Source: a virus
Taxonomy: Duplodnaviria > Caudoviricetes
Length of the DNA stretch: 64,000 bases
IMG/VR virus record: IMGVR_UViG_3300046786_000930
Span: 4,805-68,804 of that record
Direction: 5' to 3' (one strand)
In this document: piece by piece, positions 1 through 64,000 of the stretch
Position numbering within the stretch: the first letter of the stretch is position 1
Layout of the letters: every line of letters begins with the position of its first letter
Translations under genes and position numbers: made by a program
The notes under the pieces: model-generated
What the model saw: the letters and a program-made list of their open reading frames with translations, nothing else
The model's database searches: none
Told to the model about the DNA's origin: nothing

Positions 1-2
1 GA

Positions 3-296
3 TTTGACGATATTGGCGAGTTACTGAATATTAGTGCTGCTAATGCCAACTTATTGTCAGCCGTAAGAGCTTGGTCAGGGAAGGATCCCGACTCAGGCGC
101 ACAAGTAATTATATGGAATGCTGCTTTCAATGATACCAGCGTAGCCATAGACCTAACAGTTTATGGTAACATGGATATCGGTAGCATGCTTTTCATTAAG
201 GACAGTGGCACTTACAGGTTAGCGTATAAAGCAGCTAAATCTACAACTGCTGTTGTTGGTGACTGGTATTACGTCAATTTAACCGTAGTATCCTAA
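3..296 (+). CDS. 5'-truncated gene, C-terminal part of a probable head/decoration protein
   Basis: The frame of ORF 54..296 is open back to the window start (FDDIGELLNISAANANLL...), so the TTG at 54 is not the true start. It is followed by a terminator. Function is inferred from position only. Confidence 0.55.
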   Translation, partial: FDDIGELLNISAANANLLSAVRAWSGKDPDSGAQVIIWNAAFNDTSVAIDLTVYGNMDIGSMLFIKDSGTYRLAYKAAKSTTAVVGDWYYVNLTVVS

Positions 297-312
297 TTCA
301 GTTTAATTCAAT

Positions 313-340
313 AAGGCGGGAAAACAACCGCCTTTATTTT
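313..340 (+). terminator. Intrinsic terminator
   Basis: AAGGCGG-gaaaacaa-CCGCCTT hairpin followed by TATTTT, directly after the stop at 296. Confidence 0.75.
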
Positions 341-368
341 AATAATATTTTTATTGAGGAATAATAAT

Positions 369-800
369 ATGGCACTATTAGTATGTAAGGTTGATAAACT
401 TTTACGGATATCAAAAAACAAAAGCAGCTTCCCAAATAAAGAAGACTTAAATTATGACTTTAAAGCTAATGTTCCTTTGGAAGTAATACCTGAAGTTGCT
501 AAAGCTTACAGCGAAGCATATCCTAACATTTACAAAATCGTGGACGGTTTATACAAGCCGGAAGATAAAGAACCAGAACCCCCTGCTGGCGGTTCCAATC
601 AACCCCCAGCCTTTGATGCTAAGGCATACCTAACCGTACATCCGGCAGCAACCGAAGATGAGTTGAAAGAGTTGAAGCAAACTGATCTATTAGCCATCTG
701 CGAGGCGTTGGAACTTAAGGCACATCCTAACACAGGTGTACCGAAACTTGCGGTTATGATAGCACAGGAACTTGAAGTTAAGAACGCTAAAGAAGAATAA
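369..800 (+). CDS. Phage protein with a Pro-rich linker and a C-terminal HeH/Rho-N-like helical domain
   Basis: GAGGA Shine-Dalgarno before the ATG at 369. The C-terminus ELKELKQTDLLAICEALELKAHPNTGVPKL has an HeH/LEM-like pattern. Confidence 0.55.
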   Translation: MALLVCKVDKLLRISKNKSSFPNKEDLNYDFKANVPLEVIPEVAKAYSEAYPNIYKIVDGLYKPEDKEPEPPAGGSNQPPAFDAKAYLTVHPAATEDELKELKQTDLLAICEALELKAHPNTGVPKLAVMIAQELEVKNAKEE

Positions 801-809
801 GGTAAATGA

Positions 810-1811
810 ATGGCTGATAACAGGTCACAGAAACTTGTTAGCAGAGTCTTCAGAAACCTTAGTAGACATGGAATAACGATCAATGAAATTTTAGATGAAG
901 AAATCTATGAAGAACTAACAAAACTTCAGGACAGAATAATTGCAAGAGTAAATCCGGACAAACTGATCACTCTTACTCTTGCTACAGATATTGATGAATA
1001 TGCCTTAACAACTGAAGATGCTTCTGCTGATCCGGACGCAACAACTTATAAGAATAATGTTGCTTCTATTAAGGTTGTGCGTCAACCCGATACTTTCCTT
1101 TATCCATTCCAAGTAGTTTCGAACGTAGAATATGCTAAGTTAATTGATGGTGAGGATATTACCTGGACTGGCTTAGCGAGTTTAATTGCCGGGATCCAAT
1201 TCAGTTCTTACATCAAGACCGGCGTAGATATGTTGGGGACTAAGAACGGAAGCAATCTTGTGTTCACCATCCCCGAAGAAATTACCGCAGACAGTGAAGA
1301 AATATTTTTCAACGGTGTTTTACAAGTAAGGGACACAGATTATTCGATAGTTAATTCTACAGTCACATTCACTCATACTGGCTTACCCGCACCGTTAGCT
1401 CCGGCGAGCGATGATACATTAATTTGCAATTATATCATATATTCAGCATTCGGGAACGCAGTAGTAAACACACATCAACCGTTAATCGGCACAATAATAA
1501 AGAACAGACTTCATGTTTACCCAATACCGGATAGCGATTTTGACGGTGAAACAATCGACCTAATAGTTTATCAGAAAAGCGGCCAAGGAAGTGTAAGCGT
1601 TACAGTTGAACCAGAACTAGATAACGAATGGGATAAAGCATTGGAGTATGGTGTAACCGCAGAATATCTAGAAGGTAAATCCCGGGATGAATATAAAGGA
1701 TATTATGAAAAAGAATTTGAGGACATCAAACATACCATTCCGATGAAAAGAGGAACGATTGAGAGGGCAAGCGTATATGAAGGCAGAAAGAACGAAAGGA
1801 ACTGGTACTAA
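810..1811 (+). CDS. Putative head-tail adaptor/ring protein with an inserted small beta domain
   Basis: Position before the muzzle-like gene. The LHVYPIPD...WDKALEYGV pattern is typical of podovirus adaptors. There is an insert GTKNGSNLVFT...FFNGVLQVRDTDY. Confidence 0.5.
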   Translation: MADNRSQKLVSRVFRNLSRHGITINEILDEEIYEELTKLQDRIIARVNPDKLITLTLATDIDEYALTTEDASADPDATTYKNNVASIKVVRQPDTFLYPFQVVSNVEYAKLIDGEDITWTGLASLIAGIQFSSYIKTGVDMLGTKNGSNLVFTIPEEITADSEEIFFNGVLQVRDTDYSIVNSTVTFTHTGLPAPLAPASDDTLICNYIIYSAFGNAVVNTHQPLIGTIIKNRLHVYPIPDSDFDGETIDLIVYQKSGQGSVSVTVEPELDNEWDKALEYGVTAEYLEGKSRDEYKGYYEKEFEDIKHTIPMKRGTIERASVYEGRKNERNWY

Positions 1812-2485
1812 TGGCAACACCTAAGTTTGATAATCTCTGTATTTCCTTCTTGAAGCGCATACCTGATGAATTTGTCACTACATTCACCGGGAGTGCAGCT
1901 ATGCCGGCTGGTTACATTCTCACTGCAGCTCAAATAACTGATTATGTCAATCGCGGGTTAATGAAGTTTTTTAATGATCAGTGGAATGGTGTTTTTGAGA
2001 ACGCAGTTAAAGCCGGTGTAAGCGATCCGACTAAGATAGCTGATTTGTTCGCGGGGATGTTCCCGGAATTAGTTGAGTTGAGCGCGGCAATAACATTATC
2101 AAGCGGAAACTATACTTTCGCAAGTCCATATCTGCATATCTTTAGGATAATCGGGGCCTATAACAACGCTACAACTGCCGTGCCATTAAGAATATGGAAG
2201 GAGAGCGCTTATCCTTTTGCTAAAACTGCTAAATATGCACAGTATCAGGCAAGTGCAAGTAATCCGGCACTGATTCAACTAAAGAATCAACTATGTGTGT
2301 TTCCTCAAGCTTCGATATTTGGGGTGCTGATATTATATATTAAATATCCGTTGTTGCCGACAACCGGAGGATATCTCGTACAAAATCATGCAACTGTTGA
2401 TTCACCATTTGCCGAGCAGTGGGAGGATAAAATTGCAGAAACGGCTTACGGACTATATTTGAAAGATACTTACGAGACTGAATAA
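1811..2485 (+). CDS. Putative second ring/adaptor protein
   Basis: Start overlaps the upstream stop. The LCVFPQ...LYIKYP...IAETAYGLY pattern resembles ring/adaptor proteins. Confidence 0.45.
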   Translation: MATPKFDNLCISFLKRIPDEFVTTFTGSAAMPAGYILTAAQITDYVNRGLMKFFNDQWNGVFENAVKAGVSDPTKIADLFAGMFPELVELSAAITLSSGNYTFASPYLHIFRIIGAYNNATTAVPLRIWKESAYPFAKTAKYAQYQASASNPALIQLKNQLCVFPQASIFGVLILYIKYPLLPTTGGYLVQNHATVDSPFAEQWEDKIAETAYGLYLKDTYETE

Positions 2486-2499
2486 AAGATGTGAATATT

Positions 2500-2643
2500 A
2501 TGATAGTTCAATCACTTAGTCACGACGGAATACATCAGATTGAATTAAGACATAACAAAAAATATGCGGTAGTAAGAGGGAGCGGTAATTGGTTCAAAGT
2601 TTTTATAAAGTGCTTAGTTAAAATATTATGGCAGAGACAATAA
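2500..2643 (+). CDS. Small hypothetical protein (47 aa, not in the ORF track)
   Basis: MIVQSLSHDGIHQIELRHNKK...KILWQRQ fills the 2485-2628 gap and overlaps the next start. Confidence 0.4.
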   Translation: MIVQSLSHDGIHQIELRHNKKYAVVRGSGNWFKVFIKCLVKILWQRQ

Positions 2644-5567
2644 ATAAAAAACCATGGGAACCTATCGAATTAGCTGATGCTGTTGGTATGGTGAGTAACC
2701 AAGTATCAGGTCCAAAGAACTCTGCTCAGTTACTAAAAAACCTTCACACCCACAGAAAACCCGGTGCATTAAGAGTGAGAAAAGGTTACACACTAAAGTA
2801 TGATTATCCTTCCGATAGTTCGATTAAGAACACATTATCAAGCGTAGCAATAACTATTGCAAGTCCAGGAGTAATAACAGAAACAAGTCATGGATTGAGA
2901 CAAGGGCAAGGGATCACCTTCAGCACAACCGGGGCGTTGCCGACTGGTTTAGTGGCCGGGACTACTTATTATGTGAATTACTTAACCGTGGATACGTTTG
3001 CGGTTAGTGCTACTTATAACGGAACGAGCATAAACACAAGTGGAACCCAAAGCGGAGTACACGCGGTTCATTACAGAGGATTTTTAACCTATGATTTCTT
3101 TTTCGACAGACAAGCATTATCAACCGGGCAAGAAGTAACATGCTTGCTTGAGAAGGGCACAGTACAACCAGTAGCGACAAGTGGAGTTACGGATACACAA
3201 AACATGCTGTGTATGTGGATAAGACCTTACTGGAACGGATCGGCCTGGACAGATGCTTGGCAATGGCTGAACAAAACAATTATCACAAGAGTAAAAGTAG
3301 AGAGTGATTCGACTTATCCTAATATGATAATTGCGTTTGATAGTTTTAGCTTAAGCGATGATGCCTTGGTGGGATGGACTATTTACAATAAAACAAAAGG
3401 ACAATATGCGAAAATAATTACTTCTAAAATTCAAGTAGGGCACACAAGAATTGTTCATACGGCTTACGATAGTTATTGGGAAGAAAACGATGTTTTGTTA
3501 ATAATGAAAAACTTCGTTGATCTTACAGCAATGGCAGAACTATACACAGCAACTTGGGATGAGATACAGTTCCATCATGTGAATAATGACTTAAGAATAG
3601 GATTTGGTGGTAAGGCGAATAGGCCGGGATTGATGGTAGGTTATAGAAAAAGTTATTTAATGCTGAATCAATTTGATTTTACGGCTTCACATGCTGATTT
3701 GACAAGTGCAGCATTACTAGCTTTTGCTACTAACGATGCGGTGATCCTAGATACCCATGTAGCAGATAAAAATTTATTCGGAGTTGATCTAACTGCAACT
3801 AGCGGAACCCTTACAGCAAACACATATTATTTTCGCTTAACCGGGTTAATAGATGGGTATCAGGAACAACTATTAGCTGAAAATGAAATAATTGTTGCCG
3901 GTGGGGATGATGATATTAAAATTTATCCTTTTGCCTATATCAACAAATTAAGTACAAGGATAACACAATTAAATTTATATAAAAGCACTGATCAGACCAC
4001 TTGGTATAAGGTCAAGACGAATCCTTTAAGAACCGATACGTTCCTAAATACTACATGGAAAATAGACGAACAAGGCAGAATAATTATTATTGAAGCTGCA
4101 GATCTAATAACAGACGATAATGCAGCGAAACCAACAAGCGATACTAATAGTATTGGTGGATGGTCAGCACAGGATACTTGGGGATGTAGTTTTGAGTCTG
4201 AAGATGATGATGTAGGGCAGGTGAACGGTGTAACAATGACAATCGCAAGTCCATGTGTGCTAACAAAAGCGAACCATGGATTAGCTGATGGGCAGAAAAT
4301 AAGATTGTATACAACCGGAGCTTTACCAACTGGTTTAGTTGCTGATACTGATTATTTCGTAAAATGGGTTGATGCAAGTACGTTCAAATTAGCTGGAACT
4401 TATGGAGGAGCGGATATAAACACTTCCGGATCTCAATCTGGATCTCATCATCTATATTGCGGATTACGAACTCCTCAGAATGGAAGTTATTTCTTATTAT
4501 GGAAGAATACTCAATATTATTCTATGATAATGAAATTAACCTCTCCAATAATTACTTATACAACTCAAAAAGTTAGTGTAAGTTTTTATGTAAAAACCAA
4601 TGTTAGCGGGATAGTGTTAAAAATAGGTTCAACCTCACCTTATCCTAATCCATTCGGAAGTGGAGAAGATGATGTAGAATATCAAGAAGTCACGTTATCA
4701 AATGATGGAAGTTGGCATCAGCATTCAGTAACGATGAATCTTTATGGAAAATTATTATTACAAGCGAGCGCAGATGCTTTAGGGAATACAATAACAAGAA
4801 TAGGAATAGATAATATTGTCATTCAATCGGCAGATTATTTGTTGGGTAATTTATCAAACGGAACCGAGATGAACTCTGAGTTAGGATACACTCCTACTTA
4901 CAACTTAGTCAAAGGATGGGATCAGGCGTTAGAGTATAACAAAAGAGTTTATTATTTGAATCCTTACGTTGAAAAGAGATACGAAAACTATATTTTGGTA
5001 AGCCACATCCATTCAAGCGGCGCTTACATGTATGATTTGGCATCGTTCAGTAATTTTCGCGAGTTAGAGAAATTCGACAGCAACAAAACTTTAGGTATGG
5101 CGTTATTGCCTACAAATGAATTATTGATACTAAAAGATAAATCAGTTGTAAGCATTGATCCAGACACCGGAGCGGGCAGAGAACCATTGTTCGGGATTTC
5201 ATGTGTGACCTTAAATAGCATAGCAAATCTTGGTGGAATAATACTTTGGTGCGGATTATTTGACATTTACATTATGAACGTAGGCAACGGTTATAACGTG
5301 AAGGGATTACTTAAGGACACCATCCTTGATAAATATCTTGATGCTTCAGTTATTCCAGACAAGACAAAGATACAAGCCGTGAGAGACAAACACAACTCTT
5401 ACAGAATTAGGATCTATGACGCTACAAACAAAACTGAGTTTTTATTAACAGAAAACGGCTGGATACAAGAAGTTAAGAATCATTTCCCCGAAATCCATAG
5501 GACAGACGGTAATGATCAGCTTACGTTTATGAATGATGGAAACATTTACACAATCGAAAACGAGTAA
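2628..5567 (+). CDS. Tail muzzle/stabilization protein (P22 gp10/T7 gp12-like), apparently lacking its C-terminal domain
   Basis: The N-terminal SAQLLKNL...PGALRVRKGY pattern, beta-rich propeller-like C-terminal half, size and position fit. It contains two copies of a ~75-aa inserted module. Confidence 0.6.
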   Translation: MAETINKKPWEPIELADAVGMVSNQVSGPKNSAQLLKNLHTHRKPGALRVRKGYTLKYDYPSDSSIKNTLSSVAITIASPGVITETSHGLRQGQGITFSTTGALPTGLVAGTTYYVNYLTVDTFAVSATYNGTSINTSGTQSGVHAVHYRGFLTYDFFFDRQALSTGQEVTCLLEKGTVQPVATSGVTDTQNMLCMWIRPYWNGSAWTDAWQWLNKTIITRVKVESDSTYPNMIIAFDSFSLSDDALVGWTIYNKTKGQYAKIITSKIQVGHTRIVHTAYDSYWEENDVLLIMKNFVDLTAMAELYTATWDEIQFHHVNNDLRIGFGGKANRPGLMVGYRKSYLMLNQFDFTASHADLTSAALLAFATNDAVILDTHVADKNLFGVDLTATSGTLTANTYYFRLTGLIDGYQEQLLAENEIIVAGGDDDIKIYPFAYINKLSTRITQLNLYKSTDQTTWYKVKTNPLRTDTFLNTTWKIDEQGRIIIIEAADLITDDNAAKPTSDTNSIGGWSAQDTWGCSFESEDDDVGQVNGVTMTIASPCVLTKANHGLADGQKIRLYTTGALPTGLVADTDYFVKWVDASTFKLAGTYGGADINTSGSQSGSHHLYCGLRTPQNGSYFLLWKNTQYYSMIMKLTSPIITYTTQKVSVSFYVKTNVSGIVLKIGSTSPYPNPFGSGEDDVEYQEVTLSNDGSWHQHSVTMNLYGKLLLQASADALGNTITRIGIDNIVIQSADYLLGNLSNGTEMNSELGYTPTYNLVKGWDQALEYNKRVYYLNPYVEKRYENYILVSHIHSSGAYMYDLASFSNFRELEKFDSNKTLGMALLPTNELLILKDKSVVSIDPDTGAGREPLFGISCVTLNSIANLGGIILWCGLFDIYIMNVGNGYNVKGLLKDTILDKYLDASVIPDKTKIQAVRDKHNSYRIRIYDATNKTEFLLTENGWIQEVKNHFPEIHRTDGNDQLTFMNDGNIYTIENE
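2841..4460 (+). repeat. Two diverged copies of a ~75-aa module inside the muzzle gene (about 2841-3075 and 4227-4460)
   Basis: TIASPG..HGL..TTGALPTGLVAGTTYYV..INTSGTQSG versus TIASPC..HGL..TTGALPTGLVADTDYFV..INTSGSQSG. Confidence 0.85.
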
Positions 5568-5573
5568 ACACTT

Positions 5574-7787
5574 ATGAAGAAATTATTTTTAATTATAGCG
5601 TTTATTTTTGTGGGGTGTATATCGGGACAGAATATTCGCATCGACCAAGTTAAGGAGTTGCCAGACACAATAGCGTATCTTAGGAACCTCCATGCAATGG
5701 GAGATACAAATACAGTACAAGCCTTTATAAGAGATTCTCTCGGAAGGTTTTGGGATTCAACAGAAGTAAAAGCCGCGATAGGCGACAGCACAACCGCAAC
5801 CGATGCAAGATTAAGCGATTCAGTTGGTGTACTCAATACGAGAATAGATTCTGTAATTAACAATTTAGGTGAGGGTGGTGTTGACACACTTACACAAAAT
5901 ATTACTATCCTTAATTATGGGCAGTTTTCTACACCGGAACAATATTTAATCTATCAAAGCGACACTACTGTTGCCATACAAAGATGTGGTGATTCGGTAG
6001 GTACGAGACAAATACTTTTAACAGGACAATATACAATAAGAGATAGCATCAAGTGGGACTTAGCTGGCGGTGAAATGGATATAATTTTTGCCAAAGATGC
6101 AAAGATTACCTCTGCCGATAATGTACCTTCAACCGATTACTATCATCCTATTGGAGAAATTATAATTATAAATGGTAAGCGAGTGGGGATTACTGGTGGG
6201 GAATTGTATGGTTATACTTCGGCAACAAATGTATTCCAGAGTGTTTTGTGTATCAGAGATATAGATATTGTTACTCTTAAAAACTTAACTGTCAGACGTG
6301 GGAAATATGCGGGAACTTTTATAGTAAATCCTCATAATCTTGATGTAGATAATTGTTTCATGGATTCAAGTCATTATGCAAATTTATTAATAGGGAATTC
6401 CAAGCAATCAAATATTTCAAAGGGAGAATATTCTTATGCGGGGTATGATGTAGTTGCTAATCCCGATACTGGATATGGAATAAGTTTTATCGGTAGATAC
6501 GTTTATCCGCCTGGAAGTTCAGGGAACTTTAACAATGAAAATATTACTGTGAATAGTGTAAAAGCAAATTACAACTCTCGTAAAGGAGTAGATGCACACG
6601 GAGGGCAGAACATTACATTTACAGAAAACAAAGTAAAAGGTTTTGGAAGTTGTGGAATTTATGCGGTGAATGAAGATGGTAATACCGGATATGAGAAACA
6701 TGTTAGGAACGTGATAATAAGTAACAACACAGTTACTCAAGACTCTTTATGGTTAGAAGGATTATTAGGCAACAGAACCTCTCTTTATCTAACGACAGGG
6801 AGAACGGTTTTGGATAGTCTTTATTGGTGGAATGCAATCCAAGTAGGAGATTACCAAAGTTCAACAACCACACAGATGTATCCTTCGGGAACATTTACAG
6901 TACAGGGGAATACTTTAGATTCAATGAATTCAAGAGGGGCAAGAGCACCCTTATCTGTATTTGTGGCTATAACAAAATTGGTTGGTTATCCAAGACCACA
7001 AATAGATGCAATTAATATTCTAAACAATACCATTCTATATCCTAATGTAACCACTGATGAATTTGATGGTGAACAAGATGCTGTTATTTATTTTACCAAC
7101 GGTACTGTTCCTCCAAGATTTGTTAATGTAAGCGGAAATAATATTTTTAGAGATACCTTACAAAGCACGGCAAATAATGGAATTAAGTTAGCGTTTACAA
7201 ATCCAGGTTCATGGAATCTTGTAGAGACAAATGATAGTTTGTTTAACCAGATCGTGAATGTAAACAACAATAATGTTTATGGCTATTTTAATTATCCTTT
7301 ATTCATAAGTTCAAACAACATTAAGCAAGTTACGTCCAACAACACTTATAATGGGAATCGACTTGCAGATATGGATGATGCTTATAACGGGGTTAAAAAA
7401 TTTACGTTCCATGCAGTTGCGGCGGGTGATTCAATTACGTTAGTTGATAGTGTGAAAATAACAGCTTCTTTAGATGGGATGACTGTTTATAATATTAAGA
7501 TTACTTCTTCAAATGATGTTGATAAGGGGATTAATGTTTATAATTACATAGCATACGCAAAAGACACAACCACAGTAGAAGGCAACCCAATGGCTACTGC
7601 TGCAACGATTATGAACGAATCTGGAATCGGTGGGTATACAGAAACAGACAGACCTACATTAACATGGAGAACAAGCGGTAATGTAGGCACATTAAAACTA
7701 TTTGATAGTAACAGCGATGGGTATTCAAAATATAATATTGAGATGATAATAACCTCAAGGAACGTACCTTATTGGAGGAGCGAATAA
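5574..7787 (+). CDS. Signal-peptide-bearing right-handed beta-helix (tailspike/pectin-lyase-like) protein
   Basis: MKKLFLIIAFIFVGCISG|Q signal peptide. Asn-rich NITVNSV/NVIISNNTV/NILNNTI beta-helix rungs. Confidence 0.7.
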   Translation: MKKLFLIIAFIFVGCISGQNIRIDQVKELPDTIAYLRNLHAMGDTNTVQAFIRDSLGRFWDSTEVKAAIGDSTTATDARLSDSVGVLNTRIDSVINNLGEGGVDTLTQNITILNYGQFSTPEQYLIYQSDTTVAIQRCGDSVGTRQILLTGQYTIRDSIKWDLAGGEMDIIFAKDAKITSADNVPSTDYYHPIGEIIIINGKRVGITGGELYGYTSATNVFQSVLCIRDIDIVTLKNLTVRRGKYAGTFIVNPHNLDVDNCFMDSSHYANLLIGNSKQSNISKGEYSYAGYDVVANPDTGYGISFIGRYVYPPGSSGNFNNENITVNSVKANYNSRKGVDAHGGQNITFTENKVKGFGSCGIYAVNEDGNTGYEKHVRNVIISNNTVTQDSLWLEGLLGNRTSLYLTTGRTVLDSLYWWNAIQVGDYQSSTTTQMYPSGTFTVQGNTLDSMNSRGARAPLSVFVAITKLVGYPRPQIDAINILNNTILYPNVTTDEFDGEQDAVIYFTNGTVPPRFVNVSGNNIFRDTLQSTANNGIKLAFTNPGSWNLVETNDSLFNQIVNVNNNNVYGYFNYPLFISSNNIKQVTSNNTYNGNRLADMDDAYNGVKKFTFHAVAAGDSITLVDSVKITASLDGMTVYNIKITSSNDVDKGINVYNYIAYAKDTTTVEGNPMATAATIMNESGIGGYTETDRPTLTWRTSGNVGTLKLFDSNSDGYSKYNIEMIITSRNVPYWRSE

Positions 7788-8242
7788 TGAAAAAAATAAT
7801 TTTATTTATAATGCTATTATTTACCTCCTATTCTTTTGCGCAAGATACAAAGTTCTTTGGTACGGTAGAGGCAGATACCTTAGTTGGGTTCAAAGCCGAT
7901 ACCCTAAGCTATTCTTGGGGAATAATGGACACCGTAACAACTGGTGATTTGCCAGGGTGGAAAGTTCCTACTGATATTACAATTATAGAAGTTAGTGGAT
8001 ACACAGATGCTAATACAGTAACTTTTAATATTGAAGAACGGACAGAAGCAACCCCAAATACTGCTGCTGCGACTGATGTCATGGATACCGATTTGGCAGC
8101 AGATGTAAATCAAGAGGAAGCAAGTGGGGTTGATCTTGATAACGTTGCAATAGCAAAAGATTCTTGGTTAGTTCCTACAATTAGTGCAACTGGTGATGTA
8201 GCAATATTTGGAATTACAATACGTTATGTTAAAGTATATTAG
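7787..8242 (+). CDS. Signal-peptide-bearing small beta-sandwich (fibre-associated-like) protein
   Basis: The ATG at 7787 overlaps the upstream stop. MKKIILFIMLLFTSYSFA|Q signal peptide. The C-terminal AIAKDSWLVPTISATGDVAIFGITIRY resembles fibre-associated beta-sandwich domains. Confidence 0.65.
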   Translation: MKKIILFIMLLFTSYSFAQDTKFFGTVEADTLVGFKADTLSYSWGIMDTVTTGDLPGWKVPTDITIIEVSGYTDANTVTFNIEERTEATPNTAAATDVMDTDLAADVNQEEASGVDLDNVAIAKDSWLVPTISATGDVAIFGITIRYVKVY

Positions 8243-11009
8243 TCTAATTTTCATATTGTGTTTTGAACTATTCCCGCAAGGAAATATGCTTGTTAATCGC
8301 AAGCATTATTGGGATAGTTTGGTACTAATAGTTCCTGATACTTCTACGAATATTTACGTAGATGGTAACAATGGGCTTGATGCAAATGATGGATTAACTG
8401 GGGCGACTTCGAAATTGACCTATCCGGCTGGTGAAGCGTTGGTAAATGCAGTAACAGATACAATGTTTTTAACTGGAACGTTTGATTATCCATTTCCCAA
8501 AACCAAGACATTCGTTATCGCCACTTATGGAGATTTTAATTATACGAATGGATTAAACGGATATACTTATGTACCAGGTGCAGAAGGTGGGGCGGTTGTA
8601 GATACGTTTTACGTTGGTTCTGGAACTGATGATAAAACAAGGGCTGGCACTACTGGATTGTTTGATTTGGAATATTTGAATATGGGTGCTCAGTATTCTA
8701 ATGTAAAGGTTGCGACAAGATTTGTGAACGTAGTTGAACGTTCTGGATATGATTCTGCATTGATTGAATACACTGCCTATGATTCTCATACTGCTGATGA
8801 TATTGTTTTAAGATTCTATGGTGAGGATTTGGGAAACCCTCCTACATTCGGAACAGGCTATGCGGACTTTGATGTAAGGTATGAAACACTAACAACTGCT
8901 TATAAAGACACTACATTTCAAACCGACTGGGTTAATGGGACTAATTATAAATTTAGATTAGGCGGTGTTATCGGAGAACTGTTTACAAACTACGCTTATA
9001 CTGGTTCACAAGCAATTACGATATTTAATGTAAATAATGGTTCAACCTCAAGTACTTTTAGAAGTGCAAGTGCTTATGATTTAAGCTCCGGTGCTGAGAA
9101 GGCAAAGCTGATAATTTATTCAGATGGTACTGCTTCTAATGCTTACTATTGGAAAGATCAAACAACTGAGGTTACTGCTGTTTATTTTGGATCTGAATTG
9201 GGAACCGAGAATACAGATAAAAGTTTGATTGATTCTACAAAAGAATGGTGTTGGAGTGGAGATACGCTTTATATTTACGGCGAAGTATTACCACCTTCGG
9301 GAACTGCCGATAAATATGTTTGTGATTTATGTGTAGATGTAGATGCAGTTGATGATTCAGCGACTACTATTGCAGAAGTGAACGCATGGACTTTAGTGGG
9401 TGGGGATACGGTTGCAATTAAAATAAATGAAGTTCGTGATGACGCTATTCTTGTTCCTCAGAACAACGTGGTATATACTTCTTATGGCGGAGATGGGAGA
9501 TACATTTTACAACACTCAGACCTAACAAACGAACAGCACGTAGTAAATGCTCAAAATATAAGCGGAGCAACTATTGAAAATGCGGAGATAATCGGTAAGA
9601 ATTGGGTTATTGTAAATGGGAGTTCTGGTTTGACTTTTGATAATATTTATTGCCATCATTATGAAAACACTAATTATCATTTCCCGCATGATGGACGCGG
9701 AATGTTCACCGCCATTGGTACACAAGCACTATACCTAACTATTCAAAACAGTATCTTTGAAAGTGGATTTCCCATTGCAGCTTCAGAATGCGGAGATCAA
9801 GATTCTGTTTGCACAAGCGATATGTTTTCTCTTTGGAATGCCGGAGGTGGCGGAAGTGGCTATATCTATTTCTACAATAATATTTTTAAGAATGCGCCCC
9901 ATAGTTTAATTGGCATTGGTCAGGGTGGAAGCGAGAAGGTATCTCATCACATTTTAATAAGACTGAATAGGTTCTACAATCAGTATCATCACGGAGTTTA
10001 TGATATAGATCAGGGAACAACTACGGCAAAAGATAGTTGCATAATTGTTGATTTTAATCTTTTTGAACGTAGTGGAAGTGGATTAAGACAAAGTGCAACA
10101 AATAATTTTGTCCAGTATAATAGAGAACTGGGGGCTTTTGGTGTAGCTGGTGGCAGTAATATTGTAAGGTACAATGTAATTAAAAGAACCTCATGCAGAA
10201 GAAATGAATGGAACAATGCTGGTGGAGTGCAGTTTGGCAGTGATATTTATAATCTAAGAATGTATAACAATGTTCTTGATAGTTCTTATGGTATGGCAAT
10301 GAGGTTTATTTATAGTGCGGGAAGCACTAAATTTGAGAACAACTATTTTTTCAACAATGCCTTCACAAGAAGTGGAGACCCTAATTGGGAAACTTATTAT
10401 CCAGGTATTGACGGTGATAGTGTTGCAATAATTTATTGGGATGATAATGCCGGAAGTCCATCAAATAACATTTTTAGTTATAGCTATTTTGGTACATCAA
10501 GTAACAATCTATTAAATCTCTTGGCGGGTGATTTAGAAACAACAAATAGCACCGCGTGGACTGGTGTTACGTTCCAGAATAATCTTAATGGCTATCGCAC
10601 CACTTCAGTATTCGATGCACCAGATGACAGCATTCCAAACTGGACTTACTGGACACCTCAAACAGTAAGAGGTAATTTGTATGATAGTGTTCTGGCTAAT
10701 TACAATGGCAAAGCACCTTTGATAGATGCGGGCAGACCACACACCTACATTAGCGGAACTGTAAATAACGATACCATCCTTGTAACTGATTCAAGAGTAT
10801 TTTTTGACGGCTGGAATTGGCAAGAACTTGAGGGAGATAGTCTTTTAATTGGCACTTATAGAGTTCAAGTAATAGGAATAAACTATACAACAAATTACAT
10901 AGCATTAAGTGGGATAGTTGATGTTGCAGATAACACTCCGGTGTATCTGATTAACCCCTACACACATGATGCTTATAAAGAAACTGAAATAGATATAGGT
11001 TTAGAATGA
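8226..11009 (+). CDS. Signal-peptide-bearing beta-helix (pectin-lyase-like) protein
   Basis: MLKYISLIFILCFELFP|Q signal peptide. It has a YVDGNNGLDANDG motif, repeated FYNNIF/VRYNVI/MYNNVL rungs and APLIDAG near the C-terminus. Confidence 0.7.
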   Translation: MLKYISLIFILCFELFPQGNMLVNRKHYWDSLVLIVPDTSTNIYVDGNNGLDANDGLTGATSKLTYPAGEALVNAVTDTMFLTGTFDYPFPKTKTFVIATYGDFNYTNGLNGYTYVPGAEGGAVVDTFYVGSGTDDKTRAGTTGLFDLEYLNMGAQYSNVKVATRFVNVVERSGYDSALIEYTAYDSHTADDIVLRFYGEDLGNPPTFGTGYADFDVRYETLTTAYKDTTFQTDWVNGTNYKFRLGGVIGELFTNYAYTGSQAITIFNVNNGSTSSTFRSASAYDLSSGAEKAKLIIYSDGTASNAYYWKDQTTEVTAVYFGSELGTENTDKSLIDSTKEWCWSGDTLYIYGEVLPPSGTADKYVCDLCVDVDAVDDSATTIAEVNAWTLVGGDTVAIKINEVRDDAILVPQNNVVYTSYGGDGRYILQHSDLTNEQHVVNAQNISGATIENAEIIGKNWVIVNGSSGLTFDNIYCHHYENTNYHFPHDGRGMFTAIGTQALYLTIQNSIFESGFPIAASECGDQDSVCTSDMFSLWNAGGGGSGYIYFYNNIFKNAPHSLIGIGQGGSEKVSHHILIRLNRFYNQYHHGVYDIDQGTTTAKDSCIIVDFNLFERSGSGLRQSATNNFVQYNRELGAFGVAGGSNIVRYNVIKRTSCRRNEWNNAGGVQFGSDIYNLRMYNNVLDSSYGMAMRFIYSAGSTKFENNYFFNNAFTRSGDPNWETYYPGIDGDSVAIIYWDDNAGSPSNNIFSYSYFGTSSNNLLNLLAGDLETTNSTAWTGVTFQNNLNGYRTTSVFDAPDDSIPNWTYWTPQTVRGNLYDSVLANYNGKAPLIDAGRPHTYISGTVNNDTILVTDSRVFFDGWNWQELEGDSLLIGTYRVQVIGINYTTNYIALSGIVDVADNTPVYLINPYTHDAYKETEIDIGLE

Positions 11010-14000
11010 AAAAATACTTATTTATAATTTTCGCATTGACAACCTTCGCAAGTTTTGGGCAGAGTAACTTATTACTATTCTTTGATGATGACAAAGAAGC
11101 TCCTTCAGTTCCAACCTCACCAAGTGCAGTAGGAACTCCCGAAGTAGTTACTGCGAGTTGGGTAGATCCAACTGCCTTAGATTTGAAATGGATTATAGTT
11201 TACCGTGATGTAACAACAAATCCAACAACTGCAATAGATACTGTTCTAAAGGGAGTTGGTTCTTATACTGATACTCCATTAGTTGCTGGAACAGAATACT
11301 TTTATCGTTTTAGAGCACAAGATTATTCTGGTAATTTATCCGCATACACTTCAACTGTTAGTGATACAGCTAAGGCAATACAGTACGCTGGTGATTATGA
11401 TGGGAGTACGGATTATTTATCATTAGCCACTCCGCCTTTACAAATGATGGGCAAATATAGCTTGCAAGAAACATTCTCAGATGGTGATTACACTACTGGT
11501 AATGCTTGGACTGTTTCTTCTGGTGCTTATGCAGTAACTGATACAGTAGCTATGTATAGCGGACTTACTTATGCTTTAAGATGTGCAACTGCGGGGATAA
11601 TTTCAATCCCTAATAATTGGGCTTATGGATATGTGGCTTTTGATTGGCGTAAAGGTGGTTCGACCAATATAAATTATGTCTATTTAAATAGTAAAAGTTC
11701 AAATACTTCAACTAACGGCTATGCTTTATATACTTCGGCAACTTCAAGGCAAACCCTAAGCATTGTTAATAGTGGGGTACATAATACGTTATTTTATTCT
11801 GGGGCAAGCTATGTAAACAATTTTGTTTCTTACCGTGACAGCATAGTAAGAAACACTAATGGCTCATTTTCCGTTTACATTAAGGGTGGAACATTTGGAG
11901 ATACTTATACTTTAGTTTCAACTACCGGAGGCAGTGGTACTAATCCAGTAACAGACAACACTTACACACAATCAAATTACTTTGTACTTGATTTAGATGC
12001 TGGCGATATGATAGCAAACATTGTCTGTGAATATGGTATGGGCAGTATGGATTTGAATGGACATGAACTTACAAAGTACCCAACTTATAATGCAAGTTTT
12101 GAAGTTGGAGATGAAGTAATAACCAATGGAAGTTTTGGGAGTAATATAACTGACTGGACTGCCGGTGGTTCAACAGCAAAGTGGTATAATACTGATTGGA
12201 ATGCTGTCTCAAGAACAAACGCTATTTTAGACTCGGCAACACTTACAGATCAATCCTATCTCATTGCAACTTATGGGACAACATCTGGTGTTAGATATAA
12301 ATTAACTTATACATATTATATCCCAGCAACTAACACAACTTGTGTTGCAGTAAAAACAAGATATATTGGCGGGAGTAATCCTTATGGAACAATTCAAACA
12401 GTAGTTGGTACATGGACAACCGCATCTGAATATGTTACTCCATCCACAAATTATACTCAGATTCGATTTTATCAATTTGATGCTGGTGGAGCGTATAATA
12501 CTTCTGCTGGCGATAAAATCTACATTGACGATGTATCAATCAAACCAGTACCATATTGGGAAGGTAGTGGCACAATGTCTGTTGATACCACAACAGAGCA
12601 AAAGCAAAGTGGTAGTGGAGGAGCGAAGTTTGTTCAGAGTTTGGGGAGTGATTTAGCTTTATCTCATGGTGATTTTACTGATGCAGCAGATACATTATGG
12701 TGGACAGATGGAAGTGATGCTTGGATTATGACTGGTGGAGTTGCAAGTGCTTCGGGTACATCTTCTCATTTAAGAGGAGCAATTGGCGGGTTGGCAAATA
12801 ATAAATATATGATTGAATTTGATGCAACGATTACATCCGGTAGTTTGTTATGGCAAATAGGTGGTTCGCATTCTGAGAGTGCTCATTCAGTAACGTCTGG
12901 ACATAATATTGGGTATTGTAATACAAGTGGAAGTGGAGATATTTATTTTATCCCTTCATCTTTTGTCGGAACACTTGATAATATAGTTATTTATAAATCT
13001 TCTGGCGACACCACAACGAACTATGCAAAACTTGACCACAGTTATTATAATACTTTAGTTGCTGGTGAAAAAACAACTCTTGAGTATTGGGCACAAGAGG
13101 ATGGTAGTAATGGAAGTAATTTAATACCAGATTCAGCTTCTACTTTTAGCACTTATCCAGGTGGAGGAATAACTTATTGGACTGCGGTAAGAGGAACGCG
13201 TGCATGGAGTACCGCAGATTCGTCATTATTATGGACTTACGATGGTTCAAGTAGTAGTCCAAGAGGTATAAGTAAATCTGGAAATTTAACGGTTGGAAAA
13301 CTTTACAAACTAACCTTTAGGGCAAAAGCAGATTCTAATAGAAATTATACGCTTAGTTTTCTTGGGGATATAACTTCTGGTGGCTATGGCGCAGTAACTC
13401 CTAATTTAACTACTGCTTGGCAAAATTATCAAAAATATTTTACTGCAACAGCAACAAGTTTTTATCTTGGTAGTGCGAGCACATCTGGGATGACTTTAGA
13501 TGATAGTGTTATGATAGATAACATAGTATTGCAAGAAATCACCAAAACCACTCACACAGTATCAGTAGGCGGTAAAGTATTAGGCACGACAGATACTCTT
13601 TCATGTATTCCAGGTGTATTTGAGAAGGTAGTATTTAACTTCCTCAATGATGCAACAACTGTTAATGGTGACATAAAGATTTACAAGAACCAAGCTTCTA
13701 TTGGCTACATGGACGGAAATTCAATCACGCAAGCAAAAGACTTGATGGTGAATGTGTGGGTAAAAACGAGTAATGTTGGTTCAAATTTACCGATTATCTA
13801 TTATCGGGGAATAAGCGGTGCCTTTTGGCAAGTGCTAAGAAGTTCGAGCAATTATTATCGAGCAGACTTAAATGATGGTGTAACTAATGTTACACTTAAC
13901 ACAGCGTCAACTTATACAAGTGATATTTACGTGTTTGTAAGTTTTCTGATCAGTCGTACAACTAATGGCTTGGTGTATATCAATGGAGCTCTTTCAAATA

Positions 14001-14311
14001 CTGGAAATTTTACTACGATTGGTAAAGTAACAAACAATTATCCCCTAAACATTGGAGGCTATTCAACCATATATTTTACTGGTCAAATCGGTGGAATACA
14101 GATAACAACCTTTGCCGACATATCAACAGTAAACTATACCCCAGCACAGATTTACAGTTTGTCCAAATATAACGGACAATACTTTCCAAGAACTTACACT
14201 GGAGGGACTGAGGTGCTTTACATGAAGATGGATGATGCAACTGATGAGTCAGCTTATGGTCATGTGTTTACAAATAATGGTACAGTAACTTTTGGAACGG
14301 TAACTTATTAA
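11006..14311 (+). CDS. Signal-peptide-bearing FN3 + carbohydrate-binding-like + LamG/concanavalin-like protein
   Basis: MKKYLFIIFALTTFASFG|Q signal peptide. FN3 (APSVPT..LVAGTEYFYRFRAQDYSGNLSA), ITNGSFGSNITDW-type CBM-like repeats, and a LamG-like C-terminus (GLVYINGAL...PLNIGG...FTGQIG). Confidence 0.75.
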   Translation: MKKYLFIIFALTTFASFGQSNLLLFFDDDKEAPSVPTSPSAVGTPEVVTASWVDPTALDLKWIIVYRDVTTNPTTAIDTVLKGVGSYTDTPLVAGTEYFYRFRAQDYSGNLSAYTSTVSDTAKAIQYAGDYDGSTDYLSLATPPLQMMGKYSLQETFSDGDYTTGNAWTVSSGAYAVTDTVAMYSGLTYALRCATAGIISIPNNWAYGYVAFDWRKGGSTNINYVYLNSKSSNTSTNGYALYTSATSRQTLSIVNSGVHNTLFYSGASYVNNFVSYRDSIVRNTNGSFSVYIKGGTFGDTYTLVSTTGGSGTNPVTDNTYTQSNYFVLDLDAGDMIANIVCEYGMGSMDLNGHELTKYPTYNASFEVGDEVITNGSFGSNITDWTAGGSTAKWYNTDWNAVSRTNAILDSATLTDQSYLIATYGTTSGVRYKLTYTYYIPATNTTCVAVKTRYIGGSNPYGTIQTVVGTWTTASEYVTPSTNYTQIRFYQFDAGGAYNTSAGDKIYIDDVSIKPVPYWEGSGTMSVDTTTEQKQSGSGGAKFVQSLGSDLALSHGDFTDAADTLWWTDGSDAWIMTGGVASASGTSSHLRGAIGGLANNKYMIEFDATITSGSLLWQIGGSHSESAHSVTSGHNIGYCNTSGSGDIYFIPSSFVGTLDNIVIYKSSGDTTTNYAKLDHSYYNTLVAGEKTTLEYWAQEDGSNGSNLIPDSASTFSTYPGGGITYWTAVRGTRAWSTADSSLLWTYDGSSSSPRGISKSGNLTVGKLYKLTFRAKADSNRNYTLSFLGDITSGGYGAVTPNLTTAWQNYQKYFTATATSFYLGSASTSGMTLDDSVMIDNIVLQEITKTTHTVSVGGKVLGTTDTLSCIPGVFEKVVFNFLNDATTVNGDIKIYKNQASIGYMDGNSITQAKDLMVNVWVKTSNVGSNLPIIYYRGISGAFWQVLRSSSNYYRADLNDGVTNVTLNTASTYTSDIYVFVSFLISRTTNGLVYINGALSNTGNFTTIGKVTNNYPLNIGGYSTIYFTGQIGGIQITTFADISTVNYTPAQIYSLSKYNGQYFPRTYTGGTEVLYMKMDDATDESAYGHVFTNNGTVTFGTVTY

Positions 14312-14353
14312 CAGTTCACAACGGAACACGGTATAGCTGTAAGGAAAGAAGAA

Positions 14354-14689
14354 ATGAATAATTTAACAGTATGGCACGGAATCTCGGTATTGTCCGTAAT
14401 TTTGAGTACAGCAATAATGATTGTTGGGTATTTTATTAAGAAATGGATGAAAAGAGTGGAGGTACAGTTGGAGAAGTTAGAAGAGAATTATAAGACAATT
14501 GAAACAGAACAAAACCAGCAGAAACTAAATTACATTGATAGATTCCAAAGTGTTGAACTAAAGATTGAACGTACTGAGAAAAACATTATAAATGTAATCA
14601 ACGATTTGAAAGACCATATTACTGAAACATTTGTATCAAAGAGTTTTTGCCAATTTATTCAAGAACATAAGCCAAAAGGAAATTTTTAG
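14354..14689 (+). CDS. Membrane protein with N-terminal TM and coiled coil; holin/antiholin-like
   Basis: Hydrophobic ISVLSVILSTAIMIVGYFI followed by a coiled coil, upstream of the endolysin. Confidence 0.45.
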   Translation: MNNLTVWHGISVLSVILSTAIMIVGYFIKKWMKRVEVQLEKLEENYKTIETEQNQQKLNYIDRFQSVELKIERTEKNIINVINDLKDHITETFVSKSFCQFIQEHKPKGNF

Positions 14690-14779
14690 TGACGGTAAGA
14701 ATACCATTCTTAAAAATGACACAAAACAAGCATAGCATGCCCCCAAACATTCTTGCCGTCATTGTTTTTAGAGGACAAA

Positions 14780-15175
14780 ATGAATTATGAAATCAAACAT
14801 ACAGATGACGTAGAGGAGGCAATTGTGCTAATCTTTTCGGGACTATTATTTTTCTTAAAGAATCACACCAAGAAAACCATCATAGCGATATTATTGATTT
14901 GTGGTTCAATAGTTTATGTTGCTTTTGATTATTTTACCTCAGACAAAATTAAGATGGAACGACTGAAACCATTAACAGAAGAAATAAGTTTGTTCCCTAA
15001 TTTATACGCACAAGGTAAAAATCCAATTATTTTTGATGGCAAATATTACGGAGAACAAGATACAGACTACATAATTTATAAACTTAGGTACTCTGACGAA
15101 CTGATAATTTACAACAAACGCCTAAAGTATGGGTATAAAATTGAGATACCGGCTTTGGAGAAATTTAAAAAATAA
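14780..15175 (+). CDS. Membrane-anchored hypothetical protein in the lysis region
   Basis: AGAGGA Shine-Dalgarno before the ATG at 14780. Hydrophobic segments AIVLIFSGLLFFL and IIAILLICGSIVYVAF. Confidence 0.5.
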   Translation: MNYEIKHTDDVEEAIVLIFSGLLFFLKNHTKKTIIAILLICGSIVYVAFDYFTSDKIKMERLKPLTEEISLFPNLYAQGKNPIIFDGKYYGEQDTDYIIYKLRYSDELIIYNKRLKYGYKIEIPALEKFKK

Positions 15176-15188
15176 GAGGAATAGTAAA

Positions 15189-15647
15189 ATGAAAAAACTA
15201 ATTTTTGCGTTGATCTTAATTCCGGTAATAGTTCTCAAAGCCCAATATACTTATCCGGACTTTGAAATAGCGGATTCGTTAAAAGGCGGAACAGATACCA
15301 CACAGATTATAAACACGAATTACGGAGGAGGTAATCCTTTCGGGATTGGAGAATGGTGGATCGCGGCCAAAGATACTGGAAGCACCTATACGGATAGTGT
15401 CGCGGTATTCGCGGGATGGATTAGACGTAACCCAAGGAGCTATGCTGTGACAGACACCTTTTGGACAAGGATAATGTTCAAGGACAGCGCCTGGAACGTT
15501 ATTAATGTACTAAACGCACCGGCTACAGAGAGTTCCTGGACGCCGTTAATGAACATGCCGTTTCTGCTAAAGCTAACAATGATAAACGCACAGTTTGTAA
15601 ATAGCAGGCGTTGGGATTTTGCTATTCAGGGTAAAAAACTGAAATAA
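15189..15647 (+). CDS. Signal-peptide-bearing small beta-rich protein
   Basis: GAGGA before the ATG at 15189. MKKLIFALILIPVIVLKA|Q signal peptide. Confidence 0.65.
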   Translation: MKKLIFALILIPVIVLKAQYTYPDFEIADSLKGGTDTTQIINTNYGGGNPFGIGEWWIAAKDTGSTYTDSVAVFAGWIRRNPRSYAVTDTFWTRIMFKDSAWNVINVLNAPATESSWTPLMNMPFLLKLTMINAQFVNSRRWDFAIQGKKLK

Positions 15648-15676
15648 TTTATTAACTTAAAATAAAGGAGCACAAA

Positions 15677-16024
15677 ATGTTCAAGTTATTATTCGCATTT
15701 ATAGTTTTTATAATTGCACAAGTATTACCAATTGATTCGTTAGTTACATGGCTTACACCAGTAATAGTTTATGGAGTTACTTGGGCAGTAGCAAAACTAA
15801 AACCGTTAATTCCCGGTTGGCTTATTTTAACGATTGTGGCTGGATTGGGTGGTTTGTATACTTTGGTTACTCAGTTATTTGGTAATCCTGAGCTGAAGTG
15901 GTGGCAGCAACTTTTATATGCTTTATTAGCAGTTGTTATTAGCCAGTTCAAAATTCAGTTTGGCGGAGAAAAACGAGCCGAGGATACGAAAGCAATTACT
16001 GATGATAAAAAATTAAACGGCTGA
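15677..16024 (+). CDS. Putative holin
   Basis: AAGGAG Shine-Dalgarno, several TM segments, a charged C-terminal tail, and position immediately upstream of the endolysin. Confidence 0.65.
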   Translation: MFKLLFAFIVFIIAQVLPIDSLVTWLTPVIVYGVTWAVAKLKPLIPGWLILTIVAGLGGLYTLVTQLFGNPELKWWQQLLYALLAVVISQFKIQFGGEKRAEDTKAITDDKKLNG

Positions 16025-16030
16025 AACAAT

Positions 16031-16543
16031 ATGAATCTTGTATGGACACACAAAGTAAGTTCAGATTTCGTAAAGAAATTATTAAGGATTTGTATAGTCC
16101 TTAGAGTTGATCCGGATTCTTTGATGTCATGTATGGCATTCGAAACAGGGGAAACATTCTCCCCTTCGATTAAGAATAAAAAATCCGGTGCAACGGGCCT
16201 GATACAATTCATGCCATCAACTGCCGGTGCTTTGGGTACATCCGTTGAGGACTTAGAAATTATGACCGCAGAAGAACAGTTAGATTTTGTGGAGAAATAT
16301 TTTCTGCCGTGGAAGGGAAGGTTACAAACGTTGGAAGATGTTTACATGGCGATATTATTTCCAAAAGCGATTGGTAAACCGAATAATTATATTTTGTTTG
16401 CAAAAAATGATGTTAAGTATCCGAAACGGTATATTCAGAATTCTGGTTTAGATTATAATAAAGACGGATACATAACGAAGGAAGAAGCTGCAATGAAAGT
16501 GAAAGAAAAACTTATCAAAGGACAGAAGTTATTAAATGGCTGA
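16031..16543 (+). CDS. Endolysin, lysozyme-like/lytic transglycosylase fold
   Basis: MAFETGETF (catalytic Glu), GATGLIQFMPSTA, QLDFVEKYF and VYMAILFP motifs of SLT-like phage lysins. No signal peptide. Confidence 0.85.
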   Translation: MNLVWTHKVSSDFVKKLLRICIVLRVDPDSLMSCMAFETGETFSPSIKNKKSGATGLIQFMPSTAGALGTSVEDLEIMTAEEQLDFVEKYFLPWKGRLQTLEDVYMAILFPKAIGKPNNYILFAKNDVKYPKRYIQNSGLDYNKDGYITKEEAAMKVKEKLIKGQKLLNG

Positions 16544-16904
16544 TGTAAGCACCACAATACCAATTATATTTGAAAGTCGCATAGTCAAGACTGATGAAGA
16601 TCTGCGTTCAGATACGAGATTTGTGATAAATAGAATTTCAGCAGCTTATGAAAGCGATGCTGACCTAAGTCTTTATTTGTATTTCAGAAGAAGCGATGCA
16701 ATGAGTTGGGAGAGTATTGGTCCCTTTACATTAGACAAAGATATCAAGAGATTTGATAGAGTAATTTACCCGGTTAAGACGGTGATCGATTATTACGTGA
16801 AAATAACTGGTTCGATAACGAGTTCTTGCGATATCACAAGCTGCAGAGTTTGGCAGAAGATTAAGAAACTTGGTAAGCATCAATATTCGAAACCACTTGT
16901 ATGA
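16536..16904 (+). CDS. Probable detached C-terminal domain of the muzzle/stabilization protein
   Basis: The IIFESR...RISAAYES...W.SIG...YYVKITG pattern resembles C-terminal domains of gp10/gp12-like proteins. Inference by eye. Confidence 0.45.
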   Translation: MADVSTTIPIIFESRIVKTDEDLRSDTRFVINRISAAYESDADLSLYLYFRRSDAMSWESIGPFTLDKDIKRFDRVIYPVKTVIDYYVKITGSITSSCDITSCRVWQKIKKLGKHQYSKPLV

Positions 16905-17155
16905 TAATAAGGCACAATAAATTTGCAAGCATACCGGGACTAGATCAGGAGATTGATTTAATCCTAAAAGCGATAGATGAACAAATCGGAAGAGTGGTCA
17001 CAGAACTACCTAACGTAAAGAGCGTTGGTGAGTTTGCTAAATTTTATGTAAAGCAAACAGATGATACCTTTATTGCATTTACGAAAATAAATGGTGAATG
17101 GTATCAACCCTATGTAGATGAGAACTCAAAAGTATTTTATTGGAAGAAGGCATGA
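16901..17155 (+). CDS. Small tail-module protein
   Basis: Overlapping start/stop with both neighbours. Genes of this size often follow muzzle genes. Confidence 0.45.
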   Translation: MIIRHNKFASIPGLDQEIDLILKAIDEQIGRVVTELPNVKSVGEFAKFYVKQTDDTFIAFTKINGEWYQPYVDENSKVFYWKKA

Positions 17156-18003
17156 GTTTAAGAACTAAAATAAGAGAATACGTTGATGGTTTGCTTACGG
17201 TATCTGATGCTGCGGTAGCACTAAAAGAAGATAAGGCGAATAAGAAAACTTCCTTAACTGATAACAGTGATACTTATTACCCAAGTCAGAAGGCGGTTAA
17301 AACTGCTGTTGATGCAAAATCAGATAGTGGGCACAATCATTCTGGCGTGTACGAACCAGTTTTAGGATATACACCAGAAAATGTAGCGAATAAAGAAACG
17401 TCTGCTTTAGATACTTCAGCTACAAAATATCCTTGTAATAATGTTGTTAAGACAGCAAATGACCTAAAAGCCAACGATGCAGACGTAGTGCATGATACTG
17501 GGGACGAAACTATTGCGGGAGAAAAAACATTTACTGGAGATTTATTATTCTCTGGGAATGGTTCTGGATTAGCTTATGGTTCTTTTTATGGAAATGAAAT
17601 AGCATGGACACAGGCAACGGCAGTTCAAAACACAGCATATCTTGTAAGTGATGCGGATATAGTAGATGGGTTATTAAACCTAATAACACATGATGGTAGT
17701 GGTAAATTAACTGTAACAAAGGCTGGAGTATATTCATTCACTTTTAGCGGAGTGTTTGAATCTTCAGTGCAGAATAAACACGTTAATGTAGGTGTCGCGA
17801 TAGACGGAACTGCCTCTAATATAGGGATGGTTCACATGGAATCTAAATTTGCCAACGAAGAAGAAATGGTTGTTGGTTGTGGATTATTAGATTTAGCAAT
17901 AAATCAAACAGTAGAAATATTTATCAAATGTGTAGAGACAGGCACGCCAAACATATCTGTTGACCACATAAGTTTGGTTTTAATAGGAATTGGCGGAACT
18001 TAA
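17152..18003 (+). CDS. Short tail fibre-like protein (no signal peptide)
   Basis: Two NKxTS..xYP..xVKTA repeats, the VVHDTGDETIAGEKTF fibre motif and a C-terminal beta-sandwich. Confidence 0.7.
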   Translation: MSLRTKIREYVDGLLTVSDAAVALKEDKANKKTSLTDNSDTYYPSQKAVKTAVDAKSDSGHNHSGVYEPVLGYTPENVANKETSALDTSATKYPCNNVVKTANDLKANDADVVHDTGDETIAGEKTFTGDLLFSGNGSGLAYGSFYGNEIAWTQATAVQNTAYLVSDADIVDGLLNLITHDGSGKLTVTKAGVYSFTFSGVFESSVQNKHVNVGVAIDGTASNIGMVHMESKFANEEEMVVGCGLLDLAINQTVEIFIKCVETGTPNISVDHISLVLIGIGGT

Positions 18004-18018
18004 CAAAGGAGAAATAAA

Positions 18019-18639
18019 ATGAATTTACCAGGCTATACACCAACACCAGCTTTATCGGGACTGTCTAATGTGAATGCATTAGTTGGAAACAGATTTGATA
18101 AGTACAAATCACCGTACACTTATGAGGACATGAAAACATTCCTCGATCAGATTTATGGTACTTATGAAAACCAGATCAACCAGCAAGCGAGTGATGCTAC
18201 CGCAGACCTAACCGGGGATGCAACTCAAAGGATGGCATCAAGAGGGATAACTGGCGGGAGTGTTGTTGAGGACACGTTATCGGGCATAGGTAGTAAGGTT
18301 AATAAGAATAAACTGAATGTTTTATCAAATCTCGGAGCATCGAAAGCCGGACAGAATCTTAACCTTATGGACTTGTTTAACACAAGAGATTTTGCTACAC
18401 AGAAGGCAGCGACAGATGTGGATTTGTCAAACGTAGGGAACCAACTTAGTCAAGCTCAAGCGATTGCGAGTGCTTATCTACAAAATAGAGGCATGGATAT
18501 ACAGGAAGAATCTCAACCTGGATTTTTGGAAGACCTTTTTTCAGGCATAGGAGATTTCGCAAGTTTGATACCTGGATTAGATGCACTCGGATTGTTTGGT
18601 AAAAAGAATAAAGGCGGAATTGCCCCAATAGATATTTAA
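18019..18639 (+). CDS. DNA ejection/pilot protein
   Basis: Q/A/N/S-rich helical protein with a MASRGITGGS motif and a hydrophobic Gly-rich C-terminus. First of three genes of increasing size. Confidence 0.55.
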   Translation: MNLPGYTPTPALSGLSNVNALVGNRFDKYKSPYTYEDMKTFLDQIYGTYENQINQQASDATADLTGDATQRMASRGITGGSVVEDTLSGIGSKVNKNKLNVLSNLGASKAGQNLNLMDLFNTRDFATQKAATDVDLSNVGNQLSQAQAIASAYLQNRGMDIQEESQPGFLEDLFSGIGDFASLIPGLDALGLFGKKNKGGIAPIDI

Positions 18640-18656
18640 TTTTAATAGGTGATAAA

Positions 18657-19853
18657 ATGGCAAAAGGCGGATTATACAGGGCCGAGCAAAGGACCGGGGG
18701 CATAGCCGGTGCGTTAAAACCGATCTTTGATTACTTCGCACAGAAGCGGGAAGAAGAGAAGCAAAAAGAATACATCACAAGTTTGCTGAGTGCCTACGGT
18801 GATGCAGAGAAAAGGATAAGCGAAGTTGCAACCGGCTTCCCACAAGAGAGAACCATGAGAAGCAATCCCTTAACAACGGCTCCTCAACCACCAACTCCCC
18901 AAACCGTTACCAATGACATGGCCGGCCAAAGTATTAACCTTTCGATGAATCCTTTGAACCGAGGGAATGCGTTGGACCAAACCACAAATACCGGAGTCAA
19001 TAGAATGACTCCGAAAGAACAGCAGTACCAAACACAAGACGTTGCAAATCGATTTACTGTTGACGCCCTGACCAAAGGAGAGCAGAAGTACGCTAATCCG
19101 AACTTAGTTAATGTTCTGGGCAATGTTTTACAAAATAAGGCAGCGAGGTTCCAACCGAAACCCATCCAACAATATTCACCCGGAAGCGACTACGGATATT
19201 TTGATGATGAGAATAATTTCCATCTTACAAAATCCGGAGTAAGCACGAGCAATAAAACTCTTTATGAAAGTGAAAATGGCAAGCCAAAAGTTTACACACT
19301 TGAAAACGGACAAAAGGCTTATAAGAAAATAACTACTGATTTTAGAGGCAATAAAGTAACTGAAGATTATGAACCGATGCAATTTACACCTAAGTCTGTT
19401 GGTGGAAAATCGGGGAGCGGGAATTCAGATGGTGACGGTGAAAATGATGATAGGAAATCTTATGGTAAATTATTAGGTGTTTTGAATTCCGGGATTAAAA
19501 AAATTGAAGGATTTAAGAAAAAATTCACGCAAAATAACGGCAACTATTTTCCTTCTCCGGATCTACCGTATTACAAAACAAGACAAGATGAATCTGGGGC
19601 AACCCAAAGAATCGGATATAAAAACGAAGAATATCGTAACTTTATCGAATCTGAGAAAGCCGAATATCTTGATGAAGCTATTCAACTGATGAATGAGCAA
19701 GGACTTGACGATGCTGTCCAGAACATCATGGAAGGGAAAGATAAAGCCGGATCATTAACCAAAGCATTTGATAGTTTTCTTAAAGCAAACCCTGATATAA
19801 ATAAAGAGGACAAAAGACTCCTAACCGACTACATCACATTGTTAGGTTTATAA
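18657..19853 (+). CDS. DNA ejection protein (middle)
   Basis: N-terminal GGIAGALKPIF then a low-complexity Q/P/T region. Position between the pilot and the giant gene. Confidence 0.5.
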   Translation: MAKGGLYRAEQRTGGIAGALKPIFDYFAQKREEEKQKEYITSLLSAYGDAEKRISEVATGFPQERTMRSNPLTTAPQPPTPQTVTNDMAGQSINLSMNPLNRGNALDQTTNTGVNRMTPKEQQYQTQDVANRFTVDALTKGEQKYANPNLVNVLGNVLQNKAARFQPKPIQQYSPGSDYGYFDDENNFHLTKSGVSTSNKTLYESENGKPKVYTLENGQKAYKKITTDFRGNKVTEDYEPMQFTPKSVGGKSGSGNSDGDGENDDRKSYGKLLGVLNSGIKKIEGFKKKFTQNNGNYFPSPDLPYYKTRQDESGATQRIGYKNEEYRNFIESEKAEYLDEAIQLMNEQGLDDAVQNIMEGKDKAGSLTKAFDSFLKANPDINKEDKRLLTDYITLLGL

Positions 19854-31800: not shown

Positions 31801-33215
31801 AGAGAGCCATTGCCGAGACTAAAGCAGAAACACCGACATATCTCGAAATATCGGATGCCGAACAAACAAATACATTTAAGAAACTTTGGGAAACTGTTGG
31901 TAAAGTAGAGCCGTTTCAGCTAATGGAAAAAACAAACTGGAGCTATTCAGAGATCGCTGGAGTAGTAAATAATTTGATGAAGCGGCCCGAATATAAGCAA
32001 ATGAAATCTGAGGGGATGGATGACATAGCAATATTTAATAAGATGCTTGAGGATCAGGACACTTATAGTGAGGCGGTAAGAAGTGGTATTGACCTTGCAG
32101 CCAATACGCAAGTAAGCCCAACAGCAGCATACAGACCATTCTTCTATGATAAACCGCTAATGAGAATACTCGGTATGTTTACAAGGTTCAAGTTTACCCA
32201 ATTACAACACATTGCCCAAACATTGTTGTCTTCTAAAGAAGGTATTGACGGATTACGAGCACAGAGGATATTGAGGCGAGGATTAACTGAAGAAGTAGAG
32301 CCAGTAGAAATTCTTAGGGAAGTAGAAATAAATCGTAAAGCCATAAATAAATTGTTTGATTTAGCGAATAAGAAAAACACAGACTTAGGAATTCCGAAAG
32401 AAGAAATTAAAAAATATCTTGATTATCTTGAAAGTCAAGAGACAGAACTAAACCAAGCAATCAAAGAACTTGAACCGCTAAAGGGTGGCAATGTTAAAAT
32501 GACAGCCCATTGGGGAAAATATTATCTTAAACTTGCAGTCATGTCAGTTTTATTTCAATTTGGTTACGATATTTTTGACGCTGCTATCAGGGGACTTGTT
32601 GGAGATGATGACGATGACGAGAAAAAGCAAACTGTTGGTAGGATAGCATTAAGAACATTTTTAGATTTATCACCACTACCATTTTATAGTTTTAATCCTT
32701 CTAATTTCTTAAACCCACCGATAATACCGAACGTAGAACCATTCTTATTCGGCAACTTCAATGCGAGAGGAATGGTAAAAGCATTAGCACAATATGGACT
32801 AAATGTAATACCCGGACTTGGAGTAGTTGATAGAGCAACAGGCAGAACAATATCAAACGAACTCACCGATATCATCGCACCCAAATCTCGTCAAGCAAAA
32901 TCTGCGAACTTCGGAGATATGTTAAGGAAGCGAGTAAGCGATAAAATAGTCCCCATGATCGAGGATAGAGATAACAACGGAGTAACAGAAGAATTTAAAA
33001 AACTATTTAAGACAGCGCAAGAGAAAAACGTACTCACCGAAGGACAAGAACAGAAGATAAAGAACGTTTATCAATTCATTCGTCAAGCTGTACTTAACAG
33101 ACTTACTGATGATAACGACAAAAAGATTGTGAGGCAATGGCTGAAGGGTGGGGAAGATGCACAACAACCGACATTGCCGGAGATCACATTACCAGAGCAG
33201 TATTTCACCTATTAG
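19854..33215 (+). CDS. Giant (4453 aa) ejection/large polyvalent protein with ART-like, 2H-phosphoesterase and JAB/MPN domains
   Basis: The N-terminal hydrophobic Gly/Ala helices (SAIGSGLGFIIGG, EGGLAGFITGMFLSG) and the C-terminal LGMFTRFKF region are typical of podovirus ejection proteins. Internal motifs: YWRG..FYS..EELHIF, PHVT/PHLT and HNHPSGNPTPSNED. Confidence 0.85.
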   Translation: MADKRAKQKSFNYVDWNKLYSPETQQTQEIEPTEDKSFNYDPFEVITQARNRENVLTLLKPTQDNGNGALQRDTGISNALLQKKPFKPTDTITASESTKQPISKELSEEPIKYGEEEFQQGRENLLKGLAQEKLRRETEINPLTKLPYDQTKLKNAPASDPFVNAVNVVLSSGLRTVPGTIEALGLIGDEVLRSAIKGEYPHIADTAPPSTISKITEPIGKGLTKTIEEKIPVDPKRQKFLESALPSAIGSGLGFIIGGSVAQAVKVPTFVSSLLLSFSQASDEYNQAIQQTGSKELAYRAFIQNLPFAATEVLPFERLFNRIQKLGGVRGKELLIEMLSQGTVEGTQEQIQQFGANLTAQQIYDTQRELSKGTNEGGLAGFITGMFLSGLSNIATQRINEGGISNEDSKLLTQTLDKINQEKNKVDEKVRKVLSPKSGFNEGKTIDVSKVQGDFPLLTLEELNARKPGNIEGAIQTEQRLKPFGDQERQPGQRLENAPETFEAAQQKALERFREVETRRQKKVDAKNDADTYSQLSARYFQAQRKKQIINEQEFAEISQSIPTPEVKAKADQLFTKVQAQNKRFVDNNAFTLENLSKKIFKTKEINSLTDDQQKQLLNEFNELKKQGIKEFGQIEESNLKDLREQIKVRKDEENAIRQQKTNEILQRQQEEITKARSERERVERIEQGTGLTGRITEGTEKAEKGKPQEKTGEVQEIIAQLEPQRKQLEKDYGKLEDLSETELKNLATKKPDIKSIVEQGGGKFDGIQKVNGEEKFALATDPETRSTFYVPLEGITPEAVKTKLEKGREKFKPKEEKIYWRGVREDNINESDKFYSIDKEVAAEYAIQKVGDKPQFETIKESELPKNIYETTNKEDLAVELGYWDKKNREWKIDIWHSDFDKAVKEKLQKKGYGGIRYKEGTDFEGVGIEELHIFGKPKEPLPETSGEKLSSTQVNIPETDQKPFIDFANEIPEKELYTKEEDPNNRYGRETEPHVTVLYGLKTTDPKEVKKLIENYGDVELTLGKTSLFKQDEYDVLKVDVESKELRELNKKLKENLDYESDFPNYKPHLTIAYLKPGEGQKYVGDNRFDGQKIKLSEILFADAERNKTPINLKPLPETKVKQPYELRRDEVIKRDELKNADEFLANIDKKLQYAEGKQLKELETLKEYWADRKKKLSSPDFIKQGLIGEPEFHASATSHKKLVQKAITEGKITSHPDYPELSKVEKKGEIADLSKVSSAASRFRPKEFIQFKQPLKGKSGAELIGYEWKYEWEDLGDDKARRISDWTQSEISPETGREIVHQFHVRTPDGKTKVVSAESVLGLLGFTEANVPKNFPNIISTAKTLAKNQMKLAAVREQNRLFYEAVKENLKKPKPEIIMGERKTEFNMTWWKMGDEAVIQDDFKPINDERRKRLEESWAEAEAKKQGLNKSYVDIIELEARIARQRKKLDQALTNVKEEKTEPEKITPDRIGKASDEQISKVKIDNKEFFIVKSPEGEDTGWIRYEGKDNKVYLFDVGNKKYVVFKPEDDKKVSLNKARAKAIGYANQNPLKEITKQGFEKIEEKKESSALDKLDVIVGEEGKLKNYKPQRDPQTLEEAVLDFLVSEQGSIKPTQAMPKSSLLAMGIPVTRISETKGMNPIQIFSSLAPKLWDAKYGGQQEAPSQTEMFEELLSKYDSHEARKAALKKLRGEIIEPEVDKAIERVADVIVNEYLDTDGNLRLTEIIKNINEIAEQAETDVKTILAYIKSQEKIELPKSEGSTFDLLGDIDQAIKQGEITDETKTELIEGTDPTEFSELAKDIERKAEDAKEADELGEGIKQVDDLIKEEPTAYKAEQKDLIVIHNLNSENLKFADRVGGLAMPSLAIIKRDIGLDKYGDVTLIANKDLIDPRYNKVFNRDVYSPTYPTVYRHINKKQLDGKFGEIKKSIDKIILDSLDHNIGQLNENLLKGYNTIEGQSHNDLLQVYYLAKTNQLPKPILRYERLTHLPQFKGQYGLAKELLDKYPIVRDGIKVTEAEIQAEFDEMIKDENAYNWIKDKTEREEIIRDRARETAKGRKQDEYEQEILKFFNDYIDGYVEVQYEGKAYKDIADDELRAYAEDSKKNWKEKRLHPYSYTNDIEALRNPKKELSPYDYMRKRVEPLIEKQNKEYLEFLNKEFDDVFGSEYLLKGKSKIPHTLDNAMDIMGGNIKGVQKTLVQGLGKSAAQAAKEFNSIEQIKKNKDRIVSHEQFEIADNKMRDAFFKLSDRLSHYYPSRDFGFERLDDLSLAIGRISKSNLSDNAISRELSRVGYNRVPDLYYEDVKEVAELMKDMPTEYFEAKKVREVGLKEFVGALVPDNVDPKVLEILKKNGIERVVKYKYRDAESRTQALQEFEDVMFEQRAEYGVEKVLAEPFYSKLERVIQEKLPNKGFTKQSVLSMLKNNGVKDAEIEWMDLENFLNEPRTKQEVLDFLKMNQLKVEEVQKGGGNEEVLYDIANNDQMQLPKEHKRLQDFIELNNDYMSEDFENESDDIINQREIDIEDEREWLEHRGYSISLDDDGFVEKVVFNRTSPENESTKYSQYITPGGENYREILFTLPAKKKMSRGKLRVEEDENNVSGRELYRVLDEDNNVVGTYSKKKFAQDMVDTFDNVPVELDTNLQPAFKSSHWDEPNVFAHLRANDRVVDGKRYLHIEEIQSDWAISGRKQGYRNENIDKVIRDKEAEISKYEKMGSEIAKKYDDKRQKKYANRSYDFFEYLAEIEPQYKENQTKWVQLKNELESFKQQTGSTPNFPFKNNWHEFVLKRALRMAAEEGYDGISWTTGEQQAERYDLSKQVDDIKWKYKDGKYSFNANPITDAPNIIRDNLSIDELESNIGKEAVKHIQIEIEKGNNSGTLEGESLKVGATWAKNLYDRTIPNFLNTYAKKWGAKVGEVELQRALKWSIQEVDDTFAVVDQNGNNRFIPPEYFDTREAAQEHINNRVNNLTVHSLPITESMKKSVLTEGQTLFELPTMYGRENADEITRLNDYKRHLETTIPLLESAYKKKFKNVNPGSDEYVKLLAETSKESKGVSDAKNELRTVNKKINALETKRKTLQTDMFKPSTQIDDEQLTLFEKQGRFARDEKQIELIFGKDVEEIQNTVIEQIQNSTITERGTEEGESAADRRGQPIRYQPEKEAGQEINKRSIPEELRTFLKQFRDTGQINLNGTKLGDNPAQDLGDAFKIARNPFTETMWLIGVKDGVVVKNIGISSDASGYVNITPKVRKDALNELKTAGATELYLTHNHPSGNPTPSNEDFAFATKFGQEAQELGISAKESIVINGDEFSHWEISTTPNSSGQYEATVKQLTYKNPKTHPAEEFYKEFDKSHKVIIKSPLHSAQYFGKLKYGDGVVAVVVVASNNTVRGYEYVNAELVRDTKKLGKYIDEVTASHGGASVFLVGEKNDLGVSDFVSSQYYGTKKEPELKEISTTYSSRPVISTIAYEDGRNIDVYQFKQKTKFKLGEIVAEETEEYSDDMFKTFRDYARRIDKIANIFELNNWKRKHKDLISQFDQATQQRIENLLTAKRLEFSKEPIAERQKLYEEKQKEKYDNFLKIGQEIFEKEQTFVNWSREMQKRAGKEANPYMRQLYRDLIKRNQKEAQKSGTKENIYGQKVENIDYRKTKRKERIADRLISQNLDKDMQQKILNFAEKYILNNKDFRMSKDLSGRFLTQFKEKVGIMARQYGPAGGELAQRIAKGNIDQSSFLEQAYEYIYKIGDVFENKDVFQTGEISDKVIDALEDRKNADEILKDNPEAKSVYDLSVKLLDWVKERLTKSGYPVRENYFTHIRDLSIIDEILSDIKDPLKTDVRGTNQFISSDSRFLKPREFDTIEIRRDLLGVVKSYIHSVGKALSYKDAVDYYYTDFKNDIPERLKKRRMEIAIDFMKANLSPEISTGLFYRSIFFVRNTMYRSFLAFNLRASVQNHLQKDFARLYIAPEAKRVTDKLFYLRKQLTGNIQRAIAETKAETPTYLEISDAEQTNTFKKLWETVGKVEPFQLMEKTNWSYSEIAGVVNNLMKRPEYKQMKSEGMDDIAIFNKMLEDQDTYSEAVRSGIDLAANTQVSPTAAYRPFFYDKPLMRILGMFTRFKFTQLQHIAQTLLSSKEGIDGLRAQRILRRGLTEEVEPVEILREVEINRKAINKLFDLANKKNTDLGIPKEEIKKYLDYLESQETELNQAIKELEPLKGGNVKMTAHWGKYYLKLAVMSVLFQFGYDIFDAAIRGLVGDDDDDEKKQTVGRIALRTFLDLSPLPFYSFNPSNFLNPPIIPNVEPFLFGNFNARGMVKALAQYGLNVIPGLGVVDRATGRTISNELTDIIAPKSRQAKSANFGDMLRKRVSDKIVPMIEDRDNNGVTEEFKKLFKTAQEKNVLTEGQEQKIKNVYQFIRQAVLNRLTDDNDKKIVRQWLKGGEDAQQPTLPEITLPEQYFTY
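21817..22008 (+). CDS. Nested +1-frame small basic protein inside the giant gene
   Basis: AGGAAGG at 21801-21807 lies 9 nt before the ATG. MPYASKKQMRYFNANKKKLQRQGVNVSEWNESSKGLDLPE resembles the MPF/YxSxxQ-type small phage proteins as I recall them. Confidence 0.55.
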   Translation: MPYASKKQMRYFNANKKKLQRQGVNVSEWNESSKGLDLPEESPKERKKRKKENLKKKLAKYKR

Positions 33216-33344
33216 CAAAATCCCGTACCAACGACAATCCGTTAATTTCCGTGAATTAGCGATCTTGGAAACCTTCCGCACACATTAACTGTGATGGCAT
33301 ACTTATTGTGAGCAAAAGAAAATGACTAATGTAAAAAAAATATC

Positions 33345-33372
33345 TTGACAAGTAAGCCGAAATTGTTATTTT
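33345..33372 (+). promoter_or_regulatory. Sigma70-like early promoter
   Basis: TTGACA, 16-nt spacer, TGn-TATTTT (extended -10), in the only gap before the early genes. Confidence 0.55.
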
Positions 33373-33400
33373 AGCAGTGAGAAAAAAAAGGATTATTCCA

Positions 33401-33754
33401 ATGAACATTTTTAACATACCCATTTTGAAACCAAGCACAATCTTCAGACAAAATAATCTTCCTAATTATCATCAGCTATGGCAACAAAGCAGACACGATA
33501 AAAAGTTTGAATTGCCTGAAGAAATAAAACTAATCCTTCAAGCCCACACAGAAAAAATAAAATTATTAAATCGTAACCTTGATAGGTACTCACTAAAGCG
33601 AATAATGAATCTAGGGATAAACCTTTCTGTATTGTGTGACGAGGCGGGTGTAGAGTATTGGTTGATAACACAGCGCTTCCATAGAGGGCAGGACATAAAC
33701 AACGGTGATATCAATAAATTCAAAGTAGTAATAAGTAAATATTTAGGAGAGTGA
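33401..33754 (+). CDS. Possible HTH-type regulator
   Basis: First gene after the promoter. The C-terminal INLSVLCDEAGVEYWLITQRF segment resembles a helix-turn-helix. Confidence 0.35.
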   Translation: MNIFNIPILKPSTIFRQNNLPNYHQLWQQSRHDKKFELPEEIKLILQAHTEKIKLLNRNLDRYSLKRIMNLGINLSVLCDEAGVEYWLITQRFHRGQDINNGDINKFKVVISKYLGE

Positions 33755-33762
33755 TTACATAA

Positions 33763-34173
33763 ATGAACCTCGAACTTGAATATAGAAACAACGTGATAAG
33801 CAGAGTGTTGCTAACTACTATTGATAAGCCTGTTGACGCACGAACCATGTGGGCGGAGTGGAATATTGACGGCAAGTATAGCGTAAGTATCGAGGGCTGG
33901 CAACGGATAGTGACGAAAATAATCGAGACTTACCAGCATGAACAGTTTGAAAAAGCAAAAGAGGGAAAGAAGTCGAACATGATTATGTCATCCGGGAAGG
34001 GTTACTACTGCTGCCATAGCGAAGAAGATGCGTTTGCCGGTATTACTTTTTATTACGAAAGAATGTTCCCGATGTTCAAGCGAAGAAAATTTTTCAAGGA
34101 CTTCATTAAACTGAGATTTCACAAAAACGTTGACCGGAAAGAACTGCCGGGGCAAACTAATATATTTAGATAA
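33763..34173 (+). CDS. Hypothetical protein, possible winged-helix
   Basis: The IMSSGKGYYCCHSEE wing-like motif is common in small phage wHTH proteins. Confidence 0.4.
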   Translation: MNLELEYRNNVISRVLLTTIDKPVDARTMWAEWNIDGKYSVSIEGWQRIVTKIIETYQHEQFEKAKEGKKSNMIMSSGKGYYCCHSEEDAFAGITFYYERMFPMFKRRKFFKDFIKLRFHKNVDRKELPGQTNIFR

Positions 34174-34182
34174 GGAGTCGTT

Positions 34183-34512
34183 ATGATACATATTTACTTG
34201 CCTTACTTTGTTTTAGTTCTTGTCGCTTGTTTGGGGATGGGTTTGTTCGGTGGTTATTTGTGGGGAAGGGGATTTAGAGGCGGGGCGATAGCAGATACGA
34301 ATGATTTTAATATCCTACTTAAAGCCGAACAGAAGAAACGAGAAAAGATTGAAGCCAAACTTAAAATAGAAATGCTTCATAGTAAGGAATTAGAGGATAC
34401 GCTTGAGATTATGACACAGAACGATGCTGATAGTGTTCATCAAACCTTTACCGAAATGAATGAACACCACAACAAAGTTTTATTTGATCCGGAAAGCGAG
34501 AGGAGTGCATGA
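34183..34512 (+). CDS. Membrane-anchored hypothetical protein
   Basis: AAGGAG Shine-Dalgarno, an N-terminal TM and a coiled coil. Confidence 0.55.
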   Translation: MIHIYLPYFVLVLVACLGMGLFGGYLWGRGFRGGAIADTNDFNILLKAEQKKREKIEAKLKIEMLHSKELEDTLEIMTQNDADSVHQTFTEMNEHHNKVLFDPESERSA

Positions 34513-34745
34513 TTAAATACTTATTGCTTACACCTATTGCCAGTTTAATTGGCGGATATTACTTACTAAGGGATATGGCAACCCTTCTTAAGCACGGTGA
34601 ACTATTGAGAGGACTTATCATATTTATTCTTTTATCGATTGCAATGATGCTCGGATGTTTTCTTGTAAATGCTGTTAAAGAAATAAACCGAGTTCGCAAA
34701 CAAGTAGGCAGCGATGCTTATGAATGGATGGTGGGAAAATCGTGA
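34509..34745 (+). CDS. Two-TM hypothetical protein
   Basis: ATGA overlap and two hydrophobic segments. Confidence 0.55.
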   Translation: MIKYLLLTPIASLIGGYYLLRDMATLLKHGELLRGLIIFILLSIAMMLGCFLVNAVKEINRVRKQVGSDAYEWMVGKS

Positions 34746-34827
34746 AAGATGAAACGGAAGACGGTAGAAGTAATGAAGTTTTTTGGTGGTTTATGTTGGC
34801 TGCTATTCTAATCGGTTTGGTGATGTT

Positions 34828-34992
34828 ATGAAAAGATATTTAGATAAGGTTGAATATCCTGACATGGTCAGCCTGGAAATAAAGGTTGACTGGAAATTAG
34901 TATGGTCAGCATTTAAGTGTTTTGTAACTAAAAGGAAATTAACGATACAAAACATAAAACCAAGACTCAATAAATATGTGAATGAGATATGA
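34828..34992 (+). CDS. Small hypothetical protein
   Basis: The ATG at 34828 overlaps the stop of a 29-aa TM mini-ORF beginning at about 34742. Confidence 0.45.
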   Translation: MKRYLDKVEYPDMVSLEIKVDWKLVWSAFKCFVTKRKLTIQNIKPRLNKYVNEI

Positions 34993-35171
34993 GTAAGTAC
35001 AGCAACTACTACGATCAGCTACAGGCAGCGAAAAGTTTCCCGGTTGATATTAAAACTACCAACGCTTTCCAAGTTGCTATGGCTTTACAAAAATTGGTGA
35101 GAAAAGAGAAATTACCGTTAGTTGTAACGAGAACATTAAACAGAATTACAGTAAATAAAAAAGGAGAATAA
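34989..35171 (+). CDS. Small hypothetical protein
   Basis: Coupled ORF in the early operon. Confidence 0.5.
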   Translation: MSKYSNYYDQLQAAKSFPVDIKTTNAFQVAMALQKLVRKEKLPLVVTRTLNRITVNKKGE

Positions 35172-35173
35172 TA

Positions 35174-35512
35174 ATGGAAACTACAAAATGGCTCAAGTAT
35201 CAATTTACCGAAAACGAGTTGAAAGAAATTGCTCGGAAACTTGCATACGAAAACAAAAACTTTGATGAACTGGAAGAAGGTAAAAAAGCAGTTACGAGTG
35301 AGTTCAAATCAAAAACAGATGCTTCAAGGGCAAGCATATCAAAACTCTCGAACTATATCAACAATGGTTATGAAATGAGAGTTATTGATTGCAAGGTCGA
35401 ATTTAACGATCCAGAGAACGGACAAAAAACTGTTTACAGAAAAGATACTGGTGAACTTGTAGAGGTGCTGGAAATGTCACACGATGAAATGCAAGAGAAA
35501 TTAGAACTATAA
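35174..35512 (+). CDS. Conserved-type phage hypothetical protein (coiled coil + small beta domain)
   Basis: AAGGAG Shine-Dalgarno. The NGYEMR..C.V.F..P..G.K...R.DTGE pattern is familiar from phage early regions. Confidence 0.6.
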   Translation: METTKWLKYQFTENELKEIARKLAYENKNFDELEEGKKAVTSEFKSKTDASRASISKLSNYINNGYEMRVIDCKVEFNDPENGQKTVYRKDTGELVEVLEMSHDEMQEKLEL

Positions 35513-35572
35513 AAAAGCCGATGCGTGGACACCACCGGCCATATAACAATACCTTAAAAGAAAGGAACTGCT

Positions 35573-35773
35573 ATGAACACAAACAAAGTTATTCCAGAAA
35601 TCAGAGAGATACAAGCGAACTGCCACAAACTCTCTGATGAGATTGATGAGAAGATCGCGGAAACAAAACTGATGGCCGAAACTTTTGAAGCCGTCAGAAA
35701 AGCCGATAATCAAATTATTCACCTAAGAATGCAAGACGCACTCTTGCCGGAATGTGCGGAGGTAATACAATGA
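35573..35773 (+). CDS. Small coiled-coil hypothetical protein
   Basis: AAGGA Shine-Dalgarno and an ATGA overlap with the next gene. Confidence 0.5.
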   Translation: MNTNKVIPEIREIQANCHKLSDEIDEKIAETKLMAETFEAVRKADNQIIHLRMQDALLPECAEVIQ

Positions 35774-36828
35774 AAAATCAAGCCCTAATGAGTTTAACTG
35801 AAGCACGCATTAACACAAACGACCAACTTGCGAAGTATGTGGAGAATGCGAAATCCATAACTATTCCTCTATTTCCGGAAACAGTGCAGTTTACAGACGA
35901 TGCTCTTAAGTATGGTGCCGCTATTGTCTCGGTTGATTTGAACTTAGATAATTATGGAAACAACAGAGACATTTACAGAAATGAAAGCGGTGGGTACTGT
36001 TTGCACTTAACAAAATTAAATGAGATCGCTCAACAGTCCGGGTTGCAGGTTATTGAGAGCCGGGTTCTTGAGCGCAAAACAGATGAAAGGGGAGTAGTAA
36101 CCTACATTGAGCATCAAGTAAAATGGAAAATGCGAAGTGTTGATGGTTCAATTAAAGAAGGAACGGCGACTGGCAAATATGATTATTTCCGTGATTGTGA
36201 AAAATATATTAAGCCAACCGAGAAAGACAAGTACGGAAATGTAAAGGGTGAAGCACAGGTGAAATCCAGAAGGAATTACGCTGAAGCATTAGCCGAGAGC
36301 AACGCACTCACCCGCGCTTATAACAAAGCTATTGCAAAGCTGCCACAGTCATTTACTCTTGAGGAACTTAAAAAACCTTTCCTCATTCCTTATGTAATTG
36401 AGGATAAAAACGAGCTGCTGAAGGATTTGCCGAAAGAAGATCAGCTAGCGATTAGGAAGGAACTGGCGCGCAAACGATTAAACCTTACTGATACTATCTA
36501 TCAATCTTCTCCCACGCAAACCAAGCAAGTTGAGGATGCGGTTGTTACGGAAGTGGTAGAACCGGAAGAAGTGAAACAGCCGGAAAAGAAAGTATTGAGT
36601 CCTGAAGAAGTTAATCACATTCAAGCAGAAACTTTTCTGCAGCCAGAAGTTAAGCAAGAAGAGCGGACTCAGATGATTCTTAAACTAATTAAGATCAAGG
36701 GCTACAAGGACCCGAACAATATAGCCATCACTGAAAAGCGGATTGAGAACCAGAGCAAAGAATCCCAAGTAAACTTCATCGAAAAGCTGCTGAACCTTCC
36801 GGATGAGAATGAGAGCGCGCCGCTATGA
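35770..36828 (+). CDS. Putative single-strand annealing/recombination protein
   Basis: Directly upstream of SbcD/SbcC. The AESNALTRAYNKA...FTLEELKKPF motif resembles SSAP-like proteins in such modules. Confidence 0.45.
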   Translation: MKNQALMSLTEARINTNDQLAKYVENAKSITIPLFPETVQFTDDALKYGAAIVSVDLNLDNYGNNRDIYRNESGGYCLHLTKLNEIAQQSGLQVIESRVLERKTDERGVVTYIEHQVKWKMRSVDGSIKEGTATGKYDYFRDCEKYIKPTEKDKYGNVKGEAQVKSRRNYAEALAESNALTRAYNKAIAKLPQSFTLEELKKPFLIPYVIEDKNELLKDLPKEDQLAIRKELARKRLNLTDTIYQSSPTQTKQVEDAVVTEVVEPEEVKQPEKKVLSPEEVNHIQAETFLQPEVKQEERTQMILKLIKIKGYKDPNNIAITEKRIENQSKESQVNFIEKLLNLPDENESAPL

Positions 36829-38045
36829 AACAATTAAGATTTCTACACATTGGTGATATGCACATTGACCATGATCCGAAATTCAAAGCAAAGATTCAGC
36901 CGAGTCTTGATCAGATAGTTACATATTGTAAGGAAGTGAAGATCAATGCGGTGGTTATACCGGGCGATTTAACGCACCGTAAGCAAAGCTATTCCGGTTC
37001 TTCAGGTGTACCCATGCTAATCAGTTTCTTAAAAGATTTATCTCGGTTGGTTGATTTTATTTTCATCACAAAAGGCAATCACGATGAGCCGGGATCGATT
37101 GCTCTCTTACATCAGATAGAATCAAACGTGTATTCCTACGAGTATCCGGTTGTATTGGCAATAAAAGAAATGCCTTTCAGTCAAGTCACCGATTTATTAC
37201 GATTAGAAGATGTTAGTTATGAAGTGGTTGATAACTACGAATATATTATTTCTCTAATTCCTTACCCCACAAAGGCGTCATTGCTAATCGAGGACAGCAT
37301 TGATAATAATAATGTTGAGTTCATTCAGAAGTTCGAGCAGATATTTGAACACATTGGCGATATCACCGAAGCATATAATTGTCCTAAGATTTTAGGTTTC
37401 CACGGCAACATCGTTGGTTCAAGATTAAGTTCAGGGCAAACTCTAATGTCACAAGACCTTATGGTAGCTCCTTCAACTCTTGAGAAAGCAAAGCACGATT
37501 ATTACCCATTAAATCACATCCACACAGAACAGGATATTAAAGAATGGATGGGCTATGCCGGAGGAATTGCGAACTTCAACTGGGGTGAGACTGAGCAAAA
37601 ATCTTTTCGACAAATTGAATTTCTCGGACGAGAATTTACTGTTGATAAAATACCTTTCACCTCAGCACGGCCTATGGTTACGGTGGAGGCAGAGTTCACG
37701 CCCGGAATGACATCTTCTGATTTTATTTGGGATGGTAAAGTTGATCCCGCTCTTGATAAATTTGCCAATGCTGAATTTCGGTTTAGATGTAAGGTAAAAG
37801 AGAATGAGCGCAATTTAATTACTGATGAGAAAATAGAACAGCTAAAGAAATACTTTGGTGACGATGTTAAAATCGAGTTCAATATTACTCCTGTAGAACG
37901 AGAAAGCCGGAGCGAACAGATTATGAACTGCAAAGACTTGCTCCAAGAAGTGCTTGAGTACGCGAAGGTAATTGAGCACAAAGTAGATAACGGAGTAATG
38001 ACTAAAGTTGCAACACTTCAAGAGAAAGGAGTTGAATCGTTATGA
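36825..38045 (+). CDS. sbcD: SbcD/Mre11-like metallophosphoesterase nuclease
   Basis: HIGDMH, PGDLTH, KGNHD, FHG and NHIH motifs, upstream of an SbcC-like ATPase. Confidence 0.9.
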   Translation: MKQLRFLHIGDMHIDHDPKFKAKIQPSLDQIVTYCKEVKINAVVIPGDLTHRKQSYSGSSGVPMLISFLKDLSRLVDFIFITKGNHDEPGSIALLHQIESNVYSYEYPVVLAIKEMPFSQVTDLLRLEDVSYEVVDNYEYIISLIPYPTKASLLIEDSIDNNNVEFIQKFEQIFEHIGDITEAYNCPKILGFHGNIVGSRLSSGQTLMSQDLMVAPSTLEKAKHDYYPLNHIHTEQDIKEWMGYAGGIANFNWGETEQKSFRQIEFLGREFTVDKIPFTSARPMVTVEAEFTPGMTSSDFIWDGKVDPALDKFANAEFRFRCKVKENERNLITDEKIEQLKKYFGDDVKIEFNITPVERESRSEQIMNCKDLLQEVLEYAKVIEHKVDNGVMTKVATLQEKGVESL

Positions 38046-38266
38046 AAATAATTATTGAAAGCACCTCTAAAATTGTATGGCTAAACGGCATACAAGCAAG
38101 AATTTGGGAAGGCGAAACAGATAGTGCTATAAAAATACACTGCTTTATTACAAGGGTAGCAATTGATAAAGACGAACCGAGAGTAGAACAATTTGAAACC
38201 GAACTTAAAGAACAAAGAGTACCAAGCGCTGAAATAGAATCCTATCCAATGAGGTTAATTTTATGA
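38042..38266 (+). CDS. Small hypothetical protein between sbcD and sbcC
   Basis: ATGA overlaps on both sides. Confidence 0.6.
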   Translation: MKIIIESTSKIVWLNGIQARIWEGETDSAIKIHCFITRVAIDKDEPRVEQFETELKEQRVPSAEIESYPMRLIL

Positions 38267-40608
38267 AAATCTTAAAACTTAAACTGCGTGGAGCTATTGG
38301 AATTCGCAAGGGATTAGGGCTTGAGGAGATTGAAATAGATTTCGCTCAATTCAACTCCGGCATTATTGCACTAACCGGAAAGAATGGCGGAGGAAAAACG
38401 ACAATACTTGAGAACCTTCATCCATTCCGTCAAATGGTTAGCCGTGAAGGAAGTTTGCAATCTCATTTCTACTTAAAAGATAGTTACCGCATACTAACCT
38501 TCGAACAGGACGGCTGTATTTACGAAAGCAAAATCTTAATTGACGCACTAACAGGCGCCAGCGAAGCCTACCTCATTAAAGACGGAAAACCTTTGACTGA
38601 TGGAAAACTTGGTACGTATGATGAAGCGATCGAAAAAGTATTGGGTTCAGCAGATTTGTTTTTCAACTCGGTATTTAGTGGACAACGCTCAAAAGGCATA
38701 GCCGAACTAAAACCAGCCGAAAGGAGAAAATTATTTTACGAACTTCTTAACCTCGATGTGTATGAGCAATACTTAGCCAAAGCAAAAGAGGAATTGCGAA
38801 CCAACGAAACTAAGCTTGCTGAAATTGAGGGAGAAATTAAGGCGCTTTCTGCTGATCAGACCTCGGTTGATATTTTGGAGGACCAGCGTAAGACTTTGCT
38901 TAACGATCAAGCTAACATCATCACCCGCATGACCGATCTTGAAATTGAGAAGGACAATCTTAATAAGTCAGTTCAGGAGATAAAGGTTAAGCTGCAACTA
39001 GCTGAGGAACGGCAATTACAGCAGAAAGATATTGACAATAAAATATTTTCTTTAACCGAAAGCATTGATCAACTTACTAAAGAACATAATTCAAAAATCA
39101 TTCGCTATAACTCTGAAATTGAGCAGAGCAAAAAGCTGATAGATAGGAACAAAAAGCTACTTGAGAACTCCGGGAAGATACAGGAAGCACTTAAGAGAAA
39201 GTCACAAGTTCAAGGTCAAGTTGATGCAGCAAAAGAAACCGGCAATCAGTTACAAAGGGATTACTCTGAACTGCAGAAGGTTTATTCTGATAAACTCAAA
39301 GAGCTAGTCGCTCAAGAAAATCATGTGAACGAGCTCCGTACAAAGAGCAACAATTTGATCAATGCTGTCAAACAGTGTAACGAAGAAATTCTCCGTATTG
39401 AAAACGAAACCAAGCTGATCAAGGAAGTGCCATGCGATGAGCAAACCGGATCAAGTTGTAAGTTCTTAATCAATGCTTATATAGGGAAAAGTAATCTTGA
39501 GAATTTATACGGTAGCCGGAACCTCATACTTGCAGATGGCGATACACTCGAGAAGGAACTTCACGAAGCAGAATCTAAGCTAAGAACCGACAAGCAAGTG
39601 ATTGACGAGAACTATCAGCTAAACAGTAAAACGGTTTCAGATAAATTGGATGAGAATAAGAACCATATTCTAAAACTTACCGCCGAGATAAAAAACATTG
39701 ACGCCGGTAATTGGGAAAAGTTAAATAATGAACTTAAGAATGCAGAGACCGAAATAAAGATGCTTGAGCAGAGCGTAACCGGATCGGAGAATCTTAAAAT
39801 AGAAGCAACCAGTAACTATCAAGCTAACATCACAAGAATTGGGGCGGAGATTGAGGACTTAAAAAAGAAGATTGACGTAAAACTTTTTAATCGGATAAAT
39901 GAATTAATTGCTGAGTTGGCTTCGTTTGAGGATGATCTTGCTGGTAATAAATTAGCGCTAATTATGCTATCTAAAGACCTCGACAAATCAAACTCGGATG
40001 TAGCAAACACCGAGGCACAAATCGAGCAGATAAAAAAGAACGAAGAACGGATTAAGAAGCTTAACCAGGATAAAGCCGGTGTTGAGAACGAGATCCGTGA
40101 CTGGACTTTCCTAACTAAAGCTTTTGACAAAACCGGAATCCCTGTACTGAAGCTTGAAAACTCCGGGATTGAAATAACCACAATTGCTAACGAGCTGCTT
40201 TCCATCTTCGAGAACAAATTTAGAATCGTATTCGAAACCACGAGACTTAAAGCCGATAAGAAAAGCTTCAAGGAAAGCTTTGACATAAATGTAGTTGAGG
40301 AGGAAGGTGTAACCGAGCTAAGCAATAAGTCCGGTGGTGAGCGAGTTTGGATTGAGACCGCATTGCGTTTAGCCGTTTCGCTCGTGGTTCGTCAGCAAGG
40401 AAAGAATATTCAAACATCTTTTGCGGACGAAGTTGATGGAGCTCTTGATCTTAACAATGCTCATTTGTTTTTAGAAATGTTGAGGAGTGCACATAACAAA
40501 AGCGGGGTGCATAACACTTTCTTCATCACTCATCGTCCGGAACTGATTGACTTGATTCCTCAGCGAATAAAATTGGAAGACGGATATTTACAATTAAATG
40601 TTAATTAG
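38263..40608 (+). CDS. sbcC: SbcC/Rad50-like SMC ATPase
   Basis: Walker A GKNGGGKTT, Q-loop SGQ, long coiled coil, signature KSGGE, Walker B/D-loop FADEVDGALD and H-loop ITH. Confidence 0.92.
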   Translation: MKILKLKLRGAIGIRKGLGLEEIEIDFAQFNSGIIALTGKNGGGKTTILENLHPFRQMVSREGSLQSHFYLKDSYRILTFEQDGCIYESKILIDALTGASEAYLIKDGKPLTDGKLGTYDEAIEKVLGSADLFFNSVFSGQRSKGIAELKPAERRKLFYELLNLDVYEQYLAKAKEELRTNETKLAEIEGEIKALSADQTSVDILEDQRKTLLNDQANIITRMTDLEIEKDNLNKSVQEIKVKLQLAEERQLQQKDIDNKIFSLTESIDQLTKEHNSKIIRYNSEIEQSKKLIDRNKKLLENSGKIQEALKRKSQVQGQVDAAKETGNQLQRDYSELQKVYSDKLKELVAQENHVNELRTKSNNLINAVKQCNEEILRIENETKLIKEVPCDEQTGSSCKFLINAYIGKSNLENLYGSRNLILADGDTLEKELHEAESKLRTDKQVIDENYQLNSKTVSDKLDENKNHILKLTAEIKNIDAGNWEKLNNELKNAETEIKMLEQSVTGSENLKIEATSNYQANITRIGAEIEDLKKKIDVKLFNRINELIAELASFEDDLAGNKLALIMLSKDLDKSNSDVANTEAQIEQIKKNEERIKKLNQDKAGVENEIRDWTFLTKAFDKTGIPVLKLENSGIEITTIANELLSIFENKFRIVFETTRLKADKKSFKESFDINVVEEEGVTELSNKSGGERVWIETALRLAVSLVVRQQGKNIQTSFADEVDGALDLNNAHLFLEMLRSAHNKSGVHNTFFITHRPELIDLIPQRIKLEDGYLQLNVN

Positions 40609-40616
40609 GGTTACAA

Positions 40617-41150
40617 ATGAAAAGAATCCCTTTTAATCAATTACAGGACAAACAATATGGTAGGCTAACGATTCTTTCAGAACACTTCGGAACAATAAAT
40701 ATTCATGGCAAACCGAGGCGTATGTTTCTGTGCAAATGCGAATGTGGTAATGAATCTATCGTGGGATATTCTAATTTGATATATGGTATCACGAGATCCT
40801 GTGGATGTCTCATGAAAGAAAAAACTGCTTCATTGAAATTTACACATGGACTTCACGATCACCCTTTATATGCTAGGTGGAAGGGAATGAAGGTTAGATG
40901 TTACAATAAAAATGCAATACAATATTGCGATTGGGGTGGTAGGGGAATAATAATTTGTGACGAGTGGAAGAATAATTTTAAGACATTTTATGATTGGGCA
41001 ATCACAAGTGGTTATAAGAAAGAATTACACCTTGACCGCATAAATAATGATGGGAATTATGAGCCGACCAATTGCCGATTCGTAACTCAAGCACAAAATA
41101 ATAAGAATAAAAGAAAAGCGAATGGTTACTTAAAACTGGAAGTGAATTGA
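40617..41150 (+). CDS. Free-standing HNH homing endonuclease
   Basis: YGRLT, CKCECG, SCGC, WKGMKVRC, GGRGI and LDRINNDGNYEPTNCRF motifs. Confidence 0.85.
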   Translation: MKRIPFNQLQDKQYGRLTILSEHFGTINIHGKPRRMFLCKCECGNESIVGYSNLIYGITRSCGCLMKEKTASLKFTHGLHDHPLYARWKGMKVRCYNKNAIQYCDWGGRGIIICDEWKNNFKTFYDWAITSGYKKELHLDRINNDGNYEPTNCRFVTQAQNNKNKRKANGYLKLEVN

Positions 41151-41152
41151 TT

Positions 41153-41959
41153 ATGAACCTAATACTTTATAAACCGGCTGTGGTTTTTGACATCGAGTCT
41201 ACCGGCACCGACCCGGTAAAAGATGAAATCATAGAACTTGCAATAATTAGAATCGATACTAATAATATTTTCCCGGAGGAACGGTACCGAAAATTTGTAT
41301 ATCGTTTCAACCCGGGAATGCATATACCCGAAGAAGCAACCAAGGTACATGGGATTATTGACGAGGATGTAAAGTCTGAGCCACATTTCGAAGATAAGGC
41401 AGAAGAAATTAAAAAAATATTCTCGGGTTGTGATGTTATCGGTTATAGCAGCAACACTTTTGATGTGCCTATGTTGGTTGAAAAAATGCTCAGACTTGAT
41501 ATTGAAATCTTTAATGAGCAGACAGAGTTCATTGATGTTGCAGTAATATTTAAGAAAAAAGAAGAGCGTACGCTTTCTGCGGCAGTAAAATTTTTCTTGG
41601 ATAAAGAACACGATGGTGCTCATTCGGCCCTGGCTGATGTTGAAGCTACGCTTGAAGTATTAAATGCACAGGTCAAACGATATCCCGACATTGGAAACTC
41701 AGTTGACAGCCTTTCGAAGTTTTCACAATATGATGATAGGAAGATAGTCGATTATGCCGGGAAGCTCGTTTACAATAAGGATGGGAAGGTTTGTTACAAC
41801 ATAGGGAAAGCCAAGGGCGTGCCGGTTGAAGATGATCCCGGTTTTGGCGAATGGATGTTAAGTAAAGACTTTGCATTGGATACTAAAAGGAAGATAATAA
41901 AAATTCTTCAAGAGTCCAGCCAGGATGATTTCGTGAGTGATGAGGAAAATGAAAGCTAA
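41153..41959 (+). CDS. DEDDh 3'-5' exonuclease (DnaQ/Pol III epsilon-like, Bacteroidota-type C-terminus)
   Basis: FDIESTG, FDVPML and HSALADV motifs. C-terminal IGKAKG...DPGFGEWM...DF..DTK. Confidence 0.88.
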   Translation: MNLILYKPAVVFDIESTGTDPVKDEIIELAIIRIDTNNIFPEERYRKFVYRFNPGMHIPEEATKVHGIIDEDVKSEPHFEDKAEEIKKIFSGCDVIGYSSNTFDVPMLVEKMLRLDIEIFNEQTEFIDVAVIFKKKEERTLSAAVKFFLDKEHDGAHSALADVEATLEVLNAQVKRYPDIGNSVDSLSKFSQYDDRKIVDYAGKLVYNKDGKVCYNIGKAKGVPVEDDPGFGEWMLSKDFALDTKRKIIKILQESSQDDFVSDEENES

Positions 41960-42012
41960 CATCGGCATACAGATAGCCCTTGAACTTTTAACCTAAAAAA
42001 AAGGAGTGTGTT

Positions 42013-42555
42013 ATGAAAATCCAGACACTAAAAATTCATCGTAAAACGGCAGAGAAAAAATACAAAGAGTATTTAGAAGCCGTTAAGAAAAATCACCCGA
42101 ATAAAAACTATCGGGAATTGAAAGAAGCCTTCTTTCACGCAAGCAAGGGGAGAAAACTCGTAGATATCATTGAGGTGATTAAAAATGCGGGTACAGACGA
42201 AAACGGACGCCCCATGCTTGCAGTAATTAGGGCAGATGCAGAGGAATGTTATTTTGAAGCATATAGAAATGGGGGAGGGGTATTCAAGATGACTCGTTGG
42301 TGGAAGCGCGGTCAAACCATAGATTTTAGGGAAGGCACTTTTACAAAAGAGGTTGACAGAATTATGGCGGTTGTCCCCACAATCCCACCAAGATTCAGAC
42401 CGAAGGGTTCGCTTTATCGTTATTACATTCTTTGGGAAGCCGACTGGAAAGATGTTCCGGTTGATCCTATTCTGTTAAAACGAGTAAGTAAGAGTTTGTT
42501 TGTTGTCCTGGCTACTTGGAACTTAACAGCAATAGAACGAGCGGCATTGAGATAA
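42013..42555 (+). CDS. Conserved-type phage hypothetical protein
   Basis: AAGGAG Shine-Dalgarno. The VPTIPP...YILWEADW..VPVDPILLKR...VLATWNLT pattern is familiar from phage proteins. Confidence 0.6.
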   Translation: MKIQTLKIHRKTAEKKYKEYLEAVKKNHPNKNYRELKEAFFHASKGRKLVDIIEVIKNAGTDENGRPMLAVIRADAEECYFEAYRNGGGVFKMTRWWKRGQTIDFREGTFTKEVDRIMAVVPTIPPRFRPKGSLYRYYILWEADWKDVPVDPILLKRVSKSLFVVLATWNLTAIERAALR

Positions 42556-42617
42556 TGCGAAATGGTTTGATAAAAGTAAACGGCGGCCACATTAAAGCTG
42601 CTGAGGAGTTGTTTTAG

Positions 42618-43895
42618 ATGGGAAGAATACGATTGCTTGATTTATTTTCCGGCATTGGTGGATTTAGTTTAGCAGCAAAGAGAGTCTACGGAGACAAACT
42701 TGAGATAGTTGGTTATTCTGAAATAGATAAATACGCAATTAAGATTTACGAAAAACATTTTCTGGGAATAAAAAATTATGGAGACATTAGAACTATTCGA
42801 GAGGGAGAAATACCAGACTTCGATTTATGTACTTTTGGATTCCCTTGCCAAGATTTATCTATCGCAGGGAAACGAAAGGGATTTGGCGGACACAGGAGTA
42901 GTCTCTTTCACGAAGCAATTAGAATCATTAACGCAAAGCGACCTAAATATTTTATCTTTGAAAATGTTGCGGGACTGTTCTCATCCCACGAAGGCAAAGA
43001 TTTTATTACGGTTTTACAAGCCATTACCGACATTGGGTATAATGGACAATGGCAACTTATTAACACTAAATGGTTTTTACCCCAAAATAGAGAGCGGATA
43101 TACTTTGTCGGACATCTTAGAGGAGAACCCAGACCAGAAGTATTCCCTATCGGAGAAGGCAATGAAGTCGATAACGAAAGCGGGATTCGGCAAACCAAAA
43201 ATATTGCCGGATCAATAGGAACAAAAAATAATTCTCCACAATGGCGATTTGATTCAAGCACAACCCTAATATCAAATTCCGGATTAAGCAGAAAATGGGT
43301 AGAGAGAGAAGATAATATTGTCCCCCCGCTTCGGGCGAATACGGGTATTGGGCATAATGATTTAATCCAGATTAATAATTCCAAAGAGAGCGGTGGCACA
43401 CAACCATATCAACAGAATAGAATTTACCATGAAGATGGAATTGTTCCGGCACATCAAGCGCAAATGTCATCAAAAAGTTATCTAATCCAAGTAGCAACCA
43501 TAGGCAAAGATTCAGAAGCGACAAGAGTTTATGACACAGAAGGGCTTGCAAGAACAATTAAGAATGGTGGTGGAATGGGTGCTAAAACAGGATTATATGC
43601 GGTTAAACCAGTGCAAATAGGTCATTCGGAATTAGCATGGGCTTCACAAAATGGAACGAACATAGGTGATGAAAACAGAGAGGCATATACCATAAGGAGT
43701 AGTCAACCAAATGGCGTAAGTGTTATGAATAATATTAGGCGACTCACTCCGACAGAATGCGAACGTTTACAAGGATTCCCCGATGGATGGACAGAAGGAA
43801 TTTCTGATTCTCAACGCTATAAATGCTTAGGTAATGCAATAACTGTTCGAGTTGCCGAAGAAATAATAAAAAAATTAGCGAAGAGTTTTAAGTAA
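42618..43895 (+). CDS. C5 cytosine DNA methyltransferase (orphan)
   Basis: Motif I LFSGIGG, IV FPCQDLS, VI FENV, VIII QNRER, IX RRLTPTECERLQGFP and X LGNA. Confidence 0.95.
   Translation: MGRIRLLDLFSGIGGFSLAAKRVYGDKLEIVGYSEIDKYAIKIYEKHFLGIKNYGDIRTIREGEIPDFDLCTFGFPCQDLSIAGKRKGFGGHRSSLFHEAIRIINAKRPKYFIFENVAGLFSSHEGKDFITVLQAITDIGYNGQWQLINTKWFLPQNRERIYFVGHLRGEPRPEVFPIGEGNEVDNESGIRQTKNIAGSIGTKNNSPQWRFDSSTTLISNSGLSRKWVEREDNIVPPLRANTGIGHNDLIQINNSKESGGTQPYQQNRIYHEDGIVPAHQAQMSSKSYLIQVATIGKDSEATRVYDTEGLARTIKNGGGMGAKTGLYAVKPVQIGHSELAWASQNGTNIGDENREAYTIRSSQPNGVSVMNNIRRLTPTECERLQGFPDGWTEGISDSQRYKCLGNAITVRVAEEIIKKLAKSFK
42778..43218 (+). CDS. Nested +1-frame ORF in the methyltransferase (M.EcoHK31I beta-subunit-like)
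   Basis: 146 codons are open across motifs I-VIII of the main frame. It ends with TLSDILEENPDQKYSLSEKA, an element normally part of C5 MTases. Confidence 0.6.
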   Translation: METLELFEREKYQTSIYVLLDSLAKIYLSQGNERDLADTGVVSFTKQLESLTQSDLNILSLKMLRDCSHPTKAKILLRFYKPLPTLGIMDNGNLLTLNGFYPKIESGYTLSDILEENPDQKYSLSEKAMKSITKAGFGKPKILPDQ

Positions 43896-43896
43896 T

Positions 43897-45504
43897 ATGA
43901 TTAAACGAAACATCATTGACCGTGTTTTTAATCTACGCGAATGGCAAGCTGAGGCATTCAGAGCTTTGCTGGCTGTTTATGAAAAAGGAGAAAGGAATTT
44001 CCTTGCAGTGGCTACACCGGGCTCCGGAAAAACAAAATTTGCTTTGAAGGTTGCTCATTACTTCTTATCTGAAAAGATATGTGAGAGAGTTGTGGTTGTT
44101 ACTCCGACCGATAATCTTAAAAGCCAATGGGCGGAGGAAGCTGCTAACTTTGCGGGAATAGACATTGATCCCGATTTCAGCAATAGCATGGGTTGTGAGG
44201 CGGGAGATTATCACGGAATAGTTATTACTTATGCTTTGCTAGGTCAGGATAAAAAGAAGGTCCATGCTCAAAGCACGTTCAGCAGGCGCACTCTGGTAAT
44301 ATTTGATGAGATCCATCATGCCGGGGAAAGTTTGTCGTGGGGAGATGCCATAAAAAATAGTTATGAGAATGCTGTTTTTCGTTTGGCAATTTCCGGTACT
44401 GCTTTTAGATCTGATGATGCCTTAATTCCTTTTATCAAATATGAGAATAGGGTAAGCGTTTCGGATTACACCTATTCCTACGACCGGGCCATAAAGGAGA
44501 ATGTCTGCCGTCCTGTTTACTTTACCATCCATGATGGACAAATGAAATGGAAGGTTGGTTCACAAGAATTTGATCACAACTTTAAGGAAAGCTTAGACCC
44601 GGATCAGGTAAGTAAGCGGCTAAGGACCGCACTCGATCCTCATGGTAATTGGGTAAAGGATGTATTGAGGGCAGCAAATAATAAGTTATCAGAAATCAGA
44701 GCCAGCCATCCAAATGCAGCAGCAATGGTATTTGCTGCAACTCAGCAGCACGCAAAAGAGATTGCCAAGGTTGTGGAGCAATTAACCGGGAAAATGCCTC
44801 CTATCGTTATCAGCGAAGATCAGGAGGGCAATGAGAATATTGAAAAATTTAAGCATTCGAACGAGCGTTGGCTTGTTTCTGTAAAGATGGTCAGCGAGGG
44901 GGTTGATATTCCTCGACTTCGCTTGGGAGTTTATTTCACCATAGTTAAAACAGAAATGTTCTTCAGGCAAGCAGTTGGACGGTTCGTGAGGGTAATTACC
45001 GGGCTTCATCATCAGGATGCTTATATCTTCATCCCACAAGACAAGGATATTGTTAAGCTTGCCGAAACTATTCAGATGGAAAGAGAGCACGCACTCGATG
45101 AAGCTGAGCGGGCAAAAGCCGGAACAGGTGAACCGGAGATGTTTGGCGATTACACTCCCGCGCTAAAAGGTAAGTTCACAATGCTCGGGAGCGAAGCCAC
45201 AGAAAGTAAAACCATTGCCGTGAACGTTGAGCTAACCAACGGAGGAGCTAAATTCAGCATCGATCATAGAAAGCCGTTCAATGAACTGCCGGTATTTCAG
45301 CAGAAGCAGTTAATCCGGGAGAGGTTGAACCTCCTGGCGAAGAAGATTGCTCTCAAGAACCGTAACGGAAACACCAACATAAAGCCGGACTGGAAGTTTG
45401 CACATAAGAAATGGCGGGAAAGCGGCGGTTTGGAAATGGAGTTCGAAACCGTTGAGCAGCTGCAGAGGCGAGAAGATTTTTACATTAAAATGCTGAGAGG
45501 GTAA
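43897..45504 (+). CDS. Superfamily 2 DExH helicase (Res-subunit-like)
   Basis: LREWQ, TPGSGKT, DEIHH, SGTAFR, SEGVDIP and QAVGRFVR motifs. Confidence 0.9.
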   Translation: MIKRNIIDRVFNLREWQAEAFRALLAVYEKGERNFLAVATPGSGKTKFALKVAHYFLSEKICERVVVVTPTDNLKSQWAEEAANFAGIDIDPDFSNSMGCEAGDYHGIVITYALLGQDKKKVHAQSTFSRRTLVIFDEIHHAGESLSWGDAIKNSYENAVFRLAISGTAFRSDDALIPFIKYENRVSVSDYTYSYDRAIKENVCRPVYFTIHDGQMKWKVGSQEFDHNFKESLDPDQVSKRLRTALDPHGNWVKDVLRAANNKLSEIRASHPNAAAMVFAATQQHAKEIAKVVEQLTGKMPPIVISEDQEGNENIEKFKHSNERWLVSVKMVSEGVDIPRLRLGVYFTIVKTEMFFRQAVGRFVRVITGLHHQDAYIFIPQDKDIVKLAETIQMEREHALDEAERAKAGTGEPEMFGDYTPALKGKFTMLGSEATESKTIAVNVELTNGGAKFSIDHRKPFNELPVFQQKQLIRERLNLLAKKIALKNRNGNTNIKPDWKFAHKKWRESGGLEMEFETVEQLQRREDFYIKMLRG

Positions 45505-45505
45505 A

Positions 45506-45973
45506 ATGATAAAACTGGGATGGGGCGAGACTCCTTTCGATAATTTAACAAAAGACGAGCTGTTAAGACTAACTCAAAAGATGTATTCCGCTATTGAATC
45601 AGCACATAGCTGTTTGGCAATAATAAAAATTTCAAGCGACAATGGCTTATTTTGGGGACGTGATGGGACTGGAGGAAACGCATTAGAGAAATGCGAACAA
45701 GTTATTAGACCAATTGAAAAAGAGTTTGATAGCGAATCAATCTACCGATCATTTTATAGATATGCGAATGATTTATTATTTGACAGAAAAAATTTTGGGA
45801 TAATTGGAAGCGGATGGGTTGTGTGTCCCAAGTGTTTACAAATGGTAGGTGAAACCAGAAAGCCAAATGGGGAAAGGACAAGCAACGAAGGCAAGAATTG
45901 TAGTGAAGTTATGGATTGGACAAAATGTGATGGTATATTAGAAAAATTAGACTGGAAGTTCTTTAAAAAATAA
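45506..45973 (+). CDS. Hypothetical protein with Cys motifs
   Basis: Coupled ORF containing CPKC...C...C. Confidence 0.55.
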   Translation: MIKLGWGETPFDNLTKDELLRLTQKMYSAIESAHSCLAIIKISSDNGLFWGRDGTGGNALEKCEQVIRPIEKEFDSESIYRSFYRYANDLLFDRKNFGIIGSGWVVCPKCLQMVGETRKPNGERTSNEGKNCSEVMDWTKCDGILEKLDWKFFKK

Positions 45974-45984
45974 GGATATTAAGT

Positions 45985-46200
45985 ATGGCATGGAACCCTT
46001 CACCTGAAGTAGCCGTTGCAAGGGACTACGGCAAAAAGTTTGACTACAACAAAGTTTACATCATCGCAATAAATGAAACTACAGGAAAGTTCGAGGTTGT
46101 TTCTTACGGTGCAACAAAGCGAGAATGTGATGAAGCAAAAAAATGTGCTGACATCATTTTTGAAAAGATTCGTAGCGGAAATATTGTTATCAGCACATGA
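45985..46200 (+). CDS. Small hypothetical protein
   Basis: AAGGA upstream. MAWNPSPEVAVARD is a plausible phage small protein. Confidence 0.55.
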   Translation: MAWNPSPEVAVARDYGKKFDYNKVYIIAINETTGKFEVVSYGATKRECDEAKKCADIIFEKIRSGNIVIST

Positions 46201-46240
46201 GAACATTCTCCTTGTTTATAAAGTTTTTTTGTTTTATTAT

Positions 46241-46376
46241 CGCATAGCAGATATCTAAATTATTGGTAATTAATATGAAATCAAATTTGGCCCTCAAGGA
46301 CAATTTTTATCCTATCTTCACTGATAGTTTGGAAATCTGCTGTCTGCGAGGGCTGTTATATTTAATCGGAGGTTAA
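46241..46376 (+). promoter_or_regulatory. Structured leader with a 33-aa mini-ORF upstream of the initiator
   Basis: CGCATAGCAGATATCTAAA pairs with TTTGGAAATCTGCTGTCTGCG. GGCCCTC/GAGGGCT is a second possible helix. Mini-ORF at 46275-46376. Confidence 0.4.
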
Positions 46377-46407
46377 TTGTGGATAAAATAATGTGGACAA
46401 TCTTCCG

Positions 46408-47373
46408 ATGAAAAAAAACATTGAGTGGTATCCACACCGAAAGGACTCGCACCGTCACCCAAAGTTTAAGCTTTTAAGAGCAACTTATGGTCAGGAAGGG
46501 TGGGCCTATGAAGGAAAGTTTTGGGCGCTGAACAATATCATTGCCGACAAAGAAAATTGCCAGCTTGATTTAACCAAGAGCAGAAACAAAGCAGTTGTTG
46601 CCGGAGAACTTGACTTGGCCATTGAGGATCTTATGGAATTTATTGCTACGCTTTGTAGTGACGAGATCGAACTTTTGATTGAAATTGAGTCAAATATTTT
46701 TACCACTAAAAAGATAAAGGAGTCCTTCGAAGAGGCGATGAAAACTCGTGAAAAAGCTAGACAAAGGAAGGGTTCACCCGAAAAACAAGAAAGTTCACCC
46801 GAACTTTTATTAAATACAGAGGAACTTTTCCACACAGTAAAGAACAGTAAAGTAAAGAACAGTACAGAACATAACAGTAAAGAACAGGAAACCTTAACTC
46901 CCGATGTGGATAACTCTGTTGATAACTCTAACGAACCGTCTTTACTTTTTAATAATTTTTCCTCCTTTACTTTTTACCAAGACTGCCTACCCTTTGACTT
47001 CGCTGACACCGACTCCGTAAGAAACTCAATAACAAAACTGATCGCTAAGTTCTGTAACGGAACCGCTCCCACTAAGTCTGAGATTACCAGGATATACAAC
47101 ATCGTTACCGCTACGAAGGGAGCGCGGAAGGAAACTTGCTTCAGGATCACTGCAGAGACACTATCGGGATTCAACAGTTTATCACCGGAAAAAAAGAATT
47201 TTGCTTACTTATCGCAAACAATTGAAGGTAAAATCAAGGATGCTAAGACAAAAGCACTAGAAGAAAAAGCTGCGCTGCTGAAGGACAACGAGAAGGAAGA
47301 AACTGAGAATTTTAACGGAAATATAAACGGTGTTGACTTAAATGTGATCGCTGATAAATTAAAATTTACCTAA
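46408..47373 (+). CDS. Phage replication initiator (Lin1244/Lin1753-like N-terminus)
   Basis: WYPHRKDSHRHPKFKLLRATYG..GWAYEGKFWALNNII N-terminus, a KNSKVKNSTEHNSKEQ low-complexity linker and a helical C-terminus. Confidence 0.75.
   Translation: MKKNIEWYPHRKDSHRHPKFKLLRATYGQEGWAYEGKFWALNNIIADKENCQLDLTKSRNKAVVAGELDLAIEDLMEFIATLCSDEIELLIEIESNIFTTKKIKESFEEAMKTREKARQRKGSPEKQESSPELLLNTEELFHTVKNSKVKNSTEHNSKEQETLTPDVDNSVDNSNEPSLLFNNFSSFTFYQDCLPFDFADTDSVRNSITKLIAKFCNGTAPTKSEITRIYNIVTATKGARKETCFRITAETLSGFNSLSPEKKNFAYLSQTIEGKIKDAKTKALEEKAALLKDNEKEETENFNGNINGVDLNVIADKLKFT
46772..46925 (+). repeat. Putative replication origin: iteron-like repeats and DnaA-box matches within the initiator gene
   Basis: GTTCACCCGAA twice, GAACTTTT twice, several ACAGTAAAG/AGAACAG units, TGTGGATAA at 46905 and TGTTGATAA at 46917. 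Confidence 0.5.
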
Positions 47374-47437
47374 AATATTTCTCCCCTTAAAAAAAGAAAA
47401 TGAAAAATATCAATAAACTATCACAACTGGAGGACTT

Positions 47438-47659
47438 ATGAACTTAGCAAACAAAAAAACTCGTTTGTTATTATCAATATGTGCGACAATAATTCTTGTG
47501 TATTTAGATTCTTTTATTGTTTGGCAGATTAAAATAACTGGAGAAACTTGGTATTTACCGCCAACACTCATCATCCTTGTTGTTTTAAGTATAATAAGTT
47601 TTTTTAGTATTGTAGTTTTTGCAACCGATATTGTAGACAACCAACTGGAGGCAAAATGA
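47438..47659 (+). CDS. Two-TM hypothetical protein
   Basis: GGAGG Shine-Dalgarno and two hydrophobic segments. Confidence 0.55.
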   Translation: MNLANKKTRLLLSICATIILVYLDSFIVWQIKITGETWYLPPTLIILVVLSIISFFSIVVFATDIVDNQLEAK

Positions 47660-47898
47660 CACCGGAACAACCAACAATGAAAACGGTAGAGGAAAAACTG
47701 AGAGAAGCAATGTGTGGGGTTGGATGTAACATGACCCAAATAAACACTGCCACCCAGATATGTACCGAAGCAATGAGGTTGCAGAGCGAGAAATGTGCCC
47801 AAGAATATTTTGAAAATCCACGAGAGTTGCCAGAGAAAACACATGGCGATATAATGGAAATAATTAGAACCACACCACAACCTAAATTTAAGGATTAA
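47656..47898 (+). CDS. Small hypothetical protein
   Basis: GGAGG Shine-Dalgarno and ATGA overlap. Confidence 0.5.
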   Translation: MTPEQPTMKTVEEKLREAMCGVGCNMTQINTATQICTEAMRLQSEKCAQEYFENPRELPEKTHGDIMEIIRTTPQPKFKD

Positions 47899-47900
47899 CC

Positions 47901-48212
47901 ATGAACGAAATTAAAGAAGAAATAACAGCAACAATAGTTGGCTTATTAAATCTTAATTGTGTAGAACTAGATAGTGATGTGTGGAAATTCGCAGAACAAC
48001 TAATTAAAACATTTGAGGGCATAAATTATGAGGGCTGGATTTCCCAAAAGCTAACAGAAGCAAGGATTGAGGAACTAACAAGACAAAAGACAAGAATAGA
48101 GGGAATGATTATGGAACACGGCAAAGAATTATCTCGTAAAGAAAAACTAACATACAGCGCTGTTATATTAAGCGATTTAGTCCGCATCACCGAATTAGAG
48201 GCGAAGAAGTGA
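47901..48212 (+). CDS. Small hypothetical protein
   Basis: AAGGA Shine-Dalgarno; coupled ORF. Confidence 0.5.
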   Translation: MNEIKEEITATIVGLLNLNCVELDSDVWKFAEQLIKTFEGINYEGWISQKLTEARIEELTRQKTRIEGMIMEHGKELSRKEKLTYSAVILSDLVRITELEAKK

Positions 48213-48442
48213 AAACAGCAACAAAATTTTGGCAAGAGAAATTCAATGAATTACCACAAAATGATGCTGAAAAATTGGCGGTGGCAATGATGGCAGAATA
48301 TGCCGCCGAACACGACCAAGGGATAATCCAGATGATTGATGAGGTAAAGGAAATGTTGCATAGCAGATTAGATATTACGGTATTAGAAGTTCAACACATA
48401 CTCACCGAACTCAAGCAAAAGATATTGGAGGGAAAGAAATGA
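48209..48442 (+). CDS. Small hypothetical protein
   Basis: GTGA overlap; coupled ORF. Confidence 0.5.
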   Translation: MKTATKFWQEKFNELPQNDAEKLAVAMMAEYAAEHDQGIIQMIDEVKEMLHSRLDITVLEVQHILTELKQKILEGKK

Positions 48443-48903
48443 AAACAATATTCTGGATACTATTTTGCAGCACTTTATTGGTTGCGCAAACAGACAAACT
48501 ATGTGAACAAAGAGGACACGTTAGACCAGATGTTACAAGCGTAACCGACATGTATTTCCCGCCGAGATATGTGGACTTAGCAGATAGAACTCTTATGATT
48601 ACTTGGGATCAGAACATAGTTTCATATACTTGTTTGCGTTGCGGTGAAGAAGTCCGAGAGCCAGTTCAAGAGAAACCAGACACGACAATAATTTGGAAGG
48701 GGATAGAAGAATATCGGGATTGTGAGCGTATGTTGAATGTGGCAGAAGCAGAAATCTCCCGATTAAAGTTTGAGATTGAAATTAAGGACTGGCAAATTGA
48801 GGAATTACGAAAGCAACTGGAAGAAAATTTAGAGGCGTTCTTAAAAGTACAAATGCTCTTTGATGCGTATGTGAAACTAACAGACAAAGAAGGTGAAAAA
48901 TGA
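48439..48903 (+). CDS. Signal-peptide-bearing protein with Cys/His motifs and a coiled-coil C-terminus
   Basis: MKTIFWILFCSTLLVA|Q signal peptide; CEQRGH and CLRCG motifs. Confidence 0.55.
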   Translation: MKTIFWILFCSTLLVAQTDKLCEQRGHVRPDVTSVTDMYFPPRYVDLADRTLMITWDQNIVSYTCLRCGEEVREPVQEKPDTTIIWKGIEEYRDCERMLNVAEAEISRLKFEIEIKDWQIEELRKQLEENLEAFLKVQMLFDAYVKLTDKEGEK

Positions 48904-49367
48904 ATATAAAATTTATTATCGCTGGTATAGTATCAATTATCTTCATGGGTTGTTGCGGAACGAGATACGTCCAGAATGAGAGAATTGAGCAAATCAAACC
49001 AGACAAGATAGAAGCAGTGTTCCCCTCAAATCAAATTGTGGGCAAGATAGACACAGTTACTTTGGCTACTGTTTATGAAGCAAGCACGGTAACGCCCAAA
49101 GGTGACTCGGTTAAGGTAAAAATCAAGATGAAGCCAAAACCAATTCTTGCGGATACTATTTGGCATGATATCGATTCTCTCTATGTGGACATAACCCCTC
49201 ATTGGATTGGTGATCTTGATACTAATTTTACACCAGTTAAACCCGACACAGTTATAGTAAAACAAGTTCCGGTGATTGGTTATATAGCTTTTGGGATTGT
49301 CACTTTGGCTTTAATCGTAATAATAATAGTCGTCTGGAAGTTTGGGAAAATTAAGATTGGCACATAG
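48900..49367 (+). CDS. Lipoprotein with a C-terminal TM; unimolecular spanin-like
   Basis: Lipobox FMG|C, a beta-rich middle and a C-terminal TM (IGYIAFGIVTLALIVIIIVVW) followed by basic residues. Confidence 0.6.
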   Translation: MNIKFIIAGIVSIIFMGCCGTRYVQNERIEQIKPDKIEAVFPSNQIVGKIDTVTLATVYEASTVTPKGDSVKVKIKMKPKPILADTIWHDIDSLYVDITPHWIGDLDTNFTPVKPDTVIVKQVPVIGYIAFGIVTLALIVIIIVVWKFGKIKIGT

Positions 49368-49393
49368 TATTTTAGCAAGCATAAAGGAGAAAA

Positions 49394-49735
49394 ATGCCGA
49401 TAAAAGATAAAACGAAATATCCAAAGAACTGGAAAAAGATTTCCGATGAGATTCGATTCGAACGTGCAAAAGGTCAGTGTGAATGTGAGGGTGAGTGCGG
49501 TTTACATCATGGAAGAAGGTGCGTTGAAAAACACGGTGACTTAGCAAGGTGGGCGAATGGTAAAGTTATTCTCACTGTTGCTCATCTTAACCATAATGAA
49601 AAAGATTCAAGAAGAAAAAATCTAAAAGCAATGTGTCAACGTTGTCATCTGAGATATGATTCAAAACATCATGCAATTAATTCAGCACTTACTCGTAAAA
49701 AGAAAAAAGCTGTAGGTGATTTGTTTGAGAGCTGA
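49394..49735 (+). CDS. HNH/His-Me finger protein
   Basis: YPKNW, CECEGEC and LTVAHLNH...NLKAMCQRCH motifs. Confidence 0.75.
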   Translation: MPIKDKTKYPKNWKKISDEIRFERAKGQCECEGECGLHHGRRCVEKHGDLARWANGKVILTVAHLNHNEKDSRRKNLKAMCQRCHLRYDSKHHAINSALTRKKKKAVGDLFES

Positions 49736-49991
49736 CAACAACCAAGAAGCAATTGTTAAGGCGTTGCGGGCTTGTGGTGCAACGGTAGCAATCACTAGTC
49801 AAGTTGGTGGAGGGTTCCCGGATTTATGTGTGGCGATCTTCGGAGTCAATCACTTGATTGAAATTAAAAACAAAGACGCACGTGGGAAACTAAGCACAGA
49901 GCAGCTAATCTTCCGGGATAAGTGGAAGGGCAAAGTGTACGTTGTTGAAACTGTTAGCGAAGCACTAAAAGTAATTGGAGTTGAAGGATAG
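49716..49991 (+). CDS. VRR-NUC/PD-(D/E)xK nuclease (resolvase-like)
   Basis: RADNNQ..IVKALR..G..V...GGGFPDL...IEIK. Confidence 0.75.
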   Translation: MICLRADNNQEAIVKALRACGATVAITSQVGGGFPDLCVAIFGVNHLIEIKNKDARGKLSTEQLIFRDKWKGKVYVVETVSEALKVIGVEG

Positions 49992-49995
49992 CACT

Positions 49996-50256
49996 ATGAC
50001 TGAGAACGAAGAGTTAATAATTATCGCTGAAGAGGACCTTGATAAGTTCCGAAAGCTTGGTATCGTCAACGAGGTTGCGCTGCGTAACCTCCAGATCAAA
50101 CGGGACTACAGGCGCATGAAGAAAAACGGAGAAGAACGGCTGTTGGAAACGTTAGCAGATAATTATAATTTGGAGGTGAACAGTATCCGGTGCATCCTGT
50201 TCGACAGCCGCTACAACCACATAACGGAAAAAATTTATGTGAAGGAGTTGAGATAA
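49996..50256 (+). CDS. Mor-like transcription activator, possible late regulator
   Basis: RNLQIKRDY...LADNYNLEVNSIRCIL pattern; position at the early/late junction. Confidence 0.5.
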   Translation: MTENEELIIIAEEDLDKFRKLGIVNEVALRNLQIKRDYRRMKKNGEERLLETLADNYNLEVNSIRCILFDSRYNHITEKIYVKELR

Positions 50257-50262
50257 CAAAGA

Positions 50263-50353
50263 ATCACGGTAGCTTAACTGGTAAAGCCGGTGTGGTAAAG
50301 GCTGAAACATTGCTGACTAGCCCACAATGTGAGTTCGAGTCTCGCCCGTGATT
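50263..50353 (+). tRNA. tRNA-like element with an aberrant anticodon/variable region; anticodon not assignable
   Basis: Acceptor ATCACGG/CCGTGAT, then TA, D-arm GCTT-AACTGGTA-AAGC and T-arm GTGAG-TTCGAGT-CTCGC. The 41 nt between D and T arms lack a canonical anticodon stem-loop. No CCA end. Confidence 0.55.
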
Positions 50354-50392
50354 CTGATTTTATAAAATTAAAAACTATTTGAGGGAAAGATA

Positions 50393-50629
50393 ATGGCAAA
50401 ATTTATAACACACCCAGAAGGCGAAGTAAAAATTGGGAAATATGATTTTAAGAATAATGCTATAAATATTGAGCTGGTAACAAAGACAGAAAAGACAAGA
50501 GAACATTATTACCCTGACAATGAAGGTGTACCTACGCTAACATTCCATTTTATTGGTGGCACAAAAGAACAATGGTTATTTAGGAGCGAAAAGTTAAGAG
50601 ATGAAATGTGGCATTTTGTGAATTTATAA
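50393..50629 (+). CDS. Small hypothetical protein
   Basis: GAGGG Shine-Dalgarno; full ORF. Confidence 0.55.
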   Translation: MAKFITHPEGEVKIGKYDFKNNAINIELVTKTEKTREHYYPDNEGVPTLTFHFIGGTKEQWLFRSEKLRDEMWHFVNL

Positions 50630-50659
50630 ACGAACTAATTAGAGAAGCTAAAACTAATT

Positions 50660-50833
50660 ATGCCACCTTGTAAAAAGAGAACATACAGAACAAGAAAAGG
50701 AGCAAAATGGTTTGGCAGAATCTTTCTGCAGTATTATTACCGTTGCCCTAGTTGTGGGTATTTCCATTTGACAAAAAAGAAACAGCCAAGGCAAACCTTT
50801 TTAACGAGCAAGACAAAAAACCTAAAAACTTAA
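50660..50833 (+). CDS. Small zinc-finger-like phage protein (57 aa, not in the ORF track)
   Basis: MPPCKKRTY...YRCPSCGYFHLT, a C..Y...CxxC..HLT pattern. Its stop overlaps the Shine-Dalgarno of the next gene. Confidence 0.65.
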   Translation: MPPCKKRTYRTRKGAKWFGRIFLQYYYRCPSCGYFHLTKKKQPRQTFLTSKTKNLKT

Positions 50834-50844
50834 AGGAGAATAAC

Positions 50845-51285
50845 TTGAAAACATTATTAGCAGTCCTTTTTATTTGTTGGTTCGTTGACTTTACCCCGGA
50901 CATTTATTCACAAACCAAAACTGGAGATTATATGGAAACAACACCCGGATTTAATTTATTGGTTTATAAAGAACGATTAGATTTTGTGACTAACCATCAA
51001 ACCCGATCACACTATAGTGAATGTAATCGTTGCGGGATACAATGGAGATATGTAAACGGACATGGCGTTGCCTACAGTAAAGGTCGGGGGTTATTCGCTC
51101 TTTGTGAACATTGTTGGAACGAATGTAACAAAGAACAAAGAATATTTTATTATAGTGAATTATGGAAAGCTCATTATGAATTGTACCATGCTATGGAAGG
51201 CAGTGGATATAATGACAAAACACAATTAGACACACTTATAAACAATATCAAATTAGAGACAAAGCAAGGGGCAAATCTCCGCTAA
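50845..51285 (+). CDS. Signal-peptide-bearing protein with CxxC motifs
   Basis: AAGGAG then TTG at 50845. LKTLLAVLFICWFVDFTPDIYS|Q; CNRCG and CEHC motifs. Confidence 0.55.
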   Translation: MKTLLAVLFICWFVDFTPDIYSQTKTGDYMETTPGFNLLVYKERLDFVTNHQTRSHYSECNRCGIQWRYVNGHGVAYSKGRGLFALCEHCWNECNKEQRIFYYSELWKAHYELYHAMEGSGYNDKTQLDTLINNIKLETKQGANLR

Positions 51286-51425
51286 TACTTTTGGAAGGGA
51301 ATCGAATCGTTACCCGAATAACACAAATAAACTCGGAGGAAGATGATAACACAAAAAAGTATATCCCACCACAAAACAAACCTACCTCAAGAGAAATAGT
51401 TAGAAGCATAGTGATGACACCCAAC

Positions 51426-51460
51426 ATGCCCGGACAATCCCCGCCGGGCATTTTTATTTT
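51426..51460 (+). terminator. Intrinsic terminator
   Basis: ATGCCCGG-10 nt-CCGGGCAT followed by TTTTATTTT. Confidence 0.75.
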
Positions 51461-51477
51461 TAATGTAAGTTTACATA

Positions 51478-51506
51478 TTGACTAAATTATTTTAATAATT
51501 TATTTT
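51478..51506 (+). promoter_or_regulatory. Putative late promoter upstream of terS
   Basis: TTGACT-N17-TATTTT, with the same -10 hexamer as the promoter at 33345. Confidence 0.5.
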
Positions 51507-51541
51507 TATCAAAAGTTATTAATCATAACGAGAGAACAAAC

Positions 51542-51817
51542 ATGCCAGTAGGTGGAGCTCGTCCGGGCGCAGGAAGACCAAAAGGCGGAGTTGATAAGAT
51601 CAGAGGTGAATTCCTAAAGCTTATTAAAGCAAAAGATGTTAAGGCTGCAATGGAAGTGTTGCGAAATAAAATGGCCAAGCGTGAGGATGGTGATGTAGAT
51701 GCAGCTAAATATATCCTCGATCAGAAATATGGCAAAGCAAAACAACGAGTCGATGCGACAATCGAAGGAGGAGTTGTACTCACAATTACTGACCTAACAA
51801 AAGAATCTGAAACCTAA
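51542..51817 (+). CDS. terS: Terminase small subunit
   Basis: GGARPGAGRPKG motif, AAKYILDQKYGKAKQ, directly upstream of terL. Confidence 0.8.
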   Translation: MPVGGARPGAGRPKGGVDKIRGEFLKLIKAKDVKAAMEVLRNKMAKREDGDVDAAKYILDQKYGKAKQRVDATIEGGVVLTITDLTKESET

Positions 51818-51823
51818 AGATGT

Positions 51824-53326
51824 ATGGGAAAAATAATCCTCTGCCTAATCATCATGCTTAATATAAACGTTGGACTTCAACCTAAACAGTTAGAATTAAA
51901 TAATATTGTTGAGTTCGGTAGTTATGGTTGGGTTGGATTCGGCGGGGCAAGAGGTGGCGCAAAGTCGTGGGCTGCTGATGACATCGCATTAAGTTTTGGA
52001 CTTAAGTATAATATTTACACGCTAATCTTCAGACGCTACTACAATGAACTTCTTGACAATCACATCAATCCCATCTTCGAAAGATTTCCCGCGCTAAGAA
52101 ACTTTTATAACTCCTCAGATAAAATCCTTTACAATCCTGTGAACAAATTGCCGATGATAAGATTCGGCTATGCAGAGGCAGAAGCGGATATTTATAAGTT
52201 TCAAGGTCCGAGTTATCCGTTGATCATTGTGGATGAGGCAACTCAAAGCACTCAGCCCATGATAGAATTTTTGAAAACAAGTAACAGAGATCCGCAAGGC
52301 AAGCTACCAAGTAAACCGAAAATAGTTCTTACCGGCAATCCGGGAGGTGTAAGCCATGGTTTCTATCAGCGTATCTTTGTTGATAAGACTTACCTCAACA
52401 ACGAGAACCCAAAAGATTATTATTTTATTCAGTCTCATGTTTGGGACAATGTTTATTGGTCAATGCGCGAGTTATTGCGACAAGGATACACGATACGAGA
52501 CTATTATCTTAAATGGACAGAACAACAGAGGATTGATTTCACCCTAAAATATTCCGATTATGCTCAGAACCTATCTGGATTACCTGAACAACTAAAGTTA
52601 GCCTATCTGTACGGAAAATGGGATGTGTTTGCCGGTATGTTCTTCAAGGGGTTTGATGGTAACAAAGAAATAATTGATCCTTTCTCAATCCCTCCGGAAT
52701 GGCACATGGTAGGTAGTCTTGATCCGGGATTCTCCTCACCGTTAAGTTTTGGATTGCAAGCAAAAGATTTTAAGGGTAATGTTTATCGCGTTGGAACCTA
52801 CTACAACATCACCAACATACCTGATCATGCAATAGCTATTAAGAAGTGGCTTACCGATCCTAACTCTCCGGTGCATAAATGGACAGGAGGAAGAATACCA
52901 CTAACAATCGTTGCTGGTAGGGATGCGTTTGCTAAGGTTGATAAAAACGCAATAGTCAGTAATGAAGAAACTATCTTCCAGTATTTTGACCGGCAAGGAT
53001 TAACGTTAGTCAAAGGTAACGATGGACCCGGCAGCAGAATTTCTAATTGGTGGGCATGGAAGTCTCTAATCCCGGATAAGTTTTTTGTGTTTAGAGGATT
53101 GAATGAACCGTTAGTGCAGCAAATGACAACGGTTGAGTCTGATCCTAAGATAGTTGAGGATATTAAGGGCAGAGGGAATGACCCGGAGATTGAAGATCAT
53201 GCCCTAGATGATTGCAAGTTGGGTATATTTGCGCTGAGTACATTTAAGGAGCCGAAAAAAGATGGTATGCCCAAATGGTTGGCCGAGCTTAACAAACCTA
53301 AACCACAAAGTTTTATGACAAGGTAG
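51824..53326 (+). CDS. terL: Terminase large subunit
   Basis: LQPKQ, Walker A GGARGGAKS, Walker B IIVDEAT, LTGNPGG, RNase H-like SLDPG and EDHALDD. The true start may be the ATG at 51851. Confidence 0.92.
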   Translation: MGKIILCLIIMLNINVGLQPKQLELNNIVEFGSYGWVGFGGARGGAKSWAADDIALSFGLKYNIYTLIFRRYYNELLDNHINPIFERFPALRNFYNSSDKILYNPVNKLPMIRFGYAEAEADIYKFQGPSYPLIIVDEATQSTQPMIEFLKTSNRDPQGKLPSKPKIVLTGNPGGVSHGFYQRIFVDKTYLNNENPKDYYFIQSHVWDNVYWSMRELLRQGYTIRDYYLKWTEQQRIDFTLKYSDYAQNLSGLPEQLKLAYLYGKWDVFAGMFFKGFDGNKEIIDPFSIPPEWHMVGSLDPGFSSPLSFGLQAKDFKGNVYRVGTYYNITNIPDHAIAIKKWLTDPNSPVHKWTGGRIPLTIVAGRDAFAKVDKNAIVSNEETIFQYFDRQGLTLVKGNDGPGSRISNWWAWKSLIPDKFFVFRGLNEPLVQQMTTVESDPKIVEDIKGRGNDPEIEDHALDDCKLGIFALSTFKEPKKDGMPKWLAELNKPKPQSFMTR

Positions 53327-53327
53327 A

Positions 53328-53600
53328 ATGAACACACGCAACACCAAAATAGAAACTCAGGTTGTCGCCATACAAAAATTGAACCTAAACAAGATGCAAA
53401 TAATAAGATATTTGATAACTCACAATAGACTTGGTAAGTGCAGAAGTAAAGCGATAGCATTTATTAAAATGTTTGCTAATCACAAGGTCATTATCAGTGA
53501 TGATGATACTATGAGTATGAGGTTTATTACTTCTCAAATCTTTTGCTATGTGACAATGTTAGAGAAGGTACATAAAATAACTGATGCCGAATTAACATAG
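53328..53600 (+). CDS. Hypothetical protein between terL and portal
   Basis: Full ORF filling the gap. Confidence 0.45.
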   Translation: MNTRNTKIETQVVAIQKLNLNKMQIIRYLITHNRLGKCRSKAIAFIKMFANHKVIISDDDTMSMRFITSQIFCYVTMLEKVHKITDAELT

Positions 53601-53620
53601 ATTTTTAAGAGGTAATTAAA

Positions 53621-55759
53621 ATGAAAAACCGATCTTTCAAAATAAACGATGAAGATTGTCTCTTCAACATGATGAGGCTTTGGACTTCGCTTGATCCTAT
53701 CTTTGAGCAACTTAATAAGGACCAGACCAGAGCATTTGATATGACAGTTAGTTCAAGTCAATGGCTCCAAGAGTGGAAGGATGCGTATGAACAGAAGGGC
53801 AGGCAAGTAAGCAGCTACAACCTTCTCAGGCAAGTAATTAACGTTATCAACGCAATAGAATTGAGCAACCGGAAAAAGATAATAGCCAAACCATCTAGCG
53901 GAGGTGACACAGAGCTCGCGGGAATAGTTACAGAAGTTCTTGATCACTTTCTCCATCGCACAAAGTTTGACTGGAGGAGAACGAAAGTATTTAACAACAG
54001 CATCATTGCAAAGTTCGGGGTTTATACTTTGGGTTGGAGTTTTGAGAATAACAAGTATGGTGACTTAGAGATTGGTGATTGCGATCCTCGGACGGTAAGG
54101 TTTGAACCTAACTACGCAGATCCTACTTGGGAGCAAGCTGGTTACGTTATGCGGAAACACCAACTAAGCTTTGATGAGATCTTCAACAAATTTGCGGGTA
54201 ACGATGAGGAAATGCAAGAGGCACTTATCAGCGAGGGGAAAGTTTTCTACGATTATAACCCGGACAAAAGAGATAAGTACCTAACACAAAAACTCAAACA
54301 CCTATTTCAAGCTGTGTATGAAACGATAACTGGCAGCAGCCCTAACAGCACAGTCAGCAAGTTTATGAATTGGTATGATCCGCTAACAGGCAAATTTGAT
54401 GTTTTAGAGTTGCACGAAAAAAGAACAGAGCGGAGATTAGTAATCGGGGACAGCAAAAGACCGAATAAACTGTTCGACATTACCGACAGCTACCATGGAG
54501 AGTTTGAGCGACTTAATGAGAAACCACCCGATGGGTACAGGTACAATAACGGTGAGATAATTAACAGCATTAAAGAGCGATACGGCTTTGATGGTGAGCC
54601 TGATATGGAACTCACCACTAATAAATATGTAACAGCAGTAATCCCGGCATTCCGGCTGAAGGTAAATGAGCAGCCCTATCCATTCAAGATTAAGGGTTAT
54701 GTTTATATTCCTCAGTATTGCTATGACTATCATGCCGACACACTGAAGGCACAGAGCGTTATTGACGATTTAATTGATCCACAAAGCTCTTATAACAAAA
54801 TGATTAGTCTGAATCAAGAATTATTGTGGAAGTACGCGAACAATGGCTGGATACTTGATGCTAATGCGATTAACGGTTATGAGGAAGATTGGGAGAGCGG
54901 AAGATTGGCTCCTTATCGCAGAGTGAGACCGGGATACATTAACTTGATAAAGCCCGAAATTCAGCAGACCGTATCCCCGGACCTGATAAAGGGGATGCAA
55001 GAAACACCCGCGATCATGGATAGGATTGCGAACACATCGGAATCCATAAGAGGCAGAATTGAGAAGGGCGTAACTTCCGGCAAACATTTTAATGCAGTAA
55101 GAAGTCAGGAAGAAAAATCATTCAGCTATATGTTTAACAACGTAAGCAACTCTGCTTTGTCTGTAGCCGAATCAGGCTGGGCAATAATCCAGAACAGAGT
55201 TACGGTTCCAAGGATATTCAGGATAACGCAAGATGATGGCCAAGAAAAAGAAGTAAGGGTAAATGAACAGCAGTACGGAATCGATGTAGAAACCGGCAAC
55301 CTGATAAGGAAAGTAAAGAACGACATCACCATAGGCGAGTATGACTTCGAAATCAGCGATACACCGTATAGCGGCAATGCTAAGGAAATGGAATTCTACA
55401 AGTTGAGTGAGTTGCTTGATGCGCTGATATCGATAGGTACACCGAAGTCCATGGAGAGAGCAGACGCAATAATGCCGATACTCGTTCAAGCCGGTAGTTT
55501 CCCATTTGGTAATGAAATTAAAAAAACTTGGGAACAGATTGACTCCGGTAGTCCTCAGCAGCAACAGTTACAGCAGATGATGATGGCTATTCAGCAGATC
55601 ATGGCAAAGCTCGGAGTGAAGGGACAGGAAGAAACCGTAAGAGGACAGATTCTCGATAACACGAAAAAAGATATTGAGATCAAGCAAATGCTTAAGGACA
55701 ATATCCTTAACGTAAAGCGTGGTAACGGTAAAGCGAAACCACAGTATCAGTTGAATTGA
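53621..55759 (+). CDS. Portal protein (P22-like)
   Basis: Position after terL, size, the SYNLLRQVIN...NRKKIIAKP...D.ELA pattern, an IDDLIDPQ..YNK segment and a Q-rich C-terminal barrel. Confidence 0.85.
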   Translation: MKNRSFKINDEDCLFNMMRLWTSLDPIFEQLNKDQTRAFDMTVSSSQWLQEWKDAYEQKGRQVSSYNLLRQVINVINAIELSNRKKIIAKPSSGGDTELAGIVTEVLDHFLHRTKFDWRRTKVFNNSIIAKFGVYTLGWSFENNKYGDLEIGDCDPRTVRFEPNYADPTWEQAGYVMRKHQLSFDEIFNKFAGNDEEMQEALISEGKVFYDYNPDKRDKYLTQKLKHLFQAVYETITGSSPNSTVSKFMNWYDPLTGKFDVLELHEKRTERRLVIGDSKRPNKLFDITDSYHGEFERLNEKPPDGYRYNNGEIINSIKERYGFDGEPDMELTTNKYVTAVIPAFRLKVNEQPYPFKIKGYVYIPQYCYDYHADTLKAQSVIDDLIDPQSSYNKMISLNQELLWKYANNGWILDANAINGYEEDWESGRLAPYRRVRPGYINLIKPEIQQTVSPDLIKGMQETPAIMDRIANTSESIRGRIEKGVTSGKHFNAVRSQEEKSFSYMFNNVSNSALSVAESGWAIIQNRVTVPRIFRITQDDGQEKEVRVNEQQYGIDVETGNLIRKVKNDITIGEYDFEISDTPYSGNAKEMEFYKLSELLDALISIGTPKSMERADAIMPILVQAGSFPFGNEIKKTWEQIDSGSPQQQQLQQMMMAIQQIMAKLGVKGQEETVRGQILDNTKKDIEIKQMLKDNILNVKRGNGKAKPQYQLN

Positions 55760-55760
55760 T

Positions 55761-56048
55761 ATGGAAATCTTACCCAACGGTAAAGTAAAACTCGATGACG
55801 GTCAGATAATTGAGAGACACCAAGTTGCGTACCAGCTAAGGTCGCACCCAACGCAAGACAACGTGTACGGTGATCATAAAGGACAGTGCTACTACAAGGA
55901 CAGCAAAGGCACGTTAAGAAAAATGAAGATATTAAAATCAGATAATGAGCAAGCCAGCGAAACAACAGAGAGTAAAATAATAATCTCTATGCCGAGAGCA
56001 ACTGGAAGTCTTATTATCCCTGTAAACAAAACTCTCGGCAAATTTTAA
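55761..56048 (+). CDS. Hypothetical protein
   Basis: Coupled ORF after the portal. Confidence 0.5.
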   Translation: MEILPNGKVKLDDGQIIERHQVAYQLRSHPTQDNVYGDHKGQCYYKDSKGTLRKMKILKSDNEQASETTESKIIISMPRATGSLIIPVNKTLGKF

Positions 56049-56054
56049 GGCAAT

Positions 56055-56321
56055 ATGGACATCACTCAAGAAACATGGTATAAAGAAGATCCAGACCGTT
56101 GGGATAATCTCCTTAGCCGAGGATTCTTCTTTAACAACTTTCCAACAGCAAAAGGATATGTGGGAATAACGATGTACAACCCCGATGATAACAACTGCGG
56201 GATAATAATTGTCTCGCCAAGAAAATTAGGACAAGAACAAATAAAAGAAATCTTTCTTCAAACATGCGAGGAGTATGCACAGCAGTATGAGATTCATGGT
56301 TTGGAAGGAACAATAAATTAA
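56055..56321 (+). CDS. Hypothetical protein
   Basis: Full ORF with AAGG upstream. Confidence 0.5.
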   Translation: MDITQETWYKEDPDRWDNLLSRGFFFNNFPTAKGYVGITMYNPDDNNCGIIIVSPRKLGQEQIKEIFLQTCEEYAQQYEIHGLEGTIN

Positions 56322-56354
56322 ACTTACTAATCAAAAACAAAGAGGTAACGTAAC

Positions 56355-56750
56355 ATGAAATACAGAATCATACCAACACAAGATCGAGTGCTAATCAAAG
56401 TGCTGCCGGAACATCCGGATAAAACACCGGGAGGAATATATATCCCCGAAGCCGTCAAAGAATCGCCTCAAGAAATAGGCGTAGTTGTTGATGTTGGCCC
56501 TGGCAGATACACGGAGAAGGGACATTTCGTTACGCCAACAGTAAGCGTGGGTGATAAGGTGCTATATAACGGCATGGCGGGGAGTAAGCACAACCTGGAT
56601 AATCCGATGGGATTTGAGGATCACGCGCTCATCCGCGATGGTGACATCCTTGCTGTTCTCGTAGATGCGGGTGAAGGTGAAGTGGACGTAACGGCTCCAG
56701 GTCCAGACTACGGAAAAACAGATGCGGTAGCTGACCTCGATTACGAGTGA
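56355..56750 (+). CDS. groES: Co-chaperonin GroES with an acidic C-terminal extension
   Basis: IPTQDRVLIK, KTPGGIYIP, GVVVDVGPG, VSVGDKVLY and LIRDGDILAV. Confidence 0.92.
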   Translation: MKYRIIPTQDRVLIKVLPEHPDKTPGGIYIPEAVKESPQEIGVVVDVGPGRYTEKGHFVTPTVSVGDKVLYNGMAGSKHNLDNPMGFEDHALIRDGDILAVLVDAGEGEVDVTAPGPDYGKTDAVADLDYE

Positions 56751-56869
56751 GGAAAAACTTTAGGCAAGCCCGGAGATTAAATAACTGAATTAGAAACTCG
56801 GTGACAAGATCGTGCAACCCTGGGCTTGCTGTTAATCATAAACAATTAATCCGAAACAAAGGAGATTAT

Positions 56870-57286
56870 ATGCAAATAGAAGTTGATGAGGAGACCATTG
56901 AGTTAATTCTTGATGGGCTAAAAAATAAAATCCAAGACATAAATTCTCAAAACGGCTTATTACGGAGGGGATACGAGGAACTCAGAGCTAAATATTACAA
57001 CTTAATTGATAAAATTATTCCCGACAGTTCGATATTGCCCTTTGAATCGTTAGAAGAAATAGCGAGTAGTGCTATCCAAGAATTAATTGACATGAACATC
57101 GAGAGCAAAAACCAAACCGCAAAACTTGTTAATGCTATAAAATCATTTAGAAGCGAAAAGCTGACATTGGAAGAGTTTGAAAACATCCTTGCAGAAGCAT
57201 CGCTAACAAACGAAGAAGAAAAAATAATCCAACCAGACGAATCAACAAAAAATGATGAAGGGACTTATGGAGGTTTACCATCATGA
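56870..57286 (+). CDS. Coiled-coil hypothetical protein
   Basis: AAGGAG Shine-Dalgarno before the ATG at 56870. Confidence 0.55.
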   Translation: MQIEVDEETIELILDGLKNKIQDINSQNGLLRRGYEELRAKYYNLIDKIIPDSSILPFESLEEIASSAIQELIDMNIESKNQTAKLVNAIKSFRSEKLTLEEFENILAEASLTNEEEKIIQPDESTKNDEGTYGGLPS

Positions 57287-57525
57287 ACATAGAAATATTT
57301 GAACTAAAATACCTACAATTTATCTTCAGCAGTCTCTGGACGTTCTTAGGTTTTGTGATTCTTCTCCTGATCATTACCGATGGGTTGAGGAAACTTTTAT
57401 CAAAAGCCAACGTAATCATTAACGGCTTTATTAGCGATATAAAAGCAAGGTACAAAAGGATTATGCTTGAGGAAAGCTTAACCGAGAAACTAAAAACCAA
57501 ATTACCGGGTGGACTCAAGGAATGA
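57283..57525 (+). CDS. Single-TM hypothetical protein
   Basis: ATGA overlap; hydrophobic LWTFLGFVILLLII. Confidence 0.5.
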   Translation: MNIEIFELKYLQFIFSSLWTFLGFVILLLIITDGLRKLLSKANVIINGFISDIKARYKRIMLEESLTEKLKTKLPGGLKE

Positions 57526-57746
57526 AAATCGAAGTAGACGATGACACCAATCTCTGTAGAACGTTGCAAGAGATACTCAAGATTTCTCACTCACATGCGA
57601 AGTGCAGTGTGCAGCTTAACTTTGGTGGGAATGCTGATTCGGTGTCTTTAAGATATATCAACATTGAGTCTGAGGAGTTCAACAAGATCTATCACACGAG
57701 TTCTCAGAAAGAACACCTAACCGATCCCGATTGCCAAACATGCTAA
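57522..57746 (+). CDS. Small hypothetical protein
   Basis: AAGGA Shine-Dalgarno and ATGA overlap. Confidence 0.5.
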   Translation: MKIEVDDDTNLCRTLQEILKISHSHAKCSVQLNFGGNADSVSLRYINIESEEFNKIYHTSSQKEHLTDPDCQTC

Positions 57747-57844
57747 ACTTTGATAAAGAGATATTTGTTGGTAGGATAGTAGCGGTGATATTTTTTCTGC
57801 TAATGCTATTCGTTCTGTTTGCACCATATTTTGTTAAGTGTTGA
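57740..57844 (+). CDS. 34-aa TM mini-protein (not in the ORF track)
   Basis: MLNFDKEIFVGRIVAVIFFLLMLFVLFAPYFVKC; its TGA overlaps the ATG at 57844. Confidence 0.4.
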   Translation: MLNFDKEIFVGRIVAVIFFLLMLFVLFAPYFVKC

Positions 57845-58575
57845 TGGAAACGTTTGACGCAATACTGATAACTGTTTTCGGCTTATTGTTCATGCTTGGC
57901 TATGTAGTAATAGGACTGGCATTAGTTTACGGCATTTTTAAATTAATTTTGAGAGTTAAGGATATGAAATTTTACGGCAAAACACTTTGGTTCAAAAGAG
58001 GCGTAACAGTACAGATAAGTTTACTTTATGCGTGTAACTTGGCATGTAGCTATTGTACTTTAGAAATGCCAACCGGAATAAGGCCAACAGCGAAACAAAG
58101 CACACTTGATGAGTGGAAGGAGTTTATTAAAAACTTCCCGGTAAAGATAAAAGAAGTTTACGTTAGCGGAGGCGAACCTACCTTAATTAAGTGGCTACCC
58201 GAACTATGCAACTGGCTGCTTGATGAGGGTTATCATGTTTCTGTATTCACGGATCTTTATGATCCTCAGTTATTGCTGAAGGTGAAGAACAGTTATCGCT
58301 TTCAGATAATTTCTACGTTTCATCACGATTGGGAAGAAAAATTAATTTCACATCATTTAACCGAAGAGAAACAATTTAAGTATAGTTATTCCTTACTAAA
58401 GAATGCCGGTTATCGAATCGAAGTAGATGAAATCGGCTACAAAGTTTTACCTTACAGCAGATTAAAACCGTTTATCGGAATGGATGGACTGAAAGATTCG
58501 GAAGCGTTTAGAGTGAGTCCAGACCTACAGATATTCAATTCGTGCTATGATCATTTTTTACAAAAATCTAAATGA
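57844..58575 (+). CDS. Radical SAM enzyme, possibly with an N-terminal TM anchor
   Basis: CNLACSYC (CxxxCxxC) and VSGGEP motifs. A hydrophobic N-terminal segment precedes a possible second start at about 57963. Confidence 0.85.
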   Translation: METFDAILITVFGLLFMLGYVVIGLALVYGIFKLILRVKDMKFYGKTLWFKRGVTVQISLLYACNLACSYCTLEMPTGIRPTAKQSTLDEWKEFIKNFPVKIKEVYVSGGEPTLIKWLPELCNWLLDEGYHVSVFTDLYDPQLLLKVKNSYRFQIISTFHHDWEEKLISHHLTEEKQFKYSYSLLKNAGYRIEVDEIGYKVLPYSRLKPFIGMDGLKDSEAFRVSPDLQIFNSCYDHFLQKSK

Positions 58576-58850
58576 AAAAAACTTTAGTTCGTTGGAAAAT
58601 ATATACAGATAGGGCACGTTGGTATGTAGCGTATGTGCAATTTCTTATGATGGTTATAGTTGTATTTCAAACAAGAGGAGTTTTACTTGATTGGTGGTTA
58701 ATAATTTTATTGATCCCGGTAGTGGTAATTGCTTTTATTGTGATAGGGTTTATAGATGTTAAAATATTTAAGTTATTAGAAGCCGAGCAACAAAAATATG
58801 CAGAAGAAAACCCTACGCTTCAACAAATACTAAAAGAAGTTAAAAAATGA
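58572..58850 (+). CDS. Small two-TM membrane protein
   Basis: Two hydrophobic segments and ATGA overlaps. Confidence 0.6.
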   Translation: MKKTLVRWKIYTDRARWYVAYVQFLMMVIVVFQTRGVLLDWWLIILLIPVVVIAFIVIGFIDVKIFKLLEAEQQKYAEENPTLQQILKEVKK

Positions 58851-59821
58851 GATTTGTTAAGATAACTAGATATTATAGCCCATTCTTGCGAGAGTATCTT
58901 AAAAAAAATCCCGGGATGGAATATCAAACCTATCCTTATCAACACAAACACCTCATGAATCAAAGATTTGGCTGGTCGGACTATTATTCAAAACATCTCA
59001 TAGCTTTGGGTTATGAAGCGACAGAAATTGTTGCTAACTCGCATCTTCAAAGAGCATGGAGTAATCATCATAAAATCTATGGCGATAATCTATTGCTCAA
59101 ACAGTTACAATATTTGCAACCTGAAATAGTTTTTTTTGAGGATGTTGGCTGTGTGATAAGAAACCTAAAATATATAGTGCCCTCCGTAAAATTGGTAATA
59201 GGATACTGCTGTTCGCCCCTAACTTATGACTCAGAGGATTTTGACTTAATGTTGACTTGCAGCAAGTTCTTCCCCGGTGATTATGTTTTACCTCATGCTT
59301 TTGAACCAATAAAAATAGACAATACCGAAGAAGAAGATTTTGTTTTCTTTGGTTCATTTATTCGTGGGAAGAATCAGCACGACAAACGAATACAGATCGT
59401 TAAGGAGATAAAGAAACTAAAAATCTATGGCAACAAGGGCGGGTACTTTAATTCGTTATTCTCCGATAAGTATGAGAAACCTCTTTACGGAATTGATATG
59501 CACAAACAACTTGCAAAAGCAAAGATAGGATTTAATATTCACGGAGGATTACCAACACAAGCATGTAATATGAGAATGTTTGAGACCACAGGCTTAAGAG
59601 TGTGTTTAGTAACAGAGAACTTACCAAATCGATATTTTAATGAAGATCAGATAGTGACTTATAGGTCAGCAGATGAATGTAACGAAAAAGTGACATGGCT
59701 ACTTAATCATCCGAAGGAACGAAAAGAAATTGCGCTTCGAGGACAGAAGAGAACACTTGAAAACCATATCTTCGAAATCAGAGCGCAGCAACTCGATAAA
59801 ATAATAAAGGCACATATATGA
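58847..59821 (+). CDS. GT-B glycosyltransferase (CgeB/YkvP-like)
   Basis: AKIGFNIH...NMRMFETTG...VTY.S.DE..EK..WLL.HP.ER.EIA.RGQ.RTL..H pattern. Confidence 0.85.
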   Translation: MRFVKITRYYSPFLREYLKKNPGMEYQTYPYQHKHLMNQRFGWSDYYSKHLIALGYEATEIVANSHLQRAWSNHHKIYGDNLLLKQLQYLQPEIVFFEDVGCVIRNLKYIVPSVKLVIGYCCSPLTYDSEDFDLMLTCSKFFPGDYVLPHAFEPIKIDNTEEEDFVFFGSFIRGKNQHDKRIQIVKEIKKLKIYGNKGGYFNSLFSDKYEKPLYGIDMHKQLAKAKIGFNIHGGLPTQACNMRMFETTGLRVCLVTENLPNRYFNEDQIVTYRSADECNEKVTWLLNHPKERKEIALRGQKRTLENHIFEIRAQQLDKIIKAHI

Positions 59822-60432
59822 ATATACTCGTACTTAGTCCCCATACCGATGATTGTGAATTAGGTTGTGGTGGTTCCTTGGTCAAATGGAAGGAAGAAGG
59901 GCATAATATATTCCCCGCAGTATTTTCATTATGTGAGGAATCAATCCCAGAAGGATTTGATAGCGATGCAACATATCAAGAATTTCTTATGAATATAAAA
60001 CATTATGGTTTTGTTGATTATTTTGTATATGATTTTAAGGTAAGAAATTTCCCAAGCGATAGACAGAAAATATTGAATATAATGGTAAATCTAAGAATTA
60101 CTTTTGAGCCAAATTTAGTAGTCGGCCCCTCTCTTTACGATACTCACCAAGATCATAAAACCTTAGCAGAAGAAATGCAAAGGGCTTTTAGATGTTCGAT
60201 AATTTCTTATGAGTTACCCTACACAACGTTAAATTTTAACCCACAGTATTATGTGCCCCTGGAAAAGAAACATATTGAGAAGAAAAGAGAATTGATTGAG
60301 AATTATAAATCTCAATTAGTAAAGGGAAAGTATAGTCCCGAACTTATGGAATCTGTTGCACGAATGAGAGGGAGTCAGATAGATAAAGAATTTGCCGAAG
60401 CATTTGAAATAATAAGGAGTATAGAAAAATGA
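59818..60432 (+). CDS. PIG-L/LmbE family N-acetyl-sugar deacetylase
   Basis: LSPHTDDCELGCGG and HQDH metal motifs. Confidence 0.9.
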   Translation: MNILVLSPHTDDCELGCGGSLVKWKEEGHNIFPAVFSLCEESIPEGFDSDATYQEFLMNIKHYGFVDYFVYDFKVRNFPSDRQKILNIMVNLRITFEPNLVVGPSLYDTHQDHKTLAEEMQRAFRCSIISYELPYTTLNFNPQYYVPLEKKHIEKKRELIENYKSQLVKGKYSPELMESVARMRGSQIDKEFAEAFEIIRSIEK

Positions 60433-60680
60433 AATACCGTAAAAAACCAGTAGTAATTGAGGCGATACAATTTACTGGCGGAGAAATTAGCGAAGATGCT
60501 ATCGCTGATTTTATGGATCAAAATATTAGGGTTATTGGTCGCAAATATATCGAAATTGACACCTTAGAGGGGACTATGACTGCAGACTTAAATGACTATA
60601 TTATTAAAGGGATTGCTGGAGAATTTTATCCTTGCAAACCAGATATATTTGAACAAACCTATGAACCAGTAAATGAATAG
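60429..60680 (+). CDS. Conserved small phage protein (YRKKPVVIEA family)
   Basis: YRKKPVVIEAIQF...TLEG.M.A...DYIIKG..GEFYPCKPDIFEQTY. Confidence 0.8.
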   Translation: MKYRKKPVVIEAIQFTGGEISEDAIADFMDQNIRVIGRKYIEIDTLEGTMTADLNDYIIKGIAGEFYPCKPDIFEQTYEPVNE

Positions 60681-61650
60681 CATTAAAGTATTAGTCACTG
60701 GTGCGGGTGCGCCCGGATTTTGGGGAACACATTATTCTTTGGTGAATAATTATGATAATCGCAAGATTGAAATAATAGGAACTGATTGTAAAGATAAAGT
60801 ATATGGTTCTCTATTTTGTAAGGTTTATAAAATACCAAAAGCAACTGATGAAAATTACATAGAGGCGGTTGAAGAAATTTATGATAAAGAAAACATAAAC
60901 GTGATGCTTCCTCAAAATACAGCCGAACTTGAGCAACTTACTCATAGTAAGGTGAACGTTGCTGGTAGAGATTATTTGGCTAATGATAAATCTTTGATAA
61001 TGAGAACGGCTGAAGCCATAGGGATTCCTTATCCAAAGTATTTTGAAGTTAAAAATAAACAAGAATTATTCCAAGCGTTATTTGAACTTAGAAACAAAAG
61101 GATAGTAATAAAACCAACTATTTCAAATGGTTCTAGAGGGATGAGAATAATAGACGATAATCTTAATTATAAAAAAATGTTTCTCGAAGAAAAACTTCAT
61201 CACTATATAACGGTAAGTCAATTATCTGAATTACTAGAAGACGAATTCAAACCTATGCTTGTAATGGAATACATAGAAGGGTATGAATATACGGTTGATT
61301 GTTTCCGCAGCAAAGATAGGTTCGTAGCAATCCCACGTAAAAGGAATGAAATTAAGAACGGCATAAGTTGGGAAACATCGGTTGAAAAAAATGACGAGTT
61401 AGTGGAATACTCAAAGAAACTGGCAGAAGCATTATACCTAAAATTTGCATTCGGATTCCAATTCATAAACAATAAAATAATTGAATGTAACCCAAGAGTT
61501 CAGGGAACAATGGTTGCTTCAACGCTTGCCGGAGCGAATTTGATATATTCAGCGATAAAGCTGGCATTAAAAGAACCAATCCCAGAATTTAACATTAACT
61601 GGAATTCAAGAATAATAAGATATTCCGTATGCGAGGAGTATAATGTATAA
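60673..61650 (+). CDS. ATP-grasp ligase (short carbamoyl-phosphate-synthase-like, polysaccharide-locus type)
   Basis: VLVTGAG N-terminus, VIKP..SNGSRG, MEYIEG.EYTVD and IIECNPRVQG. Confidence 0.85.
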   Translation: MNSIKVLVTGAGAPGFWGTHYSLVNNYDNRKIEIIGTDCKDKVYGSLFCKVYKIPKATDENYIEAVEEIYDKENINVMLPQNTAELEQLTHSKVNVAGRDYLANDKSLIMRTAEAIGIPYPKYFEVKNKQELFQALFELRNKRIVIKPTISNGSRGMRIIDDNLNYKKMFLEEKLHHYITVSQLSELLEDEFKPMLVMEYIEGYEYTVDCFRSKDRFVAIPRKRNEIKNGISWETSVEKNDELVEYSKKLAEALYLKFAFGFQFINNKIIECNPRVQGTMVASTLAGANLIYSAIKLALKEPIPEFNINWNSRIIRYSVCEEYNV

Positions 61651-62410
61651 ACAAACCAAACAAGGACACTTTAGTTATCCAACAAGAATACTAACCTTCG
61701 CTGACATGGGAATAGGGAACTTTGTTTTTTACTTGCCGGTGCTGAGAGCATTGGCACAGCACGACCTTACTGTTTACTGTCCGAACAAAGAATTGAGAGT
61801 TATTTTAGATTATAACATAAAGGCGAAATATGAAATTCAAGGTAAGTTTGATATATCCGTTAATAATTTTCTTAGCCTGGATAAGAGACACCTGGCGAAG
61901 ATTTGGAATGTACCTCAAAGGATTGGGCACGTGGCGTGGTGGCGGAAGAGACAAATGATCTTTACTGATAAAGTACCAATGGATCAAGATAAAGGTGAGG
62001 AAGAATCTAACTGTGACTTATTAAAACCATTAGGGATAGACCCAATATTTGAAAAAATAAAATCCCCAGACTTCAGTATGCCGAGTTACGATATAGTAAT
62101 TTCGCGGTATAGTGCAGATAAAAATAAAGAATGGCAGCATTGGGATGAACTGATAAGCCGTTTGCTCTTTGTTAAGGCAGGGGTAAAAGTTCTTGATCCA
62201 CAAGAATATTCTTTAATCGCAGTTTGCGACATGATTTCAAAATGTAAATTGTTCATCGGTAATGATTCCGGCATAGCCAAGATAGCCGCTAATTTAGGGA
62301 TAAAGACCATCCAGATATTCCGTTGGTGGACAGATTGTTTTGTTCGGTGCAGAGTAAGGGGCATAAACTTAATTGAACCTTCAGTAAAAGATGTTTTAGA
62401 TTGCTTATGA
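61643..62410 (+). CDS. GT9 (heptosyltransferase-like) glycosyltransferase
   Basis: GIGNFVFYLPVLRAL and LFIGNDSGIAKIAANLGIKTIQIF motifs. Confidence 0.85.
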   Translation: MYKQTKQGHFSYPTRILTFADMGIGNFVFYLPVLRALAQHDLTVYCPNKELRVILDYNIKAKYEIQGKFDISVNNFLSLDKRHLAKIWNVPQRIGHVAWWRKRQMIFTDKVPMDQDKGEEESNCDLLKPLGIDPIFEKIKSPDFSMPSYDIVISRYSADKNKEWQHWDELISRLLFVKAGVKVLDPQEYSLIAVCDMISKCKLFIGNDSGIAKIAANLGIKTIQIFRWWTDCFVRCRVRGINLIEPSVKDVLDCL

Positions 62411-62598
62411 AAACAACAGTAGAGTTTAATTTTAATTTCGGGGACAAGGTTTGGGTTATTGAGTTAGCTTGTTATGGTAGGGTTTTAAGTTGTTGGTACA
62501 CACGAAGCGGTAAACAATATGAGGTTAGATATTTTCACAATGGAGAACACTTAACAACTTATATATTTGAAGAAGAACTATCAGATAAAAAATTATAA
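62407..62598 (+). CDS. Small SH3-like phage protein
   Basis: FNFGDKVWV...YEVRY...IFEEEL pattern. Confidence 0.55.
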   Translation: MKTTVEFNFNFGDKVWVIELACYGRVLSCWYTRSGKQYEVRYFHNGEHLTTYIFEEELSDKKL

Positions 62599-62612
62599 AT
62601 GAAGGAATAAAA

Positions 62613-63068
62613 ATGATCGAAATAAATAAAAGTGCAACGGCAGATACAAGAAGTTGTGACTGGTCAAAGGTTAGCAGAGAAACCTTATTGGAGAGTAGCA
62701 AGCAACACATAGGAGACATAGCTTTGGGATTGAAATATTTTAAGAATCTAATAGACAATGCTATTGAGAAACATGATTTTGATAAGATAACTGAAGTTGA
62801 TTGGTTTCATTCGGATTTCAAAACTGGATTCAAAGAAACTGGTTGGTGGACTAATCACCGGAAGGTTAATCGGCATCATTTATTACAGGCCGATGGAGTA
62901 CCGGAAGATGTAAATTTAATTGATGTTTTGGATATGATAGTTGATTGTGTAATGGCTGGGATGGCAAGAACTGGGAATGTATATCCATTAGAAATTAGTC
63001 CAGAAGTTTTGATGAGGGCGTTTAATAATACAGCCAAATTATTACAAAGTCAAATTCAAGTAAAATGA
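62613..63068 (+). CDS. HD-like protein (DUF5662-like)
   Basis: HDFDK, HRKVNRHH and LIDVLDMIVDCVMAG..R motifs. Confidence 0.65.
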   Translation: MIEINKSATADTRSCDWSKVSRETLLESSKQHIGDIALGLKYFKNLIDNAIEKHDFDKITEVDWFHSDFKTGFKETGWWTNHRKVNRHHLLQADGVPEDVNLIDVLDMIVDCVMAGMARTGNVYPLEISPEVLMRAFNNTAKLLQSQIQVK

Positions 63069-64000
63069 AAACCGACTGGATTAATAGCGAACCTGTATTT
63101 TACAATACCAAGACTGGCAAAGCATCAAAGAATATGCTTGATGTTATGGATACCTATGAGTTTGATAATGAAGGATTATACGATTATCTGAACTTTGGCT
63201 ATCAAGCATTTGAGCAATCAGCGATTAAGAATGTCAGAAAACTTCCGCACTCATCAGAAACAATCGGTGATGGACATTTCTGGCGATATAGTGATCCGAT
63301 TGATAAATATATCGGCAAAACAAGTTCGGTTGATGAAGCCATAGAAACACTCGGAAATCATGTAAGAAATTTCGAGAAATCAAATAATGAAAAACTTCTA
63401 TTGCTTTTAAGTGGTGGGTATGACTCAAGATTCTTAGCTCACTTCATACAGGACAAGTCAAGATTAACAGCGTTTACTTGTGATATCAGCATCGGGAATA
63501 AAAACTCGCACGAAGTTATGAGGGCAAAAGAAGTTTGTAAAAGGTTAGGGATAAAGTGGGGCTTCCTAAACATTGATAATTACTTCCATAGATTCTTCAC
63601 AGGATTGGTATTTGAGAATTTCGGGATCGAAGTGAATTCTGGTGCTGGGATAACATTTGAAATGATCCACAAAATCTATAACCTTGATGGCATGGTTCTT
63701 CACGGTAGCGTTGGTGATTGGTGGCGAGTGCAGAAGGTAAAGATAAATCCTCCTAAAGATCACTTAGATTTCGGTTCGTTATTTTTTAATCATGGAACCG
63801 GCATACCGCAAGAATTCATTAAGATAAAAACTAACCACGAAAACAAACAACTTGAATTTGAACAGAACATAAAACGGCTGCGAGAAGATGAACTCTTCAG
63901 AATAGTTTATGCGCGGAGAGGGAGAATAGGATGCTCAAGTTTAGGCATGAGGATAATTGAGAAATATTTTAAAGCATACACACCCTATTATGATATTGAT
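63065..64000 (+). CDS. Asparagine-synthetase-like ATP pyrophosphatase/amidoligase, 3'-truncated by the window
   Basis: My translation gives MKTDWINSEPVFY...LLLSGGYDSR...LHGSVGDWW...AYTPYYDID with no stop before the window end. It has no N-terminal catalytic Cys. Confidence 0.8.
   Translation, partial: MKTDWINSEPVFYNTKTGKASKNMLDVMDTYEFDNEGLYDYLNFGYQAFEQSAIKNVRKLPHSSETIGDGHFWRYSDPIDKYIGKTSSVDEAIETLGNHVRNFEKSNNEKLLLLLSGGYDSRFLAHFIQDKSRLTAFTCDISIGNKNSHEVMRAKEVCKRLGIKWGFLNIDNYFHRFFTGLVFENFGIEVNSGAGITFEMIHKIYNLDGMVLHGSVGDWWRVQKVKINPPKDHLDFGSLFFNHGTGIPQEFIKIKTNHENKQLEFEQNIKRLREDELFRIVYARRGRIGCSSLGMRIIEKYFKAYTPYYDID

Follow-up and report, generated by a model that had tools for sequence, protein, structure and literature searches.

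The late region of an uncultured Bacteroidota phage encodes a cassette of spike-like and fibre-like proteins (A to D) with predicted export leaders, followed inside the lysis block by a fifth protein of this type (E). Judging from their sequences, these five and two small proteins (F and G) are very likely genuine Sec/SPase I substrates, which would be exported, mature in the periplasm and be released at lysis. Maturation almost certainly takes place in the periplasm and not in the cytoplasm. The cassette consists of two beta-helix depolymerase-like enzymes, one lectin-like protein with FN3 and LamG/CBM domains, and small beta-sandwich proteins. The complete genome is 68.8 kb long with terminal repeats; the window, that is the whole stretch of DNA analysed, covers 64 kb of it. 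GenBank phage records included no isolate of this lineage. The portal was P22-like and the capsid Phage_capsid_3-like, and no CrAss_Ring or Crass_capsid Pfam match was found in this phage. Spike-like and fibre-like exported proteins account for 13% of the genome. The relevant features, in window positions unless otherwise given, were as follows.

Genome positions 1484-2056, upstream of the window: F, exported-type protein with leader and Gln (leader heuristic)
2628..5567, plus strand: 979-aa tail protein without leader, two tail-fibre-like repeat domains (phrog_9370 and others)
5574..7787, plus strand: A, 737-aa exported beta-helix protein, cut ISG|Q (leader, AF2, Foldseek, homologues)
7787..8242, plus strand: B, 151-aa exported small beta-sandwich protein of CBM-like fold, cut SFA|Q (leader, ESM Atlas)
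8226..11009, plus strand: C, 927-aa exported beta-helix protein, cut LFP|Q (leader, orthologues, Pfam of homologues)
11006..14311, plus strand: D, 1101-aa exported multi-domain all-beta protein, cut SFG|Q (leader, domains of relatives, BLASTP)
14354..14689, plus strand: 111-aa protein, single TM helix at the N-terminus, coiled-coil-like body (i-spanin by resemblance only)
14780..15175, plus strand: 131-aa single-TM protein of the lysis block (BLASTP relatives)
15189..15647, plus strand: E, 152-aa exported small beta-sandwich protein inside the lysis block, cut LKA|Q (leader, homologue)
15677..16024, plus strand: 115-aa holin-like protein with multiple TM helices (TM pattern; 64% identity to the homologue in phage L006)
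16031..16543, plus strand: 170-aa SLT-type lytic transglycosylase (endolysin) without leader (PF01464; phrog_4928, phrog_196)
17140..18003, plus strand: 287-aa receptor-binding-type fibre without leader, BppL_N domain (domain match)
48439..48903, plus strand: G, 154-aa exported-type protein, cut LVA|Q (leader heuristic)
48900..49367, plus strand: 155-aa lipoprotein-like ORF, cut FMG|C, additional hydrophobic segments towards the C-terminus (leader heuristic)

The genes of A to D are translationally coupled and make up a late-gene cassette within the late structural operon, the start of B overlapping the stop of A. The gene for the 979-aa protein lies directly upstream of the cassette and that for the BppL_N fibre downstream of the lysis block. 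G is encoded outside the block, among early or middle genes.

The original prediction had named five open reading frames that begin with a Sec-type leader followed by Gln, and all five were recovered in place. In each of A to E, a basic n-region led into a hydrophobic core free of charged residues, and Gln came directly past the predicted cut; four of the five cuts (A, B, D and E) were canonical. Our heuristic asked for a tripartite leader with a basic n-region, a hydrophobic core of 9-18 uncharged residues and small residues at -3/-1. A, B, D, E and the two further proteins, F and G, passed; C deviated in having Pro at -1, an uncommon residue there for SPase I substrates, and its site looks weak when taken alone. 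We nevertheless accepted the leader of C because one is retained in this place by its orthologues, with the cuts ELFP|Q (L006), VYP|Q (P0009) and, in canonical form, IYS|Q (phage L003). The x-x-P|Q form was seen in at least eight family members. All seven leader proteins had Gln at +1 (P ~1e-10, Gln making up 3.8% of the proteome), and the predicted sites match the Q-rule, a Bacteroidetes-specific property of SPase I substrates (PMC5837995; PMC10653852). The strict leader and Gln pattern was found at 6 of 327 plus-strand ATG starts, namely in five of these proteins and the first TM helix of the holin, and at none of 46 starts on the minus strand. By the same heuristic, no leader was present in the capsid, portal, terminase or the 333-, 224-, 979-, 287-, 206-, 398- and 4453-aa proteins. 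The earlier statement that the ring, muzzle, short fibre and ejection proteins are leaderless thus agreed with the heuristic, whereas the labels “ring” and “muzzle” found no support in Pfam or PHROG. SPase II lipoprotein identity was considered for A to E and rejected, as no lipobox was conserved: only A could be read as having one (FVG|C), its Cys was missing in the close, 74%-identical orthologue P0002, and B, C, D and E had no Cys at this site.

The exported proteins were also rich in the motif D-(S/T)-(A/I/L/V/M/T), the sequon of the general O-glycosylation system of Bacteroidota (PMC8550257, PMC8729774). Most of the P. gingivalis proteins that face the periplasm carry O-glycans (PMC8729774). 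There were 56 sequons in the 3412 aa of the seven exported proteins and 34 in the 18588 aa of the other ORFs (odds ratio 9.1, P ~9e-24), or 1.64 against 0.18 per 100 aa, a roughly nine-fold difference. Shuffles of the exported set that preserved composition gave 17.3 +/- 3.8 sequons, with a maximum of 32. A contained 18 sequons, ten of them within the first 160 aa, C contained 14, and E four where 0.5 were expected. Leader-bearing homologues were richer in sequons than those lacking a signal peptide (P ~4e-4 and 6e-4, from sequences that are not independent). The excess is independent support for the predicted export, and the proteins are probably sugar-coated, as far as motif content can indicate.

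In the AF2 model of A (pLDDT 64 overall, mostly above 80 in the helix) a disordered, sequon-dense N-terminal region of about 100 aa precedes a right-handed beta-helix (117-600), and a beta-sandwich makes up the C-terminal part. Residues 19-115 were disordered at pLDDT below 30 and held seven sequons, and the N-terminal 100 aa or so were unconserved even in comparison with the 74%-identical orthologue from L006. The best Foldseek matches in PDB and BFVD were mainly phage tailspike depolymerases, with a few non-phage beta-helix proteins; E-values against tailspikes reached ~1e-8 at TM scores of just 0.2-0.5. Homologues of A carried leaders, and Pfam Beta_helix/NosD was recorded for them. The right-handed parallel beta-helix body of A, seen with AF2 and Foldseek and in the Pfam domains of its homologues, and its C-terminal beta-sandwich are shared with the tailspikes of HK620, Sf6, Acinetobacter phages AM24, Fri1 and P1, and with Dettilon gp208. 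Unlike A, in which a leader is followed by the disordered, sequon-dense stalk, these classical tailspikes are leaderless, reach their folded, trimeric state in the cytoplasm and possess an N-terminal particle-binding domain. No such anchor domain was recognised in A or C, in the latter case because the enzyme body begins within ~25 residues of the cut. PF13229 (Beta_helix) was recorded for two homologues of C, P0009 and the L003 orthologue.

D comprised a leader, an FN3-like domain and several LamG/CBM-like sandwiches. Among 12 close relatives, Laminin_G_3 was found in four and CBM_4_9 in three; the AF2 model was poor (pLDDT 51) and showed just all-beta domains. The tailspike-like and fibre-like bodies that had been proposed were therefore borne out for the beta-helix (A and the homologues of C) and for LamG/CBM (the relatives of D), whereas FN3 was only a weak match in D. 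B and E both fell into viral clusters in the ESM Atlas, and structural neighbours of B carried CBM_4_9/CBM_6 (TM ~0.5).

Leaders recurred in the survey of related phages for the same trait. They persisted, with diverged leader sequences, in homologues from four other phage types. In L006, the orthologues of A, B, C and D each had one; in L003, it was present on the orthologues of A and C and on three further tail-end proteins; leader-bearing tail-end genes were also found in L009, L010, L014 and L015. The B orthologue from L006 was 81% identical, and those of C, all with leaders, were 63% (L006), 47% (L003) and 38% (P0009) identical. At the position of B, L003 has a 132-aa leader-bearing gene with no BLASTP similarity to B. 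A leader-bearing homologue of E (28% identity) heads the L006 cassette. Within the A family, a signal peptide with Gln was present in 23 of 73 representatives. The members of one homologue pair, P0050 with a signal peptide and P0051 with none and stop codons upstream, were 46% identical over their full length and differed solely in the leader, which, on this sequence comparison, is a modular add-on. P0051 sits at the canonical spike position.

The A-C core was common to three phages, two of which also had D. The position of the cassette relative to the tail genes varied among the phages examined; its adjacency to the lysis genes was constant. The 131-aa TM protein of the lysis block was 74-78% identical in unrelated phages with the same cassette. 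By synteny, the cassette is one that moves horizontally between unrelated phages, always directly upstream of the lysis genes. Two scans of bacterial genomes, one genome from each of 185,579 species, detected no relatives of A or D. The A family had only 72 representatives among 1.84 billion proteins, and all contexts examined were phage tail or lysis regions. The closest homologues were phage proteins as opposed to host genes. With its canonical, conserved leaders, its fit to the Q-rule, the nine-fold sequon density and this phage kinship, the proposal that these proteins are exported was strongly supported.

From these features we infer cleavage, cyclisation, glycosylation and all events after lysis. 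The precursors would pass the inner membrane unfolded via SecYEG, SPase I would cleave ahead of Gln, and host glutaminyl cyclase would turn the new N-terminus into pyroglutamate. The host O-glycosylation system would modify the D-(S/T)-(A/I/L/V/M/T) sites, above all those in the disordered N-terminal stalk of A, and the folded proteins would be held in the periplasm. Once the adjacent holin and transglycosylase fire, they would meet the virions built in the cytoplasm and the outside, and would then bind or cut host surface glycans. No T9SS C-terminal sorting domain (Por_Secre_tail/TIGR04183, type B) was found in A to G (Pfam E<=0.01, NCBIfam E<=0.1). In view of this and of the lack of a conserved lipobox, SPase I substrates should remain periplasmic until lysis. 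It had been proposed that the proteins are either added to virions at lysis or displayed on the infected cell; for display, the same two observations leave no identified route, and docking is plausible by analogy with Cellulophaga phages.

Docking onto the virion as outer appendages is the fate we favour by analogy, at somewhat short of even chances. Like the phage described here, the Pachyviridae podoviruses phi18:3 (gp085-087) and phi46:3 (gp079-083) and the Assiduviridae siphovirus phi10:1 (gp091-095) have runs of three to five large proteins, each with a Sec-type leader and Gln as the first residue past the cut; the runs close the structural gene region and are immediately followed by the lysis genes. 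They also include pectate-lyase-type enzymes and swap between morphotypes, phi10:1 gp093 and phi46:3 gp080 having the same N-terminus as far as the residues shown extend, and the core virion proteins likewise have no leader. In GenBank, phi18:3 gp085-087 and phi10:1 gp091-094 are marked as structural proteins by experimental MS/MS, which makes docking plausible. MS/MS of purified particles can catch co-purifying proteins. Virion presence in Cellulophaga phages is given by these GenBank notes, whereas the present phage is known from sequence alone. The virion argument is an analogy, since the Cellulophaga proteins share no similarity with A to E (BLASTP E<=1e-3) and are not enriched in sequons. 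We found no discussion of their leaders in the literature. Other Sec-dependent phage proteins act or assemble beyond the inner membrane, namely signal-peptide/SAR endolysins, spanin subunits and pIII of filamentous phages. They differ from A to E in that the lysis proteins are of small size and target the cell that makes them, and in that pIII, a Sec-exported receptor-binding protein, is part of a virus assembled at the membrane. We came across no published case of a tailed phage whose tail fibre or spike is exported by Sec and then assembled onto it, and we know of no mechanism that adds periplasmic proteins to finished tails. Two-compartment particles, with a core made in the cytoplasm and spikes, fibres and partners that are Sec-exported, pyroglutamate-capped, O-glycosylated and docked at lysis, are a serious but tentative possibility. 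Their receptor-binding proteins would be glycosylated and protease-hardened.

Nearly as probable as docking, and an alternative fate within the same export explanation, is that the proteins work as free enzymes or lectins and never become virion-bound. Depolymerases, esterase-like enzymes and lectins matured in the periplasm would act on capsule, EPS or debris after the burst and help the progeny to escape and spread, export merely stabilising them by a pyroglutamate cap, O-glycans and disulfides. In this they would resemble soluble tailspike depolymerases, which make plaque halos. Several observations speak for this fate and against docking: the enzyme and FN3 bodies of C and D lie directly past the cut with no recognised anchor domain, the N-terminal stalk of A is unconserved among close relatives, and the phage owns fibre candidates lacking a signal peptide (the 979-aa and the 287-aa BppL_N proteins). 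A further point against docking is that the well-studied crAss001 fibres gp21-26 have no leaders. That the cassette shifts relative to the tail genes and stays beside the lysis genes also favours free enzymes, as do the leader-bearing pectate lyase gp095 of phi10:1, which is unmarked among the MS/MS virion proteins, and the stabilisation of extracytoplasmic proteins by glutaminyl cyclase and the Q-rule (PMC10653852). However, the share of the genome taken up is a large outlay for accessory enzymes, and analogous leader-bearing proteins are reported from purified Cellulophaga virions. Among the annotated genes of phi46:3 (record 30-73 kb), moreover, the only fibre-like ones are the leader-bearing genes and that of a 1612-aa muzzle-like protein, and P0050 is a full-length orthologue of a protein at the canonical spike position. 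What weight is left beyond docking and free enzymes or lectins goes to other roles.

One such role, which we regard as improbable, is action on the envelope of the infected cell itself, by destroying or masking receptor glycans (superinfection exclusion, or preventing re-adsorption of progeny) or by aiding lysis through breaching the outer envelope layers where no spanins are recognisable. It fits the tight linkage to the holin, the endolysin and the highly conserved TM protein in every phage examined, the location of E inside the lysis block and the temperate nature of one carrier (L003, with an integrase). It also fits the five P. gingivalis phage genes that Matrishin et al. (2023) predicted to encode SPase I substrates exposing Gln, read as use of the host general secretion system and proposed to modify the host outer membrane (PMC10367356). 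Those proteins are likewise phage-encoded, in a Bacteroidota host and with Q-rule leaders, but they belong to temperate phages, are of unknown function and were not described as large and tailspike-like or fibre-like, as a cassette or as sequon-rich (PMC10367356). Expression from a translationally coupled late structural operon would come late for exclusion, homologues of tailspikes and fibre tips with 700-1100 aa are oversized for exclusion or outer-membrane disruption, and a surface route is lacking.

It is very unlikely that the proteins are not exported, their hydrophobic N-termini staying uncleaved, or going unused late in infection, while assembly onto tails takes place in the cytoplasm as for ordinary fibres. 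Tailed-phage virions are established to assemble in the cytoplasm, and both the tailspike and fibre homology and the usual slot of receptor-binding proteins would agree with this. However, Gln at +1 in all seven proteins and leaders kept across divergent homologues point to selection on processing, and the sequon excess makes sense only outside the cytoplasm. That P0051 has no signal peptide shows the leader to be dispensable for folding, so its retention must serve targeting. Least probable of all, indeed hardly credible, is the recent capture of host secreted glycoside-degrading genes (morons) that play no role specific to the phage: leader, Gln and sequons are just what one would expect of a host gene, and Bacteroidota secretomes commonly contain beta-helix, LamG and CBM folds, but A and D have no bacterial relatives in the scans, the small A family sits in phage tail or lysis regions in all contexts examined, D resembles a crAss-like fibre tip and several phages share the A-C core or D.

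In the textbook account, tailed phages are put together entirely in the cytoplasm, and their receptor-binding proteins are taken to escape host modification. Here, spike-like and fibre-like proteins bear the export, N-terminal capping and glycosylation signatures of the host phylum, a trait shared by several phage lineages that are unrelated to one another, among them cultured Cellulophaga phages with leader proteins reported from virions. In the literature found, leader-bearing fibre-like proteins were mentioned only in passing. Docking at lysis, if true, would be an undescribed assembly route with an undescribed class of glycosylated virion proteins; if the proteins stay free, every burst of a Bacteroidota phage would routinely deliver a set of enzymes matured in the periplasm. 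Either fate affects the prediction of receptor-binding proteins and depolymerases in gut, marine and soil Bacteroidota phages, where leader-bearing ORFs are often dismissed as “non-structural”, and the interpretation of host range. Production in other hosts is affected as well, because proteins made in the cytoplasm of E. coli would have neither cap nor glycans.

Over residues 150-345, D shared 44% identity with the C-terminal tip of an L011 tail fibre of crAss-like type. The L011 LamG proteins, encoded between CrAss_Ring_2 and Ring_1, resemble D in their LamG-type distal domains. Unlike D, crAss-like fibres have a conserved N-terminal domain that lacks a signal peptide, no leader and few sequons; D has a leader and an FN3-like domain in its place. 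Classification of D as a crAss-like tail fibre was therefore rejected, as it shares only the LamG domain and has neither that N-terminal domain nor a location among ring genes. The order of portal, fibres and lysis genes in crAss001 resembles the order found here.

The original prediction described five ORFs (A to E) that start with a Sec-type signal peptide (leader) followed by Gln at +1, and all five matched this description. The 79 called genes were screened with a heuristic that looks for a basic n-region, then a hydrophobic core free of charge, then a small residue at both -3 and -1. It selected A, B, D and E, together with two genes absent from the original prediction (F and G). Every gene of the genome lies on the plus strand.

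Features, in window coordinates unless stated otherwise:
A, 5574-7787, plus strand, leader-bearing ORF
B, 7787-8242, plus strand, leader-bearing ORF
C, 8226-11009, plus strand, leader-bearing ORF
D, 11006-14311, plus strand, leader-bearing ORF
Single-TM protein, 14780-15175, plus strand (counterparts L003:17059-17454 and L006:11656-12048)
E, 15189-15647, plus strand, leader-bearing ORF
287-aa protein, 17140-18003, plus strand, without a leader, downstream of the lysis genes, BppL_N domain (E 1.8e-10)
Giant protein of 4453 aa, 19854-33215, plus strand
G, 48439-48903, plus strand, leader-bearing by the heuristic
F, genome 1484-2056 (outside the window), plus strand, 190 aa, textbook leader with the cut LALA|Q, directly upstream of the scaffold and capsid genes

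The heuristic detected no leader on capsid, tail-core, fibre or ejection proteins among the 79 called genes. Gln was at +1 in all seven leader-bearing proteins; given a proteome Gln content of 3.8%, the probability of this by chance is about 1e-10. A strict leader and Gln pattern was found at six of 327 plus-strand ATG starts, which were five of the seven and the first TM helix of the holin, and at none of 46 minus-strand starts. A to E make up 13.4% of the genome and A to D are translationally coupled, the stop and start codons of A/B and C/D overlapping and the start of C lying inside the end of B.

On its own evidence C was doubtful, as it has Pro at -1, which is unusual for signal peptidase I. 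The form x-x-P|Q occurred at least eight times in these families (C and the homologous proteins P0003, P0008, P0009, P0056, P0062, P0072 and P0078). Hydrophobic-x-Pro|Q may be a variant tolerated in these hosts, or the real cut may lie elsewhere. Since the orthologue of C in the siphovirus-like phage L003 has a canonical site (IYS|Q), the odd site of C is rescued.

Bacteroidota possess a general O-glycosylation sequon, D-(S/T)-(A/I/L/V/M/T) (PMC8550257, PMC8729774). The seven leader-bearing proteins contained 56 sequons in 3412 aa; the remaining ORFs, 18,588 aa in total, had 34 (odds ratio 9.1, P about 9e-24). When the exported set was shuffled with its composition preserved, 2000 trials gave 17.3 +/- 3.8 sequons with a maximum of 32. 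The other ORFs were slightly depleted (34 observed against 45.5 +/- 7 in shuffles), and the giant protein had 4 where about 10 were expected. F had 5 against 1.2 expected. In A, 10 of the 18 sequons fell within the first 160 residues, mainly in an N-terminal segment that is disordered in the AF2 model. Leader-bearing homologues were also richer in sequons than those without leaders, with P values (about 4e-4 and 6e-4) that are only indicative because the sequences are related. As a sequence signature, the sequon excess is a sign of export independent of the leaders.

The record (68,804 bp, of which the window covers bases 4805-68804) has a direct terminal repeat of 127 bp and was rated 100% complete by CheckV. 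Recognisable head and packaging genes encode a P22-like portal, a terminase and a Phage_capsid_3-like capsid protein. Tail-type genes encode a 979-aa tail protein with fibre-like repeats and the 287-aa BppL_N-type fibre; 206-aa and 398-aa proteins are encoded ahead of the giant-protein gene. Glycan-tailoring genes form a cluster at 57.8-64 kb. BppL_N is the domain that forms the N-terminus of the receptor-binding protein in lactococcal phage, and the match makes the 287-aa protein a candidate for a conventional, cytoplasmic receptor-binding protein in the same phage. The giant protein matched an RNA-ligase-like PHROG family at residues 992-1081 and a DNA-repair-like one at residues 3215-3309, and its C-terminal end was 40% identical to the end of a partial giant protein on the contig L006. 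The proteins at window 810-5567, labelled 'ring' and 'muzzle' in the original prediction, had no Pfam match to CrAss_Ring, Crass_capsid or other crAss families, and family support for these labels was not found. The portal is P22-like, and the phage is not demonstrably crAss-like. No close cultured relative was present in 50,697 GenBank phage records, where tblastn with A, D and a 333-aa protein gave no match and the portal had distant matches only (21-26% identity). A related-locus search with the 979-aa protein gave no match.

In every phage examined, the leader-bearing genes were immediately upstream of lysis genes. The lysis block here consists of an i-spanin-like TM protein, the single-TM protein, E, a holin-like protein and an SLT-type transglycosylase. 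The single-TM protein was found in this podovirus-like phage, in its relative L006 and in an unrelated temperate siphovirus. It was far more conserved among them (74-78% identity) than the neighbouring spike-like genes, A and C included (46-74%), which suggests that the exported block and the lysis genes move jointly. Where the block sits with respect to the tail genes differed between phages: here it follows the 979-aa tail protein and precedes the lysis genes, in L006 it comes after the giant protein, and in L003 after the siphovirus tail hub.

A search of 1.84 billion proteins at E<=1e-3 gave a small A family of 72 representatives, and a leader followed by Gln was present in 23 of 73 representatives. 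Two further phages carry the cassette. One is represented by the 14.5-kb contig L006, which belongs to the same lineage and encodes a giant-protein homologue; the order there is E-like, A, B, C, TM protein, D and lysis genes. The other (L003/L004/L005) is temperate and siphovirus-like, has an integrase and a tape-measure protein, and at its tail end reads hub, A, a 132-aa leader-bearing gene, C, a 286-aa protein and TM proteins. The 132-aa gene, in the position of B, showed no BLAST similarity to B. IMG/VR scans with the A family and with the single-TM protein yielded the L003-type phage and no other. Every A to D orthologue kept a leader with Gln after it, as did the other tail-end proteins named above for L006 and L003, the leader sequences themselves being unrelated. 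Nearly all close relatives of D had leaders, with Gln next in most, and relatives of D lay directly ahead of lysis genes in two more podovirus types (L009, and L010 with its SU10-type adaptor). Two siphovirus proteins, P0050 (L014) and P0051 (L015), were 46% identical end to end and occupied the slot after the tail-tip genes. P0050 had a leader and P0051 had none, with stop codons immediately upstream; the next two genes had leaders in both phages. This colinear pair points to the leader as a modular add-on to a spike-like protein. Judged by their retention in homologues while their sequences diverge, the leaders are under selection. Mis-called starts were ruled out by the leaders conserved in orthologues and by the stop codons upstream of P0051.

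Pfam, PHROGs and NCBIfam gave no match for A to E themselves, so the domain calls rest on homologues and on the AF2 model of A; phmmer against PDB sequences gave no useful match. The model of A has a confident right-handed beta-helix at residues 117-600 and a weaker C-terminal sandwich. Its best Foldseek matches were mainly phage tailspike depolymerases (AM24, P1, Fri1 gp49, Dettilon gp208, HK620 and Sf6), alongside RbmB lyase, GH110A and PfbA, and against BFVD it matched tailspike and pectate-lyase superfamily proteins. Homologues of C carry Pfam Beta_helix, and the body of C begins about 25 residues past the cut. Relatives of D carry Laminin_G_3 and CBM_4_9; at pLDDT 51, the AF2 model of D itself could not support a fold search. 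Over residues 150-345, D shared 44% identity with the C-terminal tip of a bona fide fibre that the crAss-like phage L011 encodes between CrAss_Ring_2 and CrAss_Ring_1. This fibre has a conserved N-terminal domain and no leader. B and E are small beta-sandwiches from viral clusters, B having CBM-like structural neighbours.

The Q-rule stabilises extracytoplasmic proteins (PMC10653852). It is specific to Bacteroidetes and fails for the FCB group as a whole (PMC5837995), which assigns the host to Bacteroidota. The A and D families were each scanned against 185,579 species, every species represented by one genome; no relative of A or D was found, and there was therefore no prophage from which to name the host. 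Recent capture of host secreted genes, which the original prediction had raised against itself, found no support in these scans.

Five Q-rule proteins of unknown function were reported in P. gingivalis phages by Matrishin et al. (PMC10367356). Further precedents were found in Cellulophaga phages, where MS/MS status was taken from annotation in the GenBank record notes. In phi10:1 (KC821618), gp091-094 each start with a leader and Gln, and their annotation reads 'structural protein' on the basis of experimental MS/MS proteomics analysis. The same holds for gp085-087 of phi18:3 (KC821620), directly upstream of lysis genes, and all of gp079-083 in phi46:3 have leaders. The N-termini of gp093 from phi10:1 (a siphovirus, L019) and gp080 from phi46:3 (a podovirus, L020) were identical over the residues shown. 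DNA of the two phages was about 93% identical over parts of the gene block, which occurred in 24 GenBank records including RefSeq duplicates. As read from these sequences, the sharing is an exchange between morphotypes. Such exchange is typical of host-recognition modules. The Cellulophaga proteins had no detectable similarity to A to E and, unlike A to G, were not enriched in sequons. An 839-aa GDSL-lipase/esterase protein of the siphovirus L014 (L014:14026-16545) likewise starts with a leader that ends ahead of Gln. The beginning of the mature chain is similar in this protein, in A and in phi10:1 gp092 (all Q-N-I-basic), which may represent a common N-terminal element on differing enzyme bodies. 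Leaders are not universal to Bacteroidota phages, since the crAss001 fibres gp21-26 lack them. We found no paper discussing leaders on fibre-like phage proteins, and leaders in Bacteroidota phages were mentioned only in passing. The seven proteins are a variant of two known kinds, phage tailspikes or fibres and phage-encoded Q-rule secreted proteins, that is barely mentioned in the accessible literature.

From the observed signals, sequon excess, folds, synteny and phage-only distribution we infer each biochemical step of an export pathway. The coupled cassette would be transcribed late and the unfolded precursors translocated by Sec. SPase I would cut before Gln, which would cyclise to pyroGlu, and many sites would be O-glycosylated. 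The proteins would then fold and wait in the periplasm until the holin and transglycosylase fire and release them. Export, periplasmic maturation and release at lysis are, we consider, very probable.

After lysis, the proteins have close to an even chance of docking on virions. The MS/MS annotations of the Cellulophaga analogues are consistent with this, as are the location of the genes in the usual slot for receptor-binding proteins, the P0050/P0051 pair and the kinship with true fibre tips. In phi46:3 (Pachyviridae), the annotated genes at 30-73 kb include no other fibre genes, the sole other large tail protein being a 1612-aa muzzle-like protein. Assembly in two compartments with glycosylated appendages is a tentative proposal. 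That the proteins act instead as free enzymes or lectins is a serious, if tentative, prospect as well. C and D have no anchor domain, and the N-terminus of A is disordered, glycan-rich (by sequons) and unconserved. Fibre candidates without leaders are present in the same phage, and the cassette moves with lysis genes, not tail genes. The leader-bearing pectate lyase of phi10:1 (gp095) is absent from the MS/MS-annotated virion set. Cultured Cellulophaga phages make a direct experimental test possible.

Action on the envelope of the producing cell is less likely than either fate, and improbable. The original prediction had proposed export and then addition to virions at lysis or display on the infected cell; its export part agrees with the conserved leaders and the sequon excess, and no route for display was found. 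T9SS cargo was excluded, no sorting domain (CTD) being found in any leader-bearing protein with Pfam and NCBIfam. Lipoproteins were excluded because A alone has a possible lipobox and its Cys is not conserved. That the proteins are not exported at all is the least likely reading, and very improbable.

Embedded in the head/neck genes of the siphovirus L003 was another small gene with a leader (cut ARA|Q), read from an internal start. Overlapping the stop of G is a lipoprotein-like ORF (window 48900-49367, plus strand) with the cut FMG|C and two more hydrophobic segments near its C-terminus, and the two could possibly be an early or middle pair targeted to the envelope.

Follow-up and report, generated by a model that had tools for sequence, protein, structure and literature searches.

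Proteins with predicted signal peptides in this phage genome are rich in the tripeptide D-(S/T)-(A/I/L/V/M/T), and within the window, the whole stretch of 64,000 nucleotides that was analyzed, this enrichment is real, specific to the exact tripeptide, and confined to the signal-peptide proteins. The window belongs to an uncultured 68.8-kb podovirus with terminal repeats. In agreement with the literature, the preliminary description had recognized the tripeptide as the sequon of the Bacteroidota general O-glycosylation system, which operates in the periplasm with high site occupancy (PMC12871550; PMC8729774). It had further read the enrichment as selection for periplasmic O-glycosylation of the phage proteins and as the reason for their export. 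The first part of this reading is well supported by the computation. The second part is not supported, because the reverse order explains the data equally well: export could serve some other purpose, and the proteins would then have adapted to the periplasm in the way that host proteins there do. As a whole, the observations are best and quite probably explained by late proteins that are exported by the Sec pathway and O-glycosylated in the periplasm by the host, with their sequons kept by selection.

Sequons were counted in the translated ORFs with the regular expression D-[ST]-[AILVMT], and the expectation for each protein was obtained from 2000 composition-preserving shuffles (Table 1). All counts in the preliminary description were reproduced exactly, both for the exported proteins and for the controls (2 in a 979-aa protein, 0 in the fibre encoded at 17152, 1 in the 712-aa portal, and 4 in a 4453-aa protein), and the excess over shuffled sequences, proposed there as a check, was found. 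When pooled, the seven signal-peptide proteins contain 56 sequons against 16.3 expected (z 10.6, about 3.4 times chance), whereas the 28 non-exported proteins contain 15 against 35.2 (z −3.6, 0.43 times). Taken singly, p11006 is marginal and below individual significance (z 1.95, p ~0.05), and p7787 is not significant. Variants with E, N, G, or K, the reversed motif, and D-[ST] followed by a non-hydrophobic residue occur at 0.4–1.1 times expectation, and the exact sequon alone is enriched.

Table 1. Genes of the exported-protein and lysis block and outlying exported genes of the window. Signal peptides are predictions; arrows mark predicted cleavage sites.
Gene	Position	Strand	Product	Sequons	Expected (z)	Remarks
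p5574	5574..7787	+	737-aa tailspike-depolymerase-like right-handed beta-helix protein (model)	18	3.3 (8.7)	Lipobox-like VGC, or SPI cleavage before Gln19
p7787	7787..8242	+	151-aa protein	3	1.4	SPI signal (…SFA↓QD)
p8226	8226..11009	+	927-aa predicted second beta-helix protein	14	4.1 (5.2)	Hydrophobic leader ending …FP↓QG
p11006	11006..14311	+	1101-aa protein	11	6.5 (1.95)	SPI signal (…SFG↓QS)
	14354..14689	+	111-aa holin-like membrane protein	0		N-terminal hydrophobic segments
	14780..15175	+	131-aa membrane protein			Part of travelling cassette
p15189	15189..15647	+	152-aa protein	4	0.44 (5.6)	SPI signal (…LKA↓QY)
	16031..16543	+	170-aa SLT-domain endolysin (PF01464)	1		Without signal peptide
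	34183..34512	+	109-aa protein	2	0.19	N-terminal membrane anchor; sequons in soluble part
	48439..48903	+	154-aa protein	1		SPI signal (…LVA↓QT); coiled-coil tail
p48900	48900..49367	+	155-aa protein	5	0.57 (6.0)	Lipobox (FMGC) and C-terminal membrane helix

The signal peptides were called from the sequence by a hand rule. A leader with n-h-c layout is predicted on all the listed exported proteins and is kept in their homologues. The predicted SPI cleavage contexts in the window (ISG↓Q, SFA↓Q, LFP↓Q, SFG↓Q, LKA↓Q, and LVA↓Q) have Gln at position +1 in six of six, and Gln+1 leaders are found in 25 of 70 homologues, which belong to phages of several types. In a number of leaders the predicted junction is Pro-Gln, and Pro is an unusual residue at position −1. 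As the Q-rule, which places Gln at +1, holds specifically for Bacteroidetes (PMC5837995), we infer that the host is a member of the Bacteroidota. The host flank adjoining a prophage that carries a homologue encodes a Por_Secre_tail protein of the type IX secretion system (T9SS). Type IX cargo was rejected for the exported proteins themselves, as they lack a C-terminal sorting domain: neither Pfam nor NCBIfam gave a match to Por_Secre_tail or TIGR04183, even at an E value of 0.1. Neither a prophage copy nor a host genome was found in the two scans of reference genomes, GenBank held no phage relatives of p5574, p8226, or p11006, and in IMG/VR only copies in siphoviruses of the L002 type (described below) were found. 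The crAss-like identity implied by the term "muzzle" in the preliminary description was not borne out. In tblastn searches, all matches of the portal were to distant podoviruses outside the crAss group (Acidovorax AP1, Klebsiella LASTA, and Erwinia Pavtok), and the window proteins had no matches in crAss001; membership in the Crassvirales is not supported by these searches.

The AF2 model of p5574 (pLDDT 79.7) is a parallel beta-helix with a tailspike-depolymerase-like fold. In Foldseek it most resembles phage tailspikes (AM24, Fri1, Sf6, and HK620), and its homologues carry PF13229 and PF05048. p8226 matches PF13229 at 27.8 bits, above the cut-off; its model, built from a four-sequence alignment, is unusable (pLDDT 33.6). 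p11006 is homologous (53% identity) to a 712-aa Laminin_G_3/CBM_4_9 protein of contig L005, which is listed with weak matches to PF13385 and PF02018, and is tentatively regarded as lectin/CBM-like. All five sequons of p48900 lie between its lipobox and its C-terminal membrane helix, a predicted layout resembling that of a unimolecular spanin.

The same cassette is present on two other phage contigs, L005 and the temperate siphovirus L002. The gene of p7787 lies between the two beta-helix genes in three of three cassettes (149 aa in L005 and 132 aa in L002), and the counterparts of the 131-aa membrane protein in the siphovirus and the podovirus relative are 75–78% identical to it. The holin-like gene opens the lysis block upstream of the SLT endolysin, with which the exported-protein and lysis block ends. 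The leader-bearing proteins contain about 43 sequons against 13 expected in L005 and about 32 against 11 in L002, while in neighbouring proteins that lack a leader the counts do not exceed expectation; the L005 homologue of p15189 also has four sequons.

From these features, the following course may be proposed. The products of the 5574–15647 block and of the genes at 34183, 48439, and 48900 would be late proteins sent through the host Sec pathway, comprising two tailspike-depolymerase-like beta-helix proteins, a lectin/CBM-like protein, and several small partners. The signal peptides would be cut before Gln according to the Q-rule. In the periplasm, the sequons would be modified by the host general O-glycosylation system, which glycosylates almost all of these sites on proteins exposed to the periplasm. 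The tailspike-like proteins are thus probably exported and sugar-coated in the periplasm. The sequons would be maintained by selection, and the likely benefit is that proposed for host periplasmic proteins, namely stability, solubility, and protease resistance. The chance is about even that the spikes dock to the tail late, once the holin opens the inner membrane. Such late docking fits the presence of leader-bearing tail proteins in virions of Cellulophaga phage phi18:3. With a somewhat smaller probability, they could instead act as free periplasmic or released glycanases. The complete scheme, in which spikes are built outside the cytoplasm by Sec export, trimming to pyroGlu, heavy O-glycosylation, and joining at the holin breach, is put forward tentatively, as less likely than not.

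The strongest alternative accepts export and glycosylation but places the proteins outside the virion. They would be free periplasmic or lysis-released glycanases and lectins acting on host capsule, exopolysaccharide, or lipid-linked precursors, stripping the cell so that progeny escape trapping, or blocking superinfection, and their genes would travel with the lysis cassette. Indeed, the block adjoins holin-like genes and an endolysin in three of three cassettes. Export would part these proteins from cytoplasmic tail assembly, and the periplasm is the default location without a T9SS sorting domain. No N-terminal adaptor or other virion-attachment domain was recognized behind the leader of the beta-helix proteins; in p5574 a poorly conserved helical linker follows, whereas leaderless homologues begin with typical fibre N-termini. 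The window phage also encodes candidate fibres without a leader, namely a 287-aa fibre and the 979-aa protein, which has PHROG matches to tail fibres. Exported tailspike-like glycanases such as WceF are reportedly made by bacteria (PMC7949094). However, the genes occupy the position of receptor-binding spikes in three phage architectures, the siphovirus contig L002 has no other obvious spike, and in phi18:3 MS/MS of virion preparations revealed tail proteins that bear leaders. We regard a purely non-virion role as rather unlikely.

A second alternative is that fold and ancestry produce the excess incidentally, without any relation to glycosylation: Asp-Ser/Thr turns or helix caps followed by a core hydrophobic residue would be inherited along with beta-helix rungs and an 11-residue helical repeat. 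The N-terminal part of p5574 should be noted here. Ten of its 18 sequons fall within residues 31–157 and recur every 10–11 residues, so that part of the excess lies within an 11-residue helical periodicity and could be structural. Nevertheless, Tandem Repeats Finder detected no DNA-level tandem repeat in this part, the pooled excess persists without the N-terminal 160 residues (46 against 15.7, z 8.0), and residues 161–737 alone hold 8 sequons against 2.3 (p 0.0012). An origin of the dense N-terminus by tandem repetition was rejected on these grounds. Exposure was judged from the DSSP secondary-structure states of the p5574 model. Many sequons coincide with helix starts or strand ends, and one overlaps a GDG-x-x-DDT-like motif common to pectate-lyase-type spikes. 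In the beta-helix body, 9–10 of the 11 Ser/Thr residues at the modified position are outside strands. In the model, most sequons are located in loops, in helix caps, or in linkers of low confidence, and strand interiors are avoided.

The beta-helix family itself provides a control. Among 70 homologues, which are not phylogenetically independent, those with Gln+1 leaders contain 187 sequons against 72.6 expected (2.6 times), those without a leader 144 against 105.8 (1.36 times), and the nine with other leaders, used as a stand-in for exported proteins of non-Bacteroidota phages as a negative control, 16 against 13.9 (1.15 times). The difference by leader type is significant with kinship between homologues ignored (Mann–Whitney p 2e-5). 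The residual 1.36 times in leaderless members speaks for inheritance of the fold, but within the same fold the enrichment follows leader type, and the leaderless tailspikes of crAss001 are near expectation. Furthermore, small proteins that lack a beta-helix are equally enriched (p15189, p48900, a 161-aa protein of L005, 141- and 286-aa proteins of L002, 75- and 84-aa proteins of the related contig L010, and gp27 of crAss001), and reversed and related tripeptides are flat. The envelope proteins of two cultured Bacteroidota phages, crAss001 gp27 and B40-8 gp11, have 4 sequons against 0.33 and 5 against 0.82, respectively. The enrichment is not general, however: the leader-bearing spikes of L010 and those of prophage L008 hold about as many sequons as expected. 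Three exported host genes adjoining L008 have 6 against 5.9. We consider an origin from fold and ancestry alone improbable.

Conservation agrees with selection on the sequons. In orthologues, the sequon class is retained at 67% of sites compared with 26% at X-[ST]-hydrophobic controls (Fisher 7e-10, the homologues not being phylogenetically independent), and Asp is retained at 79% inside sequons compared with 54% elsewhere. Eight of the 14 sequons of p8226 are kept in a homologue of 41% identity. The N-terminal linkers of homologues cannot be aligned, yet about three sequons are kept in each. Finally, it is very improbable that the hydrophobic N-termini are non-working signal peptides and that the proteins remain in the cytoplasm and join the tail in the usual way, with sequons that never meet the glycosylation machinery: the hand-called leaders, the atypical Pro at −1 in several of them, and the lack of known exported tailed-phage spikes are in its favour, but the n-h-c layout with Gln+1 recurs in all six window proteins and 25 homologues of several phage types, and a sequon excess restricted to leader-bearing proteins would be difficult to account for if these never reached the periplasm.

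The accepted view is that tailed phages fold and assemble their tail fibres and spikes inside the cytoplasm, and we know of no tailed-phage spike that is exported. We found no description in the searchable literature of host-driven periplasmic glycosylation of tail fibres or spikes, nor any published description of exported, sequon-rich phage tailspikes. If the spikes are exported and glycosylated, the biogenesis of virions or of host recognition in Bacteroidota phages would proceed partly through the host envelope machinery, and spikes produced recombinantly in E. coli would be missing their native modifications. Uncultured phages could then be assigned to Bacteroidota hosts from sequence alone, with the sequon and the Gln+1 leader as markers.

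Glycosylation of virions reportedly occurs in mycobacteriophages (Freeman et al. 2023), where glycans on structural proteins are said to change the outward appearance of the particle and phage-encoded glycosyltransferases to modify capsid and tail-tube proteins within the cytoplasm. In the window phage, by contrast, a host periplasmic system would act on exported proteins. The window proteins share the sequon and the need for an export signal with the substrates of Bacteroidota O-glycosylation (PMC12871550; PMC8729774). As in the host glycoproteins, the motif is over-represented in the non-cytoplasmic set, and sites lie in soluble loops or linkers. They differ in being phage products, two of them with a predicted tailspike fold, whose glycosylation is predicted from sequence. 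The load also differs: 14–18 sequons per protein as motif counts in the window, compared with ~1.8–2.2 detected sites per host glycoprotein (257 sites in 145 and 312 in 145 glycoproteins of Porphyromonas gingivalis; PMC8729774).

p5574 shares its modelled fold, and p8226 and the p5574 homologues share their Beta_helix Pfam matches, with the tailspike depolymerases of Sf6, HK620, and the Acinetobacter phages AM24 and Fri1 (PDB 2vbk, 2vji, 5w5p, and 6c72). Those spikes have an N-terminal particle-binding domain and no signal peptide, whereas p5574 has a leader and a sequon-dense helical linker instead. Q-rule signal-peptide products have been described in P. gingivalis phages, and the authors interpreted them as a sign that the phages use host secretion; these are five small proteins of unknown function, and neither glycosylation nor tail spikes are mentioned (PMC10367356).

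A further likeness is with Cellulophaga phages. phi18:3 gp085–087 (NC_021794) and phi46:3 gp079–083 (KC821622) are tail-module proteins with Gln+1 signal peptides like those of the window, some of them annotated as pectate lyase or tail fibre. Their genes lie just before the lysis genes, and the cassette is common to podoviruses and siphoviruses, as is that of the window. The annotation of phi18:3 gp085–087, all of which start with Gln+1 leaders, is based on virion MS/MS according to the GenBank/RefSeq note. These proteins have no detectable sequence similarity to the window proteins and, in contrast to them, are depleted in sequons (6 against 25.3, z −4.1). Export alone is thus no predictor of enrichment, because leader-bearing proteins can also be sequon-depleted, and enrichment of leader-bearing tail proteins is not a general rule; its sign depends on lineage. 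If spikes are indeed built outside the cytoplasm, the sign of selection on the sequon, dense here and avoided in the Cellulophaga phages, would be a tunable trait of the phage surface. Comparing leader-bearing tail proteins that are dense in sequons with those that avoid them gives a direct handle on the role of the glycans.

The window proteins that carry an N-terminal leader (called by a hand rule) are rich in the tripeptide D-[ST]-[AILVMT], the sequon. The preliminary description had counted sequons manually, and all of its numbers, controls included, are recovered exactly by a regex count. The enrichment that it reported also holds against composition-preserving shuffles, where the proteins named by gene starts 5574, 8226, 15189, and 48900 (p5574 and so on) are each highly significant, the excess in p11006 is marginal, and that in p7787, taken alone, is not significant. 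Pooled, the seven leader proteins have 56 sequons against 16.3 expected (3.4-fold, z 10.6). In this pooled set, motifs in which Asp is replaced by Glu, Asn, Gly, or Lys occur at 0.4-1.1 times the expectation, the reversed tripeptide at 1.1 times, and D-[ST] with a non-hydrophobic third residue at 0.8 times. The excess is specific to the exact sequon motif. The 28 leaderless window proteins have 15 sequons against 35.2 (z -3.6), whereas in crAss001, B40-8, and Hankyphage the leaderless proteins are at 1.06-1.37 times. Genes in this sub-chance set include 2628-5567, 19854-33215, and 53621-55759. The first 160 residues of p5574, a helical region, hold 10 sequons in an 11-residue rhythm, and no DNA repeat is found in this sequon-dense part. 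The remainder of p5574 has 8 against 2.3, and the pooled set without these 160 residues has 46 against 15.7.

The tripeptide is the motif of a Bacteroidota phylum-wide O-glycosylation system with only non-cytoplasmic substrates, and most Bacteroidota have an excess of it in their exported proteomes (PMC12871550). In P. gingivalis, high-occupancy glycosylation affects the majority of the proteins exposed to the periplasm, with 257 sites counted across 145 proteins (PMC8729774); therefore, the 14-18 sequons of p8226 and p5574 are an unusually high load. Cultured Bacteroidota phages likewise have envelope proteins that tend to sequon excess, as in crAss001 gp27 (4 against 0.33), B40-8 gp11 (5 against 0.82), a Hankyphage lipoprotein (2 against 0.38), and phage 11b gp49 (2 against 0.44), while their leaderless proteins, crAss001 tailspikes among them, are near expectation.

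The virus record is complete (68.8 kb with direct terminal repeats), and the window covers 64 kb of it, with nearly all genes on the + strand. Its portal shows only distant kinship, to non-crAss podoviruses, and crAss001 gives no matches with the window phage; the crAss framing and the 'muzzle' label of the preliminary description are therefore left unverified. No window leader protein has a direct match in Pfam, PHROGs, or NCBIfam. Homologues of p5574 contain Beta_helix and NosD domains, p8226 itself exceeds the Beta_helix cut-off, and p11006 has a Laminin_G_3/CBM_4_9 protein as a homologue. The AlphaFold model of p5574 (32 sequences, pLDDT 79.7) runs from the leader through a helical linker of low confidence into a long beta-helix and ends in a C-terminal beta-sandwich; its top solved-structure matches are phage tailspike depolymerases. 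In the beta-helix body, 1-2 of the 11 predicted modified residues lie within strands, as against 48% of all body residues. The lipobox and C-terminal membrane helix of p48900 give a unimolecular spanin layout; its gene lies 33 kb from the holin/endolysin block.

Positions of the leader-protein genes, their neighbours, and related loci
Feature	Position	Remark
Four translationally coupled genes	5574-14311	products of 737, 151, 927, and 1101 aa
Small membrane proteins	3' of the four-gene run	
131-aa membrane protein	window 14780-15175; L005:11656-12048; L002:17059-17454	75-78% identity, podovirus lineage vs temperate siphovirus
152-aa leader-bearing protein	15189	
SLT endolysin	16031	
p48900	48900-49367	155 aa, 5 sequons
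Radical SAM, glycosyltransferase (Glyco_trans_1_2), PIG-L deacetylase, ATP-grasp, GT9-like, and Asn-synthase-like genes	57838-63997	3' of portal and GroES
phi18:3 gp085-087	NC_021794:32891-38583	annotated virion proteins, 'based on experimental MS/MS proteomics analysis'
phi46:3 gp079-083	KC821622:30343-38945	

All six predicted SPI-type leaders have Gln at +1, the Q-rule, which its authors call Bacteroidetes-specific (PMC5837995). Q-rule proteins are encoded by P. gingivalis phages in a study where glycosylation is unmentioned (PMC10367356). Pfam and NCBIfam detect no type IX sorting domain in the window leader proteins, and the periplasm is therefore the predicted default destination. Leaders in the spike family often end in Pro-Gln, not Ala/Ser/Gly-Gln (P0003, P0017, P0023, P0033, P0039, and window p8226). 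At position -1, Pro is atypical of signal peptidase I sites.

An exhaustive profile search gave 72 members of the spike family, in which sequon load differs by leader type (Mann-Whitney p 2e-5): 187 against 72.6 in 25 members with Gln+1 leaders, 16 against 13.9 in nine with other leaders, and 144 against 105.8 in 36 leaderless members, a group in which truncated members of the leader lineage are counted. Between orthologues, 67% of sequons are retained as a class, while matched X-[ST]-hydrophobic tripeptides reach 26% (Fisher 7e-10), though the p-values are indicative because orthologue pairs are not independent. The retained sequons show Ser/Thr and hydrophobic swaps, and Asp is conserved more often within sequons (79%) than elsewhere (54%). 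The N-terminal linkers of the homologues are unalignable, yet each has about three sequons.

The cassette of spike, small protein, spike, and the 131-aa membrane protein occurs twice beyond the window: on L005, a contig of 14.5 kb from a close relative, and in a temperate siphovirus that encodes a tape measure and an integrase (L002-L004), directly 3' of the distal tail genes. The leader proteins have about 43 sequons against 13 in L005 and about 32 against 11 in L002, and the leaderless neighbours of both are not sequon-rich. The adjoining spikes are 46-74% identical, lower than the 131-aa protein, so the block of spike and lysis genes is transferred whole from one phage type to another. L010 (IMG contig Ga0485351_000406, 65.8 kb) is related more distantly to the window phage, with a 925-aa protein 35% identical to the window 979-aa protein and a giant-protein segment 69% identical. 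Its leader-bearing spikes, in the same position as those of the window, have no sequon excess; two very small leader proteins of L010, of 75 and 84 aa, carry one.

The best-supported account of the window leader proteins is that these late proteins would be exported, would then meet the host O-glycosylation machinery, and have been selected in this lineage for many acceptor sites. Glycosylation may be the reason for export, but export first and sequon adaptation second is the simpler order. In the literature searched, exported phage spikes rich in sequons are not described. As to their role, the missing attachment domain and the linkage with lysis genes favour spikes acting as free glycanases, whereas gene position and phi18:3 proteomics favour later docking to the tail. 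The view that the tripeptide excess is an artefact of the fold is weakened by an equal excess in unrelated small proteins and by the dependence of sequon load on the leader within one fold.

A precedent comes from cultured Cellulophaga phages. Gln+1 leaders are present on all three phi18:3 proteins and on phi46:3 gp079-083, so that, given the MS/MS annotation of the former, leader-bearing tail proteins can reach particle preparations. These eight Cellulophaga proteins are strongly sequon-depleted (6 against 25.3, z -4.1), and leaderless proteins of these phages are at about 0.7 times. Leader-bearing spikes of the prophage L008, like those of L010, and three exported host genes adjoining L008 are near expectation. 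Sequon load is thus lineage-dependent and perhaps tracks the host; enrichment is not predicted by export alone. The Cellulophaga cassette, common to podoviruses and siphoviruses at 92-94% nucleotide identity, mirrors the window cassette in its exchange between phage types, but its leader-bearing tail proteins are sequon-poor, the opposite of the window leader proteins.

Follow-up and report, generated by a model that had tools for sequence, protein, structure and literature searches.

The tailspike-like proteins that this phage appears to export and its cassette of glycan-tailoring enzymes are, by our somewhat better than even estimate, two distinct adaptations by which a podovirus suits its Bacteroidota host, rather than parts of one system. 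The window (the whole stretch analyzed, 64,000 nucleotides) comprises bases 4805–68804 of a contig of 68,804 bp, whose ends share an exact repeat of 127 bp; the genome is therefore complete and circularly assembled (68.7 kb). The + strand carries nearly all genes, no integrase is shown by the phage, and a C5 DNA (cytosine) methylase is encoded. Relatives are found in MAGs of Ignavibacteriales, Sphingobacteriaceae, and Bacteroidales. Sequence features, statistics, and distribution were computed, and from these we infer export, glycosylation, chemistry, and acceptor. Late expression of the glycan enzymes is deduced from gene position only; promoter and terminator scans of the phage gave matches at chance level.

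Eight proteins are predicted, by our own hydrophobicity and charge heuristic, to have Bacteroidota-type Sec signal peptides, each with a basic n-region and a hydrophobic core and each ending just before Gln (contexts ..ISG↓Q, ..SFA↓Q, ..LFP↓Q, ..SFG↓Q, and ..LKA↓Q). Their ORFs start at 5574, 7787, 8226, 11006, 15189, 48439, and 48900; the eighth lies beyond the window and starts at genome position 1484. The relevant features are listed here, with counts of D-[ST]-[AILVMT] as observed versus expected:

2628..5567, + strand: conserved tail-fiber-like protein, 979 aa, without signal peptide, preceding the exported block (PHROG tail-fiber matches; homologs in G001–G004); motif 2 versus 4.6
5574..7787, + strand: exported tailspike-like beta-helix protein, 737 aa, ..ISG↓Q (signal peptide, AF2 model, fold matches); motif 18 versus 3.3; a lipobox-like VGC also occurs
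7787..8242, + strand: small exported protein, 151 aa, ..SFA↓Q (signal peptide; conserved in L061)
8226..11009, + strand: exported beta-helix protein, 927 aa (Atlas features and structure), Pel9A/DUF1565-like by Atlas features only; motif 14 versus 4.1
11006..14311, + strand: exported FN3/CBM/LamG-like protein, 1101 aa, LamG_3/CBM_4_9-like by Atlas features only; motif 11 versus 6.4
14354..16543, + strand: lysis block, with TM proteins at 14354, 14753, and 15677, an exported 152-aa protein at 15189–15647 (motif 4 versus 0.5), and an SLT-domain lysin at 16031–16543
17140..18003, + strand: 287-aa protein without signal peptide, with a BppL_N domain (Pfam E 1.8e-10; PHROG tail/virion matches), a candidate receptor-binding protein made in the cytoplasm
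48439..49367, + strand: two small signal-peptide proteins (signal-peptide heuristic), that at 48900–49367 with a lipobox, a C-terminal TM helix, and motif 5 versus 0.6

As modeled by AF2 (pLDDT 79.5), the 5574 protein has a helical N-terminal part followed by a beta-helix and, at the C-terminus, a beta-sandwich. Phage tailspike depolymerases account for all of its best PDB matches (E 1e-10 to 1e-6), the best 48 listed by Foldseek all being of this type, and the protein models as tailspike-depolymerase-like, in keeping with the exported appendage-like proteins of the sequence-only reading. It has 72 homologs, many with signal peptides. The L061 homolog of the 11006 protein has precomputed Pfam matches to CBM_4_9 and Laminin_G_3. 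The large exported proteins would be tailspike-like proteins that degrade or bind polysaccharide.

In the exported set D-[ST]-[AILVMT] is found 61 times versus 17.6 expected (z 11.2), compared to 27 versus 42.9 in all other proteins of the phage; six control motifs lie within about 2 sd, and N-x-S/T shows no enrichment in the exported set (43 versus 47.8). The sequon density claimed earlier therefore stands for exported proteins only, and the enriched sequon is the published Bacteroidota O-glycosylation motif (PMC6120980), not N-x-S/T. Within the beta-helix family, the 31 signal-peptide homologs are 2.27-fold enriched (z 12) versus 1.40-fold for the 34 without signal peptide (Mann-Whitney p 0.006). 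The likely host clade is that of an Ignavibacteriales MAG (400 kb of it analyzed; it holds a related prophage) bearing the same motif signature: signal-peptide proteins are 1.89-fold enriched (z 8.3) versus 1.05-fold for cytoplasmic ones, and Gln follows 44/61 signal peptides, as in the published Bacteroidetes Q-rule (PMC5837995). Enrichment is 3.5-fold in phage exported proteins versus 1.9-fold in host-clade exported proteins.

We propose that host-type Sec signal peptides direct four large and several small proteins into the periplasm and are cleaved off before Gln; there the general O-glycosylation system of the host would be expected to modify them at D-S/T-[AILVMT], a motif that selection may have raised to about 3.5 times chance. 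Because Pfam found no T9SS sorting domain on the large exported proteins, they should stay in the periplasm until lysis.

The glycan cassette lies between portal and scaffold genes, as a coupled run of radical SAM, 2-TM, CgeB-like GT, PIG-L, ATP-grasp, GT9-like, and PP-loop AsnB-like genes:

51824–53326, + strand: candidate large terminase (25–32% identical to the ORF that directly precedes the portal gene in relatives; synteny), without a Pfam match
53621–55759, + strand: P22-like portal (Pfam P22_portal E 1.9e-58; synteny with relatives)
56355..56750, + strand: Cpn10 (GroES-like) gene (Pfam Cpn10 E 1.9e-22)
57838..58575, + strand: radical SAM enzyme, CxxxCxxC at residue 66, predicted N-terminal TM helix (Pfam Radical_SAM); start codon uncertain, Met43 being a possible alternative
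58572..58850, + strand: 2-TM protein, 92 aa (TM prediction), translationally coupled to the GT
58847..59821, + strand: CgeB-like glycosyltransferase (Pfam Glyco_trans_1_2 E 8e-20)
59818..60432, + strand: PIG-L family de-N-acetylase (Pfam E 2.6e-10; 65% identical to the L049 gene)
60429..60680, + strand: 83-aa ORF within the inserted block, without a match in the family search
60673..61650, + strand: ATP-grasp ligase, PylC-like N (Pfam ATPgrasp_Ter/ATP-grasp_3 E 1.2e-28; 899 homologs)
61643..62410, + strand: GT9-like protein, 255 aa (Pfam Glyco_transf_9 E 1.4e-7, residues 190–227: 38 residues only, in the C-terminal nucleotide-sugar region)
62613..63068, + strand: 151-aa protein, weak DUF5662 profile match
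63065..64000, + strand: PP-loop (SGGYDS) AsnB-like amidotransferase domain without glutaminase domain (Pfam Asn_synthase/NAD_synthase); the gene extends past the window, across the assembly repeat (~450 aa in total)

These Pfam matches confirm the glycan-tailoring enzymes noticed earlier. The membrane-anchored members proposed among them correspond to a predicted TM helix before the radical SAM domain, the 2-TM protein, and two TM proteins after the AsnB-like gene; the L092 radical SAM orthologue, 70% identical, lacks the N-terminal 44 residues. An exported, sequon-rich protein is encoded just downstream of the cassette, and the small exported protein beside it is conserved in L001, itself without a cassette.

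The sequence-only reading had joined the two modules into one pathway. In a co-occurrence check set beforehand, covering five complete genomes and some fragments, they largely occur separately (L001, G003, L092, L049, L085, and L086). L001 and G003 have exported sequon-bearing proteins and no cassette, and no homologs of either module were found in G001–G004, L001, or L002. L092 (67% portal identity) lacks the five-gene GT/PIG-L/ATP-grasp block and keeps the flanking genes, its radical SAM gene directly abutting the GT9-like orthologue (72% identical). The GT/PIG-L/ATP-grasp triad, or the PIG-L/ATP-grasp pair, lies beside head genes in the unrelated phages L049, L085, and L086. Judging from portals of 28–39% identity, closest to Clostridia phages in L085 and to Proteobacteria phages in L086, these two probably infect Clostridia and Proteobacteria, hosts that to our knowledge do not use the Bacteroidota O-glycosylation system. 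By its distribution the block appears to be a mobile insertion common to unrelated phages. Homologs of the GT (phage, 54–58%; bacterial, 35–39%) adjoin DNA methyltransferases and ArdA in L043, where the ORF just upstream is 58% identical to the 2-TM protein, and Wzx in bacteria; the PIG-L/ATP-grasp pair occurs in bacterial surface-polysaccharide loci of O-antigen/capsule type, which also hold NeuB, Wzx, and WbqC. Enzyme content at the cassette slot is highly variable, and relatives hold other glycan cassettes there: a Stealth-type cassette accompanies a Ser/Thr-rich C-terminal capsid tail in 5/5 genomes, the tail is present in 0/6 genomes without that cassette (G000 included), and both are lost in one nested lineage. 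The degree of sequon enrichment does not follow the presence of a cassette. In cultured Cellulophaga phages, signal-peptide structural proteins occur without sequon enrichment. The relatives thus give no sign that exported spikes and cassette form one system; what we retain of the earlier interpretation is proteins apparently built for Sec export and host periplasmic O-glycosylation, and what they do not support is the enzyme cluster feeding that pathway.

The cassette would be a mosaic, made up of an older set (radical SAM, GT9-like, PP-loop amidotransferase) and of a mobile block of five genes (2-TM, CgeB-like GT, PIG-L, small ORF, ATP-grasp) that was inserted into it. On the model of bacillithiol/mycothiol synthesis, with its GT-deacetylase-ligase logic, we suggest that a HexNAc is transferred, its N-acetyl group removed, and the free amine acylated, with further glycosylation and amidation to follow.

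The chances that the exported proteins dock on released particles after lysis seem evenly balanced; alternatively, they would act as free enzymes. A somewhat less probable proposal, which competes only with the docking step, is that the tailspike-like exports never join the virion but work as depolymerases and lectins, free in the periplasm or released, clearing capsule and debris at lysis or destroying receptors. Assembly of tailed-phage particles takes place in the cytoplasm, the spike genes border on the lysis cassette, candidate fibers without signal peptide exist (2628–5567; 17140–18003, with BppL_N), and in relatives fibre-like genes without signal peptide occupy the exported-block slot, all of which favor free enzymes. 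However, homologs without signal peptide start like ordinary tail fibers, an unrelated siphovirus has a signal-peptide homolog directly after its baseplate genes, and gp085–087 of Cellulophaga phage phi18:3, which have signal peptides, are annotated as structural by MS/MS in the database record.

As acceptor of the cassette's glycan, a cytoplasmic virion protein ranks first, if tentatively: by analogy, the slot matches the position of the Corndog virion-glycosylation cassette, and the covariation of Stealth-type cassette and capsid tail in relatives would point the same way. Against this, the conserved 2-TM partner of the GT, the possibly anchored radical SAM enzyme, and the TM proteins flanking the cluster fit a lipid-linked acceptor, as the bacterial neighborhoods of the GT and PIG-L/ATP-grasp homologs seem to, and the capsid protein of this phage has no Ser/Thr tail (nor does any virion protein have a Ser/Thr-rich end). 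A host lipid-linked or envelope glycan, ranked second with the earlier version counted in, is rather doubtful. That the cassette remodels host envelope glycan (LPS, capsule, general O-glycan) rather than acting on the phage's own exported proteins, for instance for receptor masking against superinfection or easier release, is unlikely: membrane-associated members, homologs in O-antigen/capsule-type loci, and variable enzymes at one slot, as expected for strain-specific surface glycans, would all agree with it, but family searches found no GtrA, GtrB, Gtr-like flippase, bactoprenol GT, or GT-C homologs, seroconversion is typical of temperate phages and no integrase is shown, and head-module position in several lineages and capsid-tail covariation argue otherwise. 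Quite improbable is the earlier version, in which the cassette alters the host undecaprenyl-linked O-glycan on the cytoplasmic face and a phage-specific glycan is then attached to the exported spikes through the flippase and O-oligosaccharyltransferase of the host. The higher sequon enrichment of phage than of host-clade exports, the sequon-rich neighbor downstream, the 2-TM partner conserved in L043, Wzx beside bacterial GT homologs, and the same enzyme classes (GTs, methyltransferases, AsnB) in Bacteroidota O-glycosylation clusters (PMC6120980) are consistent with it; the separable modules, the triad in phages probably infecting other phyla, the cassette-adjacent protein kept in L001, the flat sequon trend, and family searches finding no priming transferase, flippase, or OTase in the cluster are not. 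DNA or a soluble metabolite (an unusual nucleotide sugar or thiol-like conjugate) ranks last and is the most improbable acceptor. The L043 neighborhood, the bacillithiol-like logic, and weak QueC/QueE-like matches of the PP-loop and radical SAM proteins hint at it, but those matches fall far below curated cut-offs, no hydroxymethyl-pyrimidine enzyme, DpdA/TGT, or nucleotide-metabolism gene was found in the phage while a C5 methylase is present, and the cassette belongs to the late head module and not to the one for replication.

In Gtr-type O-antigen glucosylation, temperate enterobacterial phages alter a periplasm-facing glycan via a lipid-linked sugar, the target being host O-antigen and not phage proteins; among described mechanisms it comes closest to the earlier idea, and its GtrA, GtrB, and GT-C components are those missing here. 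Bacillithiol and mycothiol synthesis (BshA-BshB-BshC; MshA-MshB-MshC) shares the suggested order, in which a GT adds GlcNAc, PIG-L deacetylates, and a ligase acylates the amine, but all scores are far below family cut-offs (including that of BshB1, the best NCBIfam match of the PIG-L protein), the ligase here is an ATP-grasp, and bacterial homologs lie in surface-polysaccharide loci, not thiol pathways. The tailspike depolymerases of Sf6, HK620, Acinetobacter AM24/Fri1, and Dettilon (gp208) share the beta-helix and C-terminal beta-sandwich of the 5574 model, but those are produced and assembled in the cytoplasm and have no leader, whereas the protein here has a predicted signal peptide that would be cleaved off and, in place of a known particle-binding domain, an N-terminal region that is helical and dense in sequons.

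Bacteroidota general O-glycosylation (PMC6120980) likewise combines a Sec signal peptide with a three-residue motif enriched only in exported proteins; here the predicted sites lie on phage-encoded tailspike-like substrates, at about twice the motif density of host-clade exports. Porphyromonas gingivalis prophages (PMC10367356) also use the Bacteroidetes-specific SPase I/Gln rule, but for five function-unassigned proteins of temperate phages, read as host-envelope modifiers, with neither tailspike folds nor sequon statistics reported there. Cellulophaga phages phi18:3 (gp085–087) and phi46:3 (gp079–083) (Pachyviridae; KC821620, KC821622), ~70-kb podoviruses also encoding cpn10, have large signal-peptide ..Q↓x proteins just upstream of lysis genes (homologs of phi18:3 gp086 are annotated as pectate lyase). 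They differ in lacking sequence similarity to the exported proteins here and in a depleted O-glycosylation motif (3 versus 15.6 and 3 versus 9.7 expected); the part of the phi46:3 record examined holds no GT annotation. Corndog gp35–38 (Freeman et al. 2023, as cited in PMC11600133) places methyltransferase and GT genes after the portal and ahead of the head gene that comes next (portal, TylF-type MT, gp36, GT2-like, GT25, protease), and its enzymes modify capsid and tail tube according to PMC11600133. Our cassette differs in enzymes (CgeB-like, PIG-L, ATP-grasp, GT9-like, radical SAM, and AsnB-like instead of TylF, GT2-like, and GT25), in its membrane-associated members, and in a capsid protein without a Ser/Thr tail; on the side of likeness, capsid tails covary with the cassettes in relatives of this phage.

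Eight proteins of this phage, encoded by ORFs at 5574, 7787, 8226, 11006, 15189, 48439 and 48900 and at genome position 1484, have an N-terminus in which a basic n-region and then a hydrophobic core precede Gln. The signal peptides were called by a heuristic rather than by SignalP, each being followed by Gln or a lipobox; Gln in this position is the Q-rule of Bacteroidetes (PMC5837995), and Q-rule proteins of P. gingivalis prophages have been noted in one paper (PMC10367356). The exported block is flanked by the lysis genes on one side and by a conserved fibre-like gene that lacks a signal peptide (2628–5567) on the other, and it is kept whole, signal peptides included, in a 74%-identical relative (L061). 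Four related phages, with or without a cassette, encode directly upstream of scaffold a member of one family of small exported, sequon-bearing proteins (159–190 aa, ..AQ|T). The members are:

Genome 1484–2056 of the phage under study (L051), just ahead of the window, small exported protein
18159–18695 of relative L001, small exported protein
16345–16836 of relative L002, small exported protein
17013–17492 of relative L043, small exported protein

The AF2 model of the protein beside the scaffold gene (pLDDT 52) is too poor to classify. An analogous signal-peptide protein directly follows the capsid gene in an unrelated siphovirus (L062:1603–2106).

The exported proteins are rich in D-S/T-[AILVMT], the O-glycosylation motif of Bacteroidota (PMC6120980): the exported set has 61 copies where 17.6 are expected (3.5-fold, z 11.2), and the other 56 proteins have 27 where 42.9 are expected. 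Control motifs are flat in six of six cases. The sequence-only reading had called these proteins sequon-dense, which holds for the O-glycosylation motif and fails for N-x-S/T, which occurs at expectation; N-glycosylation sequons were rejected as the enriched signal, as neither N-x-S/T nor D/E-x-N-x-S/T is in excess. Small exported proteins of other folds are enriched as well, and the excess is therefore not a property of the beta-helix. Among 65 full-length beta-helix homologues, enrichment is 2.27-fold in members with a signal peptide versus 1.40-fold in those with ordinary-fibre starts (p 0.006); signal-peptide homologues of high GC from other phyla have none. Across 400 kb of an Ignavibacteriales genome with a related prophage, signal-peptide proteins are enriched 1.89-fold (z 8.3) and cytoplasmic ones 1.05-fold, and Gln follows the signal peptide in 44 of 61 cases. 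These sequence comparisons support selection tied to export as the probable source of the excess, and they support the view that the exported spikes would be glycosylated by the host. The phage's host may possess the O-glycosylation system; one genome among the MAGs in which relatives lie shows the motif signature in its exported proteome. As a separate observation, the 27 copies in non-exported phage proteins amount to under-representation (z −2.6), and the reversed motif is over-represented there (65 versus 43.1).

The AF2 model of the 5574 protein, built with 28 homologues (pLDDT 79.5), comprises a helical N-terminal region (residues 30–110 being of low confidence), a beta-helix and a C-terminal beta-sandwich, and the top 48 PDB matches listed by Foldseek are all phage tailspike depolymerases (E down to 1.9e-10). 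As modelled, it is a right-handed beta-helix with tailspike-type architecture. By Atlas features only, the 8226 protein resembles a Pel9A-type beta-helix and the 11006 protein resembles LamG/CBM proteins; searches of the four large exported proteins against Pfam and PHROGs gave zero matches. That the phage exports appendage-like proteins is upheld by the heuristic Q-rule signal peptides and the fold of the 5574 model. For the presence of such leader-bearing proteins in virions there is an analogy, Cellulophaga phage phi18:3 gp085-087, structural by MS/MS annotation; these proteins and phi46:3 gp079-083 have signal peptides ending in ..Q. The unrelated siphovirus L062 also encodes, in the tail-fibre position (14026–16545), an exported SGNH/GDSL hydrolase of 839 aa with 18 motifs versus 3.8 expected and the mature N-terminus Q-N-I-K-x-N-Q-I-K-D-L-x-D-T. 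This N-terminus and that of the 5574 protein are alike by eye, but at an E of 0.43 the similarity is not significant, and a common "docking" motif was dropped.

The window spans bases 4805–68804 of a 68,804-bp contig that ends in the same 127 bases with which it starts, a pattern typical of circular assemblies, so the phage genome is complete. Almost every gene is on the + strand, and GC is ~0.38. The phage encodes Cpn10 and a P22-like portal, and its capsid gene, of the Phage_capsid_3 type, lies just ahead of the window. Two further features of the window are:

19854–33215, polyvalent protein of 4453 aa with PBECR5 nuclease, 2H phosphoesterase/Acb1-like and RadC-JAB domains
50263–50354, tRNA-Tyr (GTA) of 92 nt, between the early and late regions

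Giant homologues of the polyvalent protein occur in all four complete relatives, which were compared whole (G001–G004). Among 50,697 GenBank phage records there is no close relative: megablast of 24 kb and tblastn with the portal, the GT, the ATP-grasp protein and three of the exported proteins gave distant portal matches only, and zero for the modules. Metagenomes hold 69 portal relatives. MAGs containing relatives are assigned to Ignavibacteriales, Sphingobacteriaceae and Bacteroidales, and one relative lies within a 2.17-Mb contig.

The glycan-enzyme cluster begins at 57838 and reaches the window end; its genes, with overlaps of 4–8 bases, run in this order:

Gene 1, radical SAM protein (CxxxCxxC), possibly TM-anchored
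Gene 2, 2-TM protein
Gene 3, CgeB-like GT
Gene 4, PIG-L de-N-acetylase
Gene 5, 83-aa ORF
Gene 6, ATP-grasp ligase
Gene 7, GT9-like protein
Gene 8, 151-aa protein
Gene 9, PP-loop AsnB-like protein without a glutaminase domain, running over the assembly repeat

Downstream follow two TM proteins, the exported sequon-rich 190-aa protein, and the scaffold and capsid genes. An NCBIfam search gave zero matches at curated cut-off, and PDB sequence searches with the GT, GT9-like and ATP-grasp proteins found no specific relative. Of the proposal that these are late glycan enzymes with some membrane-anchored members, the enzymes and predicted TM members stand. We infer late expression from gene position; scans for the Bacteroidetes-type promoter pattern, sigma-70 promoters and terminators are all at chance level and yield no transcript map. 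The GT9-like protein (peptide at 61643–61690) and an unrelated Methyltransf_11 protein of an SU10-like phage (peptide at L046:3507–3550) have a common N-terminal peptide, K-x-T-K-Q-G-H-F-S/A-Y, which may mark the site of a recombination or serve cassette enzymes as a shared docking peptide.

Judged by gene neighbourhoods, the cluster is not one unit. In relative L092 (67% portal identity) the next gene after radical SAM (70% identical) is the GT9-like one (72% identical), which marks the five genes at 58572–61650 as an insertion. Other phages share this block. The 2-TM and GT pair lies upstream of terminase in L043 (58% and 54%); in the SU10-like podovirus L046/L049 the GT (58%) lies upstream of terminase, and the capsid and adaptor genes flank PIG-L (65%), ATP-grasp (57%) and another GT. 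PIG-L and ATP-grasp genes are beside the portal in two IMG/VR contigs whose portals are closest to those of phages of Clostridia and of Proteobacteria, accompanied by a CgeB-like GT and PHP in L086 and by an ORF that is HAD-like by eye in L085. The same pair (44%–49% identical) is adjacent in bacterial and methanogen surface-polysaccharide loci with NeuB, Wzx, WbqC and GTs, and GT homologues of 406–411 aa adjoin Wzx.

The sequence-only reading had joined the exported proteins and the enzymes into a single system, and this link is its weakest part. No homologues of either module are found in G001–G004, L001 or L002, and the gap between portal and scaffold is a variable slot among relatives:

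G001, methyltransferase and Stealth_CR2
G002, GT4, methyltransferase, GT2 and Stealth-like protein
G004, FkbM methyltransferase, pyruvyl transferase and Stealth-like protein
L002, radical SAM and Methyltransf_21
G003 and L001, no recognisable glycan enzymes

In the L001 slot, a 327-aa membrane protein without a Pfam match (15743–16726) has the N-terminus ..L-W-I-D-E-A-F-F, a GT-C/ArnT-type start by eye. At least one exported sequon-bearing protein is encoded by every phage of this comparison; because such proteins are universal, co-occurrence is uninformative. Sequon enrichment does not track whether a cassette is present. The cultured Cellulophaga phages are a further dissociation of the modules: the motif is depleted in phi46:3 gp079-083 and phi18:3 gp085-087 (3 versus 15.6 and 3 versus 9.7 expected), as if glycosylation were avoided in that host, and the 48 kb of phi46:3 examined carry no annotated GT. 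The modules are separable, and the proposed link between spikes and cassette is not supported.

What the cassette acts on can be weighed from its position and company. A virion protein is a tentative candidate, at somewhat less than an even chance. In mycobacteriophage Corndog the cassette enzymes are stated to modify capsid and tail tube (PMC11600133). Genomes with a Stealth-type cassette (L006/L007 (G001), L009, L011 (G002), G004, L059) have a capsid with a short Ser/Thr-rich extension, of 5–8 residues past the conserved ..P-x-x-x-W end, in 5/5 cases; those without one, including the phage under study, have it in 0/6, one having a Pro-rich end (relatives without the cassette: L012, L014, L016, L017 (G003), L001, L055). 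On the portal tree the carriers form one clade, within which a nested lineage has lost both cassette and tail, giving about two concordant events. This suggests sugar-phosphate (Stealth-type) modification of the capsid C-terminus in relatives, and because cassette and tail co-vary, a capsid-directed role for the slot is supported. Against such a role here, the phage's own capsid lacks the tail, and no Ser/Thr-rich end is found on its virion proteins, capsid included.

Two features speak instead for an envelope or lipid-linked glycan, which we rate somewhat below a virion protein: the GT has a membrane partner, and its bacterial homologues occur beside Wzx. Within that reading falls the version of the sequence-only reading, which is improbable, as is the scheme of a two-compartment assembly line, in which the cassette would tailor the host's lipid-linked O-glycan, exported tailspikes would receive a phage-specific glycan, and the spikes would dock on cytoplasmically built particles only once lysis mixes the compartments. 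DNA is an unlikely acceptor: a C5 DNA methylase is encoded, and no hydroxymethylase, DpdA/TGT or DNA-directed transferase is present among the scanned proteins (all but ~20 small ORFs). The remaining probability falls to acceptors other than a virion protein or an envelope or lipid-linked glycan.

On the usual view, tailed phages produce their appendages, and add them to the particle, in the cytoplasm. In this case a tailspike-fold family combines the host's export signal with a selected excess of the host's O-glycosylation motif across several unrelated Bacteroidota phages. Our literature search on Bacteroidetes phages with tail fibres that are exported or glycosylated returned no relevant paper, and exported glycosylated spikes are not described there; a search on phage with PIG-L, ATP-grasp and GT likewise found no paper. 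If the spikes are exported, glycosylated and parts of the virion, ideas on assembly, host range and spike stability would be revised for phages of a phylum dominant in gut, soil and marine settings, and the expression of such depolymerases would also be affected. Glycan cassettes in head operons are apparently a recurring, hardly studied trait, and the co-variation of one cassette type with a capsid tail in this family offers a case, beyond the actinobacteriophages, in which virion glycosylation can be tested.

Several known systems can be set beside these modules. Tailspike depolymerases are leaderless and assembled in the cytoplasm, whereas the protein here has a signal peptide. As for their N-terminal particle-binding domain, the 5574 model has at residues 30–110 the low-confidence helices described above, and the likeness of its mature N-terminus to the siphovirus protein is the non-significant one already given. 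Gtr-type lipid-linked modification has three components that are missing here: the cluster proteins and the flanking membrane proteins have no Pfam match, even at E up to 1, to a GtrA flippase, GtrB bactoprenol GT or GT-C transferase. Corndog, in which we verified that gp34 (portal), gp35 (TylF-type methyltransferase), gp36, gp37 (GT2-like), gp38 (GT25) and the protease follow one another, is the best-documented analogue by position. Its enzymes belong to other Pfam families than those here, and the two cassettes are not homologous on that measure. Both phages have GT genes set among their head genes, here between portal and scaffold.
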